The notes under the pieces: model-generated | Told to the model about the DNA's origin: nothing | The model's input: only the letters and a program-made list of their open reading frames with translations | The model's database searches: none | Program-made: the position numbers and the translations under genes | Origin: Ginglymostoma cirratum | Taxonomy: Eukaryota | Reading direction: 5' to 3' | NCBI GenBank assembly: GCA_024137785.1 | Contig: JAHRHZ010000082.1 | Location: 901,442-965,441, forward strand | Length of the DNA: 64,000 bases | Shown here: positions 1 to 64,000 of the stretch, one piece after another | Position numbering within the stretch: position 1 is the first letter of the stretch | How the letters are laid out: each line of letters begins with the position of its first letter

Positions 1-872
1 TCCCCCACCATAGACTTGTCTGGTTTGTGTCATGTTTACTTTGCTCTCAGTAGGGAGGACCCATTCTCTCCCTTTTATACCTCCATTTACACCCATGTTA
101 CATCTCTATTTCTCTTTCACTACTATTAACAACTCCTTTTGCCTTTTGCAATGTGCCTCCAGACCAATTGTTCCAATCCTCTGAACTGAAGAAATCATAT
201 CAGACTCTAAACATTAAATCTGTTTCACCCTCAGAAGATGCTACCAGACCTGCTGGGTATTTCCAGCATTCGCAGTATTTTTTTGTAGTTTTCAATGTCT
301 TGCTTTGAGTATTTACATTAATAATTGATAGGATAAGTTAATCATGGTGATCTTTTCAGTACCTCAAATAAAAACCCTGCAAATGCCATGTCCTCACTAT
401 TTTCACATAAAGCCTACCCATCTTGCTGGAGCACTAAGCACCAACAACCATCCATAGTAATGCTACTAAGGAAGTTGACCGTGAATTTGCTCACTGACCT
501 ATGATCAATCCTGATCGAGCAATGCCTTGATTTTAAAGTTTTTATCCTTATGTTCAAACTATTTTCTGGGTTTGTCCCTTCTATCACTATAACCGCCTCC
601 AACTTTAGAATTCTCTAAGAATTTTGTGTTTCACCCATTTTGGCTTCTTATCATTCTGTTTGACTTCACTGTAGCGACCTGTGCCAAAATTTCCTCCCGA
701 AGCCTTATTCATTTCTCAACTTCTTCTCCTTTAAAGACCTAACAGCACCTTCCTCATTGACTGCTGTCTTAATGTAGCAAAACATTTTACGGTATGAAAG
801 GAGCTGTGTAAGTTCAAGTTGTTGACATACTACTATAGAATCATCTTAGCTAGAAATCCAATTCTCATGGAA

Positions 873-1657
873 TTTTTTTTTTCCTCTTTATTCATTTGTG
901 TGACATGGGTGTACCTGGCTGGCCAGCATTTCTTGCCTTTCCGTAGATGCTCTTGAGAAGGTGGTGGTGAGCTGCCTTTTTGAATCGCTGCAGTCCTCCT
1001 GCTGTGGGTTGACCCACAGTGCTATTAGGGAGGGAATTCCACAATTTTGACCCAGCGACAGTGAAGGAACGGCGATATATTTCCAAGTCAGGATGGTGAG
1101 TGGCTTGGAGGGGAGCTTGGAGATGGCGGTGTTCCCATATGTCTGATGCCCTTGTCCTTCCAGATGGAAGTAATCGTGGGTTTGGAAGGTGCTGTCTGAG
1201 GGTCTTTGGGGAATTTCTGCAGTGCATCTTGTAGATAGTACACACTGCTGCTACTGAGCATCGGTGGTGGAGGGAGTGGATGCTTGTGGATGTAGTGCCA
1301 ATCAAGCGGGCTGCTTTGTCCTGGATGATGTCAAGCTTTTTGAGTGTTTCTGGGGCTGCACTCATCCAGGCAAGTGGGGAGTATTCCATCACACTCCTGA
1401 CTTGTGCCTTGTAGATGGTGGACAGGCTTTGAGGAGTCAGGAGGTGAGTTACTCACCACAGTATTCCCAGCTTCTGGCCTGCTGTTGTAGCCACTGTGTT
1501 TATGTGGTGAGTCCAGTTGAGTTTCTGGTCAATGATAACACCCAGGAAGTTGATAGTCTAGGATTCAGTGATCGTAACACCATTGAATGTCAAGGGATGA
1601 TGGTTAGATTGTCTCTTATTGGTGATGGTCATAGCCTGGAATTTGTGTGATGCAAAT
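873..1657 (-). mobile_element. 5'-truncated non-LTR retrotransposon (CR1/L2 supergroup) 3' end
   Basis: ORF 892-1392 (MEYSPLAWMSAAPETLKKLDIIQDKAARLIG...LWNSLP...RFKKAAHHHLL) is a LINE ORF2 C-terminus; AATAAA and an A-tail lie at about 873-893. Confidence 0.85.
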
Positions 1658-2023
1658 GCTCACTCCAAAGAATGAGGAGGAAATGACAATTAATTTTGAA
1701 AAGTTTTCACATGACAAGAAAAAAGATACACGATTGTATCAATGTGAATGGACCCTATTGGCTGCCATGAGCTAACTGCAATGAGCAAGTAAATGAAATA
1801 CACAGCCAGTTTATAAATTTTAAATTCTGGTTTAATCTCCAGGTTAGACACTGAAGTTCAGATGCACAAATCAGCAAGTGCGTGATTACTTACTGATGTA
1901 ACAGAGTCAAGTGTCTTGCTGACCACAACACTGAATAAACTTTCTGCAATTCCATACTTTTAGCCTGTGGGTCTGTAGGTCAAGTACAACATCAACAAGA
2001 ACTGAAGGCATAACTATGATTTT

Positions 2024-2118
2024 TCTGAAGAAGAGTCCCGAACCGCAACGTCAGCTTTCCTACTCCTCTAATGCTACCTGGCCTGCTGTGTTCCTCCAGC
2101 TCCACACTGTGTTATCTA
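2024..2118 (+). mobile_element. Short Penelope-derived element (family A)
   Basis: CTGAAGAAGAGTCCCGAACCGCAACGTCAGCTTTCCTACTCCTCT..., homologous to 40921-41010. Confidence 0.75.
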
Positions 2119-2546
2119 TTGCATAGCTATCACTTACCAGTAAAGCACAAACTCACCACTAAATGCTGATAATGAATAAATGCTATGAAGCAGTGTTTTT
2201 GACAAGACATGATTCTTTGTGATAAAGCTGGTGTTTACCTCAATGGAGATGTTAAAGCTGAAACATGAAATGAATGCAACATAATGGCTCCTCTCCACCA
2301 CTTCACTCAACAATTTAACTTAAACCCCAATCCCAAAAAGCACTCCACATGAGTGTAATCCTTCTGTTTGCCCAGACTCTCATCAGTAAATCTGCCAATT
2401 TAGCAGTAGTTGTTTCTTTTCCACTGCCCACTAAAAACAGCTTTAGCTGTCTGGCTGGTAACAATAAAGGAGATTTCATGTATTGGATTCAAACTCAGGT
2501 CCCAGAAATAAAAGGAGTCACACATCTTTCTTTCTTCAGAAGAGAT

Positions 2547-2680
2547 CTGAGGAAAAAGAGTCACTGGACTTGAAATATTAACTCTGCTTTCTCTCTGCAC
2601 GTGCTGCCAGACCTGCTGAGTTTCTCCAGCAATTTCTGTTTCTGTTTCAGATTTTCAGCATCCTCAGTTCTTCGTTTTAT
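2547..2680 (+). mobile_element. Short Penelope-derived element (family B)
   Basis: CTGAGGAAAAAGAGTCACTGGACTTGAAATATTAACTCTG...GCTGCCAGACCTGCTGAG. Confidence 0.75.
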
Positions 2681-2812
2681 TATATTGTTCTTGTCAGCTT
2701 GCTCTCAATTCAAGGTGATGTCAAATCAGGATCAGAAGATTCTGCATATGTCTTCATGTGACTGAACAAGCTGATCGTCATTCTGTCGGCTAGATGTCTG
2801 GCCAAATGAGGC

Positions 2813-3148
2813 AGGGGCGGATCAGTGGCTCAGTGGTTAACACTGCTGCCAAACAGTGCCAGGGACCCGGGTTCGATCCCACCCTCGGGTGACTATCTGT
2901 GTGGAGTTTGAACATTCTCCCAGTGTCTGCGTGGGTTTCCTCCGGGTGCTCTGGTTTCATCCCAAAGTCCAAAGATATGCAGGCTAGGTGGATTGGACAT
3001 GCTCAATCGCCCATAGTGTCCTGGAAAGTGTAGGGTTATAGGGATAGAACGTGGGAGTGGGGCTGGGTGGGATGCTGTTCAGAGGGTTGGTGCTGACTCA
3101 ATGGGCCAACTGGCCAACTCCCACACTGTAGGGATCCTCTGATTCTAG
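2813..3148 (+). mobile_element. tRNA-derived SINE (HE1-like)
   Basis: A box TGGCTCAGTGG, B box GGTTCGATCCC, conserved body and tail CACACTGTAGGGAT shared with three other copies in the window. Confidence 0.88.
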
Positions 3149-5418
3149 GATGTCCCACGTGGTAGTGGGATCTGGAGTGCCAGATTTCCTTCCTTCCTTT
3201 TGCTCTGACTTATCATTAAGATGTTTGGACTCAAAGCATGATGCAATTTGACAAAGAAATTGTTGCCACTTTAAATGGAAGGCAGCAAGCTCCTCACAGA
3301 CATTAATCTCAATGTTTCTGTCCTTCATACATTTCAGAGTATCTTTGAAACGTATTGTCCTGTACAGGGAGATGCTTTTCTGCTATTCAGACAGCATAAT
3401 TGGCTTTGTAGGGGCTTTGCCTGAATTTTTAAGGAGCTGACTTCAAGGACACTAACACTTGTTGGATGGCCTCCTGGTTGAGTCTACAAGATATGGGAAT
3501 GGCATTTCTGATAGAATTTCTCTAGCCCTCTTTTGTGTTAATGACGCACAGTCCAGTTCACACAGCAAGATTGAAGTCTTGTGAAAAAACTAGCCAATAT
3601 ATTTCCATATTTTAACAGACGTGGAGACTTAGGATATGACAACTAAAGTCATTTACTGAGGTCTTTTTATTATTCTGTGATGTTAAATATAGAACTTTTA
3701 TTTCAAATGATCAAAAATAAGTTATTTTTAATAATGCATCACCAATCTCCAGCATCACAAACACTCAAATGTTCACTCTGACCTTTAGCAGAGCCAAGAG
3801 TATTGCATCTTAGAAATTCACACACAGTAACTCTATTGTTAATCTGTTAAATCTATTGTAGCAATGCAGGATTATTATAGAGCATTAGTGTCTGCACTGA
3901 CAACACTGATTTGTCATTGCAATAATCTAACCACTAATGCACTTTAATCCATAAAATAACCATGTACCAAACAGTATATGTGTGTGGCAGTAATTATTAC
4001 TGAAGCTGTACTCAGAACAGTTTGATACATGTTTTAGATATTTGTAAAAACATTAAACCTTAGCTCAATTCAACTTATTTTGGGTGCATGCATTTTAAGG
4101 AAATAGCAGTGTACCAACCCAGAGTCTGAACTCCTTATGCACATGTGTAATACCAATGGCAAAAGGTCCAATACAGGACACAGCTGTCACAATTTAAAAG
4201 AAAAGTATTGATTTTATTCTTAAAGGTATTTTAACTATTTTGTTTTCACCATTTTCAATCTTAGTTATCTTGTGCAGTTTATCCATTTCCTTCTTATTTC
4301 AGTACAAATCAGGTCTTGGTACCTCTTTATTTCCCATCTATCTGGCAGTGTATTAAGGTGGGAATGTGTGCACGTTCCCTGGCACCATTACTGACAATGA
4401 GTTCACATTTACTGACAGCACCATGTACCCTTATCGTCCAATGCAAAGGCCTGATACATTTTCCTCTGAGTGAAGGGCTTTATCTCAATGTTTCCTGGTG
4501 GTTACTATGCAGTGGCTTATAAATCTGAGTACACTCATACTTTCTGTTAGTGGAAGGAAGTGCATTATATCATCTGGTGATCAGGTAAAGGGGTTGTCTC
4601 TCTTTCTACTTTGTATTTTAGAAGAGGATCTTTCTACATATCTGTAGGTCTAATGAGCTAGATTGGTTTCATGTTCTCTGGCAGTCTTGGGGAATAGGAA
4701 CCATGCAGGTTCCTTGCTGGTGCATTGGTAGAATTTGCTCATTGACTAATCAACGACTAGAGAAGGGGGTAGCTTTGTTGATTTTTGTTTGGAGGGAGGA
4801 AATTCACTCAAGTTCAGTTCTGGCTTCCTTCCTAAACCATTTTGCCTCTGTCTCTTTCTCTCTCTCCTCCTTTAAAATGATCCTTGAAACTTGACCAAGT
4901 CTTAGGTCGTCTGCCTATATAACTTAAGTTTTATTTTTAATTCACTCTTTGGAAAAAAATACAATTTTTGACGCATTGGAGTTTTAATTTGATGTAGTTG
5001 GCTTGTAGCAAATAATCTTTCTTAGTCTTGTGTTTGGAAATGTCATGTGCAAGTGGATCTACTCTGTTTTGATACTTAATTGAAACTATTTGATGAAATC
5101 CCAATTTCCTCTCATTGCCTGAGGTAGAAAAGAATTGAGCAGGAGAGGGTGTACCTCATCAAATAATGTTTTGCCAAAACCATTTTAGTTGCTGAGACTT
5201 GTCTAAGCTGAATTGGCTTATGTTTAGTGTATGAAATATTTTTGTCTAGTGTTGAATTGTAAATATAGGAAGTAGGAACATTGATCTCTTGGTTTCCACC
5301 AGCTGTAGACAATGACTGCATACATTCTGGGTTGAAGTGCTATGAATCATGAAGATGTAGACTATTATGGTGCAAACTTAATGTTGATTCCCTGATTTTT
5401 AGGTAAGCTAGCCATAAT

Positions 5419-5600
5419 TGGAGAAAAAATCAGAGTTAATGTTTCAGTCCAGTGACCCTTCTTTTCTAGTTCTGAAGAAGGGTCACTGGACCCAGAACGT
5501 TAATTCTGATTTCGCTCCACAGATGCTGCCAAGATTTTCCAGCAATTTCTGTTTTGTTTCTGATTTCCAGTATCCGCTGTTCTTTTGGTTTTTTGTTTTT
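5419..5600. mobile_element. Palindromic family B element
   Basis: Inverted arms centred near 5465; the right arm reads AGTTCTGAAGAAGGGTCACTGGACCCAGAACGTTAATT. Confidence 0.75.
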
Positions 5601-5814
5601 ACACAATTGGATGCAGATGAAATGTCAAAGTGAATGTAATTATAGTATTGGGAATAAAGAGTAATTGTTTCTTTGGTGTGCGTCATGGATCAGCACAGGA
5701 CATCAGCAGTTGAAGATGGCAACTCACCACCACCTTCCCAAGGCAACCACAGACAGGAAATGCTGGCTAGCCATACAGTATTTTTATTGAGAGCAAGCAG
5801 TTGAAGATAATAGG

Positions 5815-6032
5815 TGTAGTGATTGTAACAAGGTCAGTCAGCTGGACCTCATAGATATGAGTTCCCTCATTGGGTCCAATTAGGGAGTCATAGCTGACAG
5901 AGCAAACAGGATGTCTGACACTCCTATCCTTATCTGAGAGCTGGCTCTGAGAGAGCTGGATCAGTGTCAAGCACTCTGTGTAAATAAAGGGTGACTTGGT
6001 TACGGGATACCAGCCTCAGTGGAGTTACTTCA
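5815..6032 (+). repeat. Gypsy 5' LTR
   Basis: Diverged direct repeat of 10907-11139; begins TGTAGTGATTGTAA, contains AATAAA and ends TTCA. Confidence 0.9.
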
Positions 6033-6535
6033 GTGGCAACGAGATTGGGATTAATGATGTAACCATGCAAAAGAGCCTACATCTGAAGCCCAACTGGACT
6101 TCAAACAGGTACTACAACTGGCTTTGTCAAAGGAAAATGCAGCAAGTGGAACATAAGAGTTACAGGACATTCTAGTGGAAATGGATGCCCTTGGCAGTCT
6201 GACTGAGCTTGGGGAACACCACTTGAGTGAAGGCAATTACATAGCCTCACTCAGGAAATATCCTGAGCAGAGGGACTCTAGGTCAGTCCGCAGCAAAATC
6301 CCAAAACAAAGCCATGCCTTGAAAAACGGTTAAAATTATCTTCAGGATCCAGACCATTGTAGTTGCTGCCAGTATGTGGACTTGAGACAGCTAAAGAGTC
6401 CCACTAGACCTAAACTGAGTAAGAGAACTCAGGCCAGTATCCAGGAGAGTGCACTCCCTGGAAAATCCATCTACATCTGGTTTGTAACGGTTAAATTCCT
6501 TAGCAACTTCCAAATTAGAACCAATCAAAATAAAT

Positions 6536-6635
6536 GCTACCTGGAATACACCTCCTCCCACCCACCCTCCTGCAAAAATGCCATCCCCTATTCCCAATTC
6601 CTTCGCCTCCGCCGCATCTGTTCCCAGGATGAGAC
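6536..6635 (+). mobile_element. Penelope-like ORF fragment nested in the Gypsy element, running into the gap
   Basis: Translates YLEYTSSHPPSCKNAIPYSQFLRLRRICSQDE, the typical Penelope RT thumb/linker segment. Confidence 0.8.
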
Positions 6636-7035
6636 NNNNNNNNNNNNNNNNNNNNNNNNNNNNNNNNNNNNNNNNNNNNNNNNNNNNNNNNNNNNNNNNN
6701 NNNNNNNNNNNNNNNNNNNNNNNNNNNNNNNNNNNNNNNNNNNNNNNNNNNNNNNNNNNNNNNNNNNNNNNNNNNNNNNNNNNNNNNNNNNNNNNNNNNN
6801 NNNNNNNNNNNNNNNNNNNNNNNNNNNNNNNNNNNNNNNNNNNNNNNNNNNNNNNNNNNNNNNNNNNNNNNNNNNNNNNNNNNNNNNNNNNNNNNNNNNN
6901 NNNNNNNNNNNNNNNNNNNNNNNNNNNNNNNNNNNNNNNNNNNNNNNNNNNNNNNNNNNNNNNNNNNNNNNNNNNNNNNNNNNNNNNNNNNNNNNNNNNN
7001 NNNNNNNNNNNNNNNNNNNNNNNNNNNNNNNNNNN
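6636..7035. other. Assembly gap (400 N)
   Basis: Run of N. Confidence 0.99.
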
Positions 7036-7302
7036 CAGCCCCATGCTTGTTATCCAGGACCCAGTGGGTCAGTTTGCTTTTGTGGGGATTATAAACAAAC
7101 GATAAACTGCCTTTCGCACCTGGATAAATACCAAATCCCTTGTGTAGAGGATTTATACACAAAGCTGGAGGGGAAATGTCTTTCACGAAGCTGGACATGA
7201 GCCATGCCTACTTGCAACTGTATTTAGATGAGGATTCCCAGAAGTATGCTACAATTAATACCCATAAAAGTTTGTACCAATGTACAAGACTGCCATTTGG
7301 GG

Positions 7303-7401
7303 TTTTGAGGAAGGGTCTCAGACCCGAAATGTTAACTCTGATTTTTTTCTTCACAGATGCTGCCAGACCTGCTGAACTTTTCCAGTAACTTTGTTTTTGT
7401 T
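7303..7401 (+). mobile_element. Short Penelope-derived element (family B) inserted in the Gypsy RT
   Basis: TGAGGAAGGGTCTCAGACCCGAAATGTTAACTCTG...ACAGATGCTGCCAGACCTGCTG; TSD ACTGCCATTTG at 7289-7299 and 7402-7412. Confidence 0.85.
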
Positions 7402-8901
7402 ACTGCCATTTGAGGTATCATCAGCCTGTGCAATTTTCCAATGGATGATGAATAACATTTGATAAGATCTAGCTCAGATCGCCATTTATCTAGATGACGA
7501 GCACTTAGAGAACTTGGACATTGTCCTCAGATGTTTCTCCCAGGTAACCATATGCCTTAGAAGGGAAAAATGTGTGTTCCCTACACCCCAAGTGACCTAC
7601 TTGGTCTATAGTCAACAAGACGAGGTTACACCCATTGGAGGATAAAGTGAGGGCAATCAAAGGTGCCCTGTCTCCCACATCTGTTCCGGAGCTTAGGTCT
7701 TTCCTTGGGTTAGTAAATTCTTACAGGAAGTTCATACATAACCTGGCATCCATCATTGCAACTTTGCATCAACTCTTTAAGAAGGGTCAGCCATGGAAAT
7801 GGTTGCATAGCTAAGCCATAGCTTTCAAGGAAGTGAATGGCACACTGTGATCCCAAGTGAGATCTAGGATTGAAATGCCTCCCCGTACAGCATGGGGGTG
7901 GTATTACCTCATAGGTGGCCCAAGGGAGACGAACACCCAATAGCATATGCATCCAGGACTTTGGCTAATGCAGAGCATAAATACGCCCAGCTAAAGAAGA
8001 AAAGTTTGGCGGTCATACTTGGAGTCAGGAAGTTCCACCAATACCTTTACAGACATAAATTTGTAATAATATCAGGCTACAAACCCCTGTCAGGTCTACT
8101 TAAAGAGGACATGACAGTGTCACCCATAGCTTTGGGCCAAATTCGGAGGTGGACTCTAACACTAAGTGTGTATAATTACAAGTTAGCACACTAGCCAGGA
8201 GGTCAAGTAGCAAATGCTGATGCAGTGAGCCACCTCCTGCTGGCAGATACACCACCAGTGGTACTGCCACTGGAAGAGTCCGTAATGGTTTTGAATTTTC
8301 TGGTCACACTTGCAGATACAGCTGACAATTTTGGGCTTTGGATGCATAAAGATTCAGTCTTGGCAAAAACTGAAACAGCTAGAGGTGATGGGAGCTCAAT
8401 GGCCATCGCAACCAGAACTGAAACCTTTTGGACCTGGAAAGACCAGATCACAGTACAGGATTGCGTATTATTATAGACAGCAAAAGTGATTGTCCTAAGC
8501 AAAGGTCGTCACCAGATACTGGCTGAACTCCACCGGGATCATATAGGGGTTTCCCAAAAGATGATGTTGGCGAGACGTTATGTCTGGTGACCAGGACTAA
8601 ATGCAGGCATAGCCACATTGGTGGGACAGTGCCCAGAGTGCCAACAAGGACAAAAATTACCACCCACTGCTCCCCCCACATTTGTGGGAATGGCTAGGTA
8701 AACCCTGGATTCAGTCACACGTCGACTGTGCAGGTCCTTTAAATGGGCTCAATGATCTTGGTCATTGTGGATGCCCACTCAAAATGGCTGGACATACAGA
8801 GAGTTCATTCATCAAACACAAGCATGACGATAGAAAAACCGTGCACATCTTTTGCAATATGCAGACTCCCAGCAGAGTTGGTCACAGATAATGAGACACT
8901 G

Positions 8902-9210
8902 ATTGAGGTTGTTGACTTACTCATCGAGCCGGTGGGTTTGGTTGCAGACATTTTGTCACTCTGCTAGGTAATATCGTCAGTGTGCCTCTGGTGAAGCGTT
9001 GGTGTTCTGTCCCACTTGTTATTTATATGCCTCGGTTTGCTGGGGAGGTTGGCATTACGTCCGGTTCTGTTTTCAGTGGTTTGTATATCAGGTCCAGTTC
9101 AATGTGTATCTTGACAGAGTTCCAGGGACTGGGACAACACATCCATAATAGCACAAGCCAAACACAGACATCAAACAGAAACCCAAGCTACCAATCTTCT
9201 CAAAAACTTT
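8902..9210. mobile_element. Penelope 3' fragment with internal inversion (family D) inserted in the Gypsy integrase
   Basis: Interrupts VTDNG..TPF. The minus arm encodes NSVKIHIELDLIYKPL followed by a hammerhead-like motif (8947-8980); the plus arm encodes DWDNTSIIAQAKHRH. Approximate TSD AGACACTG (8894-8901) / GGACACCG (9211-9218). Confidence 0.7.
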
Positions 9211-9417
9211 GGACACCGTTTATCAGCAGGGAATTTGAATATTTCCTAAAGTTGAATTGTATTTGACACTTAAGAACAGCTTCGTACCATCTTCATCCAA
9301 TGGTCTGGCAGAAAGAGCAGTCCAAACTTTGAAGGCAGGCTGAAACAATCAGCTTCACTAGATACCAAACCGTGCCAGTTCCTATTTGATTATAGGACCA
9401 CCCTTCATGCTACTACA

Positions 9418-10299
9418 TGTGGTGTAATGGACAATGGAGAAGGTTAACTCAGAGTACAATGGAACCTTGATCAGTTGAGCCAAGGAGTGGCAGATGGAGT
9501 TTAATTTAGATAAATGAGAGGTGCTGCATTTTGGAATGGCAGGTCAGGGCAGGACTTATATACTTAATGGTAGGGTACTGGGGAATGTTGCCAAACAAAC
9601 AGTCCTTGGGGTGCAGGTTCATAATTCTTTGAAGGTGGAATCACAGGTACATGGCCTAGTGAAGGTGTTTGGTATATGGGCCTTTATTAGTCAGTGCAGT
9701 GAGTGTAGCAATTGGGATGTCATGTTGTGGCTGTACAGGATACTGGTTAGGCCACTTCTGGAAAGCTGTGCTGAATTCTGGTCTCCGTGATATTGGAAAG
9801 ATGTTGTTAAAGCTGAAAGGGTACAGAAAAGATTTAAAAGGATGTTGCTGAGGTTGGAGGGATTGATCTGTAAGGAAAGGCTGAGTAGGCTGGGGCTATT
9901 TTGGATGCTGAAAGGTGACCTTTATGGAAGTTTATAAAATCATGAGGGGCATGGATAGGGTGAATAGCCAAGGTCTTTTTCCCAGGGTAGAGGAGTACAA
10001 AACTAGAGGGCATAGGTTTGAAGTGAGAGGGGAAAGATTTAAAAAGGGACCTAAAGGGGCAACCTCTTCATACAGAGGGTGGTGAGTGTATAGAATGAGC
10101 TGCCAGAGGAAGTAGCAAAGGCTGGTACAATGACAACATTTAAAAAGGCATCTAGACAGGTCCATAAACAGGAAGGATTTAGAGTGACATGGGCCAAGTG
10201 CTGGCAAATGGGACTACATTAATTTAGGACATCTGATGGCCTGGGCGTGTTGAACCAAAAGATTTATTTCTGTGCTGTATATCTTTGTGGCTTTATGAT
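9418..10299 (+). mobile_element. 5'-truncated CR1 LINE nested in the Gypsy integrase
   Basis: CR1 ORF2 C-terminal remnants (LYRILVRPLLESCAEFWSP) and CR1 3' tail; splits the integrase between YRTTLHATT and APAELLLGRR. Confidence 0.88.
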
Positions 10300-10906
10300 A
10301 GCTCCAGCAGAGTTGCTATTGGGGAGAAGAATCTGCACCAGATTAAATCTGATCTTCCTGGTCCTGTCAGGGAGGGCTGAAAGGGCATCAGGAACGCCAA
10401 TGCCGAACACATGACTCCGCTAAGCGACAGAGACAATTTACTTCAGGGGATGAAGTCTGGTGTAGTAACCATGGGAATGGCCCTGCATGGAGAACAGGCA
10501 TGGTCAACACAAGGTCAGGTCCAGTGACATACAAAGTTCAGGTAAGTGTGACAATCCTGAACAAGTAAATGGGCCATATGAAAACTGCAAACTCGCAAAC
10601 AGTGCGGTAGCAAAACATTCCCAGCTCCTTGATAGCCTTTCCGACTATTCTGGAACCCATAGCTTCTCCCTCTGTCAAGCGTTGAATGTACCTTGGAATC
10701 TGAGATGGACACGGTTGATGCTGCCACCTCTGCCTCTTGAAGAGAACGGATTTCTTTCAAGACACTCCAGCCGCAAGAGGCAAGCTGCTGTGTGTTGCTT
10801 GGTGCCCATATCAGAGGCAGAGTCGGAGGAACCTGACCCGGTGCTAAAACACCCCGGGCGGAGCTACAAAAAGAAAGGTATGTCCTCGAACTCCGAGGGA
10901 GAGGGA

Positions 10907-11139
10907 TATAGTGATTGTAATGAGGTCAGCCAGGTGGACTACATAGAATAGGAGTTCCCTGACTGGACCAGATTAGCAGCCCCAATCAGGATGCCCAGCT
11001 GAAAGACAACAACAGAAGTGCCAGACATCCTCACACTCTGGGAGCTGTCTCTGAGGAAGCCGGATCAATGTCAAGGACTCTCTGCATGTAAATAAAGTGT
11101 GACTGGTGATGGGGTAGCAGCCTCTGTAGAGTTATTTCT
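10907..11139 (+). repeat. Gypsy 3' LTR
   Basis: Begins TATAGTGATTGTAA after the polypurine tract, aligns along its length with the 5' LTR and is followed by the ATAGG TSD. Confidence 0.9.
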
Positions 11140-12174
11140 ATAGGGATTAATTTCAACTCTACCTGCCCAATAGAAATTAGATGGTTGAGCAGTTAAAATT
11201 GCCCAACTTATTTGGTCTCCCTGAAGTCACCCGGAACGATCAGATCACAATTTGAACCTGCTGGAATGAATGTATGACAAAGACACCTTTTTATCTTCAG
11301 GAACCAAACTGATTTTAAATAGGCAGCTTGAGCAGAAAGCAGCAGGGAGTTTTCTAATAGGTTTTGAGGAAGTCTGGCTTCAGAAGAGGTGTAAAGGTTA
11401 ACTTGATTAAATAAATGTTTTTATGTCCCTCATGGGGATAGGATGAAAAAGACGGCATATTCTGGAAGCTATTCACCTCCCCCGGCCCCGTTGCCTGATA
11501 GTCGTCCCCAGACTACACAACCTTCAACCATTTTCTTCCCAGCTGATAGGTTTGAAATGAGACCCCACTGTTTAAACTAATTGGGTCTTGTTGTGTGATG
11601 GGCAGGGCAAAAAGAAATTAGTTTGCCGGCATGGTTACCCATCAGAAAACTGCTAGCAAATAAAACACAACTGTGCATTTAAACAATTTGAAACACTGTG
11701 CAACACAAATTTGCATCTATTTCCCTACAGTGAGTTACATCATATAATCCTCAAGTACAATCCATTGCACAAACTTTTAAGAAAAGACCAGCTTGGTCTT
11801 TCAGCGGAATACTGGGAGGAGGTGGTGACGTCTGGGAAGGTGATTGATTGAAAAACATTTACAACTGTGTGGAAAAGTTTAAAATATCGCAACTTACTCA
11901 CAACAATTCAATGTTTCATTTAGTCTTTCACCTGCCTGCATGTGAATTGTGCTCTTGGGGTTGAGAAACCTTTTCACTCCAGATGCTCGAACAACAAATG
12001 GATTGGTAAGTTTTTTAAAAATTGTAAACGTATGAGATTAAAACCACAGTGGGTAATTGTAATAGGAATTAAAATTGATGTGGTACAACGGATACAGAAT
12101 TGCTGTTGTGGGATCAATTTAACAAAATCAGTTTTTTTTGGGTGACTGCTTATGCACTGCAGGGGCTTCAGGGA

Positions 12175-12307
12175 TGTATGTGGACTGCAGTGGTTGGAGA
12201 AGGCAGCTCACTACCATCTTGTCAACGGCAACTTGAGATGGGCAATAAAGAATGCAGGCCCAACCAGCAATGCCCATGTCCTATGCGTGAATAGCAAAAA
12301 AAAATTA
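12175..12307 (+). mobile_element. 3' tail of the same LINE family
   Basis: GGACTGCAGTGGTTGGAGAAGGCAGCTCACTACCATCTT...GGGCAATAAAG followed by an A-tail. Confidence 0.7.
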
Positions 12308-12689
12308 AAATGTATTAACTGCTATAGGCCAACGGATGATATATAGGTTTAGGCCACAATCAGCCATGATCTCATTGAATGGTGGAACAGGCTCTAGGGG
12401 CTGAATAGCCTACTCCTGTTCTTTTGTAAATGGTTGGTCTTCTAGCCGAAGGCTCTTTCTTGTAGTTATGAGATCAACAGTCATAGACGCAAGTTAGAAA
12501 CTCATGCAATGGTATACTTGAGTGTATAGAATTCCTGGTTAATTTGTGACTGCAGTTTATGAATACATGGTTGGATATTTACCAGGGTGAGTTACAGAAA
12601 AGAAGAATTTGGGATTAGGACTGAATTTTCATGTTCTTACTAAATACCACTGTAGTAGACATCTATAAAAATCAACATGTTTACACATG

Positions 12690-12760
12690 TTATGGCAACA
12701 GATGGGACTTGAACCCAGGCTTTCTGGCTCAGAGCTACAACCACTACCACTGCACCACAC
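12690..12760 (-). mobile_element. Degenerate tRNA-derived SINE head
   Basis: The minus strand reads GTGGTGCAGTGGTAG...CTCTGAGCCAGAAAGCCTGGGTTCAAGTCCC; a similar remnant lies at 16245-16330. Confidence 0.55.
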
Positions 12761-13531
12761 TTGCCTCTTTATTACCATGGAACGTTGGGCTAAATGGCTG
12801 TGTAATTCTATATAATTATTTGGTGCAGATACACAATGCAGAATGTCCATGGTCCTTCTATTTCAATTCAAGCTTTCAACTGTACTAACTTTTGGCTATT
12901 AGAACCACTCAGATGTTAAGTATTGGTCCTTGTGCAGCAAATGAAGTCTGTTCAGTGAAGCCAGAGACAGTTGTCCCCTGACTCCTGAATATATTCCACT
13001 GGTGCATGAATGCAGGCCCCACACACAAGTGATGGGTACAGGCTGAATGCTGTTCAACTTGGTGGTCTCACTTCTCCAACTGAAGCATTCAGGACACAAC
13101 CTAACAAAGAATACCTATGCTCAGCACTTTGTATGGTGCCATTTAAATCATCTCAAAACCAAGAATATTGGCAAAAGTGAAAAGGTGGCATAATTCCCAG
13201 CCAAAGCAGTTATTTACTACCATTTGCCTTGTGTAATAGGTAGCTGGAAGAAAAAATATTTTTCTACTACCAATACATTGGTCTGCCTTCTGAAAGCTCC
13301 TTTACATAAATGTGTGCATTTAAATGAGTACTTTGCATACCAGTACTGTGGCCTCAATTTCACTTCTGAAACTGCTGGTCGGGACATCTGGTAAATGTGG
13401 CTGAAGACCCACACTTGCTTTAGTTTAGGTTCTTATGGCAGTGACCAGTATAAGACTGGAATATTGTTCTTACTATGTTCAAGTGACTTGGAAGGACTGT
13501 TTTAAAATACAGAACACTAAGACAAAGTTTC

Positions 13532-13556
13532 TATATATATATATATATATATATAT
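13532..13556. repeat. (TA)n microsatellite
   Basis: About 12 TA units. Confidence 0.95.
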
Positions 13557-15127
13557 TTTTATCCAAATCTACCATGTATATATAACTACAAAATATAGAA
13601 CTTGGAGCACTTCAAACTTCAAAAAATAGCAATACTTCAGCAAAGATAACAGTACGTCCATACAATCAGATAAAACAGTGAAAACCCAATTAGATCAAAC
13701 CATTAAGATAGAACAAAGCTGCAATCTGAAGCAAACTGTGATCTCTGTGGGTTTTGAGTAGAACAGTACCAATGTTTTTTAGTACAGTTTCCAATACTTA
13801 TTTGTGGTCAAGCAAGCATTCATAATTCCTGAACAAAGTGACATCATTTCTTGGTTATATGTACACACGCATACAGACACGCGTGCACACACACACACAC
13901 AAAACACAGCAAATTCACAAGTTCCAGGTCTTTTTGATTATAAGGAGTAGTCCCAGTTCTGATATTTTGTTAGTTTGAAAAAACATCCTGAGCCTGAAAA
14001 AAAAAACGGTGTACACATGTAGATTTAGCGCAGTGCTCATGATCAGAATCATCAAAGGTAAAATCATTAAGTGGGATATTTGCTACTGAATAAGAGCATG
14101 TAAACATATTCTGCAACTTAGGAAGTTTTTTTTGTGCATAGAAGCCAAACCATACCTGTCCACTCCAATTTGTACCATTTTACAGAAGTCGTTCTTTGTG
14201 ACATTTCTTAAAGACTGTGGTTTGGAAATACCATATTGAAACCATAAACCTCCATTGCAAAAATGTCTGGTCTAATTAAAATATAGACCACAGGCTCAAA
14301 GCAGTAACAGCTCAGTCAGTCAATCTTCAGATTTAACAATAAAGCCATCAGAAATACATTTAAATGATTAAAAACTCTGAAGTAACTGGATTCTCCTTTA
14401 AATTTGTTAGCTGGAACATGGCAAAACAAATTGCTGCCACATGACACAATTAGATTGGACATTAATACACAGAGTGACAGATTCACGGAGTTTACAGACA
14501 GACACCAAATTTGAAATGTTTGGTTAGTTTCCTCCTTGAGGTTAAAAAGGCCAGTATCTGTGTTAATGACAATTACTCACACATGGTAAAACCTTGCATT
14601 ATAAAAATATTTTGAATGTAATGAAACTCCCAGCATTCAAATGGATTAGTAACTACTTTTTTTCCTCAATGAGATTTTCTGAAGTGTTGCTTCAACCCTT
14701 TGAGGACATCATGTCCTTTGCAAATTTATGTATTTTCTATTGTCTAGTTTACGTAAAATGTTAAAAAGTGGATTCTATTTTCAGACGTACAAATTTTACT
14801 ATAAAACAGGAAGCAAAAAGAGACATAACTCATCTTAACATGTTCACAACTGACATCAGATTAGGAGGTCCAACACAACGCTCTTGACACTTGCTTTATG
14901 GGAGATTACAGTGGGAGATATTTCTCTTCACCTTCCATGAAGTGATCAAGAATTCACTCCACTAATACCAGAATATTGCTGTAACCCCAGTCCTCTCATC
15001 TTCTTCTTCCTACCCTGAAAGTGCTATGTTTCCCTGGGGTACAGTACAGTACATGTAACAGCTCAGGCAGAGTCTAAAGGCTCAGATTGAAAAGGGCAAT
15101 TTGCAGAGTCTGATTCTGCCATGATCT

Positions 15128-15552
15128 CTAAGAGATTGGATAAACTGAGGTTGTTTTCCTTGGAGTATAGAAGAATGGGGGGGGGGGCATGTTTGAGATC
15201 TGAAATTAGGAGCAGCACAGACAGGAAGAAACTTTTCCCCTTGGTGAATGGATAAATAACTGGGGGCACCAATTTACAGTAAGGTGCAGTGAGAATTAGA
15301 GAGAATGTGAGGAACTTTTTTTTCCACCCAGAGGATGGTGGAAATCTAGAACTCACTGCCTGTAAGGGTGGTACAGGCAGAAACCTCCATAACATTTTAG
15401 GAAGTATTTAGATATATACTTGTGATGCCTAGGCATACAGGGGTATCGGCCAAGTGCTAGAAAATGGGACTAAAATAGTTAGGTGGTTGAATTTGATTGG
15501 TGCTGTTTCAATGGACTGAAGGGCCTTTTTCTGTGCTATAGACCTCCATGAC
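15128..15552 (+). mobile_element. CR1 LINE 3' fragment
   Basis: Degenerate CR1 ORF2 end and tail GGACTGAAGGGCCTTTTTCTGTGCTATAGACCTCCATGA. Confidence 0.75.
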
Positions 15553-18500
15553 ATCATACGCATAGCTTTCCTGCAATGGTCACAAGAGAGTGACTGGCAA
15601 TTGTTATTTCTGGCTTTTTTCTCCCTTCCATACCTTGTGGAGAAAGGGAATAATTGTGGCCTCTAACTTGCTGGCTGACTGACATCAACCAACCTATCTT
15701 AGGTTACTGCTAACCTCTCACACTACTAATCAAATAACATGCGATAGAAGTAAATCTGTTTGATAAAATGGCCTGCCCCATATCTTAAAGTGCAGATCAG
15801 ATCTGACATGGCGGACCACCTTTCTATTGTCCTTAAGGGACACGACTTGAATCAAATAGGCACTGTCCCCTTCGTCTGGTTCAACCCCTTCAAACACTGT
15901 AGAAAGCTTTTATTTTCAGACCAGAGATGGTGGAATCCTCTGGCACAAGAACTGCAATGTTAAGAAAATAATTAACAACTGAAAACTGCTCACAGGTTTA
16001 AACTTATCTACATTGTCATCCAGCATGACTAGCCATGCACACAAAATAAACCAAACAGGTTAGAGACTACACTTCTCCATAAACTGATCTTCCTGTTTTA
16101 CTCAGAAAACAAGTTAAAGATGATCAATAAATAGAGGACTTTTTGAACTAGTTTATGTTAAATCTATCATCTGTGATTTGTGCAGGCAATCCATAATTAC
16201 CTACAGTTCACATGCATTTTTTTTTGGCCAAGTCACAAATACCCCTTCCACGGCCACAAGTCCTTAAATGAGACTTGAACCCCAGATCCTCTGGCTCAGG
16301 AGGCAGGGACCCTACTCTATGATTTGCACAATACTTAAAAATGCCAGGATGTGACAAGACTGTAAAGTCTGAGCTTGTAGGAGACACCAACAGTGTATCG
16401 TGAATTGCTCACCTGTCCTTTATTAACCTTAATGGGAACCACAGACTGCACATGCAACAAGATGGACAATCTAGTAATACTAGATTTGCGACCGTGCTAA
16501 AGTTGAAACACCAACGTATCCAACTTGAAAAGGATACACTTTTCAATCTGTAGAATAGGATCCTCTAGAACTTCACTGGCAAAAAGTACCACAGACTTTT
16601 TAAATTAAAAAAAAAGTAAAATTCAGAGAAAAGAAAATGCTGGGAGCGAAATTGATGAATTCAGTTAATGGAATGTTTTCACTAGGTTTGTGCAGAAAAG
16701 GGATGGTTATGAATGACAGGATGATACCAAAAACAAACAAGTACTAAAAAGAAACTAGCTTTATATATATCAAATTTTCTACATGGACACTTCGTATTAA
16801 AAGAACACAGTGCAGAAATGTTCAGGTAGTCCTCAAAGTGTGTAAGAGACACTAAGGGCTAGGTTTTCGACTTAATGCCCAGGCAGTAGTCTGTATTGCA
16901 TATCAAGTGTCCACTATAGAACCTGAAACCAATTAAAATACAAATTCAATAGGTTCCCTGGGTAAGTTGCAAATCTAAACCCTCATGCATTGGTTCATTA
17001 GAGATAGCAATTAAGAATCATCCAAAATCAAATCTACCTTTGTTATCCTAAGTGTTTGCATCTATAAAATCTTAAGCTTTCGTCCATGCTGGCAAAGGTG
17101 CACTTTAATGGTTTCCACAGTGGTTCTGTTGCAGACAAGCAAAGGCAATTGAGGGTGTTTTCTTATCCATTTCCTTAATTTTCATTCAATGCATCTCATC
17201 AGTCATTTAGTCAAGTCTACAATACAATTGCTGACAATGCAGTAGTTTAGAAGAACTTGGTCGGAATGGAGTCAAAATTCAACCTCAGTATAAGTGCAAA
17301 ATGGTAGGTAGCACATCATTATTATATACTGAAGCTAAAAGAAATTAAAATTAGACAGGGTGAATTACTGCCAGAAATTCACTCCCATCAGTCTTACATC
17401 CCACTGAATTATTTAAAGTCTTGAAATCTGTTATACATTATCTCCGAAACTACCTATTTGTTACCACATATGGGGATAATATTAAGCATTCTCAGGCTTT
17501 TTCAGATCCTCATCCTAGGATCAGACTTTATTTAATTTCCACCTTTTGGTTAATCAGGCGTTTGAGGAGCAGTTTGAGGCAAATACCTACCTGTAAGTCT
17601 CAGAACATGTGCAATCGCACCAAGATTGTATTTTCAATCTATTTGTTTCTTCCTTGGCAATACACAATTCTGTCTGTCATATGGTCAAAACATTTAAAAT
17701 ACACAAGCTAGCTGGTGCAAAACTTAAAACATTTCCCTTATTGTGTGACTAATGAACCTGGTTGTACCCTTTTTAAGATTCATCATCAATCAATTAGAAG
17801 GGTTTTTTTGTAAAAGGTGGTTTGGTCCCCTTGAATCCACATTTAAAGATGAAGTAATCTCGGGATTGGGCACTGATAACCTGGCTATGTTGAACTGGTG
17901 CAACATAACCACTAATATTGGAAAATAAAGTGAAAAGATTTAATTAGGAGTTATGTAGAAATCAAGAACACTATTGAAGTGAATTCAAGTAGAAATAAAG
18001 CAGGCTTCTTTCTCAGAATATTGATGTCTGTATGTGAACATTAGTAAAAAGCATGGATCTTCACGTTTACTTGATAATGTAATCAATTAAGTTAGAATTG
18101 CTTTTACTGACAGTATACTGCAGTGTATTCAAGCGTCAGAACACAGTCCATAGTGAAACATTGATTCGAGCTCTCCATCTGTTGAGTACCTCATTTAACA
18201 GGTCACTATTGGGAGGAATCTTTTTAGGACAAAAGGCCACTTTTCCACAATTCCCATGAAGAATCCATTTAAAATAATTATTTAGTCAGACACACATGAT
18301 TTGGTAAGAAACAGAATGATTGTTTTAATACACTAGGAAAAATAGAACTAGAATTAAAAAGTCTTCATAGGTCAGTTTCATTTTGCAGTACGAGGTGTCA
18401 GCTTTGTGTATGAAACTATTTGAATCACAGTTGGGTCGACTGGCATCAGGCCAATATCAACAACTACCAAGTTTGGAAAAAAAGTCTTTGTTTTTATTCA

Positions 18501-19085
18501 TAACCTTTTAAGTTCACTACATACTAGCAACTTGGCTACTTTCTTAATTGTTATTAAATTTAGACAATGGAAGTCTGCATTTAAAACTCAGAAGTAGTAT
18601 TAACATGGAGCTAAAGCTAATGCGGGCGTTGACGTTCTCTTTTAGAAAATTTTTAACACTTGCTGCTTCACTGAGTATCTGCCACTCCTATAAGTTATGG
18701 AAACCAGCGTTTGTGACCAATACTGTGAGCCATACTGCAGACGTACTGTTGTCATTAATTGAGTTGTTAGCTGAAATTGCTTTGTGCAACATACCTCCTT
18801 CCTATTCTATGGAATTCCAATCTGTAGATTTGATTTTTCAGAATGTCCTTAAAGCATCTCTACAATTTCAACAGATACCGTTACATTGAAAAAACCTTTG
18901 TGAAAGACACACATGAATGACGAATGCAAGGCAGCAATTTAAACAAAAACAAATCACAAAACTATTCTGCACAATAGACTACTCTTACCATTAAACATGG
19001 ATATTCCTCACATTTCTAAATAAATATACAAACTTGTTTCTCTTGACCTTTTGTAAACATTCTGTTTCTTCCTTCACTGAAAACT

Positions 19086-19360
19086 TCATACACTCGTTTC
19101 TGGTGTGGGTAAAATTTCACCATTTTTTCCAGTCTCATCTTTTAAGAATTGCTCCACCTCTATGGAATCCACCGCTTCTGGTTCCTTTGGTCTTTCCCCT
19201 TCTTCCACATTTTCCTTTTGTTCTTTTACAGGTGACTCAGGTTTACTTTTACGTAAACAAAAGAAGTTTCCAAGAGCCAATACAATGGCAGACAGGACTA
19301 CTTCACACCCAGCCAAATAGAAAACATACGTGAAATTCTTAGTGGCATCAAACAATTTTC
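19086..19360 (-). CDS. SLC16A3: MCT4 last coding exon (275 nt including stop)
   Basis: GKLFDATKNFTYVFYLAGCEVVLSAIVLALGNFFCLRK...EVEQFLK...TPETSV*. The tail matches MCT4 rather than other SLC16 paralogues. Acceptor cttgttacag. The four exons sum to 1422 nt = 473 aa plus stop. Confidence 0.96.
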
Positions 19361-20010
19361 CTGTAACAAGTAAAAAAAATGAACAGAAATTCAACACATT
19401 TACTTGAAATCCAATCAAGTCAGTAAATCACATCATTCAGGCCAAAACTTACTACACTCTATCCTGGAAAAAGCCCATTTTGCCTGCAACTCCAAGAAGT
19501 AAACAGACACACTACAGCAGACCATGAGTGTTCTAAATGACTTCCCGAATGCGCACCGCTTCTCTTGGCTAGTTACCGAAAAAATCATGTGTCCAAATCC
19601 CTCTTGGGAAGGAAATCAGAAAAGGAGACCATTTAACTCTCATGGACTGTATTTAGGACTTGCAGAGGTGATGGCGAGTAAGAATTTAGAAAAAAGAACA
19701 AATTGCAGGAACAGAAACTTTTTTTTTGCCACAACAGGTCATAGAACTCCTCGTTTTTTTCTTTAAAAGAAGTTATACATCTGTAACTCTGAATACCAAC
19801 TATGTTTTATGCTAATTGCTTTGGTCATTGCACTGAAGGAGGACCACTGCTGACTGGGATTACTCATTTGAACTGACACAATGAAAACCTAAATGTCTCA
19901 AATGATAATTGACAAATGGCATTCAATATGCATATCATGTTTTTCTAGGGTTTTTACTTCTATACTATAAGAGAAGATTCAAGCAAGTCTCTTCCCACAA
20001 ACACAGTTGT

Positions 20011-20059
20011 AGACAGACAGACACACACAGACAGACACACACAGACAGACAGACAGACA
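20011..20059. repeat. Compound (GACA)n/(CA)n microsatellite abutting a splice donor
   Basis: AGACAGACAGACACACACAGACAGACACACACAGACAGACAGACAGACA directly next to CTTAC. Confidence 0.95.
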
Positions 20060-20064
20060 CTTAC

Positions 20065-20844
20065 CTGCTCCTGGAGGACCAACCAAGACTGCCATGGCTT
20101 CAATCAGCAATACAAGTCCAATGGCACTGGCAAACTTCTCAGTTCCAACGATCGCCATCAAGACCTCAAACTGCAGCGCTCCGACCATTCCATAGGACAT
20201 TCCAAAGAAAATGCAAAACACCGTCAGACCAACATAATCACGAGCAAAGGAGCCTCCTAGATCAGTAATTCCATTGAAAATCATAGCAAAGCTGAAAAGA
20301 TACACACAGCGAGGCCGGACAACCTTCAGCCCAGCAACGATACCACTAAGAGGTCGAGCAAATATATCAACAAAACCCAAGATCGACAACAAGAAAGCAG
20401 CATCTGTGTCTGGCACTCCTGTATCTTTTGCATAGTTAACTATGAACACGGGAGGAACAAAAAGACCGAAGACCATGATGGAAGCTGCTACGGTGTATAT
20501 CAGGAAGCCTCGATCCTTAAAGACAGTGAAATCCAGAAGTTTCTTTTTCTTCTTCCGCTTCTCTGTTTCCTTTGCTTGTTCTATAATTTCCTTTTCTTTA
20601 CGGCTTGGTTTCAGGGGTCTCATCAGGGCTGCACAGGCACAGCAGTTCAGCAGTAGACCCCCAAGAATGAGGAAACCTCCTCGCCATCCATAAACTTTAG
20701 ACAGGATCTGACCCAATGGAGAGAGGCAACACAGGAACACGGGGCTCCCAGCTGCAGACAAGCCATTTGCCAATGGGCGACGCTTGTCAAAATAAAGGTT
20801 TACCATGATGAGAGATGGTTGAAAGTTCAAGGCCAGACCAAGAC
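20065..20844 (-). CDS. SLC16A3: MCT4 coding exon 3 (780 nt)
   Basis: [29 protein letters not shown]...VDIFARP...LVGPPGA, including the MCT motif [11 protein letters not shown] and the TM8 D/R pair. Acceptor ttcattgcag and donor GTAAG at 20064-20060. Confidence 0.97.
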
Positions 20845-21957
20845 CTGCAATGAAAACAAAAACATAATTCCACTGGTTAAGCAGTTTTTTAAAAAAAGTT
20901 AAGGCACTATTTACAGTTAAGTGAAATAATGAATTAAAACCAAAACACAGGTCCCAAGCTATTTCGGGGGAGGATTCTCAAACACAATTTGACATCAAAC
21001 AACATGATAAGGTATTAGGACAGATGACAAAAAGGTTGGAAAAAAGGAGCTTCAAAACGAAAGAGAGGTAGAGATAATTGGGAAGGGAACACCAGCACCC
21101 ATGTTATAGAAAATACAGTCAGTGGATGGGTTAGAATTTGGGGCGACAGAATTGAAGGACAGAGATCTCGAAGAATGGTATGGCTGAAGGAGGTTAGCAA
21201 AACAGAGAGGGCCGTATGGAGAGATGTTAAAAACAGAATGAGACTTTTAAAATTGAGGCATTACCAAGCCAGAAGCCCATGCAAGTCAAGAGCATGGGTG
21301 CCAGGTGAAAGGGACTTGGTGCAAAATAGGATGCTGGCTGCAGAATTTTAGATGTTAAGTTCATGCAAGGTACCTTCAAAATATGACCAAGACAAAACGA
21401 TTGGTACTGCATTTCAAGCAGCCAATGTACAGTTTCAACAATAAACTTTCTAAGGGAACTCATTTCAAGTACATATTTGAAAGATATTCCTAGGTTATTG
21501 CGGAAAGAGCAGGAGATTAGGACTAATTGGACTCTTACAAAGGCACAGAGCCAAATATTCTTCCTGTCTGCTGCATGATTATGTGAATCTCTACAATAAT
21601 GAAACGTAAACTGATTAGAACCACAGTAACTCAAAAATCTCTGTGTAATGAAAAGAAGGTGTACTTTTTCCAGTTTAGGTAGTTTCATATCATTCATAAA
21701 GTTTCACTTTAAGATATAATTTGAGGTACTTAAACCATCAGGAGTTGTAGTGACTTGAGACATAATGTTTTATTGTAGAAATTAAACAGAAAATTTCGGA
21801 AATATTTGGCATGTCAGGCAGCAGCTATGAAGAGTGAAAAACTTCATCTCTCCATAGCTACTGCCCAACTTGCTGGGCGTGTCCAGCATTTTCTGTTTTA
21901 TTTCAGATTTCCAGGAATATTTTCTTTAAAAAAGAAAAGAAGACTGGTGTTTCTTAC

Positions 21958-22101
21958 CAGTGATAACGCCAGCAGTTAAATAGAGCTGGATGATGCTGGT
22001 GCACAGTGAGGCAAGTATCATACCTCCTGATGCAAACAGGCCTCCTACCATCATAACAGGACGACAGCCAAAGCGATTCACCAGAATACTGCACAAAGGC
22101 C
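21958..22101 (-). CDS. SLC16A3: MCT4 coding exon 2 (144 nt), not in the ORF track
   Basis: Read manually: (G)[47 protein letters not shown](G), containing the MFS loop motif NRFGCRP. Acceptor tttatgcag and donor GTAAG at 21957-21953; phase 1 on both sides. Confidence 0.96.
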
Positions 22102-23629
22102 CTGCATAAAAGACAGGAGGAAGAAAATTACTCAGCTGACTACTGGAGAAGGAAGAACTTTCAAGGATTTAGTTTAGTCTTTTGTAAAGACTCTGACACC
22201 ACAGCAAAACTCAAAGTCGAATCAAAGATCCATTGTCCAACATTACAGAGTTACAAACTTAAATGCTTGATTGCAAACAACACATTTTGCCAAACATTCA
22301 CTTGGGTCAATTGTGTAACAATGACATTTATTAAACTAGCTAAAGGACAAAGAGCAATTCCGCAGTAGACCACTGAGAATGAAAGGAATATTTCAAGCTG
22401 CAGTGATTATGAGTTTAGGTTTAATGCTAAGTCTTAGCTTCAACAGCTTGTCGTTACTGGAAGAAGGAATAAGTTTTGGAATTTTAAAGTCCTTAAGAGC
22501 AACTTACAGTGTTTGTAAAATAGAGTAAGTAGTGTAAGAGTGATTGACAGCACAAGAAAGAAAAAGGGTTGATTAGCAAGGATATGAGAAGCATTAGTTT
22601 ACTTTATACAGTATTTTCACAATGCACAGAATGTGTTTTCACCTTCTGCAATCTTAAGCTTCAGACTTGAATCTAAACCTAGTTTAGATTCTTCAAATTC
22701 TGTATGACAATTTTCTAAAAGTCATGGATGATACTGGTGTTGTGAGGAATATAAGCCATCCAACAGGTTATCTTGTTAGTGAATCAGACTGAAGATGGGA
22801 AAATTAACAGCATATTAAAAGTAGGTGAATGCAATGTCAAAGTTGGTATAAAAAGGAAGAGAAATAAAGGGCAAAATTCTAACTGCTGGGGTTAAAGGAC
22901 AGGAGAATGGCTGGGATGAGGCGGTCACGGCGGAGGGGGGTGGTGATGATACAGTGTTCTGATGCAGATGTGGGGTTAAAGGCTCAACCAATGTTGTTGA
23001 GTTGGGAACTCATGTGGGTTTGCAAGCAACTAGGAGTTCCTGTAAAGGACATGAAATCAAAATTCCCAGCAAACTAGAGATTTAATACACCATTCTGGTC
23101 ATGTGTGGAATTTGCTAGGATCAATCACAGCAGGACGCAGAGGGTAGTCTGTGTACTGGCTGGGAAGTCTTCAAAACAGTGAAGTGCTGCTGCCACACCC
23201 ACATGAGAGGTTGGAGCTCACAGCCTTTCTTCTGAAAGTTTACATTCTCTGCTTGACAATTGTTGGAAGCCACTTTGCTCATCTTGGATGTGAACTCATC
23301 TCAAGTTGCAATTCTCAGCCGTCTGCCTTCACTACAGATTTGAAGCAGCTTTTGCTGCTCTACCTGGACCTCTGATGAGGAACAGGAGGAGCAGCAACAG
23401 CAAAAATAATAGCGTCATGAGAAGCAACACCAGCTGCTTTTTCCTTAGATACAAGCCCCTCCCCAGGGCAGTCACAGGGATCCAATTTTAAGACAACAAG
23501 AGCCACAGCATGTGGACCATGGGCAAAGCCATTTTCTATGTATCTCAGAAAGCTTAGACTCTAACAGGTAATGGCTGATATCTACCAGATTAGTTGGCCT
23601 CAGCTACTTACAATCTAGATCTAGAGTTT

Positions 23630-24545
23630 AGATGAGGGGATCACATGTCATATATCGGAGTTTGCTGACGAGGCAAATTAGGTCGGCATGTAAACTGGAA
23701 GGAAGCTGCAAACAGATATCAGAAGTTTCAGTGAGTTGGTAAGAAACTAACCAGTAGAACATGATGTGAAGTAGTATGAAGTTATCCACTTTGGCTGAGA
23801 AAGCAGAAAACAAAATGGTGAGCAACTGCGAAATTCTGGCATTCGGAAAGGCTTGGAGATCCTTAGACACGAATCATAGAAAGTTAACATGCAAGTACAG
23901 CAAGCAAGCAAGCAGCACATTATCTTTTATTGCAAAGAGATTGGAGAGCAAGAGAAAAGAAATCTTACAAAAATGATATAAGGCCTTATTCAGAAAACAG
24001 TCCACAGTAATGTTTAGTCTTTGAATCCTTGCCAGGGAGAATGATTGCCTTAGAGGGAGTGCCACAAAGACATACTAGACTGATCACTGACAGAACCACT
24101 ATGATGAAACACTGAGTAGGTTAGGCCTAATTTTATAATATCTATGATCATTTGTGTAATTTTTATTCTGAGTTAATGATTCATTTACTGAACATCCTGA
24201 TAATTTTCTAGTTGCCAAGCAATCAAGGCCAGTGCAACATTTTTATGACTATATCCCCAAGACGTTAATAATGAGGTAGTCTAACTGAAGCCAGACAATT
24301 TATACCTAGGGGTCACAGTCTAAGGTCAAAGGGGACCAAACTGAGGGGAAATGTAAAATTCTTACGCCTTCGAACTGTGCAAGCTCAGTTACAGAATACT
24401 TTCTGTACGGTGGTTCATAGATGTTTGGATACTCAGGGAATGAAGAAATATGCAGACAGTGCAGCAAGGTAGAGCTGATCTTACTGAATAGTAGAGCAGT
24501 CTTGGGGGCTGAATAGTCAAATCCTTTCCATATTTCTCATGTTGA
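23630..24545 (+). mobile_element. Old degraded CR1 LINE fragments
   Basis: AGTTTGCTGACGA (FADD), CAGTAGAACATGATGTGAAGTAGTATGAAGTTATCCACTTTGG and a CR1-type tail GGGGCTGAATAGTC. Confidence 0.6.
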
Positions 24546-27500
24546 AATTGCATCTTCCACACAACCCTGCACTCTGACAGCTATTTCAAGACTAGGGACT
24601 GCTAGGTCCTTAAAGGAAACTTCAACTACCACAATTAAAATGACAGATTCAGAAAATGTATGGTGAACATATGTGAATTATTTGAAGTAGCCATATGACA
24701 AATACCATTGCTGGTAGTGACAGAAGGAATACTGTGGCCTTTTCCTGTTCCAGAAAGTTGTTCATTGCCAGCTTGATAAGAATTCAAAATGCGTGCCACT
24801 AGCCACTGTGCAAAAAAGTGTTTCCTATTAATTTACCTACCCAGAACCTGAGATATAAGAATCCAAAAACTAGTTGAATTCTCCAAGGGGTTTGACAAGA
24901 TTGATACAATAAGCATATACTTAAATGAATATTAAAATTGCAGGTGCAATAATCCCAGAATTAATAAAGCTCCCCAATTTAAATGAATGATCTCTCAAGG
25001 CAAAATTCAAGATTCATCAGCAAAGGCGCACAGAATGGTAAAGCTAATAAAGCTGTTCCTGTGCTGTACTAATAGAAAAATCACTGCTCAGAGCTCACTA
25101 ATGCATGCCAAACAAGCATCTTCTTTAAAGGGCAGGTTTCTACTTGAAATTTTGATTACAAGTGTCCAAGGCCACAAGTGGAGATTGGCAGTTCAAGTCT
25201 GGTGGTCACAATGAATTCCAATTAATGCCTTAAGGGCAGGCACTGTGCAGGGTTTTACTTTGACACAACATCTTCACTGCACCGGAATTATACGATAGCA
25301 CCATCTTTTATTTACAATTAGAAATCATCTCACTGTTGAGGACTGGCCTGAGGGGAACTAATCATCATCGTAAATAGCCGTACTCAAAGTGCTGGAAGAT
25401 AATGCATGCCTCATCCAACTCTTCCCCCATCTCAGAAATTGCTGAATAACAATTAAAAGCAAGAATCTTACGTAGACAGTTTTCCCATCCTTAATCATGA
25501 GGGGATTAAAAAAAGCTTCTATCTTACTTGCTGGATGACCTTGTTGAGTCAACAGCACCACTTAATTCGAAAAATGTTTAACAAAATTATGGATAAATTT
25601 GTTTCTTAACCACTGCGGAGAAATATGTTATCTAAAAACATTGATAGGCAGAGGTACATTGAAGGAAAAGGAAGTTGGTAAATTTGTTTGTCACTGATAC
25701 CATCAGCAAGTCATGTAAGCATGAACTCATATGGGCTTACCAGGAAGAAACACTGATGTTCACAGCTGTGTGAAAAGTACTTCCTTTGCACAAACTGCAA
25801 ACCTCATTGGCTTGAGCAATCAAAGGAAAGCTAGTAGTTTCGAGGAAGATTTTTGTACAGTCAGGGCCAGCAGAAATTCTAATCCTACTAGAATAATTGA
25901 CAAAATACTTGTTCCATGCGGTGTGTAAGATGGCTGCAATCATGAAGACTTTTTTTTAAAATCGCATGACAGAGGTCACATGACTTTGGCCAGCTACAAT
26001 GTACAAAGGCACTTGTATATTGGAACACACCCTTTCCACAAAAAAAAAAGACTAAAAGAAACTGCATACGTTCTTTGCAAGTCACATCACATACCTCGTT
26101 GGTATAACCCATTCAAAAAAAAAAAGGCATAAAAAAAGCAGCTATTTTTCCTAGCTTGATCCATTTTAGTCTGTCCTCACACATGCATTGCACACAGGCC
26201 CAGATCTTCCGGCCTTTGGATAACCTGAGACTAGATGTGTAAACCAGCATATATGACCAAACTCACTGATGCACTGACCAATTGTCCAAAAAGCTTGAAC
26301 TTCTGGTGGGCAATTCCCCTGCACCCTGGGATCCTCCAACAAAAGTTTCCAAATCTGAGTTTCAGTCAGAGACTTTGAACAGTCCCAACGTATCTAACCG
26401 GACAGCCATCCAAGAAAATGTTAAATGGAAAAATTACGGTCCAACTCCTGAGTAATCATACAACTGACCAATCACCCCTCACCCAATTCTCCCGCACTCA
26501 CTACCATCCTGACCAGACCTGACTATACACCTCCCATCTCCCCAGATTGTTCCCAAAACCTGACTAGATGCCAACACAACACCCTTTTGTGACTGCCCTG
26601 CTCCTCCCCTGTCCCAACTTGACTAGACCTCGCTTTCCACCAATTCTCCAGATCCCATCACCCGAGTTGATCAGCATCCCCATCTCACACAGCTGCCACC
26701 CCACCTACATACCTCACCCACTCCACACCCTTACCCAGTGATTACACCTGCTGTACTCACTTACCCACCTACATTTTCACCCATTCACTCACATACGCAC
26801 ACTAACACGAGAATGGTCTGGGACATTTAAGCTATGACCAGAATATGAAAGCTAGTGTAAAAAATGAAGAGGAGCATATTACTTTTGCATCGGTTCTCTG
26901 CCTTGTTCCCTCTGAGGTTTCTTGCACTGAAGGAGGTTTTGCCAAATACCTCTATTGGAAGATTGGAAAACAAATTGGAGGAAGGTAAGTGGACAGTTTT
27001 GAGTCTGGTCAACGTTGGAAACAGGTTCAGACAGTAACTGGAAGGTTTGGGCCATTGCTTTAAAGCATTAAGGTCTTTATGATATATGTGCAAGTTGTGG
27101 TCTGTTCTTCTGGTATCTGCTTGTCCCTGGGGTGACATTGTTTCCCTGGGCAATGTTGCTGCGTGACAAGAGTTGCCTCTTGTTGAAACAGGAATATTTT
27201 AAACTCATTTACTAGCATCAACTTCCTTCACAGGGAGTGGGGCTCTCAACAATGTGTGAAGACGTACACCTGCTTCCTTTGCTTATATTTCACTTCCTGG
27301 TGACAAACTGTCAATAAGGTAAACAATATTTGCAAACTTTTTGTTGCACATTGAAGCAGTTTGAGAATGATGCTTTGAAATGACTTGAGGTCAGACTCCA
27401 CACATCACTTTCTCTCTGACATAGTCAGTTGTTAAATTACTAAACAGCCAGGCATGTTTTCTTGATCTGGGGGCTAGCATCATTGCACTTGTGTGAATAC

Positions 27501-28334
27501 TCTGAATGCAGCAGCATCTGGCAGTCCTTGTGCCATGACAGTTGCCCTAAATCCTCTCTCTCATTGGCTTTAAGCTGTAGGGTGACTTCATCAACATAAT
27601 AATATTTTAGCACTGGTGTTGTCGCTATTATTTGTTGTTCGATTTGAGCGAAAGCTGCTTCTTGTTCTGCGACCCCTCCCCCCACCGATTCATTGAAGCT
27701 GGTAACTGAACAATCACCTGCCTGTTTCAGGCAGTAATGTTGGCACCCACTTGGAATTCAAGGGAACCACATGGAAGGAGATTCTTGTTTTACTATTTTC
27801 ATCTGTTTGCTGCTTTAATTTAAGCACAACTAGGACAATAGGTTGGTGAAAAACAGCTTTTTTTGTTGTGTTTGGTATTTTGAGATAGATTTTCCTGTTC
27901 CAAGCTGGAACAAGTAATGAAGGATTGGATGTCGACAAGCATGTTTGTAAGGCAGCCCAACACATCTTTCCAAACTGGCAACCATTTTTAATAAGAAAAT
28001 TAGTTGTCCCTTATGCCTGACACTTCCCAGCAAAATCTGTCCCGTACTCTCAATTAATGAATTCTCTGCGGTCCTTTATTCAATGCAAACAAACTTTCTT
28101 TGAAATTTTAAAAGTAGAACTTGCCTTTGCTAAGTGACTTTCACATCCCCAGGAGATCACAGGGATTCACAACCTGTACATTTTGAAGTGCAGTTGATGG
28201 ACTCTCTCAGATAAGTGGCAGCTAATTACGGCTTATAAATATATTACCTCTAAAGCCAAGTGCATGTGAATGCATGGTTATTTTCCCACTGATAGAGAGG
28301 CAGGGCAGTAATAAAAAGAAGACCATTTATGCTA

Positions 28335-28467
28335 AGAGATAGTAGGAACTGCTGATGCTGGAGAATCTGAGATAACAAAATGAAGGGTCTCGACCCGAAA
28401 CGTCAGCCTTCCTGCTCCTCTGATGCTGCTTGGCCTGCTGTGTTCATCCAGCTCTCCACCTTATCTC
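28335..28467. mobile_element. Family A element with inverted 5' piece
   Basis: 15-bp TSD AGACCATTTATGCTA at 28320-28334 and 28468-28482. Confidence 0.88.
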
Positions 28468-28689
28468 AGACCATTTATGCTACCCAGTTGTTGAGGAAAA
28501 GCATCATTTGTAACACAGTTAAGAAATGCCCAGGTTCCAGCCCTAACCTGCATGGAGGTAACGGATTTCTGACATAATTGTGCAATTATTATCTAACAAA
28601 AGAGAACCTAACCATCTTTTCTTGAAATTCAACCATATGACCACTGCTAAGTCCCCCTTAGGAGTTACTATCGACCGGAACTCATTTGC

Positions 28690-29030
28690 AGTTTGGTGCC
28701 CTTATTTGGGAAAGGATGTTCTGGTTGTAGGAGTGCAATAAATGTTTAGCAAGCTGATTCCCGAGATAGCAGGACTGACATATGAAGAGAGACCAGTACA
28801 GTTAGGATTTATTCAATGGTGTTTAGAAGAAAGGGATGGGGCCGATTGTGTGTGCGGTGTGTGTATTTGTGTAAACTTATAAAGTTGGAATAGGGCGAGA
28901 CAGGATGAACACAGGAAGGATGCTCCTGATAACCAGGGAGTTCAGAACCAGGGGTCACAGTTCAAGGATACGGGGTAGAACACTTAGGCCTGAGATGGGG
29001 AAAAATTCTTCACCTAGGGAGTGGTGAGCA
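28690..29030 (+). mobile_element. CR1 LINE fragment
   Basis: Remnants of QFWCPYL..D and CAGAACCAGGGGTCACAGTTCAAGGATACGGGG. Confidence 0.7.
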
Positions 29031-29355
29031 TCCCCCTCCTATTGACACTCGGTGTAAAGTCAATACAATTGGAGGCCATTCCAGCAAGGTCAGAGATTGA
29101 CTGCTGCTGTTGAACTAAATCACAATAAAAGGGATTTGGTGTCTTCGAGTAAAGGAGAGAAAATTTAAAAGATCCTGTCCACCTGCCTCTTATAAATTAT
29201 TTGGGTTTGACAATGGTTATAAATATCTTTCATGAAAGTCAGTATATTTTGTGAAATCAAACTTCAGAACTAGACATTGAATGCTGTATTTTGAAAACCA
29301 CTTTTGTTAACAAAATATCACTTACACAATGTTTCCTGAACACCAAATGTCTTAC

Positions 29356-29578
29356 CTGTTCCATATAACATAGCAAGAAGAATGGAAGAGATCCAAGCCG
29401 TATCACTGTAACCAACGTGGAACTCTTTAATCAACTCCTTGAAGAAAACACTAACAGCTTTTGGAAAAGCATATGAGAATCCAGTGATGACAAAACATCC
29501 AACGAGAACGGCCCAGCCCCAGCCTCCATCTGGGGCCCTGACTCCTGCTGGCTTATCATCTTGTACAACAACTCCCAT
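29356..29578 (-). CDS. SLC16A3: MCT4 coding exon 1 (223 nt; whole exon 29356-29593 including 15 nt of 5'UTR)
   Basis: Translates [75 protein letters not shown], with the MCT signature PDGGWGW and the FPK lysine. Strong Kozak ACCATGG. Acceptor ttaacttacag ends at 29594 and donor GTAAG is at 29355-29351. Confidence 0.96.
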
Positions 29579-29796
29579 GGTTCAGGTCACAACCTGTAAG
29601 TTAAAGGAGGAGTTGCTAAAAATCAATTCTCTTCTACTGGTATAGCTCAGATTAACATCACAAAATCATACACATTATAAAAATTCCACAATATCAAAAG
29701 ATATGAATCACAGTCATGAAATTACTGCATTCGAATTGTACACTTGGTCAAGAATTATTTTTGCAATGAATGTATTCTCAGTATCTGAGGAGTTGC

Positions 29797-30655
29797 ACAC
29801 GGTCCTGGCGAAGTCAGGAGTGTGACGGAGCACTCCCCACTTCCCTGAATGGGTGCAGCTCCAACAACACTCAAGAAGCTGGAGACCGTCCAGTTCAAAG
29901 CAGCCCGCTTGATTGGCACCACATCCGCAAGCATTCACTCCCACTACCACCACTCAGTAGCAGCAGCATACACTATACACCAAGATGTTCTGCAGAAATT
30001 TGCCAAAGCTCTTCAGATAGCACCTTTTAAGTCCAACAGCATGTCCTTCTACAAGGACTAGAGCAACAGCTACATGGGAACAAGAGCACCTACAAATTCC
30101 CTCCAAGCCACCCACCATCTTGGCTTGGAAGTGTATGACTGTTCCTTCAGTGTCACTCAGTCAAAATCCTGGAACTCACTCCCCAGTGGCATTGTGAGAC
30201 TACCTATACCAAATGGGAGGTGGCACGGTGGGCTCAATGGTTAGCACTGCTGCTTCACAGCACCAGGGACCCAGGTTCAATTCCAGCCTTGGCTGACTGT
30301 ATGGAGTTTCCACATTCTCCCCATGTCTGCATGAACGCTTCAGTTTCCTCGCACAGTCCAAAGACGTGGGGGCTAGGTGGATTGGCCATGTTAGGTATGG
30401 GGTTATAGGGATGTGGTCAGGGGCTGTGTCTGGGTTGAGATGCTCTTCAGAGGGTTGGTATGGGCTCAAAGGGCCGAATGGCTTGCTTCCACACTGTAGG
30501 GATTCTAATCCAACCTAATTCTTCTACTAGATTCTAATCTAAAAATGAATTTCAGTGGTTGAAAGAGGCCTGTTGTCTCAAGGTCAACCAGGGATGAGCA
30601 ATAAAACATTGGCCCAGACAGCAATGCTTATATCCTGTGAGTGAATAAAAAAAAT
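29797..30655 (+). mobile_element. LINE 3' fragment of the same family as 873-1657, interrupted by a SINE
   Basis: Encodes GAAPTTLKKLETVQFKAARLIGTTSASIHS; resumes after the SINE and ends in GAATAAAAAAAA near 30650. Confidence 0.8.
30218..30540 (+). mobile_element. tRNA-derived SINE (HE1-like) inserted in a LINE
   Basis: GGCACGGTGGGCTCAATGGTTAGCACTGCTGC...GGTTCAATTCC...CACACTGTAGGGATTCTA. Confidence 0.88.
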
Positions 30656-31444
30656 TCTGGCAGGAACACTGATATGACATTCAATGCAACATTCTTGAAT
30701 TGAATGCATCATGCACTTCACAAGCCGCAAACCTCACAAATAAACTTTTGCAGAGGTTTACAGGGCCCCCACCTCTCTCCAGCCAAGGGAAATAGCCATG
30801 GACAGCCATTTATGCAATTTCTGAGGATCTGCTAATCTTCCACGAAAGGAAACCCCATCCTTCGCTGTCACTCTACATCAGCAATAAATCGTAAATCTAC
30901 ACACATCTCCTATCAATTTTTTCCATTAGAAATTACTGTGGTTACAACTAAATGGAAATGTTCCATATAAATATTACACTAAATGTGTTATTTACCATTT
31001 GCATAATGTATTTCATACTCCAATGCCTGCACAGTGTGAAACAATGTCTTCTAATGCTCATGCTTTCATACTAATTACATGTTTGTCTCCTTACTGCCAA
31101 TTCGGCACCTAGTGAAAAAAAACCTTATCACTTTTTCATTCTCTCAACCCTTTCTAATATCTGGACTTGTTTTCCAGCAAAAGAAACATCAGCTAGGAAA
31201 TGGCCCACTTCTACTCCAACATCTTATGGTCTTATGCATCTCAAACGGAGACGTGTAAAGCTTACAGTACCAGGCCACTTGTTAAGAGTATAAAGCAAGC
31301 AAAATCTCTCGTATTACTCTTTCAGTCAATACATTCAAATCTGGGTCAGCTGTAGGCCTTTGGAAAATTACACAGATGATCATAAATATTACAAAATTGC
31401 CAATTTCTTTACCACGATAAATAACACTTCTACATGAAAGAATA

Positions 31445-31651
31445 AAAGTCAGTAGTCACACGATGCCAGGTTATAGTCCAACAAGTTTATTTGAAATCAC
31501 AAGCTTTCGGTGTGCTACTCCTTTGTGCTTCAGCTGATGAAGGAGCAGCGCTATGGAAGCTTGTGTTTTCAAATAAACCCGTTGGGCTACAACCTGGTGT
31601 CATGTGACTTCTGACTTTGTCCACCCCTGTCCAACAACGGCATCTTCACAA
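31445..31651. mobile_element. Palindromic Penelope-derived element (family C)
   Basis: Inverted arms of about 80 bp centred near 31530; CTGATGAAGGAGCAGCGCT at 31534; TSD GAAAGAATA at 31436-31444 and 31652-31660. Confidence 0.85.
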
Positions 31652-32070
31652 GAAAGAATATAATGTAATAGTACCAACAGGAAAACAAAAATCAGATATG
31701 AAATTGCTTATTAAAGCAATTTAGGTTTAAGCATTAATAGGAAACCCAATCTCAGTTCAGCAATGTATTTTTCCAACAGATTCAAGGCTTCAATTTACTC
31801 ATGCCCACATAAAAGTAAAACATGTAGAGGAATATCGTTAGCATGTATTTCCTTAAAGAAAAGTGCAGGTGTTCTTCTACAATGCTGCTTGGATACATTG
31901 AATAATCTTGCAAGTTCAGCATCACTGCAAAGCATTCAAATTCCGCTAAAGAATGTAACTGATCCAAGGAGAACTAGCTCACTGTATCTTAATCATGACT
32001 TTGTAAAATGTACCTAGAATTGTTCAATTGAATACTGACTGTTGCCACTCCTGTCTCTCCAATATTTTGG

Positions 32071-32266
32071 ATAAAAACCAAGACAACTGCAGATGCTATA
32101 AATCAGAAACAAAAACAAAAGTTGCTGGAAAAGTTCAGCAGGTCTGGCAACATCTGTGAAGGGAAATCAGAGTTAACGTTTCAGTTTCAGTGACCCTTCC
32201 TCAGACGTTCTGAGGAAAGGTCACCAGACCCAAAACATTAACTCTGATTTTTCTTCACAGATGCTC
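32071..32266. mobile_element. Palindromic family B element
   Basis: Inverted arms centred near 32206; TSD CCAA(T/C)ATTTTGG at 32059-32070 and 32267-32278. Confidence 0.85.
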
Positions 32267-35200
32267 CCAACATTTTGGTCTGGGCTTTGCTACCATACTT
32301 GTCGACGGAGACACACATAATCTGGATATAAACCCAGCTGTGACTTGAATGCTTGCAGGGGTTTGGCTGAAAAGAAATTATGAACATTACTACAATTCTC
32401 TTCAATCTTCCATATCTATCCTTCAAATCTTCTGTCCAAATTCATTCCTGCCCACAAAGCAGATAAAACCCAAACTCTCATAGGAAGGCATTCCATTTCA
32501 CTCATTTCTGGAGTATTTCAACACTGCAATTTAATGACAGTTTGAGTTTTGTTTTAAAAAATTTTATCCTCACGGAGACCTGAACTGGATTTGTGATTAC
32601 TATTTGTGGGTTTTTACGGTTACGGATAAAAGTTACAAGAACCATTGAAAGACTTCTCCATTTGCAGGTATGGCTTTGGTATTTCACTGGGGCCAAATGC
32701 TTACTTGGCATTGGCAGAATGGGTATAGTGAAATAATATAACAGCAGGCTAGAATATAGCTGAAATTCAGGATGGGGACAGGGATGAGTTTTTTTTTAAA
32801 TGACATATTATTAAATTGTTGTGGTTTAAATGAATAGACCATTTTCAGGAATGCACCCAGGTTCTAAAATATAACCTTTTAGGAGGGAAACACAGCACAT
32901 CTTTCTGGACAGTATTACCAGTTGGACCAGACAATATCAGTTATGTTTGCCTACACAATACTAACTACCCTAATAAAAAAAAAAATGACTAATTGGTATG
33001 GCTAGTACCCTGATTAGAAGATATTACAGAATTATAGAATTTCTTTTTACTGCATATTTGGAACTACTACTGTATTTACTACTGTAAAATTTACACAGAT
33101 GGATTTGGGCTACACTACAACAAGACTGTGACCCACTCAGGATATTTCTGAAAGCAACCTAGTTATATTACCCATTCTCCACAGTCAGAAAGCGGAACTC
33201 TATTCAAATGTATGTAAGTGCATGCTTAGAACTCTGTACACCAGCCATGAATTCCCTATGAATTTTAACTCTTTATACAATCATACCTAGGTCTTCCTTA
33301 AAACAACAAACACAAGTATTCCAACCAATTTTCTTAGGAGGACAGCAGGGCCATGATCACCTTGAAGAATGGAAGGAGCAACTAGGAGAAAAAATATTGA
33401 ACACTGGTAGAAAACAAAACTTATGACAAAGATATAACTTCTGCAGAGTCGGATTCTGCTTTATTAATTAAGGAGCTGAATTATATTGTGGTAAAATCAG
33501 CCCTGTCACATCTTGCATTCCTAACCTCAGTTAACCAAGCTTTGAACCCTGATCTTGCATATGACAAGTGTTTTACTGTCTAATTGGCTTCAGTGTGAAC
33601 AAGAGCCTCCAGCCCAATCCCCAAACCAATACATGGTTCTTTAAAAAGAAAGACATTTCCCACCGCATTGGGCAGTTCTAGTGTGAAATTCTTTCAGAAT
33701 CTAAGATGGTGTAGTGTGACCTGTGAGTAATGGGTGGCTTTCACTGCCAAGCTGTCAGGCACCAAAAACATCTTTCCTTTCCAGGAAGATTTTCTAATGG
33801 CACAAGTATATGGTCACTGTATATTTATAGGTAAATTTGTTCGTGGATCTGTTCATTACCAGATCTCAATCAAATTAAATCTTAGTATAAGCCAGTTCTT
33901 CAACAATGAAAAAGCACATCTGTGTGTGTATGTGCGCGTGCATATATTGCAGAGGCTGAACAATAAGAGGCTATGTCTCAACCAAATTCAATACTAATGC
34001 TAACTTCCTTAAGCTACATTTAGTAACTGAAGAGTCTATGATCTTTATGCCATGGTATTTAGGAATGGAAAAAATTGCACAGGAAGCCACTGAACTAAAA
34101 TGTATCGAGCTTATTTACATAGTTCAAGCAAAAAGTCTCAATTTCTTACTTTAACTAAAACAGAAAACTAAAACATGACTTTTACAACTGGTTACACTAC
34201 AAAATGTATGCTCTACACATGCAGGCTTGCCAATCTAGAAATCACAGGTATAGTCTCCATGATTTTTACCCCGATAATGATTAGAAATTCATGTAGCCCA
34301 CCCCATGCTACTCCAGCTGATGTCGCACAGTGCCTGCAGCAACGCAAGGCCTCAGTAGCAGCAGGGTGCACACAAAACTTGAGACACTCAAAATGCATCC
34401 AAATAAAAGTCTATATTCTGTCACTGCAAATCTGGAGCAAAGAATAAGATCAACAGGTCCCACGAGAAAATACTCACTTAAAACAAAATGAAGCCTGTAC
34501 CTGTAAACAAAGCTCAGGTTCAAAACAAAGCAAAGCAATCATCGCAACCATTCAAATGGATGCAGATGTCTAGAGGCCTCATCTGCTCAACTGCCTTAAG
34601 AGGGACAGAACAGCATCTTGTAAAAAGCATCTTTAAAAATACTGCTCTACATTCCCTCTTTCAGCAGGGAGTCTCTTCACCAACAGGGATTTAACTGGAT
34701 CCCACGAGTTAAAATGAACAGCAGGTGCTTGCACTCAACTGATATTCACGTTGCATTTAACGACAGAGAAAGGTCATTACGTGCATCACTAAGCATTATT
34801 CAAGAAGCAGCCAAGATGCCTCCACTAACATGCCGTCCACAGAGCCTAGGGCTGAATCTTATGTTCTTTTTTGGCTAAGTGTGAGGTTCTTCAGGTTTTT
34901 TGAAGGAATTGTTGCCATGGGGCCCAGCAATATTTCTCACTGTACCTTACCCAATACATCTCATTAACTACATACCCTGATCCTCTTGCGCCCATCTCAG
35001 ATGATTCTACTCCCACCTTACCATGGACTGTCCCTGAAACAACACATCACTTACTGAATGTCTGCCAAAGACTAGCATCCCTTGTGGCACACCATTTTTA
35101 AAAGCACATATTGTGTATCCAGGTGCACACAGTCAGTTCACAGCTGCATTGCATGTAAACCTGAAATTTGTCCAAGAAATGGCAGACAAGGGAAAACTGG

Positions 35201-35503
35201 CACCAGGATCCTCAATGTTCAGATGAATGGGGTGGTGCAGACATGGGATATCCTCTTCCCCCAGGTCCAGCAGTGAAGGCAATGACACCAGACTATGCCA
35301 GCTGGCCTGAAGTTGGCAACACGCTCATTGCAGTCTCAGTGATCTGGAGGACTTGACAGCAGTGCAACAAGAAGGTCAATGATTTCTTCCAAGTCTGCCA
35401 GCGTCACATTCCTCCAATACCAAATCCCTCTGGTACCTATAATGCTTTAAATTGCTAAGTTTATTCTTGAAAGCACACTAACAATTTATGGGAGAGTGAA
35501 TAC

Positions 35504-35845
35504 TTAGAATCCCTACAGTGTGGAAACAGGCCATTTTTACCATCAAGGCCACACCAATGCTACAAAGAGCATCCCACCCAGACCCAAATCCCCTACCCAA
35601 TCCCTATAACCTTGCATTTCCCATGGCTAATCCACCTAGCCTGCTTATCCCTGGACACTATGTGCAATTTAGCATGGCTAATCCACCTAACCTGCACATC
35701 TTTGGACCATGGGAGGAAACCCACTTAGACACTGGAAGAACATGCAAAATCCACACAGACAGACCAGTCACCTGAGGGTGGAATCGAATCCAGGTCCCTG
35801 GCGCTGTGAAGCAGCAGTGCTAACCACTGAGCCACCATGCTGCCC
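35504..35845 (-). mobile_element. tRNA-derived SINE (HE1-like)
   Basis: Reverse complement of the same family, with A and B boxes at 35780-35845. Confidence 0.88.
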
Positions 35846-38800
35846 TGTCAGACCCAAAGTCATGATAAGTCCAAAGAACAGGGATTAGTTAAAGATTAAC
35901 CACATTGTCATGAGGCTTTCAATAGTCCATGAAGTTATTAACTTCTGAAAGATGCATTGTTTTAGGAGATTGATAGCAACCATAATACTACGCTACAATT
36001 CCAATAAAGTCTTGTAAGAGCCTTCCTCTGCTACAATGGTTTCAGCATCTGCAAATAATCTGATTGCAGTCCTCACTCAATCAACAAAATCCATTGATGA
36101 GACTACACTAGCAACAGTAAAACCTACTGAGATCCATAATAACACAAGTACACGAGTACACAGGCACACTTGTTGCACAAATTCACTAACTCAAAGAGCT
36201 TCAGTTGCAAAGTTAGGATGTAGCTAATGCATAGTACATTGATATTGGCCCGAATCTTCAAATTTGGGTCAGAATCTCCATTTTCAAACCAGATCAAACT
36301 AAAATGTTGCCCACTCACCTTTGGTGTAGTTTATCAGGTGAAAGTTCAAGGCTGGAGACTTTCCAGCAGAAGCAGTGTGGATGAGTTCAGCAACCCATGA
36401 AGTTGGGACTGGGGAGGATTGGCGCCGAAACCATGCCCCCTTTCATGCCACATTTTGCAACTTAAGAAAGGTCCCTATGCCACTGTGACAGCTTCTATCA
36501 GAAACGTCTTGTGTAAGGTAGGTGGGTGATGGATAGAGAGGCCAGGTGGTTGAGGGGAGATAGGTTTTCAGGCAAGTGGGTAAGAGTTAAGGGAATTTGA
36601 AATGTCAGGTATGTCCAGGCAGATCCAGTCCAGGGATTGTTTTGGTTGGGTGGGGGAGGGGGGAGAAGGGAATGGGTGCGCTGGTGGTGAGCAGGAGTCA
36701 GGGAAGAAAAATTACAGTTTGGAGGGGGAAATTGGGGCCAGCGGTTCGGTGTTGAGTTGAGGATCAAGGACAGGGATGGGATGGTAATTTGAGGGCAGTG
36801 CTGAATTTGGGGGTCAATTTTATAGTTATCCAGGTGATGGTGATTTTGTGCAGAGGGTTTCAACTTCCTGGGCAATTCCGACAGAGTCAGCTTCATCAGG
36901 ACTTCTGCATAGGCCTGACACCCAACTTCTGTCTCTGACTATCATTCTATTAAAAGATCTGGGCCATTGTCTCCAATAGGTATTCAATGACATTTTTTAA
37001 AGTAACAACTTTAATCTGCAATAATACTCATATTAGAGAATGGCCATCAGGATAACCAAACCAAAAGTGTTTGCAGCAAACAAAACACTTAATATCAGTG
37101 ACAAATCTTGAAACCTTACAGTCTGACAAGACAAAAATAACAATGAAGAGTGTGTTGAAGATATTAAACTCTCTCAGTGCTGGTGCAGCACCAGTTGTTT
37201 GCTTGGTATTTCTACCACTCTATAAAAGCTTGTTTAAAACATTGCTACTTAATATAGACATATAATAGGATTTGAGATTGCTGTCAAAATTAATTTGTAA
37301 TTGAATGAGAAACTAATCTGGAATGTGACAGCACAGCATGGACGTATTAAGGGATTTTTCGGTAGTCTGGAAGATGCCACCTTCACTGCAAAGTACCTTA
37401 AGTAGACATTCTGCAATGCAAATGAAAATACAAAACAGGTTGGGCATCTTTTGAAACGGAACACCAGGTTACACATTATCCTTACAAGCAAACTAGTCCC
37501 AATGAGAGTTACTCCAAGAAAGTTACCCTCTTTCAGATATTGATGACCAGCTTTCCTATCAGCAGTTTTTATTGTATACGCCTAGCAACTTGAAATGTTA
37601 TATTTGAATCTTTTGACTTCAAGACTTTTTTCGATAGGAAAGTTTTTTGTTTATTTACTAAGCAATTAACGAGACAAGTATTTACGGTTAACATATGTGG
37701 TGTTCCTAATCCCTTTAGAAGGTCACTGTCTTTAAAGGCTGAAAATGGGGCATTTCTCCAGAGATTCTAAAGGATGATTGAGTTACAGGCAACAGTGATG
37801 CAGATGGAACTGCAACTAACATGTTCGAAATGTTTAACCTTTCCATGACATTCAGACTGCTGAGGCTTAGCAATGCCTTTCCTGATATTTGAAGTGCATC
37901 TGCATCGTCAGAGAATAACAGCAGAATGAGTGATAGCTCCAAGAACAATTGGAAGGTTAAGTGGTCACCACTTTAAGATTGCAACTGTCTGAAACTGCAA
38001 TCAAATTTGTTGCTTATTTAAGTTGCTGCAACAGTGACTAAGTATAGTTCAGAGGTGAATATAACTTCACATTCTCAACACTAACTCAAAATGGTTATAG
38101 TCATTCATGCACAAGTCATAGGTATAGTCCTTTTTTTTAAAAAAAAGTTCCTCTGAACACAAATTGAATATAACTAAATTAGAATAGTTAAATGATCGAC
38201 TAAAGAAGTAACTACACTTATTTTTTGACCTTGATATGACCACTGCTACCCATGGTCAAATGATTCCTGCACTAATTACATGCACATCTCTCTAGACTGG
38301 TCTCATTGTACCTTTTAAGTATATAACTCACATACTTAGGAAAATATTATACTGTATCTTGTGCATAGCAGCAAATAAATGCTGCCAGCTTTTGGTGAGA
38401 TTCACCTTTGTCCACAAGCCTTCTCTGGACTTCATTTAGCAAGTTCACATGAGCCAATCATCCAAAAGGCACGATGCCCTGTTAAGGGAATCTGGCATCT
38501 GTGTGAATAGTATAAACAATGTGTGCCTTCTTCAGCAATGAGATTAATGAACTGTTGCCAAGCAGTAGACAGACTGAATCAGGAAGTTGTATTATTGAAT
38601 GTCAAATCTAGTCCAGGAAATGAAATAATCAGAACAAAAGAAAGAGAGAAAAGTAAATGCATATTTTTAAATCTCCACCAATAATTAGAAATAGTAGGAA
38701 TGTGACACTGCTTTGAAAGTTGACTCTTCAGCACCAAAAAGATTGTTTGATTGTAAATAAAGACACCCCATGTCTTTAAAGGGTTATACATTATATTAGA

Positions 38801-40800
38801 ATGGAAAAATACTTACATTCTTATGATAAACTTCACTCCTCTCTAATCCTGCACCCTACTTTCGGTTTCACACCTTAAAGATTGTCATCAAATCTGCTGG
38901 CAAGGGAAGCATAGCTCTTGATTGACAAAAAGCCCTCTACTTTGTTGACTAAACACCAACCATGATTCCACCACCAAACAGCAAACCATTGTTTAAGAAA
39001 CACCCATTGAGATCTTCTACCCATTGTCCTCAAACACGTTCAGCTCACTTCTACCTCCTACCCCTGATCCACAACCAGGGATGCCATTGTTTTAGCCACA
39101 TAGAACTTACTTCTGCTTATATCCGCGCTACCTTTATCATTCCTTGTCCACAAACCTCCATCAACCACTGCCAATGGTGGCACTATGGAAATGGGGATGG
39201 GCAGAAATCTCAGAGTAGGAGAGTTGTACATTATACAGATTGACAAAAGGCCATGGAGCAATTTGAAAAAAAAAGAGAATTTTAAAATCAGGGTATTGCC
39301 TGACCAACTTAGGGCAGTGAATACAGGAATCTATGTAAATTAGGATGTGCATACGCCCTGATTATTCCTCTCTTCCACAATACCATTCCTTCTTAAACCA
39401 ACATACCCTTTCAGAAGTTTTAATTGCTGCCCAAATGAAGGCCAGAGCAGATAACATTGATGAACCAAATGAGCTTTTACAACAACAGATGATCATTTCA
39501 TGGTCACCATTATTTAAGTAGCTTTCATTCAATTTTTTTTAAAAATGCTTTTAAATTTCACAGCTGTATGATGGGATTTGCAGCTATGTGGCCCTACAGC
39601 ATTAGGTGGAGCATTTGAATAACTGGCCCAGTGATATTATAGTATGGCAGCAAACCTAATGAAATGAATTCCATCTACAACAGTCCAGCTCACTAACCCC
39701 ATTGTCAATATCTCATTACAGCTTCCCGTGGTCTTCTAAAAAAGAAACAATAACTTCTAGCTTAACTGCAATTTCGACAACCACTCATTGTAGGGTAATG
39801 GTGTCAAATCTGTGGTCCAAAGGCTGATCTGCTCGAAGAATGCTTCCATCTGGACATTCATAAATGTTGCAGCTGGTGCACGTGCAGTCAAGGGGCATGC
39901 AAGAAATCAGATAAAAGAACTAAACTACTTGAAGTGAGAACTATGCAAATATGTCTTTAGCAAAAAATGGTTAAGCAAATTTTGGGTTGAATCCTGGTCA
40001 GTTTCTTTAATCTGCAACTGAGAGAAAGATGCAGCTTATTCAAAAACCTCTGCCAATACTGCTCATTATATTGGGGCGAACTACGTGATCCATTAGTCAA
40101 ACTTTTCACTCTGTGGTGAACTACTCATCCTTAATTTGACAATGATGATTGTGAAGATTACAGCATCTCAGGCACAAATGTTTGTCCTGTCATTGCTACA
40201 GTGCCAATCAACACCAGCCTGCTGAATCGCTAATACAAATATTCAGTTTAGTGCATAGTGCCACAGAAAATTTTTAGTACATCTAATATCATTAACCAAT
40301 TTAGAATTCAGAATTGATCGATAAATAAGTTGCAAAGTTAAAATTTGCAAATGGTTTTTGGCAAAAAAAAACATATGTTTTTAAGAGTTCAAATTGAAAT
40401 CAATAGAGAGCTTGTTGCATCACAAACTCTCCAGCAGCTGCTCAGAAATAATGCATGCAGGTAGCCCAAGCATCTTTGGCTAATGCATCTTTCTTTGGCA
40501 TTAGTTAATGGCACCTAGCATTGTTTTGAAACTCAATGTGAACATTTAAAATAATTAAAATAATGCCAAAAACCTCTCAGAGCATTAAGTTTACTTATGT
40601 GGTCCTTCATTGAACTTTTCAGCTTCATTTTGTTCATGCACTGTGTGTTGGGCTAGTTTGAAAGTAATCAAAATTTAAAATCCTAGTGAGCAGCCTAAAA
40701 GTTAGTAACATGAGAATGGATAATGTCAGTTTAGATAATGCAACCTCTGTGATCCTATTGCAACTGTCTAATACCACTAACCCTAATAAGAAGCTATTAC

Positions 40801-41010
40801 AGAGATAGTAAGAACTGCCGATGCTGGAGAATTTGAGATAACAAGGTGTAGAGCTGGATGAACGCAGCAGGCCAAGCAGCATCAGAGGAGCAGGAAAGCT
40901 GACTTTTCGGGTCAGAATTTCTGAAGAAGGGTCTAGACCCGAAACGTCAGCTTTCCTGCTCCTCTGATGCTGCTTGGCCTGCTGTGTTCATCCAGCTCTA
41001 CACCTTGTTA
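40801..41010. mobile_element. Palindromic family A element with intact hammerhead-like core
   Basis: Near-perfect inverted arms; core CTGAAGA-A-GGGTCTAGACCC-GAAA-CGTC at 40921-40948; 17-bp duplication TAACCCTAATAAGAAGC at 40778-40794 and 41009-41025. Confidence 0.9.
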
Positions 41011-42805
41011 ACCCTAATAAGAAGCCTGCTTATGAACAAGTCTCTGAGCAACTAGTGACATTGTATACAACAATCATTGTCATGAAAACCTTTTCTACGA
41101 TACAAATCAATTCATCTACCAGTTGGTTTAACCCCATATCTCACCTAATATAAGTCAATACTGCACATGTCGACACCTCGCCAGTGCCAGTATAGCTACA
41201 ACATTACAAGGCATGTCCTCAAACAAAAAAACACACAATCACACAAAAATATCCAAACACTGGCATTTTCAGTGTCCTTGTACCAATGCTTTCATGTTAT
41301 ATGAATGCTACAAGTCCCAATTACTGTTCTGATGTAATATGTAGATAACATAATATCTGGTAACCAGCAAGATCATCTTGAATTGTATGCAGTACGCGTA
41401 TGGGAAAATGTTACTGCTGTGGCGTGTTTGACAAAAGGTAATTGATCACAAACACATCAGGGTGGTTACACCAATTAAGCAAAACTAAAAACATCAACTG
41501 CTTAGCCTATATGCCGAATTTTCTTGGGAATTTTGAATTTAGATTTTTTAAAACTTTGATTTATAACCAATAAAAGGCTCTTATCAGAGCCTATAGTCTG
41601 GAACACATTAAAATAATTGCATTTACTACAGAGAGACAATAACACTGTCTCCAGAATTCTGTTCTCCTCTGAATTTGGAATTTAATCTCAGTAAACGAAT
41701 GAAACTATTCCTCTAATTACTTGAAGTAAATGAGGCCTTTCATACTCATGGCAACATTCCAATAGCTCACTGCCAAAGGATCACCATTCACCACAATAAT
41801 TTGCATCGTGGGTCAGACATAACGTATGTAGTGGATTGCTAGTTTCCATGCCATCTTCATCCTGAGCTTGTGATTTGTAAAATATGAGATTTGCATTTCC
41901 TTGTTGCATGTAGTGAAGTAGGTAATAAAGTCTCAGCTGGTCAAGTCAGGTGATGTAATTTTCATGCAAAACGTGGTAGGCACCTAAACAACTTTCAAGC
42001 ATGGCAATGTACAGCCTAGAGACATACTTTAAATGATAGAATCCTGTAGCTATTATAAAGAAATAGAGCCTACGCTGTTTGATAGCAAGTAACACATTTC
42101 AAACTTCAGAAAATGCTGCTTCAACTTTTACTCTATAGTTAATGAAATTGTCTCAAACCACGCACTCAGTGCTATGGAAAGTAACCCACTCTTAATTGGT
42201 GAGTTATGTTTTGCATATATAGTTATACTAATCCTATACTATTTCCAACTATAAATTACGGAACTGAATGATAATGATCTCCTTTTCCAATTTGGTTCTC
42301 TGAACAGCAAAACTTACCTCTAGCTTTGATAACTTAAATGTGGGCTGACAGACCCTTTTTTCTTCATTCATTAATTCATGCGGGCAGAAAACCAAGGTGA
42401 ACTGGCTGACAATTTCCCAGCCAACGTTTTTGGAGAGTGCTTCCTGGAAACATCCTCTCAGGAAATTAGGACCTCAACCTAGATTTCAACAAATGTTAAC
42501 ATACAGTGAACTAATGTATATATAGAAATAATACGATCAGAGTCCACCAATAAAATTGAGCCAAGGGAAGGAGAACTTATGCACTGCAATATACGAGTTA
42601 AATGTTAAAGCTTGGGGGGCATTTGGTTGCACTTATAACTCATCTGAAATTGGCAAAGCCAGCTTAAACAATTGTGGACTTTTTCTGTGTCGAGAGGTTC
42701 TGTGATCCATTGCATCCTTTCTCAAAATAAAATCACAGTAGGTTGGCCCAGACATAACACTGCCACATTCTCAAATCAAATTAACAAGTATAAGTTTTTG
42801 CTTCA

Positions 42806-43469
42806 GAGATAGTAGGAACTGCAGATGCTGGAGAATCTGAGATAACAAGGTGTAGAGCTGGATGAACACAGCAGGCCAAGCAGCATCAGAGGAGCAGGGA
42901 GGCTAATGTTTCGGGCCTAGACCCTTCTTCAGAAAAAGGCCCGAAACGTCAGCCTNNNNNNNNNNNNNNNNNNNNNNNNNNNNNNNNNNNNNNNNNNNNN
43001 NNNNNNNNNNNNNNNNNNNNNNNNNNNNNNNNNNNNNNNNNNNNNNNNNNNNNNNNNNNNNNNNNNNNNNNNNNNNNNNNNNNNNNNNNNNNNNNNNNNN
43101 NNNNNNNNNNNNNNNNNNNNNNNNNNNNNNNNNNNNNNNNNNNNNNNNNNNNNNNNNNNNNNNNNNNNNNNNNNNNNNNNNNNNNNNNNNNNNNNNNNNN
43201 NNNNNNNNNNNNNNNNNNNNNNNNNNNNNNNNNNNNNNNNNNNNNNNNNNNNNNNNNNNNNNNNNNNNNNNNNNNNNNNNNNNNNNNNNNNNNNNNNNNN
43301 NNNNNNNNNNNNNNNNNNNNNNNNNNNNNNNNNNNNNNNNNNNNNNNNNNNNNNNAGGCCTGAAACGTCAAGCTTTCCTGCTCCTATGATGCTGCTTGGC
43401 CAGCTGTGTTCATCCAGCTCCACACCTTGTTATCTCGGATTCTCCAGCATCTGCAGTACCTATTATCTC
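42806..43469. mobile_element. Family A / Penelope element with inverted termini spanning an assembly gap
   Basis: GAGATAGTAGGAACTGCAGATGCTGGAGAATC at the left end and its near reverse complement at the right end. Confidence 0.8.
42956..43355. other. Assembly gap (about 400 N)
   Basis: Run of N. Confidence 0.97.
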
Positions 43470-46019
43470 AGGTCAATAATGTTTGCCTGCAACTACTTAC
43501 GTGTTGAACTTAGTGCAGAAAACTACATTTGAATATAGAGGTGAGAATGTTAAAATTGAAGCATTGATTAACTCAAAGTCAGTAAGCAACCACAGGGGTG
43601 ATGAGTCAATGCAATTTTGAATGAAGTTTAGTGCAAATTGGGACACAGGCAGCAGATTTTCGATACCTTCTGAGTTTGCAAATGGTGGAGAATGACAGGT
43701 CAACCAGGGTGCATTGGAACAGTTGAGTCTAGAGATATCAAAGCCATGAATTAGGATTTCTGTAGAAGCTGAGCTGAGATAAGGATGGAGTCACGCTTTG
43801 TTACGGAAGTGCAATTTTGATATTTTGATGGCACAGTTTTTTCCAATACTCATTTCTGGATTAGTTTTGACACCAGGATTCTGAAAAGTTACATTTATCC
43901 TCAAAAGAGAGTTGCCAGATGAAGATGGAATCAGTGACTAAGAATTTGAAGGAAACATATCTCCAAAATTAATTGGAAGAGACTTCTGAGCTGACATTCA
44001 CTGCTGGATGTGCAGAAGTGTGACACTGGAGGAGTCAAAGAAAGTAATAAAGAGGTAGAACTAGTTTTCATCAGCATCCATGCAAAGATTGATGCTCTGC
44101 TTTCAGATGTGACTAAAAGGGCAGCAGGTTTGGAGCAGCAGGGAAACATCTTTTGGAGATATTAGAGGTAGTGGTTCAGGAGTGGGAAGAACACCCGTAG
44201 CAAATGATTCTCTAGCTACCAATGGATTGTTAAGAATGGAGTAAAGGAAGTCCAGTTCAACCTAGCTATATAGTACCATTGGATTTGGAGAAGGATGGTG
44301 TGGTCAGAGACTACAGACAGGTTAATAAGGAGAGATAGTATATCATTGTCCATCAGATAAAATGTGTCAATTGCAACTGTTTTGGTACAGTTGCTGCGAA
44401 GAGAATCTGACTGAATTCACATTTGGAGTTATGCATGTAGTAGGAGACAATACGTTTCAAGACTTTGGAAAGGAAAGGGAGATCGGAGACAGGGCTTGTA
44501 ATGATGAATGGTCATGAGTCTTTTAGGAGGGGCTACAATGGAGGGATGACAATGGCAGATTTGAACGGTTAGGAAGTTGTTATTGAAATACCTGAGGAGA
44601 GAGTTGTTATTCCAAACCAGCACGAAGCCGAGGATAAGACATTGGACAGTTAGAAGCTGGGTTACGGCTAGTAAATTAGAAGCTTAATAGGAATAAAATC
44701 AAACGAAGGTCACCTAAAAATAGGTACACGTGTGAGGGAAGACAAGCAAAACAATACACAAAAAGTTCAGGGAGAATTTTAAAAAGACGCTTGGTCCAGT
44801 GGATGGGGGAAGGGAGGGAAGCAGATAAGGTTGTTAAGTGGACGGTCTTAAAGTTAGTGACAGAAAGTTTGTGATCTCCTTGTACTTGTTCTGGGAGGGG
44901 ATAAATAAGACAGGGGAGAAAGGTCTAAAAAGGATAGTTTATAGTAGCTGCAGAAATTGTGATGAGTGGAGAGCCACAGACTATACATTTGGGATTTTGA
45001 AAGTGTAGTTCTAAGAGAATTGGGATAAGAGTTTTTGTTTTCCCCAAGGACAGAATACAAGAGGTCAGATTGGGAAAGGTGTTGAGAGTGGACAGTGCAA
45101 TGTATAAGTGTTCAGAGGATGACATAATGGACACAGCCAAGGCATGGGAGGTGATAAAGTCAAAGAGGCAACTGTAAGCATATTTACCAGAGTTTAGATG
45201 CAAGTATTTTTCTTACTGGTTTAACCAGTTAATAAAAATGCAACCTTTAAGATAGTGATACAATGCATTAAAGGATCCTGCACTTTTCATAACATTGTGT
45301 GAAAAAATGTCATCTGATTTAGAGATGACATTTCAATGCTGTACAACGGCAGTGGAGGCAACAATATGACACTTGCATTTTACAAGTCTACTGATCAGTC
45401 AACGAAAGTACAATTTGCACTTTGTGGAAAATGTTCCACAGTTGCACAGCGCCAGGGCCTGAGCAGGAATTTTTTTTAAAAAATGACCCAAAGCAGCACT
45501 TTCCAATTTGGAGAAATGTTACAAAGTATCAGGGGTTTAGCGAGAGACAAAAAAAAAAAATCACAACTCACAAATTGGGGGCATGATTACTCAAAATTGT
45601 ATTATTCTGGTGCAGTGGAAGGGAGGATTGGAGTTGGAAAAGCAGAGGTATAAGCAACAAACAGCATTTGTAAATGCTGTCAGCAAATGCGGTCGGCACA
45701 ACATCGTGGGCCGAAGGGCCTGGACTGTGTTGTACTGTTCTATGTTCTATGTAGAAGGTGGTTGTGGCCTAGAAATTGTTATGAACCAGGATTCTGAAAT
45801 CACTATTTGGTGGCGGAGGTGGATGAATGCTTTGCCCACCCTATGGAACAGCGTTAGATTAGTTAAAAAGTGGCATGTTGGAGAAATTGGGAGTTTGTGT
45901 AGGGTGGTGCTCAGGTTTATGCGCAGCATGCCCTGAAAATAAATCCCAATTTCAGAGTGTGTCACATTATGCTGTACCCAAGTGGAAATCTATTTTTGAT
46001 CTGATAAACAATGCTTTTT

Positions 46020-46435
46020 TGTCAGCCTTGGCTCTGTGCTAGAATTCTCACTTCCAGTTTAGAAAAGCATGTGTTAAAGCTCAAGTGCTTTAAAATGTTG
46101 AGCACATAATCTAGGTTCATGCTTCTTTGCAGTTCTGACAAAATGTTATGTACTCAAAGATACTGTCCTTCAGATGAGACATTTACCAGAGACTTAGTTT
46201 CACTAATCAAGTAGGCAACAAACCTACAGTCCTAGTTCAATGAGACAAAGGACATTTTCCAGGTATCTCACAAACAGTGCCTAAAATCAGAAGATCTGGT
46301 CATTTATTATTATTGTTAATGTTTAAATTGGTTTCTATGCCCCCTACTAGTGACTACATTTGTAAAGTACGCCATTGGCTATCAGTGCCTCATGTCATCC
46401 TGAGGTCATGAAAGCTGCCATATATATGCCAATAT
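46020..46435 (+). mobile_element. Old Deu-domain-like SINE (SacSINE1/AmnSINE-like)
   Basis: Degenerate tRNA head, TGAGCACATAATCTAGG, CTGTCCTTCAGATGAGACATT and tail CCTGAGGTCATGAAAGCTGCCATATATATGC. The family name is from memory. Confidence 0.55.
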
Positions 46436-47217
46436 TTTCATCTGGTAATGGCAAACATTACACTCACCATATTTCTACACACAAGGCAGAGCAGACTTCG
46501 GTACTCCAAGGCAGTAAAATAATTCTCAGGCAAGCTGGCGTTAGTAAACTACTTGTTTCTTAATCTTATTACTCTTGTATAATACTTCGCAGACTATGTA
46601 TCTTCTTGAGGTAGACTTTCCGTTAGTTTTATCAGCTCATTCCAGGGTAAAATGGCAGAGCCAGTGCAAAAGATCACAGAAACTCCAAGGTAGTTCAGTG
46701 GAAAAAAAAAGTTTTCTGCTAGCTTTAATATTGGCTTAAAAATAATTATGTCAAATCCATCACTGTCCACAGAACTAGCATATCCCCATATTGAAATACT
46801 GAGGATGGGTTGAGTGTCTTCACAATTTTACCTCTTCAAGGAAGATCTCCAGATTAAGATAATTTTGATAGGCGTACAGGTATCAGCAGACACATTTTAA
46901 TATAAATTGATATATATTGAAAATATTTAGTTTACTAAGAAACTGAGAAATGTACACCAATTCAAATAGATCGGAATTTAATTTATTTTTAGTGATTTAT
47001 TTCAGGTTATAAACAGTTGGAAGACGAGACACTTGCTGCTTTCTGTTGTTCATTGTCTGCCATTTTCATGTTACTACTTCAATAAAAAGATTTTTTGAAT
47101 TCAGAGAAACAAAATTATATTTTTATTAAGGAGAGCTATGACAGTATATGGCAAAGTTTAAGATTATGGAATGTAAGTTACCCAAACTATTCCATTACTG
47201 GCGAGACATACACACAC

Positions 47218-47675
47218 GGGGCAGTACAGTGGCTCAGTGGTTAGCACTACTGCCTCACAGCATTAGGGACCTGGGTTTAAGACCATAAGACATAGGAGTG
47301 GAAGTAAGGCCATTCGGCCCATCGAGTCCACTCCACCATTTAATCATGGCTGATGGGCATTTCAACTCCACTTACCCGCACTCTCCCCGTAGCCCTTGAT
47401 TCCACCTTTGGGTCACTGTCTGTCTGGAGTTTGCACATTCTCCCTGTGTCTGTGTGGGTTTCCTCCAGGTGCTCTGGTTTCCTCCCGCAGTCCAAAGATG
47501 TGCAGGGTAGGTGGATTGGCCATGCTAAATTGCCCGTAGTGTCCAGGGATGTTTGGGTTAGACATGGGAAATGCAGCAATAGGAGAATGAGTCAAGGTGG
47601 GATGCTCTTTGGAGGCACAGCATGGACTTGTTGGGCTGACTGGCCTGTTTCCACACTGTAGGGATTCTATGATCT
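47218..47675 (+). mobile_element. tRNA-derived SINE (HE1-like) with a CR1 tail inserted in its B box
   Basis: SINE head 47218-47279, antisense CR1 tail about 47280-47399, SINE body resumes about 47400. Confidence 0.85.
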
Positions 47676-47917
47676 GATCTTCTATATTCCATTACTGCTG
47701 CTTGATCAAACCAAATCCCTGAACAGAAGAAACTGTTTATCCAGTATGGCCACAAGGATTGACTCAGTTATATCATAACCTACAGCCAAAGTGATGTCAT
47801 GATGTTAATATGGTCCAAATTTTATAAATTTTCACTTCATTCAGGGTTGATCATGTTGTACTGGCCTGACTTTAAACATGTAATCTCTAGTGTTCGCATG
47901 TTAAATCAGCATGACTA

Positions 47918-48091
47918 ACAAAAACTGGAAATCTGGCAGCATCTATGAAGATCAGAGTTAACGTTTCGGGTCCGGTGACCCTTCCTCAGATGTTTTTCTT
48001 CACAGATGCCGCCCAGACCTGCTGAGCTTTACCAGCAACTTCCGTTTTTGTTCCTGATTTACAGCATCCGCAGGCCTTTCGGGTTTTTTTT
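47918..48091. mobile_element. Palindromic family B element with intact minus-strand hammerhead-like core
   Basis: TSD TCAGCATGACTA at 47906-47917 and 48092-48103; minus strand 47989-47960 reads CTGAGGA-A-GGGTCACCGGACCC-GAAA-CGTT. Confidence 0.88.
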
Positions 48092-48199
48092 TCAGCATGA
48101 CTACCTAGTCACATCAAATTAACACGGTGTCGTGGTGCGATGTGGCTTTGAAACGCCGTTGGGACGATCGTTTGACCCCTGTAAAAATCAATGCGCTTT

Positions 48200-48304
48200 A
48201 CAAAAAAAAACAGAAACTGCTGGAGAAGCTCAGCAAAGTCTGGGCAGCATCTGTGGAGAGAAAACACAGTTAATGTTTCGGGTCCAGTGACCCTTCTTCT
48301 GAAC
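48200..48304 (-). mobile_element. Family B element, single arm
   Basis: GCTGGAGAAGCTCAGC...GCAGCATCTGTGGAG...GTTAATGTTTCGGGTCCAGTGACCCTTCTTCTGAAC. Confidence 0.8.
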
Positions 48305-50128
48305 GGGTTTTAGAAAATGCATTTTCTTCACACCTCCGCACAGATTAAAAGCCTGAAAATTGTTTTCTGCACGACTGCTCAGGTATGTCTGAGAACAGCG
48401 AAGGTGTCTGTAACCACATGCTCATCTTCAGATTACTCCGTGCTCTGTGTTAATACAAATCGACTCTTTTTTCTTTTAGTTCGCCATCCCTACAGATACT
48501 CGTTATTGGAAGTGAGAAAGAAATGCTGGTCAGCCCCAGCCTAGCCGGTGTTCAGGTGGCAAGGAGGGAGAGCGAGCAAAAGGAAAAAAAGGAACAAAAG
48601 CATCATCGCCACTGCAAGAGGACGTGAGAGACGTGACCTGAGAGAATGAGGCGGTGAAGGGTGCTCTGTCTCCCCCAGAATCATGAGTAATTCGGCGGCG
48701 GGGGCGGGGTAAATTACAGCAAGAAAGCGGAAATACACGGAGAGAAACCAAGCCGGGTGATGCACTTGGCCGGGCTTTTTGTCTTTTTACACAAGGACGC
48801 AGTTTCAATCTCTCTGGCAGCGACGAGCTGCAGTGTTTGTGTCACAGCGGGGAAGTCGAAGCTGAGAGCTTTCACATCAAACACAGCAAAATCAATGGGT
48901 GGCCCTGGGCAACACGCTCACGGCTCGTCTCCCTCTGGCCAGTCTGCTAGGCAAAAGGGTTTATAAATTGGGATAGCAGTTGATCAGAGAGCTTTTTCAA
49001 TCTATCACATTAGATAACAAGCTTTAAAGTGTTTTCAATCTATCGAGAGAAAAACAGACAGAAATGAACCCCCTTCTGTCTCCACGCTAAAACAATGCCA
49101 TTGAATTTTTCCCGGGCCAGTCAGGACAATGGGCGCCTCGGAGGAACCACAAGGCAGTAATGTAATCAAATGGTGCGAATACTTAAAAAGGTCAAGCACT
49201 TTACAAATCCAATCGTTATTTTACTAAAAAAAAGTGTTCTTTAGTGGACGTAATTTTACTTGAGGGTTCTATTTGTCACAGTTTTTCCGTGGACTCCAGC
49301 TGATTAAGTATTCGCAGAAAGACAATGTAAGGTAGATACTTTTTTAAAGTTTGCCGAGAGACATTCTCCAGTTCAGCACAGGGGAGCACCACAGGCGAGC
49401 AACGAGACCATGCTATGCTGAACTGGGTCAAATTCAATGAAACAAACGCTTCTCCGGCCATTTCCTCCTCGGGTCTTTCAGCACTGTGACCCCCCCAGAC
49501 CACAGTGAGAAGGGGAGTTTGCCCACGTTAACAAAGACGGACAATTTGTAAGGAGCAGCAAGTATTTCTACGGCCGCTGGCTCCCGGAACCAACCCCTCG
49601 CCATTTGCACGTTGTGTAAGATGCTCGTGGTCACCTTCCCGTGAGACGAACCCACCTCCCAATTCAAAAAAAAAATCCACCTTGCGTATTATCATCAAAA
49701 TATAGTCGCAATTTGGTCGCCGGAGCCCACATCTCACCTCAACACCCTGCTAAATGCGATTTTTTTTGGTGGTGGGATGAAGGGAAAAATCATGGATCTG
49801 GGCCACGGTACTTCATCTGTTACACAATGCTGCTCTCAGTAACCTCCAAATCTAAGGTATTAAAAGGAAAGCGAGGATCCAGAATACATATCATCAATAC
49901 ATATACATATCTATGTAGCGCACCTCACCGGAGATGTACAGACCTGCTCACATGAAAGACGGATTTAAAACGTGAATTTCGAATGATGAATATAATTTAA
50001 GATATTGATGAGGCTTATACAGTCACCCTCCACAATATATCCCCCTTTGTGGCATTTGTTTTAGAAAAGGTACGCAGATGACCACAATATATTCTCGAGC
50101 TATGGATTTATAGGCTGCAGGTCCTTAC

Positions 50129-50480
50129 CTTGAGATTTTAAAATGTTTCTCCCGACACGATGAAACGTTGCTCCCGATGATGCTCTCCCCACGCTCTGCT
50201 CTTATTCACACTGCTGCGTCAGGCCGTGTGCTCGCAGCTGGTTCCGCTGGGTCTTAGTGGCCGGACCGTTCGTTTCCCATACCTTTCAGTGGGATCAGCT
50301 CCCGGCCCCAATGATTGTCTCAATTACTCAGAACAAATGCTGTCCATTCGTTCGAGCGATAAACAGAAGAGAAATACTTCAGAACGCGACAGAGAGACAA
50401 AAAGCCCATACTTCCTCCACTTGTCACTTATCTAATGCACTAATTCAATCATGACTTTGAAGCAGGTCAGGCAACTTTCT
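50129..50480 (-). other. SLC16A3: Candidate non-coding first exon(s) of SLC16A3
   Basis: Consensus donors AAG|GTAAGG (GT at 50128-50127) and AAG|GTATGG (GT at 50282-50281) lie in CpG-rich unique sequence. The ATG exon begins with a splice acceptor, so an upstream exon must exist. The 5' boundary is a guess. Confidence 0.55.
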
Positions 50481-50565
50481 GGCGGAACTTGTTTCCTCTC
50501 CCTTCCATATACACGTGAGGAAGATCAGAAATAAAACGAAAGCTTAATAGTGCTCCTTCCTGAAG

Positions 50566-51745
50566 TGGGGAGGCAATGGTCTAGTGGTATTTTCGCTGCG
50601 ACAAAAACAAAGTTGCTGGAAAAGCTCAGCAGTTCCGGCAGCATCTGTGGTGGAGAAAACAGAGTTAACGTTTTCGGGATAACAAGCATGGGGCTGGATG
50701 AACACAGCAGGTCAAGCAGCATCATAGGAGCAGGAAAACTTGACGTTTCGGGCCTAAACCCTTCATCAGAAATGGGGGAGGGGAAGAGGGTTCTGAAATA
50801 AATAGGGAGAGAGGGGGAGGCGGATAGAGGATGGATAGAGGAGAGACTTTCCACATCAGGCAGAGGTTCACCTGCACATCTGCCAATGTGGTATACTGCA
50901 TCCGCTGTACCCGTTGTGGCTACCTCTACATCGGGAAAACCCAGCAGAGGCTTGGGGACCACTTTGCAGAACACCTGCGCTCAGTTTGCAACAAACAACT
51001 GCACCTCCCAGTCGCGAACCATTTCAACTCCCCCTCCCATTCCTCAGATGACATGTCCATCCTTGGCCTCCTGCAATGCCACAGTGATGCCACCCGAAGG
51101 CTGCAGGAACAGCAAATCATATTCAGCCTGGGAACCCTGCAGCCCAATGGCATCAATGTGGATTTCACAAGCTTCAAAATCTCCCCTCCCCCAACCGCAT
51201 CCCAAAACCAGCCCAGCTCATCTCCACCTCCCTAACCTGTTTTCCCTCTCACCCCAAGCCACACCCCCATCTCCTATCTACTAACATCATCCCGCCCCCT
51301 TGACCTGTCCGTCCTCCCTGGACTGACCTATCTCCTCCCTACCCCCCTACCTACACTCACCTTTACTGGTTCCATCCCCGCCTCTTCGACTTGTCTGCCT
51401 CCTCTCCACCTATCCTCTCCTCTATCCATCCTCTATCCGCCTCCCCCTCTCTCCCTATTTATTTCAGACCCTCTTCCCCTCCCCCATTTCTGATGAAGGG
51501 TTTAGGCCTGAAACGTCAAGTTTTCCTGCTCCTATGATGCTGCTTGACCTGCTGTGTTCATCCAGCCCCATGCTTCTTATCTCGGATTCTCCAGCATCTG
51601 CAGTACCTTTTATCTCTCATAAGGTTTTCGGGTCCGGTGACCCTTCCTCAGAACTTTCGCTGGACTGTTAATCCAGAGACCCAGATAACATTCTCAGGAC
51701 CTGGATTCGAATCCCGCCATGGCGGATGGTGGAATTTAAATTAAA
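50566..51745 (+). mobile_element. tRNA-type SINE head split by nested insertions
   Basis: A-box half TGGTCTAGTGG at about 50577 and B-box half GGATTCGAATCCC at about 51703; TSD TTTCGCTG at 50591-50598 and 51655-51662; homologous to the minus-strand SINE near 55480-55594. Confidence 0.75.
50679..51619 (+). mobile_element. 5'-truncated Penelope-like retroelement with GIY-YIG endonuclease segment and inverted terminal copy
   Basis: ORF 50831-51235 has NVVYCIRCTRCGYLYIGKT...R...EH...NHF...E...N (GIY-YIG with CCHH), followed by a C/T-rich pseudo-LTR. 50677-50843 is the reverse complement of about 51415-51582. Confidence 0.92.
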
Positions 51746-54700
51746 GAGAAACAAAATGGTTTGGAAGTTACAGATTGAAATCTTTGAACTTTGAGTGCAG
51801 AAGGCTGTAATTTATGTAAATGAAAGGTGAGCTGCTGGTCCTCCAGGTTTTGTTGAGCTTCACTGGAATTTTGCAAAAGACTGAGGACAGAGAGGTTAGA
51901 GTGGGAGCAAGATGGTGAATTAAAGTGACACGCTGTCGGAAGCTAAGTGTCACATGCTGGCACTGAATGGATTTGTTACTAACCTCCTTTAATCTTTAAC
52001 AATTCTGTCATTCTGTTAATGAGCATTTTCTCTCCCCAGTGAAATAGGAATGCACTGGCAGAACTATCTGGCGACTCCAAACCATACCATCTACAGCAAT
52101 GTTACCTGTTGAGGTTAGCACGCCAGGTAAAGTTCCTGGGGTTTGACTGAGCTAGGCCCTTGGATGCCAAAATTTTCAGGGGGTAAGAATGACCCAGCTG
52201 TGCTATCTTCTACATAAATCTTCCAGATAATATCCACTACCCAGCTAATAGCTATCAATATCTTCATGATAATCAATTTTTATGCTTTCCAGCTTCATCT
52301 ATGCTACAGCTGAATAAAATATACCCTCTCACCCAGTGTTACTCAGTGAAGCAAGCCAGTGACTGATCTGCCAGAGCAAACGCCTTCAAAACATTAGCAG
52401 TATTAGATTTATAGAGAAATATAGTATGAAATTGTTACAATATTTCAGAATTCTATTGTATAGCTGGCTTTACATGAATACAAGGAGCAAACAACTGTAT
52501 GTACATAGCCAACAGAGTCTGTACCATCAACATAATGATGTAAATGGATAGGAAGAAGTATTACTCAATGTCCAACTGGTCTTTCATTATCCAAACAAAT
52601 TTATGTCGGTCAATGCTACCCAGCAATTTACATGATGCACCTGGTTTGTTTTACCAATCATCTGTGGCAATTTTATTTGAAGGGAAAGTTAGAGTGAATC
52701 CCCAAAGACCCTGGACAGAAACAAGAAAAGAAAGCACTGGAGAAACTCAACACCCCTGTGCAGAGAAAAACAGGTTTGTTTGACTCCAGCATGGCTGTCA
52801 GATCTGCTGCTTTCCATTTTTATTTCAGAACTCCAGCATTCACAGCATTTTGCTTTTATTTGAGTGTTTAATTCACTGCCACTTCACCTCATGTGCCCAT
52901 TTTAAAAAGCTCTGCCATTGACTCTGGTAGGATTTCTGTTATAATCTTTCAGCTTGTTCACCTTCATTACTTTCTACCTTCCTCCAAGTGTTTGATAAAG
53001 TGTTTGTCAAAAGTTACTTTCACTGCTACATCTCCTTCTTCAGTAACTCTCTGGCTTCACCATACCCCACACAGTTTCCAATTGAAGTTCCATCCTTTAT
53101 GTTTCAAATCCACCCAAGATTACAGGAATCTCTGATAACATGCAACATTCCTAAAACAACTGTTTCTGCCACATCTTCAGATCCACATTCAATGCCATGC
53201 ACCACCACATGCACACTTTCGGCTTCTCTCTTCATCAGCACCACCTCCCAATATCTCTAAGCTGTCCCGGGGTTCAATTCCATTTTGTTCTTTGTCTCAT
53301 TCAACCCTTAAACAAAGGAAAATTCTGTTCTTTTCAGGAGTTAAAGAATACAAGTTCCAAAAATTCCCAGGTACTGATGCCCCTCTGGAGTTCTAACTAC
53401 CTTCCTTTCTCTCCAACTCCATCCCTTCTTGCAATCCACTGTCTTGTCATTTAATTGCTATACTCCTTGACCTTCCCCTGTCTGATGCGGAATAATCTGT
53501 GTTCAGCAAAGGACGTAGTTTTATCCATTTACACCATCACCTGAAAAAATTTCAGGCATGACATGACATTGAATTCTTCTGTCATCTGCCTTCATGCCAC
53601 TTCTTCTAATCCAGCCCCATAGATCCTTTCATCAGTCTTCAGAATGACTTCTCTATCTGGATCAGCCCTTCTGACCTTTTACCTGAACTTGATCTCATCA
53701 TTGAGAACTGGAGTTCCAAAGAAGAATTATGCTAGACTTGAAATACTAACGCTTGTTTTTACCTCTTCCCTTGCTTGATATGTCAGGTACTTTCATGGAT
53801 GCTAACTAACCATCCGTGCTGTTAGTTCTCTCCTTGGTTCATAGCATAGGGCTTATGTTCCCTGCCTTAAAGCATTTCACTCTTTGAATTCTACAGGATC
53901 ATTTTACTGAGTAAACACTTTGATTTGCCCACTTCATATTTCAAATGCTCAGATGCCTCCTAATTCCAGTTAATTTGGTTGACATAATTGCTTAGGGGAT
54001 TAGGGTTTCTCCATTTTCATTGAGTAGGAAACTTGCACAGTTATCAGCTGACAAGCTTCAGTGACTTCTTCCAAAAATATTTATCATGCGCATTCAATTC
54101 AGGAATGGCACAAGAATAACAATTTCTAGGATTTAATATCTGTTGCCCATAAATATTCAAAGAGAGCCACTGGTTATTGGAATGTGGAGTTGAAATCATA
54201 ATCACATTAGCCATGATCTTACTAAACAGCAGAAAAGACTTGAGGGGCCTAGTGGCCCAATTCTGCAGCTAATTTATATGTTTGTATTCCTGCACAGCCA
54301 CCATGGATGAAATGCAAGATTTACAGCTAGGCTGTTCCAAAACCTTAGGCCTCTTAGTTTAAAGCCATGATTTCATATTTGTAGGAATTTCAGAAAGTGA
54401 AACTGTAGATTTCAGAAAGCTTTTTTTGCAATTACATTTTCTGGTTTACTCCCAACTTTTGTATTTTTCATAAACAAGATATATAGCCTACATGGTAGAC
54501 ACGGGATACCAGCAGTGGTCTGTGAGTTCATTATGTTTCTCATGACCAGACATCAGAATTGTGTATGCTTGTATTTGTTAATCTACTGACACATTCAATA
54601 GATTTGACATTTTCCATCAGCCTGTGAAATACAGTGCATTTGTGGAAAGTAGGTTCATGAAAATTAGTTACTGTTATGATCCAACATTTGCATCTGAACC

Positions 54701-54849
54701 ACGAACAGAACTAATAGTTTTTGAAACAAATAGTTTGAATGAACATTGAGAATTTGGTTCTGGTTTTACTTTTGTATGAAAGACAGGGAGTTATATAAAA
54801 TTACAAACTAGGTTTTTAGGGTAATGAGACCAGAGGATGGAACTCACGG

Positions 54850-55860
54850 AATTATAGAATTTTTATAAAACAGAATGAGGCCATTCAGCTCATCACGTCT
54901 GTGCTATTCTCAGCACAGGCAATGCGGCTAGTGTCACTCCCTTGCCGTTTCCTGTAGTACAGACATTTTTTTTTTCTCTTAAATGTCTATCAAACTCTTC
55001 TTTCCAGCAGTAATTGAATATGCCTCCACCAAACTTTCAAGACAGTATTTCAGATCCTAACCGTTGGCTGATTTAAAAGATTTGACCTCATGTTATTGTT
55101 TGCCATTCACCTTAAAAGTGTTTTCTGATTCTCAATTGATCCATTTTTTTTCACTAGTGGGACGTGGGCATTGTTGGCTTGCCAGCATTTATTGCCTGTC
55201 CCGAACTGTCCTTGAGAAGATGGTGATGAGTTGCCTTCTTGAAACACTGTTGTCTATATGCTAAAGGTTGAGGCTTTGTAGCAATTGATCTAACTGAGTA
55301 GCTTGCTAGACCATTTCAGTTGGCAGTTGAAAGTCAACCACTTTGCAGTCACATATAGGTAAGACCAGGTAAGGATGGTAGATTTCCTTCCCTGAAGGAT
55401 ATTAGCGACCCAGATGTGTTTTTCTGGTCAATCAGCAATGGGTTCATGGTTGTCAGTAGATTCTTAATTCCAGATTTTATTTTATTGAACTCAACTTCCA
55501 CCATTTGCCATGATGGGATTTGAACCTGGGCCCCCAGAACATAAGCTTCTGGATTAATACTCTCGCAATAATATGACTAGGCCATTGTCTCCCCATGTTT
55601 CTACCAATGGGAAGAGTTTCTCCTTATCTGCTCTGTCCAGGCCTGTCATGATTTTAAACACCTTTATCAAATCTTCTTTCAAACTGCCCGTCTCTCTGGT
55701 GAACGATGCCAGCTTCTCTAATCCATCCACTTAATTGAAATTCTTTATCCCTATAATCATTCCTTAAATCTTTTCTGCACCTTCTCTGAAGCCTTCATAT
55801 TCTTCCTGTAATTTGGCAATCAGAAATTTAACCGAATACTCCAGTTGTAACAATTATTGG
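54850..55860 (-). mobile_element. CR1 LINE 3' fragment interrupted by a tRNA-type SINE (about 55145-55594)
   Basis: CR1 tail at 54850-55070 and body at 55600-55860. The inner SINE has A/B boxes at 55510-55594 and a tail matching the LINE at 890-980. Confidence 0.7.
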
Positions 55861-56639
55861 GTCATCTCCCTGCTGGTCATTAAGAAAATGGTATTTGTCC
55901 ATGTTGCCTTTGCCAGACTTAAGTTCTTGACAGAATGCATCTACCTTGAATCTGTGTGGTTTAAGACAAGAAATTTACAAATGTCTCAATCCAGCAGCTG
56001 CTAGAGAAATACCGTGAACAATGGAAAACTGTGTATGTGGCCTTCGCTGACATCAACAAGACATTCGGCCAATTGAGCAGAGCTGCCCACAGAAGCTGTT
56101 CAATGTAATCTCCTTTTTCTATGGCATAATGGGTAAGGTCATCTTTGAAAGGTCAACATCAGAACTCCTTGAGATCTGCAGTCAGGTCAAACGGCATTCT
56201 GTTTTGGCATTGACACTCTTTGGCGTATTCTTCTCCTGTGCCTGTCATTTGGCTTGATGTTATCTACACACAGTGTCTACTTTGATATCAGAAATTATAA
56301 ACTTATTCAGCCTTGATTACTTGAGAGCCCTTAACCTCCATTCAATGACAACATTGCAGAAGTTCCCAAGGGTAATGCCCTAACTCTAAACAGCCTCATC
56401 AATGACTGAAGGTTCTGAGTCCTAATGCAGCCAGACCTGGACACAATCCTGGCTTAGGCTAATAAGAGGCAAGTAACATTTATGCCACACAAATGCTAGG
56501 CAATGACCATTTCCAACAAGAGAGAATGTAACCGTCACCTTTCAGGTTACATCTTTCAGGTATTATGAAAAACAGGAAGTTGGCCCCACAGTTGGGCTTT
56601 GTTGGATTCATTTTACTTTCATGAAATGAGAACAATAAG

Positions 56640-57722
56640 AACCTATACTTAGCAACTTGCCAAATGAGTAATTAATACCATCTCCCAGGCTGTTACCTAG
56701 AACCTTCATATTCTTCCTTTTCAGATTAATCAATTCCTTATTGAATGCATCATTTGCACCTGCCTTCACCATACTCTCAGGCAGTAAATTCCAGCTCTTA
56801 ACTGTTTGCTGTGTGGACCATAAAACCTCGGAGCAGAAGTAGGCCATTGAACCCATCAAGTCCACTCTGCATTCAATGAGATCACAGTTGATCTGACAAT
56901 CCTCAACTCTACTTTCCCGTTTTTTCCCTATAAGCTTTGGTTCAGTTTCTAATTAAAAATCTATCTCAGCCCGAATATATTTAATGACCCGACTTCAACA
57001 GCCATTTGTGGTAAAGAATTCCACAGATTCACTCTGCTCTGAGGCAAGAAATTCCTCCTCATCAAAATTTTTTGTTTCTTTTTGTCTTCTATTGCTTCTT
57101 TTGTCACATACTTTAGGTCTGTATGCTCTTGATTTTACTCTCCTTCCATGAGTAACAACAGTTTTCCCTCTCTACTCTGTCCAGATCCCTCTTGATTTTA
57201 TATGCTTCTACCAAATCTGCTGTCAACTTTCCTTTCTGCAAGGAAAACAGACCCAACATCTCCAATCTTAATAAATAACTGAAGTTCCTCATCCCCAGTG
57301 CCATTCATGTGAATCTTTTTTGCAATCTCTCTTACAGTACTTAAGTTGAAGCGGAGCCAGTATTTTATACAAGTTTAACATAACATCTCTTATACTCCTG
57401 CCCCCCATTAATAAAGTGTAGGATACCAGATATTTTATTAACTGCCCTTTCAACCTGTCTTGCCAGCTTCAATTAATTATATAAGGATATACCCTGGTTT
57501 TTCTATTCTTGCATCCTGTTCAAAATTTTACCTTTTATTTTGTGTTGTCTTTCTGTGTTCTTCCTACCAAAATGAATCACTGATACAGAATTGAATTCAT
57601 CCATCACCTGTCCACCTATTCCACCAACTTGTCTATGTCCTCTTGAAATTCTATACTATTCTGCTTACATCACACAATACTTCTGCAAATTCTAAAGCAA
57701 CACGCTGTACACCAAGGTCTTT
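56640..57722 (-). mobile_element. CR1 LINE fragments (two nested 3' ends)
   Basis: Remnants WNLLPESMVKAG and GMRNFSYLLRLEMLGLFSLQKGKLTADLVEAYKI; CR1 tail GACCATAAAACCTCGGAGCAGAAGTAGGCCATT at about 56816. Confidence 0.8.
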
Positions 57723-58057
57723 AATATATATAGGGCAATTAACAGTGTAGCTGGACAATGAGTTGGGTCTTTGTCCATGCATTCTCCAATCTTTCTGCTT
57801 TATTTTGTCAGTTTATAAAAAGTGCCTGTTCTCCCTAACTCTGTCTGCACTAGTCATTTACTTTATTAATTTTCAAAGTCCACTGCGAGTGACTCAATTT
57901 AAATAACATTTATACCAAGGTAAAAAATCTAAGTAATTTTAATAAAAAGCCAGTTTGTTATTCTAATACTAAAAGGGAAATTCTTAGCTTGATTTCCATT
58001 TCCTACAATTCTGTTCTGTTCTCTTAAAGCCATTGAATTATGTTGAGGTGAAGTCTA

Positions 58058-58235
58058 AGTCGCATAGCCCCAAAGGACCATAGGCTGTTCTCTCATAATT
58101 GAGAGGTGACCGGTGTTAAGTTTAGCCTGAGGGTCAACAGGCCTCAGGCGAGGTTGCAAAGTTGGGGCCTGCATGATGACCTCAGGTGGAATGGGAATTG
58201 CTTCCGTGGGTTGGTCTCCCTGCACCACAAACAAG
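58058..58235 (-). mobile_element. Probable degenerate SINE
   Basis: GC-richer island; the minus strand has a B-box-like GCAATTCCC followed by CTGAGGTCATCATG...CCTCGCCTGAGG...CCCTCAGGCTAAAC. Recognised only loosely. Confidence 0.4.
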
Positions 58236-58439
58236 GCTGCTCTTGAGTATTCTGCAGAGCTGGCACTCTTCATGTATGAGTCAAGGTTGTGAGGTTTGGC
58301 AGTCAACATGATCAGACGGAGATCTTCCAGCTAAAGTCAATCTTGTCTTCATTTCAATATCCAAATATGTATTTATTCCTACATGGAATACAAGTTAGTG
58401 AACAAGGTCTGGCAACAGTGTTTTCCCACTCACTATTTC

Positions 58440-58534
58440 AGAGATAAAAGGTACTGCAGATGCTGGAGAATCCGAGATAACAAGCATGGGGCTGGATGAA
58501 CACAGCAGGTCAAGCAGCATCATAGGAGCAGGAA
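58440..58534 (-). mobile_element. Penelope 3' terminal fragment (family A)
   Basis: Nearly identical to the reverse complement of 51522-51617. Confidence 0.85.
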
Positions 58535-58764
58535 ATATTGGTTCTTTCAGTGTCACTTTTACTGTTGTCTTATCTGAGATCAACCAATGCACCTGGGGAG
58601 AAAAAGGATCTCCCAGTGTGTAGCTTAAATACACATTTTGTTTTGTAAGGGGCTGGCACCGTTGAAACTGTTTTAATTTCGTGTATTTGATTAACTGATT
58701 TTAAAAGAGTTACACATCTCCTTTGCAAAGTGAGTTGAGGAAACCTTTTTTTTAAATTAAAAAA

Positions 58765-58972
58765 AAAACTGATGCTAGAAATCCTAGACAGACACAGAAA
58801 TAGCTGGAGAAACTCAGCAGGTCTTACAACATCTGTGGAGAGAAAGCAGAGCCAATATTTTGGGTCCAGTTATGAAGAAGGGTTACTGGACCTGAAATGT
58901 TAACTCTGTTTCTATCTCCACCGATGCTGCCAGACCTGCTGAGTTTGTCCACTTATTTCTGTTTTTGTTTCA
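58765..58972. mobile_element. Palindromic family B element
   Basis: Inverted arms centred near 58870, with TGAAGAAGGGTTACTGGACCTGAAATGTTAACTCTG. Confidence 0.8.
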
Positions 58973-59357
58973 AACTCTTTTTGTTATATGCAAATTGAGT
59001 AACAAAAGTGGTGTTACCTACAAAGAAGCAAAGTTCATGTAATAATGAATCCATCCAATTAATGAAGAAAAAGATAACTTTCATTATAATGCCTTTCACA
59101 ACATCAGGATGTCCTACATGTGAGGCATTATATGTACCAATAATGTGTTGTGACAAATGTGGCAGTCATTTTTGTGCCACAAAATAAAGTCCCACAAACG
59201 GCAATGAGATGATGACTAGATTTTTTTGAACAACGTTGGCCAGGTAAACTCCAATGTTCCTTGTAACAGCAACTTCTACATCCACTGAAAGGGAGACGAA
59301 AGACATCATCAGCAACCTTCTAATTCGAAAATGAGAAAGCTGCTACTATGATTTCCC

Positions 59358-59673
59358 GAGATAACAAGCGTGGGGCTAGATGAACACAGCAGGTCAAGCA
59401 GCATCATAGGAGCAGGAAAACTTGACGTTTCGGGCCTAGACCCTTCTTCAGAAACAGGGGAGGGGAAGGGGGTTCTGAAATAAATAGGGAGGGGGAGGCG
59501 GCTAGAGGATGGATAGAGGAGAGGATAGGTGGAGAGGAGGCAGACAGGTCGAAGAGGCGGGGATGGAGCCAGTAAAGGTGAGTGTAGGTAGGGGGATAGG
59601 GAGGAGATAGGTCAGTCCAGGGAGGACGGACAGGTCAAGGGGGCGGGATGATGTTAGTAGATAGGAGATGGGG
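59358..59673 (-). mobile_element. Penelope pseudo-LTR fragment (family A)
   Basis: Close reverse complement of about 51267-51585; TSD GATTTCCC at 59350-59357 and 59674-59681; intact core on the minus strand at 59424-59451. Confidence 0.88.
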
Positions 59674-61269
59674 GATTTCCCTTTCACTTTTCCCTGTCCT
59701 TTTTTTAAAATAACGTTGTCCCACAACTTGGATTTCACCTCCTCTGGAACTGGTCCGTTGTTGTAAATGCGATGATTTGCAAAAGCAAAATTCTACAGGT
59801 GCCAGAAGACAAATAAAAAGAACAGAAAGGGCTAAATGTACTGAGCAGGCCAGGCTGCATCTATGGACAGAGAAACAAGATTTAACGTTTTAGGTCGGTG
59901 GCCTTTTGACGAACTCAAATTATGCAAATTACTTATTTAGCAGTATGAGTAGAAGATTGCAGAAAGAACTTGCTATCGTTTACGCCCTTTCCTTTCATGA
60001 CACACTGTCGTTTTGTCAATATTAACCATATCCTGAGGACGTTTTTCTTGTCTTTGCATTTCTCTGATGGAGTTTTTTTAAAAAATCCTTTCACTTTTTA
60101 TCACAACGTTTAGTTTGGCTCTTTGTGCTTTCGCTCGGTCTTTTCCTTTGTTTCTTTGTTAAATTTCAATACTTAAATTTGCTTTGCTCGTTCTTCCCTT
60201 GCTGCTTGTTTGCATATTCATTCTGACTTCACTTCGACTTTCCTATTTTGTGTAACAGGAATGACGTTGCAATGTATTGCGGGCGTTGTAGAAAAGTACA
60301 TGGAAGGAAATACACAGTGCCTGTAAATGAGTTGTGTATTCCTATTATAGTAAAATACATCTCACTGCGCTATGAATCAGCAGAAAGCGTACACCAATCA
60401 GTCTTCCATTTCCCTTTCCACCACGCAAGAACGCACAATAATATATCAAGAAAGACTCGATAAAACTGGACACTTTATTATTCCAGTCAGAGCCTTTTTT
60501 CCTACTTGTAAATTGTGAAATGAACTGAAACCTGCACGCACACGACGAGGTTTCAGAAAACATAACCATCTCAGCGAGGCTCTGATGAAATTTTACCTAA
60601 CCAAAGCGTTAACTGTTTTCCTCATTAATGCTGCCTATCCCGCTGAGTGTTGCCAAACATCTTCTGTTTGAAGTACGAGAGGTTAGATGATGGATGGTCG
60701 TTCATGAGCACTTTTAAAATAAATGCTGAGAGACGAGCCTTTATTGTCGGGGGGGTGGTAACTTGAACCTTTTGGACACGTGTATTCACAGTGAAAGAAA
60801 TGACATCCCAGTCCTGTGAGAGAGTATTCTTTTGCAGACCTAAACGGGAGAAGAATATGCCAAAGAGCTGATGCTTGCAGTTTCTCACGCATTTTCCGCT
60901 ATGTTTTTGGAAACGATCACTTACTGGCAAAGGGTTCATTGTTGGGAAATCTGGACCCAAAACAGAAAACGTGTGAATGCGTAAAGTGCCTTTTCATCAA
61001 TGAGCAGGTCTTTGTGTATTTAAAAACAAATTGGATCTTTAGCATATCTTTGTTGTTGCAGAGATTGGAGTCACATTGTGGATACGTGCAGACCAGCAGC
61101 TCTCTAAACAATTCAATATAAACAGCCTGAACATTGGCGAGGAGAGAGAGGACTGTAAGTGTAGCCTCACTCCACTCCCCGCAGCCTGTCCTCCCCACCG
61201 GGTCCAGAATGATGGGGACTGGTGAAAGTGTTAAAATTTAGCTCCCTGCGTTATTAAATTAGGAATTAT

Positions 61270-61400
61270 AGACCATAAGACCATGAGCACAATTAGGCCA
61301 TTCGGCCCATCGAGTTTGCTCCACCATCAAATCGTGGTTGGTACATTTCTCAAACCCATTCTCCTGCTTTCTCCACGTAACCTTTGATCCCCTTACCAAT
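61270..61400 (-). mobile_element. CR1 3' tail
   Basis: AGACCATAAGACCATGAGCACAATTAGGCCATTCGGCCCATCGAG, homologous to 47280-47399. Confidence 0.75.
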
Positions 61401-61799
61401 CAAGAACCTACTTATCTCCTTCTTTGTGTATTTTAAGAATCAACCACCAAAACAAAAGACCCATTAATCCAGTAAAACTCAGCTTTTGATTTTTAAGTCA
61501 ACCTGTTTGAGCGTTTCTTTGCAACTTGAACCTAGATCTAATGGCCCAGTGGCAGGGACACTTAGCACTAGCCCCTTTCAAATATTTGTCTAATTAATTT
61601 TTAATATTAGAAGATCCTTTCATAAAACCTTTGGGCTAATCGATATAAAATTAAAATACATTTCAACTGAGAGAATCATTATGGATGATAATCACTGAGA
61701 GGACTAAGAAGAAGGATGAATTCTCTCAGCACTCTTGCTATTTATTTTCAACCTGTATTGTGTTTAGTTGATTTATTTGAATAAAATATATATCTTACA

Positions 61800-62090
61800 A
61801 AGAAAACGGAACCATTGTTGGTGGCACAAATACTCCGCCCGTTCGGGGGAACCCCGGATCCCGGAATGGATTTGACAGAAGTACGACCGCGCGTCACCGT
61901 GGCAACGGTAAATTAGCGGCCTATTTGAACGGGCTTTGAATGGGTTTGTGACCAAAGAGACGAACTGAAACATAATTGTGGAATTACAGTGGCGGTAGGA
62001 GTGGGCGAGAGAGGTGAGATTGGAGAGCGAGCTCAGAGATAAAATCAGGTTTTTGAGGAGCTCGACGTGATGCCGTTTCTGAACAAACTG
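61800..62090 (+). promoter_or_regulatory. Second CpG-rich promoter with RFX X-box; probable start of a divergent gene
   Basis: CpG cluster, X-box-like GTCACCGTGGCAAC at 61893-61906, ETS-like CCGGAA at 61861-61866 and a possible donor CG|GTAAAT at 61908. The strand is inferred. Confidence 0.55.
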
Positions 62091-63316
62091 ATATGAAATC
62101 AAGGTTGCAAACTGTTTGATTAAGCATCGTATAGTTCTCATGCAGAAAGTTGGTGTTGATCAGATTGTAACTGGGACTTAAAAAGTAATGATTTCAGTCT
62201 TCCGACTATTGTTTGGAGAAAATCAATGCTGATCAAGAGCATTGGCCAGAGTTTATGCTACTTCCTTCTGTTCATCGACATCTGAGTAAGGAAAGCATTT
62301 CAGTTTAGGTGTGATGCATACTGTGAGGCTAACAGTACATCAATTTAAGGCTCACAAAAATTATCATAAAGTTGGAAAGATAACATTTTGTATGTACCTG
62401 CTGCCTGAGTCATTATCCTAGTAATGAATCAAGAGCATTGATGAGGAGGATGTACGGGGTGGGGGTGCGGGGGACCAGTAATAGCAGTAATAATAACAAA
62501 AAAAAGGAAAAAGAGTTGTAAACTGAAGATTTGGCAGTTGGTAGAAGGAATTTTAAATATGTTAATTAGAATGCATACATAAAGATATATATTTAAATTC
62601 AAAAGTTGAAATGTACACTTTAGATTTTTTTTAACCATCAGTGAGAAGATCAGGGTTCTACTTCCAGTGAGTCTAAATGGACACAGCCCTCAATGGAAGA
62701 ATCAAAGTAGCAAGAATAACAATAGATAGGAGGCATAGCAGCGTTCTGGTTCCATGACTGTTGGAGTTTATAAGGCACTTAAAGTGGGGCAACTTCAACA
62801 CAGGATCAAGTTAACATAAAGTTGCAGGTTTCATAATGACAGTTTGAACTTGGCCATACATACAACTGAGAAAGTCCTTGTATCATAGTTTCTGTAGCAT
62901 TAGTTAAACTCACCAATGTAACAATGGGAATGATGACACAATCAGGTTTAAAGAGGGAAGACACATCTAGGATTCTGCATTCAGTGAATCTGATGGAAAT
63001 ATATGATTCGGCCTCAATTTCCAAAATATCTATCTTTCTAAACCTGCAATTATGATGTCATCATTATGTTTAATGCCTGTCTGTGAATGCTATACTACGC
63101 TATCATTTACTTTTCAGATTAGTTGCAGCGAACTGTGGGCCCCGTTGCCATGTATTAAATAGGGTGGAAATTTTAACTGAAGAAATTTAGTTCAAGGTTG
63201 TAATCTTCTAGATTCTGGACAGGCCCACATGTAGCAATACTGCAGATATACTGTCTGTATTAAACAGGGGAGGAAAACTAAAAACAGGAAGCTATAAGCC
63301 AATTTGTTTAATATCC

Positions 63317-63420
63317 AGTTCTGACGAAGGGTCACTGGACCTGAAACGTTAATTCTGATTTCTCTCCACAGATGCTGCCTGAGCTGCTGAGCTTTTTCAA
63401 CGATTTCTGCTTTTGTGTCT
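63317..63420 (+). mobile_element. Family B element with intact hammerhead-like core
   Basis: AGTT-CTGACGA-A-GGGTCACTGGACCT-GAAA-CGTT-AATT, core starting at 63321. Confidence 0.82.
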
Positions 63421-63424
63421 AACA

Positions 63425-63780
63425 TCTGTGATTGGAAAAATATTGAAATCTGTTGTTAAGGAAGTTACAGCAGGATATTTACAATATCATAACATAAATG
63501 AGCAGAGTCAATATGGTTTTATAAAAGGAAAATCATGTTTGACAAATATTTTAAGAGTTCCATGAGGATATGACAATTGGCATAGCTAAAGGGGAACCTG
63601 TAGTGTATTTCTACTTACAAAAGGCATTTGATAAGATATCACAGAAGTTTACTTTATAAGATGAGAATTCATGGTTTTTAGGGTAATCTGCTAGCAGAAA
63701 ATGAAAACTGGCTAATTGAAGGAAACAGGGTGTTGAGGTTAGTAAGTCAACTTCCAGTTGGTAGTGTGATAATGCAGTAG
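63425..63780 (+). mobile_element. CR1 RT fragment
   Basis: CAGAGTCAATATGGTTTTATAAAAGGAAAATCATGTTTGACAAAT (SQYGFIKGKSCLTN) and CAAAAGGCATTTGATAAG (QKAFDK). Confidence 0.8.
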
Positions 63781-64000
63781 GTTTGAGCTTATTTTGTCCT
63801 GGTTTCTTTTGAGAGCGATTGAACAAGAGGTATCAAGCTGGCTAGATAAGACCACTTGAGAAGTCAGCTTGGGAGACCTTGGTATTTTTTTAAAACACCT
63901 TGAATGGGTGTGGCCAGCTCACTCAGATTAGGAGTTCTGGGTTTTGGTCTTTCAGTAGCATCAGAAGATATTGGGTCTCAACAGAGTTGGAAGCTTCAGT

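Follow-up and report, generated by a model that had tools for sequence, protein, structure and literature searches.

Hammerhead-bearing repeats in a Ginglymostoma cirratum locus as probable terminal fragments of ORF-bearing Penelope-like elements

Introduction

The minimal type I hammerhead ribozyme (min-HHR) of Penelope-like elements (PLEs) was described by Cervera and De la Peña in 2014 (PMC4209133). The accessible part of that paper gives as its traits an extra base, a G10.1-C11.1 pair, a palindrome, and occurrence as dispersed single copies, and it reports min-HHRs in the fish elements Xena, Poseidon, and Neptune. As both the motif and its link to PLEs have been in print since 2014, meeting such a motif in a shark is in itself ordinary. 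In the portions available of two later papers, the role of the PLE hammerhead is termed unclear (PMC8557442) and cleavage in vivo is said not to have been observed (PMC11167929). A young, very abundant vertebrate family, whose insertion ends can record where the RNA starts, where it is primed (two sites), and perhaps where it is cut, offers a cheap test of that role.

Results

The window analyzed here is a 64-kb stretch of the Ginglymostoma cirratum genome. An earlier note on this DNA had described about 20 short repeats in four families (A to D), and we found 20 loci that bear a hammerhead (7 in A, 11 in B, and 1 each in C and D), with CTGANGA and a stem-loop present at 8 of the 8 places that it had named. 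A full-core pattern (CTGANGA, 1 nt, a helix II ≥4 bp long, GAAA, NN, and TH) matched seven window loci; in 200 block-wise dinucleotide shuffles of the window, matches averaged 0.01 and never exceeded 1. The motif in the window is real. An Rfam scan of the window (E ≤ 1) matched no hammerhead model; its nine matches were all to miRNA models, below gathering scores, and originated in fold-backs and simple repeats. The copies of family A are as follows.

50678-51616, plus strand: young family A (classed as Neptune-type) insertion, 5'-truncated, with the GIY-YIG end, 3' UTR, hammerhead (51490-51517), and tail
50742-50769 (hammerhead), minus strand: inverted, shorter A copy preceding the young insertion
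40802-41010, plus strand: fold-back stub starting at -4, with hammerhead 40921-40948, inverted arm 40802-40911, and an 18-nt flanking duplication
59358-59673, minus strand: copy truncated at -226, hammerhead 59424-59451
42806-43470, minus strand: hammerhead stub (42905-42932, minus) with an opposite-strand tail (43356-43470) beyond an N run
2022-2117, plus strand: decayed stub starting at -3
28336-28470, plus strand: fold-back stub lacking the CTGA box, 16-nt flanking duplication
58441-58534, minus strand: tail alone, starting directly 3' of the core

The copies of the other three families are these.

47932-48087, minus strand: family B fold-back stub (classed as Neptune-type) whose intact core (47960-47989) lacks the 5' strand of helix I, 14-nt flanking duplication
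63316-63416, plus strand: B stub starting at -5, hammerhead 63321-63350
48203-48304, minus strand: B stub with a mutated core
32072-32269, no single strand: B fold-back with back-to-back decayed cores (32175-32204, minus; 32210-32239, plus), 12-nt flanking duplication
5427-5593, plus strand: B fold-back stub, core 5472-5501
2543-2672, plus strand: decayed B stub
7302-7405, plus strand: B stub with C3 mutated, 15-nt flanking duplication
50601-51655, minus strand: B stub interrupted by an A insertion (halves 50601-50678 and 51626-51655)
58771-58969, no single strand: decayed B fold-back
59815-59912, minus strand: heavily decayed B stub
31445-31650, plus strand: family C fold-back stub (classed as divergent Neptune-type) whose core, 31534-31562, reads GGAA in place of GAAA, 13-nt flanking duplication
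8905-9209, minus strand: family D (classed as Penelope/Poseidon-type) 5'-truncated copy with the last endonuclease codons, decayed core 8947-8980, and inverted piece 9127-9209

Flanking duplications of at least 12 nt bordered 7 of 18 window insertions (range, 12 to 18 nt) but none of 290 random controls. The young insertion at 50678-51616 sits inside a family B stub and has a 13-nt flanking duplication; its GIY-YIG segment scores E = 1.7e-4, narrowly under the Pfam cut-off, and the copy matches P0001 at 94%. Because its 50845-51616 part extends 660 nt upstream into that domain, the repeats cannot all be called short. Most of the window copies are probably decaying passengers.

What the earlier note had observed was thus partly confirmed: the motif stood at every site, and its descriptions of the individual families needed amendment. 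The string given for family A is found at 40921-40948, and the further copies cited beside it are variants (CTGATGA, loop TTAG). The AGTT/AACT helix I of family B occurs in the B source element (L046) but not at 47960-47989, where ACAT precedes the core. Families C and D were called decayed, which is true of the window copies, whose GAAA boxes are broken, but intact versions exist elsewhere in the genome (161 and 359 exact pattern matches, respectively). Nor are A and B dissimilar outside the motif: they share 72 to 74% identity over 62 to 86 nt of core and tail and 61 to 64% amino acid identity in the upstream ORF. Since these two are relatives, the four families amount to three independent lineages.

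Genomic copies with an intact CUGANGA, GAAA, and UH core number in the thousands for A and B and in the hundreds for C and D; as these copies were chosen by patterns that already required the core, its conservation among them cannot demonstrate selection. The base between A9 and 10.1 is A, A, A, and U in families A to D, and a G-C pair (G10.1-C11.1) closes helix II in all four. The earlier note had invoked a viroid precedent for the extra base, which is unnecessary because the accessible text of PMC4209133 lists that base as a conserved trait of PLE hammerheads. The palindrome replacing helix III (15.1-16.1) is ACGU in A, B, and D and AGCU in C, and it is kept in 180 of 215 motifs of the fetched loci, a pattern-enriched set in which 33 of the 35 exceptions are CpG decay. 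Across the predicted cut site, helix I is 4 bp long in the young examples of A, B, and D and keeps three of four pairs in the older A and C examples, its sequence differing in each; it is weak in D subfamilies and absent from several window copies. The proposal that helix II changes sequence yet keeps pairing was borne out, the core and the pairing of helices I and II being kept across three unalignable lineages in a comparison made by hand because MAFFT misaligned family D against A to C. The hammerhead was the minimum-energy monomer fold in none of the five cases predicted.

All four families have genomic copies that extend 5' into a Penelope-like ORF. The full-length unit was assembled for family A alone, from one locus (L228, a partial tandem), where pLTR, hammerhead, leader, and ORF lie together; in the other three families, the upstream sequence was traced for no more than ~1.2 kb. 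A leader of ~135 nt precedes the RT and GIY-YIG ORF of family A, its first Met lying ~163 nt after C3. A 760-amino-acid open frame matches RVT_1 (E = 3.8e-7) and GIY-YIG (E = 2.6e-5) and ends ~260 nt before an A hammerhead. The GIY-YIG match of the family B ORF falls below the Pfam cut-off, the family C ORF is 30% identical to that of A (E = 2e-8), and family D has RT and GIY-YIG motifs by eye with no Pfam match. Of 13 broken ORF pieces, 10 had no match in Pfam and one had a weak unrelated match, and a PDB sequence search with the ORF gave none. A Cx2-5CxxC linker between RT and EN is present in A, B, and C and absent in D, and by this feature, rather than by an RT tree, we class the first three as Neptune-type and D as Penelope/Poseidon-type. 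The pLTR organization appears as the partial tandem at L228, an inverted 5' copy at 50678-51616 in the window, and two 3' end sites. At another locus (L311), a 38-nt trimer resembles a local duplication.

Penelope origin, as the earlier note had proposed, is therefore supported, but its separate families of non-autonomous mini-retroelements are not, since each family forms the end of an element that carries an ORF. Copy length forms a continuum from ~100 nt to >2 kb with 3' ends in common, and the same subfamily variants occur in short and long copies; in a two-class test of 63 family A copies, young and older variants numbered 8 and 28 among short copies and 12 and 15 among long ones. We consider it very unlikely that the stubs are genuinely non-autonomous elements, of a SINE- or retrozyme-like kind, self-transcribed from short loci and mobilized in trans: short copies are indeed commoner than ORF-reaching ones, the B core occurs once as a 38-nt tandem trimer (L311), and the available portions of published work have rotifer pLTRs working in trans (PMC3846280) and retrozymes originating from pLTRs (bioRxiv 10.64898/2026.07.22.740005), but the same variants occur in short and long copies, only 9 of 630 short-A pairs share upstream sequence (which in every case is the inverted arm belonging to the element rather than a private flank), and the window holds no tandem stub arrays.

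Copy ends were mapped in 60 unselected 10-kb stretches. There, 3' ends lay at ~+93 and ~+126 in A and at ~+96 and +123 to +132 in B, and such fixed ends agree with the known PLE "tail." For 5' ends, the interval from -8 to +3 held 23 of 75 in family A and 29 of 57 in family B, and that from -11 to +3 held those of 6 of 10 tail-bearing C hits; 12 of the 75 A copies and 1 of the 57 B copies reached upstream of -250. No 5' pile-up was seen in family D, 23 of 30 copies continuing upstream. The start contexts are CCATTT, TCAGTT, and CCACTT, which we take to fit the initiator consensus.

The base before ATTT in young exact-core A copies was G in 59, A in 31, and T in 10 (~27 G expected; P = 9e-12), a hand tally of non-C bases in the first 100 listed, not randomly drawn, of 5,360, which includes junction-sharing inverted pairs and point-changed long copies. 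A non-templated G before young A copies is expected from copying of a cap. In the unselected, mostly older sample no excess was found, G preceding ATTT in 5 of 16 short A copies (P = 0.22) and standing at the junction in 0 of 4 B copies; among 24 short copies at B loci with an exact core, 13 carried C at -5 and 5 carried G. In unstranded poly(A) RNA run X21, 30,449 reads aligned, equally on both strands, 82% of them extending into unlike sequence, and neither starts nor ends piled up at the element; run X22 gave 12 reads only.

A different origin of the pile-up at -4, in which RT, working on ordinary 3' pLTR templates, stops or switches template at the folded hammerhead's 5' edge or at a C-rich tract upstream, seems to us unlikely. 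In A and B, the pile-up falls at helix I's outer end, starts are scattered over -6 to -1, and fold-backs are frequent among stubs, all as such stopping would have it, but it predicts neither the G excess at the junction nor an initiator-like context in three families. The shared start point likely marks the beginning of the element RNA.

Breaks in young A copies genome-wide numbered 497 at +28, the predicted cut site, against 119 at +27, 374 at +29, and 226 at +38; these counts are a hint only, because A-runs, single-base deletions, and inverted-arm microhomology confound them. Among breaks in unselected DNA, 3 of 81 in A and none of 56 in B coincided with the predicted base. The cut-site footprint is weak and modest, and confined to young A. 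It is equally doubtful, in our estimate, that the hammerhead is cleavage-dead in vivo and retained for another role, such as a promoter or protein-binding structure. That reading agrees with the absence of B breaks at the predicted site (0/56) and, in the accessible parts of the papers, with the weak activity of min-HHRs in vitro (PMC4209133), mutants without effect on in vitro insertion, and a total of 0 RNA-seq reads ending at the site (PMC11167929). Against it, the core and the pairing of helices I and II are maintained in three unalignable lineages, and young A breaks are commoner at the predicted site than at controls.

Discussion

In our judgment, these repeats are probably terminal fragments of ORF-bearing PLEs (three Neptune-type and one Penelope/Poseidon-type) carrying the known minimal type I hammerhead motif, the shortest likely being run-off copies made by RT to a capped 5' end. 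The RNA would start at the initiator-like A that precedes C3 by 4 nt in families A and B and by 7 nt in C, and its first four bases would therefore form the helix I 5' strand. The element protein may prime internally at two tail sites, like the anole element in vitro, so that reverse transcription would begin 95 to 130 nt into the element's own RNA and run to its capped 5' end. Priming on the 5' pLTR copy would yield a stub of 100 to 130 nt, and priming on the 3' copy would yield ordinary 5'-truncated or full-length insertions. Cleavage by the hammerhead is probably slow, with ACGU/AGCU joining two copies in a dimer or with the protein assisting, and the predicted cut would remove the cap and ~32 nt. 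In L1, an extra G marks the cap (PMC11702581). The position of the start is not the same everywhere, since a Drosophila element starts 46 nt before an intron, according to the part available of PMC2377424.

More tentatively, the stubs, hundreds of thousands in number, could be a fossil map of a capped start at -4, a ribozyme within the first 35 nt, and a helix I made from the first four bases; cleavage might then be a decapping or end-processing switch, with a minority of copies, those starting at +28, derived from RNA cut in the germ line. Within the literature searched, we did not find the mapping of stub 5' ends, the cap-like G, or these shark families in print. Annotators should beware that the stubs can be mistaken for SINEs, MITEs, or miRNA hairpins.

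The comparisons below reflect the accessible portions of the papers cited. Non-LTR retrozymes (bioRxiv 10.64898/2026.07.22.740005), which occur in one chondrichthyan genome, likewise have a type I hammerhead and a pLTR origin, but they are defined as tandem arrays with a hammerhead per unit, whereas the window copies are dispersed monomers and fold-backs. Being dispersed and showing no tandem hammerhead units, the window copies do not fit the retrozyme definition.

Poseidon of Anolis carolinensis (PAc; Frangieh et al. 2024, PMC11167929) resembles the shark elements in having its hammerhead at the pLTR-ORF junction and two internal RT starts downstream of it, which give the tail; its ORF begins in helix II, whereas the first Met of shark family A lies well beyond the core. 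Run-off stubs and a cap mark were not found in that text. The accessible text of PMC4209133 likewise shows neither shark sequences, which its supplementary alignments may hold, nor mapped 5' ends of copies. Its min-HHRs are otherwise close, with a type I core, one unpaired base between A9 and 10.1, a palindromic 15.2-16.2, a helix I of 4 to 5 bp, many families per genome, mostly single dispersed copies ascribed to truncated PLEs, and opposite-strand pairs 100 to 700 bp apart; the shark families differ in a helix II of 4 to 6 bp and in far higher copy numbers (8,807 exact matches of one 29-mer). With EN+ PLEs (PMC8557442, PMC3846280), the shark families share 5' truncation, partial tandems, an inverted pLTR, a tail of 30 to 40 nt, and TSDs, and, as in the shark families, the rotifer pLTR has an initiator-like motif.

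Hammerhead-bearing repeats of the window

A fuzzy scan combined with self-BLAST identified 20 hammerhead-bearing loci in the window (7 of family A, 11 of B, 1 of C and 1 of D), together with tail-only pieces and inverted arms. At seven of these loci the core is complete and helix II measures 4 bp or more, versus 0.01 in shuffled sequence; in an Rfam scan of the window, none of the models matched the hammerhead repeats. Common to all four families are CUGANGA, one extra base, a helix II closed by a G-C pair (4, 5, 5 and 6 bp in the four families), GAAA, a palindromic stretch that reads ACGU or AGCU, and UC or UU. Helix I (3 to 4 bp) is able to close over the cut site, and its letters differ between families, with a U.G pair in young A copies versus G-C in B. 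The motif strings quoted in an earlier note on this DNA all lie where it had placed them, but its claim of four unlike families had to be revised: because A and B are related, there are three independent lineages (A+B, C and D).

ViennaRNA did not favor the hammerhead as the monomer fold in any of five examples, a prediction that would fit, without proving, a weak or assisted ribozyme. At a locus outside the window, L311 (G000:C8:13624952-13625064), an intact B core occurs as three 38-nt head-to-tail copies within a fold-back stub; this natural trimer of the hammerhead lacks the AGUU strand of helix I.

The host is probably a shark. Exact patterns searched for in 4.36 Gb of genome gave 8,807 matches for A, 2,398 for B, 161 for C and 359 for D, and the reversed control pattern of each family gave 0. 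A sample of 120 unselected 10-kb stretches, amounting to 832 kb once N is left out, contained near-intact cores at densities per Mb of 85 for A, 30 for B, 5 for C and 4 for D; provided that this sample is typical, A and B have hundreds of thousands of copies in the genome.

The repeats as ends of Penelope-like elements

When 30 loci per family were compared with flanks of 1,500 nt, the downstream edge of similarity was fixed and the upstream edge variable in all four families, the longest upstream similarity within these flanks being 1,280 nt in A, 832 in B, 884 in C and 972 in D. Translated long copies yielded pieces of a Penelope-like ORF, and a natural open frame of family A (760 aa) matches RVT_1 and GIY-YIG. 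At another genomic locus, L228, the order is ORF end, 3' UTR, hammerhead, leader and an ORF beginning at a Met ~163 nt after core base C3. The Cx4CxxC linker of Neptune is present in A, B and C and absent from D. Endonuclease sequence is still retained at window positions 50678-51616 and 8905-9209, and flanking duplications of 12 to 18 nt accompany 7 of 18 window insertions (versus 0 of 290 controls). The upstream ORF pieces, the L228 unit, the linker, the endonuclease remnants and the duplications together identify the repeats as the terminal parts of autonomous-type elements, and the earlier reading of them as non-autonomous mini-elements is unneeded.

The family A 3' UTR, including that of L228, carries a pyrimidine tract ending in TTTCAG at about -45 to -24 before the core, like a 3' splice acceptor.

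The stubs are probably located in and around a major-facilitator transporter gene, of which the frame at 19979-20977 is, by its sequence, a large exon.

Neighboring features in the window (ORF remnants from tblastn with P0001, a family A protein sequence)
19979-20977, minus strand: MFS_1 open frame, 332 aa (Pfam MFS_1, E 1e-27)
6502-6636, plus strand: Penelope-like ORF remnant, adjoining an N run
39004-39135, plus strand: Penelope-like ORF remnant
51784-51942, minus strand: Penelope-like ORF remnant
53400-53708, plus strand: Penelope-like ORF remnant
2814-3138, 30218-30506, 35505-35721 and 47218-47668: longer, distinct repeat family with a tRNA-like head

We take the tRNA-headed family to resemble the shark HE1 SINE. 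At 50601-51655, a young family A element with a 13-nt duplication interrupts an older B stub within its hammerhead.

Copy ends and a proposed mechanism

Like their anatomy, the end positions of the copies were observed directly. In 60 unselected stretches, 3' ends fell at two sites ~30 nt apart, and 5' ends clustered at the hammerhead start: among hits that include the tail, 23 of 75 in A and 29 of 57 in B began at -8 to +3, each inverted arm being counted as a separate hit. A second mapping, of all 120 stretches, placed 21 of 81 A ends at -6 to -2 and 27 of 56 B ends at -6 to -1. The 5' ends of family D showed no pile-up. The start in A, B and C lies in an initiator-like context.

The base at -5 is C in the source elements; where exact-core A copies differ from it, they had G in 59 of 100 (the first 100 listed of 5,360). 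For L1, PMC11702581 treats an extra G as a sign of cap copying. Speaking against a capped start here, the G excess was not significant in older unselected A copies (5 of 16), and a junction G excess was not clearly seen in family B; the missing pile-up in D counts against it too. At a further locus, L004, a terminal repeat, hammerhead, tail and ~90 nt of ORF start are fused directly to a second stub, which begins G-ATTT at -5, a join suggestive of template switching onto a run-off end.

The copies are most likely accounted for by transcription start, internal priming and run-off. Transcription would begin at the initiator just ahead of the upstream hammerhead, and the element protein would nick DNA and prime at one of two sites 95 to 130 nt into the transcript. 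When the 5' repeat is primed, synthesis would run off at the capped end and leave a stub; when the 3' repeat is primed, the product would be a full or truncated copy; and fold-backs would come from a second priming. Both the start site and the cap are inferred here, as is any cleavage.

For young A copies, breaks matching patterns that require two non-element bases ahead of the tail numbered 497 at +28, where the cut is predicted, against 119 at +27, 374 at +29 and 226 at +38. The higher count at +28 than at +27 is consistent with a template starting at the predicted cut; the excess at +28 over +38 is only 2.2-fold, with clear confounders. Family B had breaks at its own predicted cut site in 0 of 56, and RNA reads were uninformative.

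Comparison with known elements

The hammerhead repeats are a genuine feature of an already known kind, in host families that are new. PMC4209133 names three of their features as consistent traits, namely the extra base, G10.1-C11.1 pairing and the palindrome, and also reports cleavage that is low and confined to dimers. The layout of L228 is the partial tandem described in PMC8557442, and the two 3' end sites of the copies studied here match the tail that PMC11167929 traced to two internal RT start sites.
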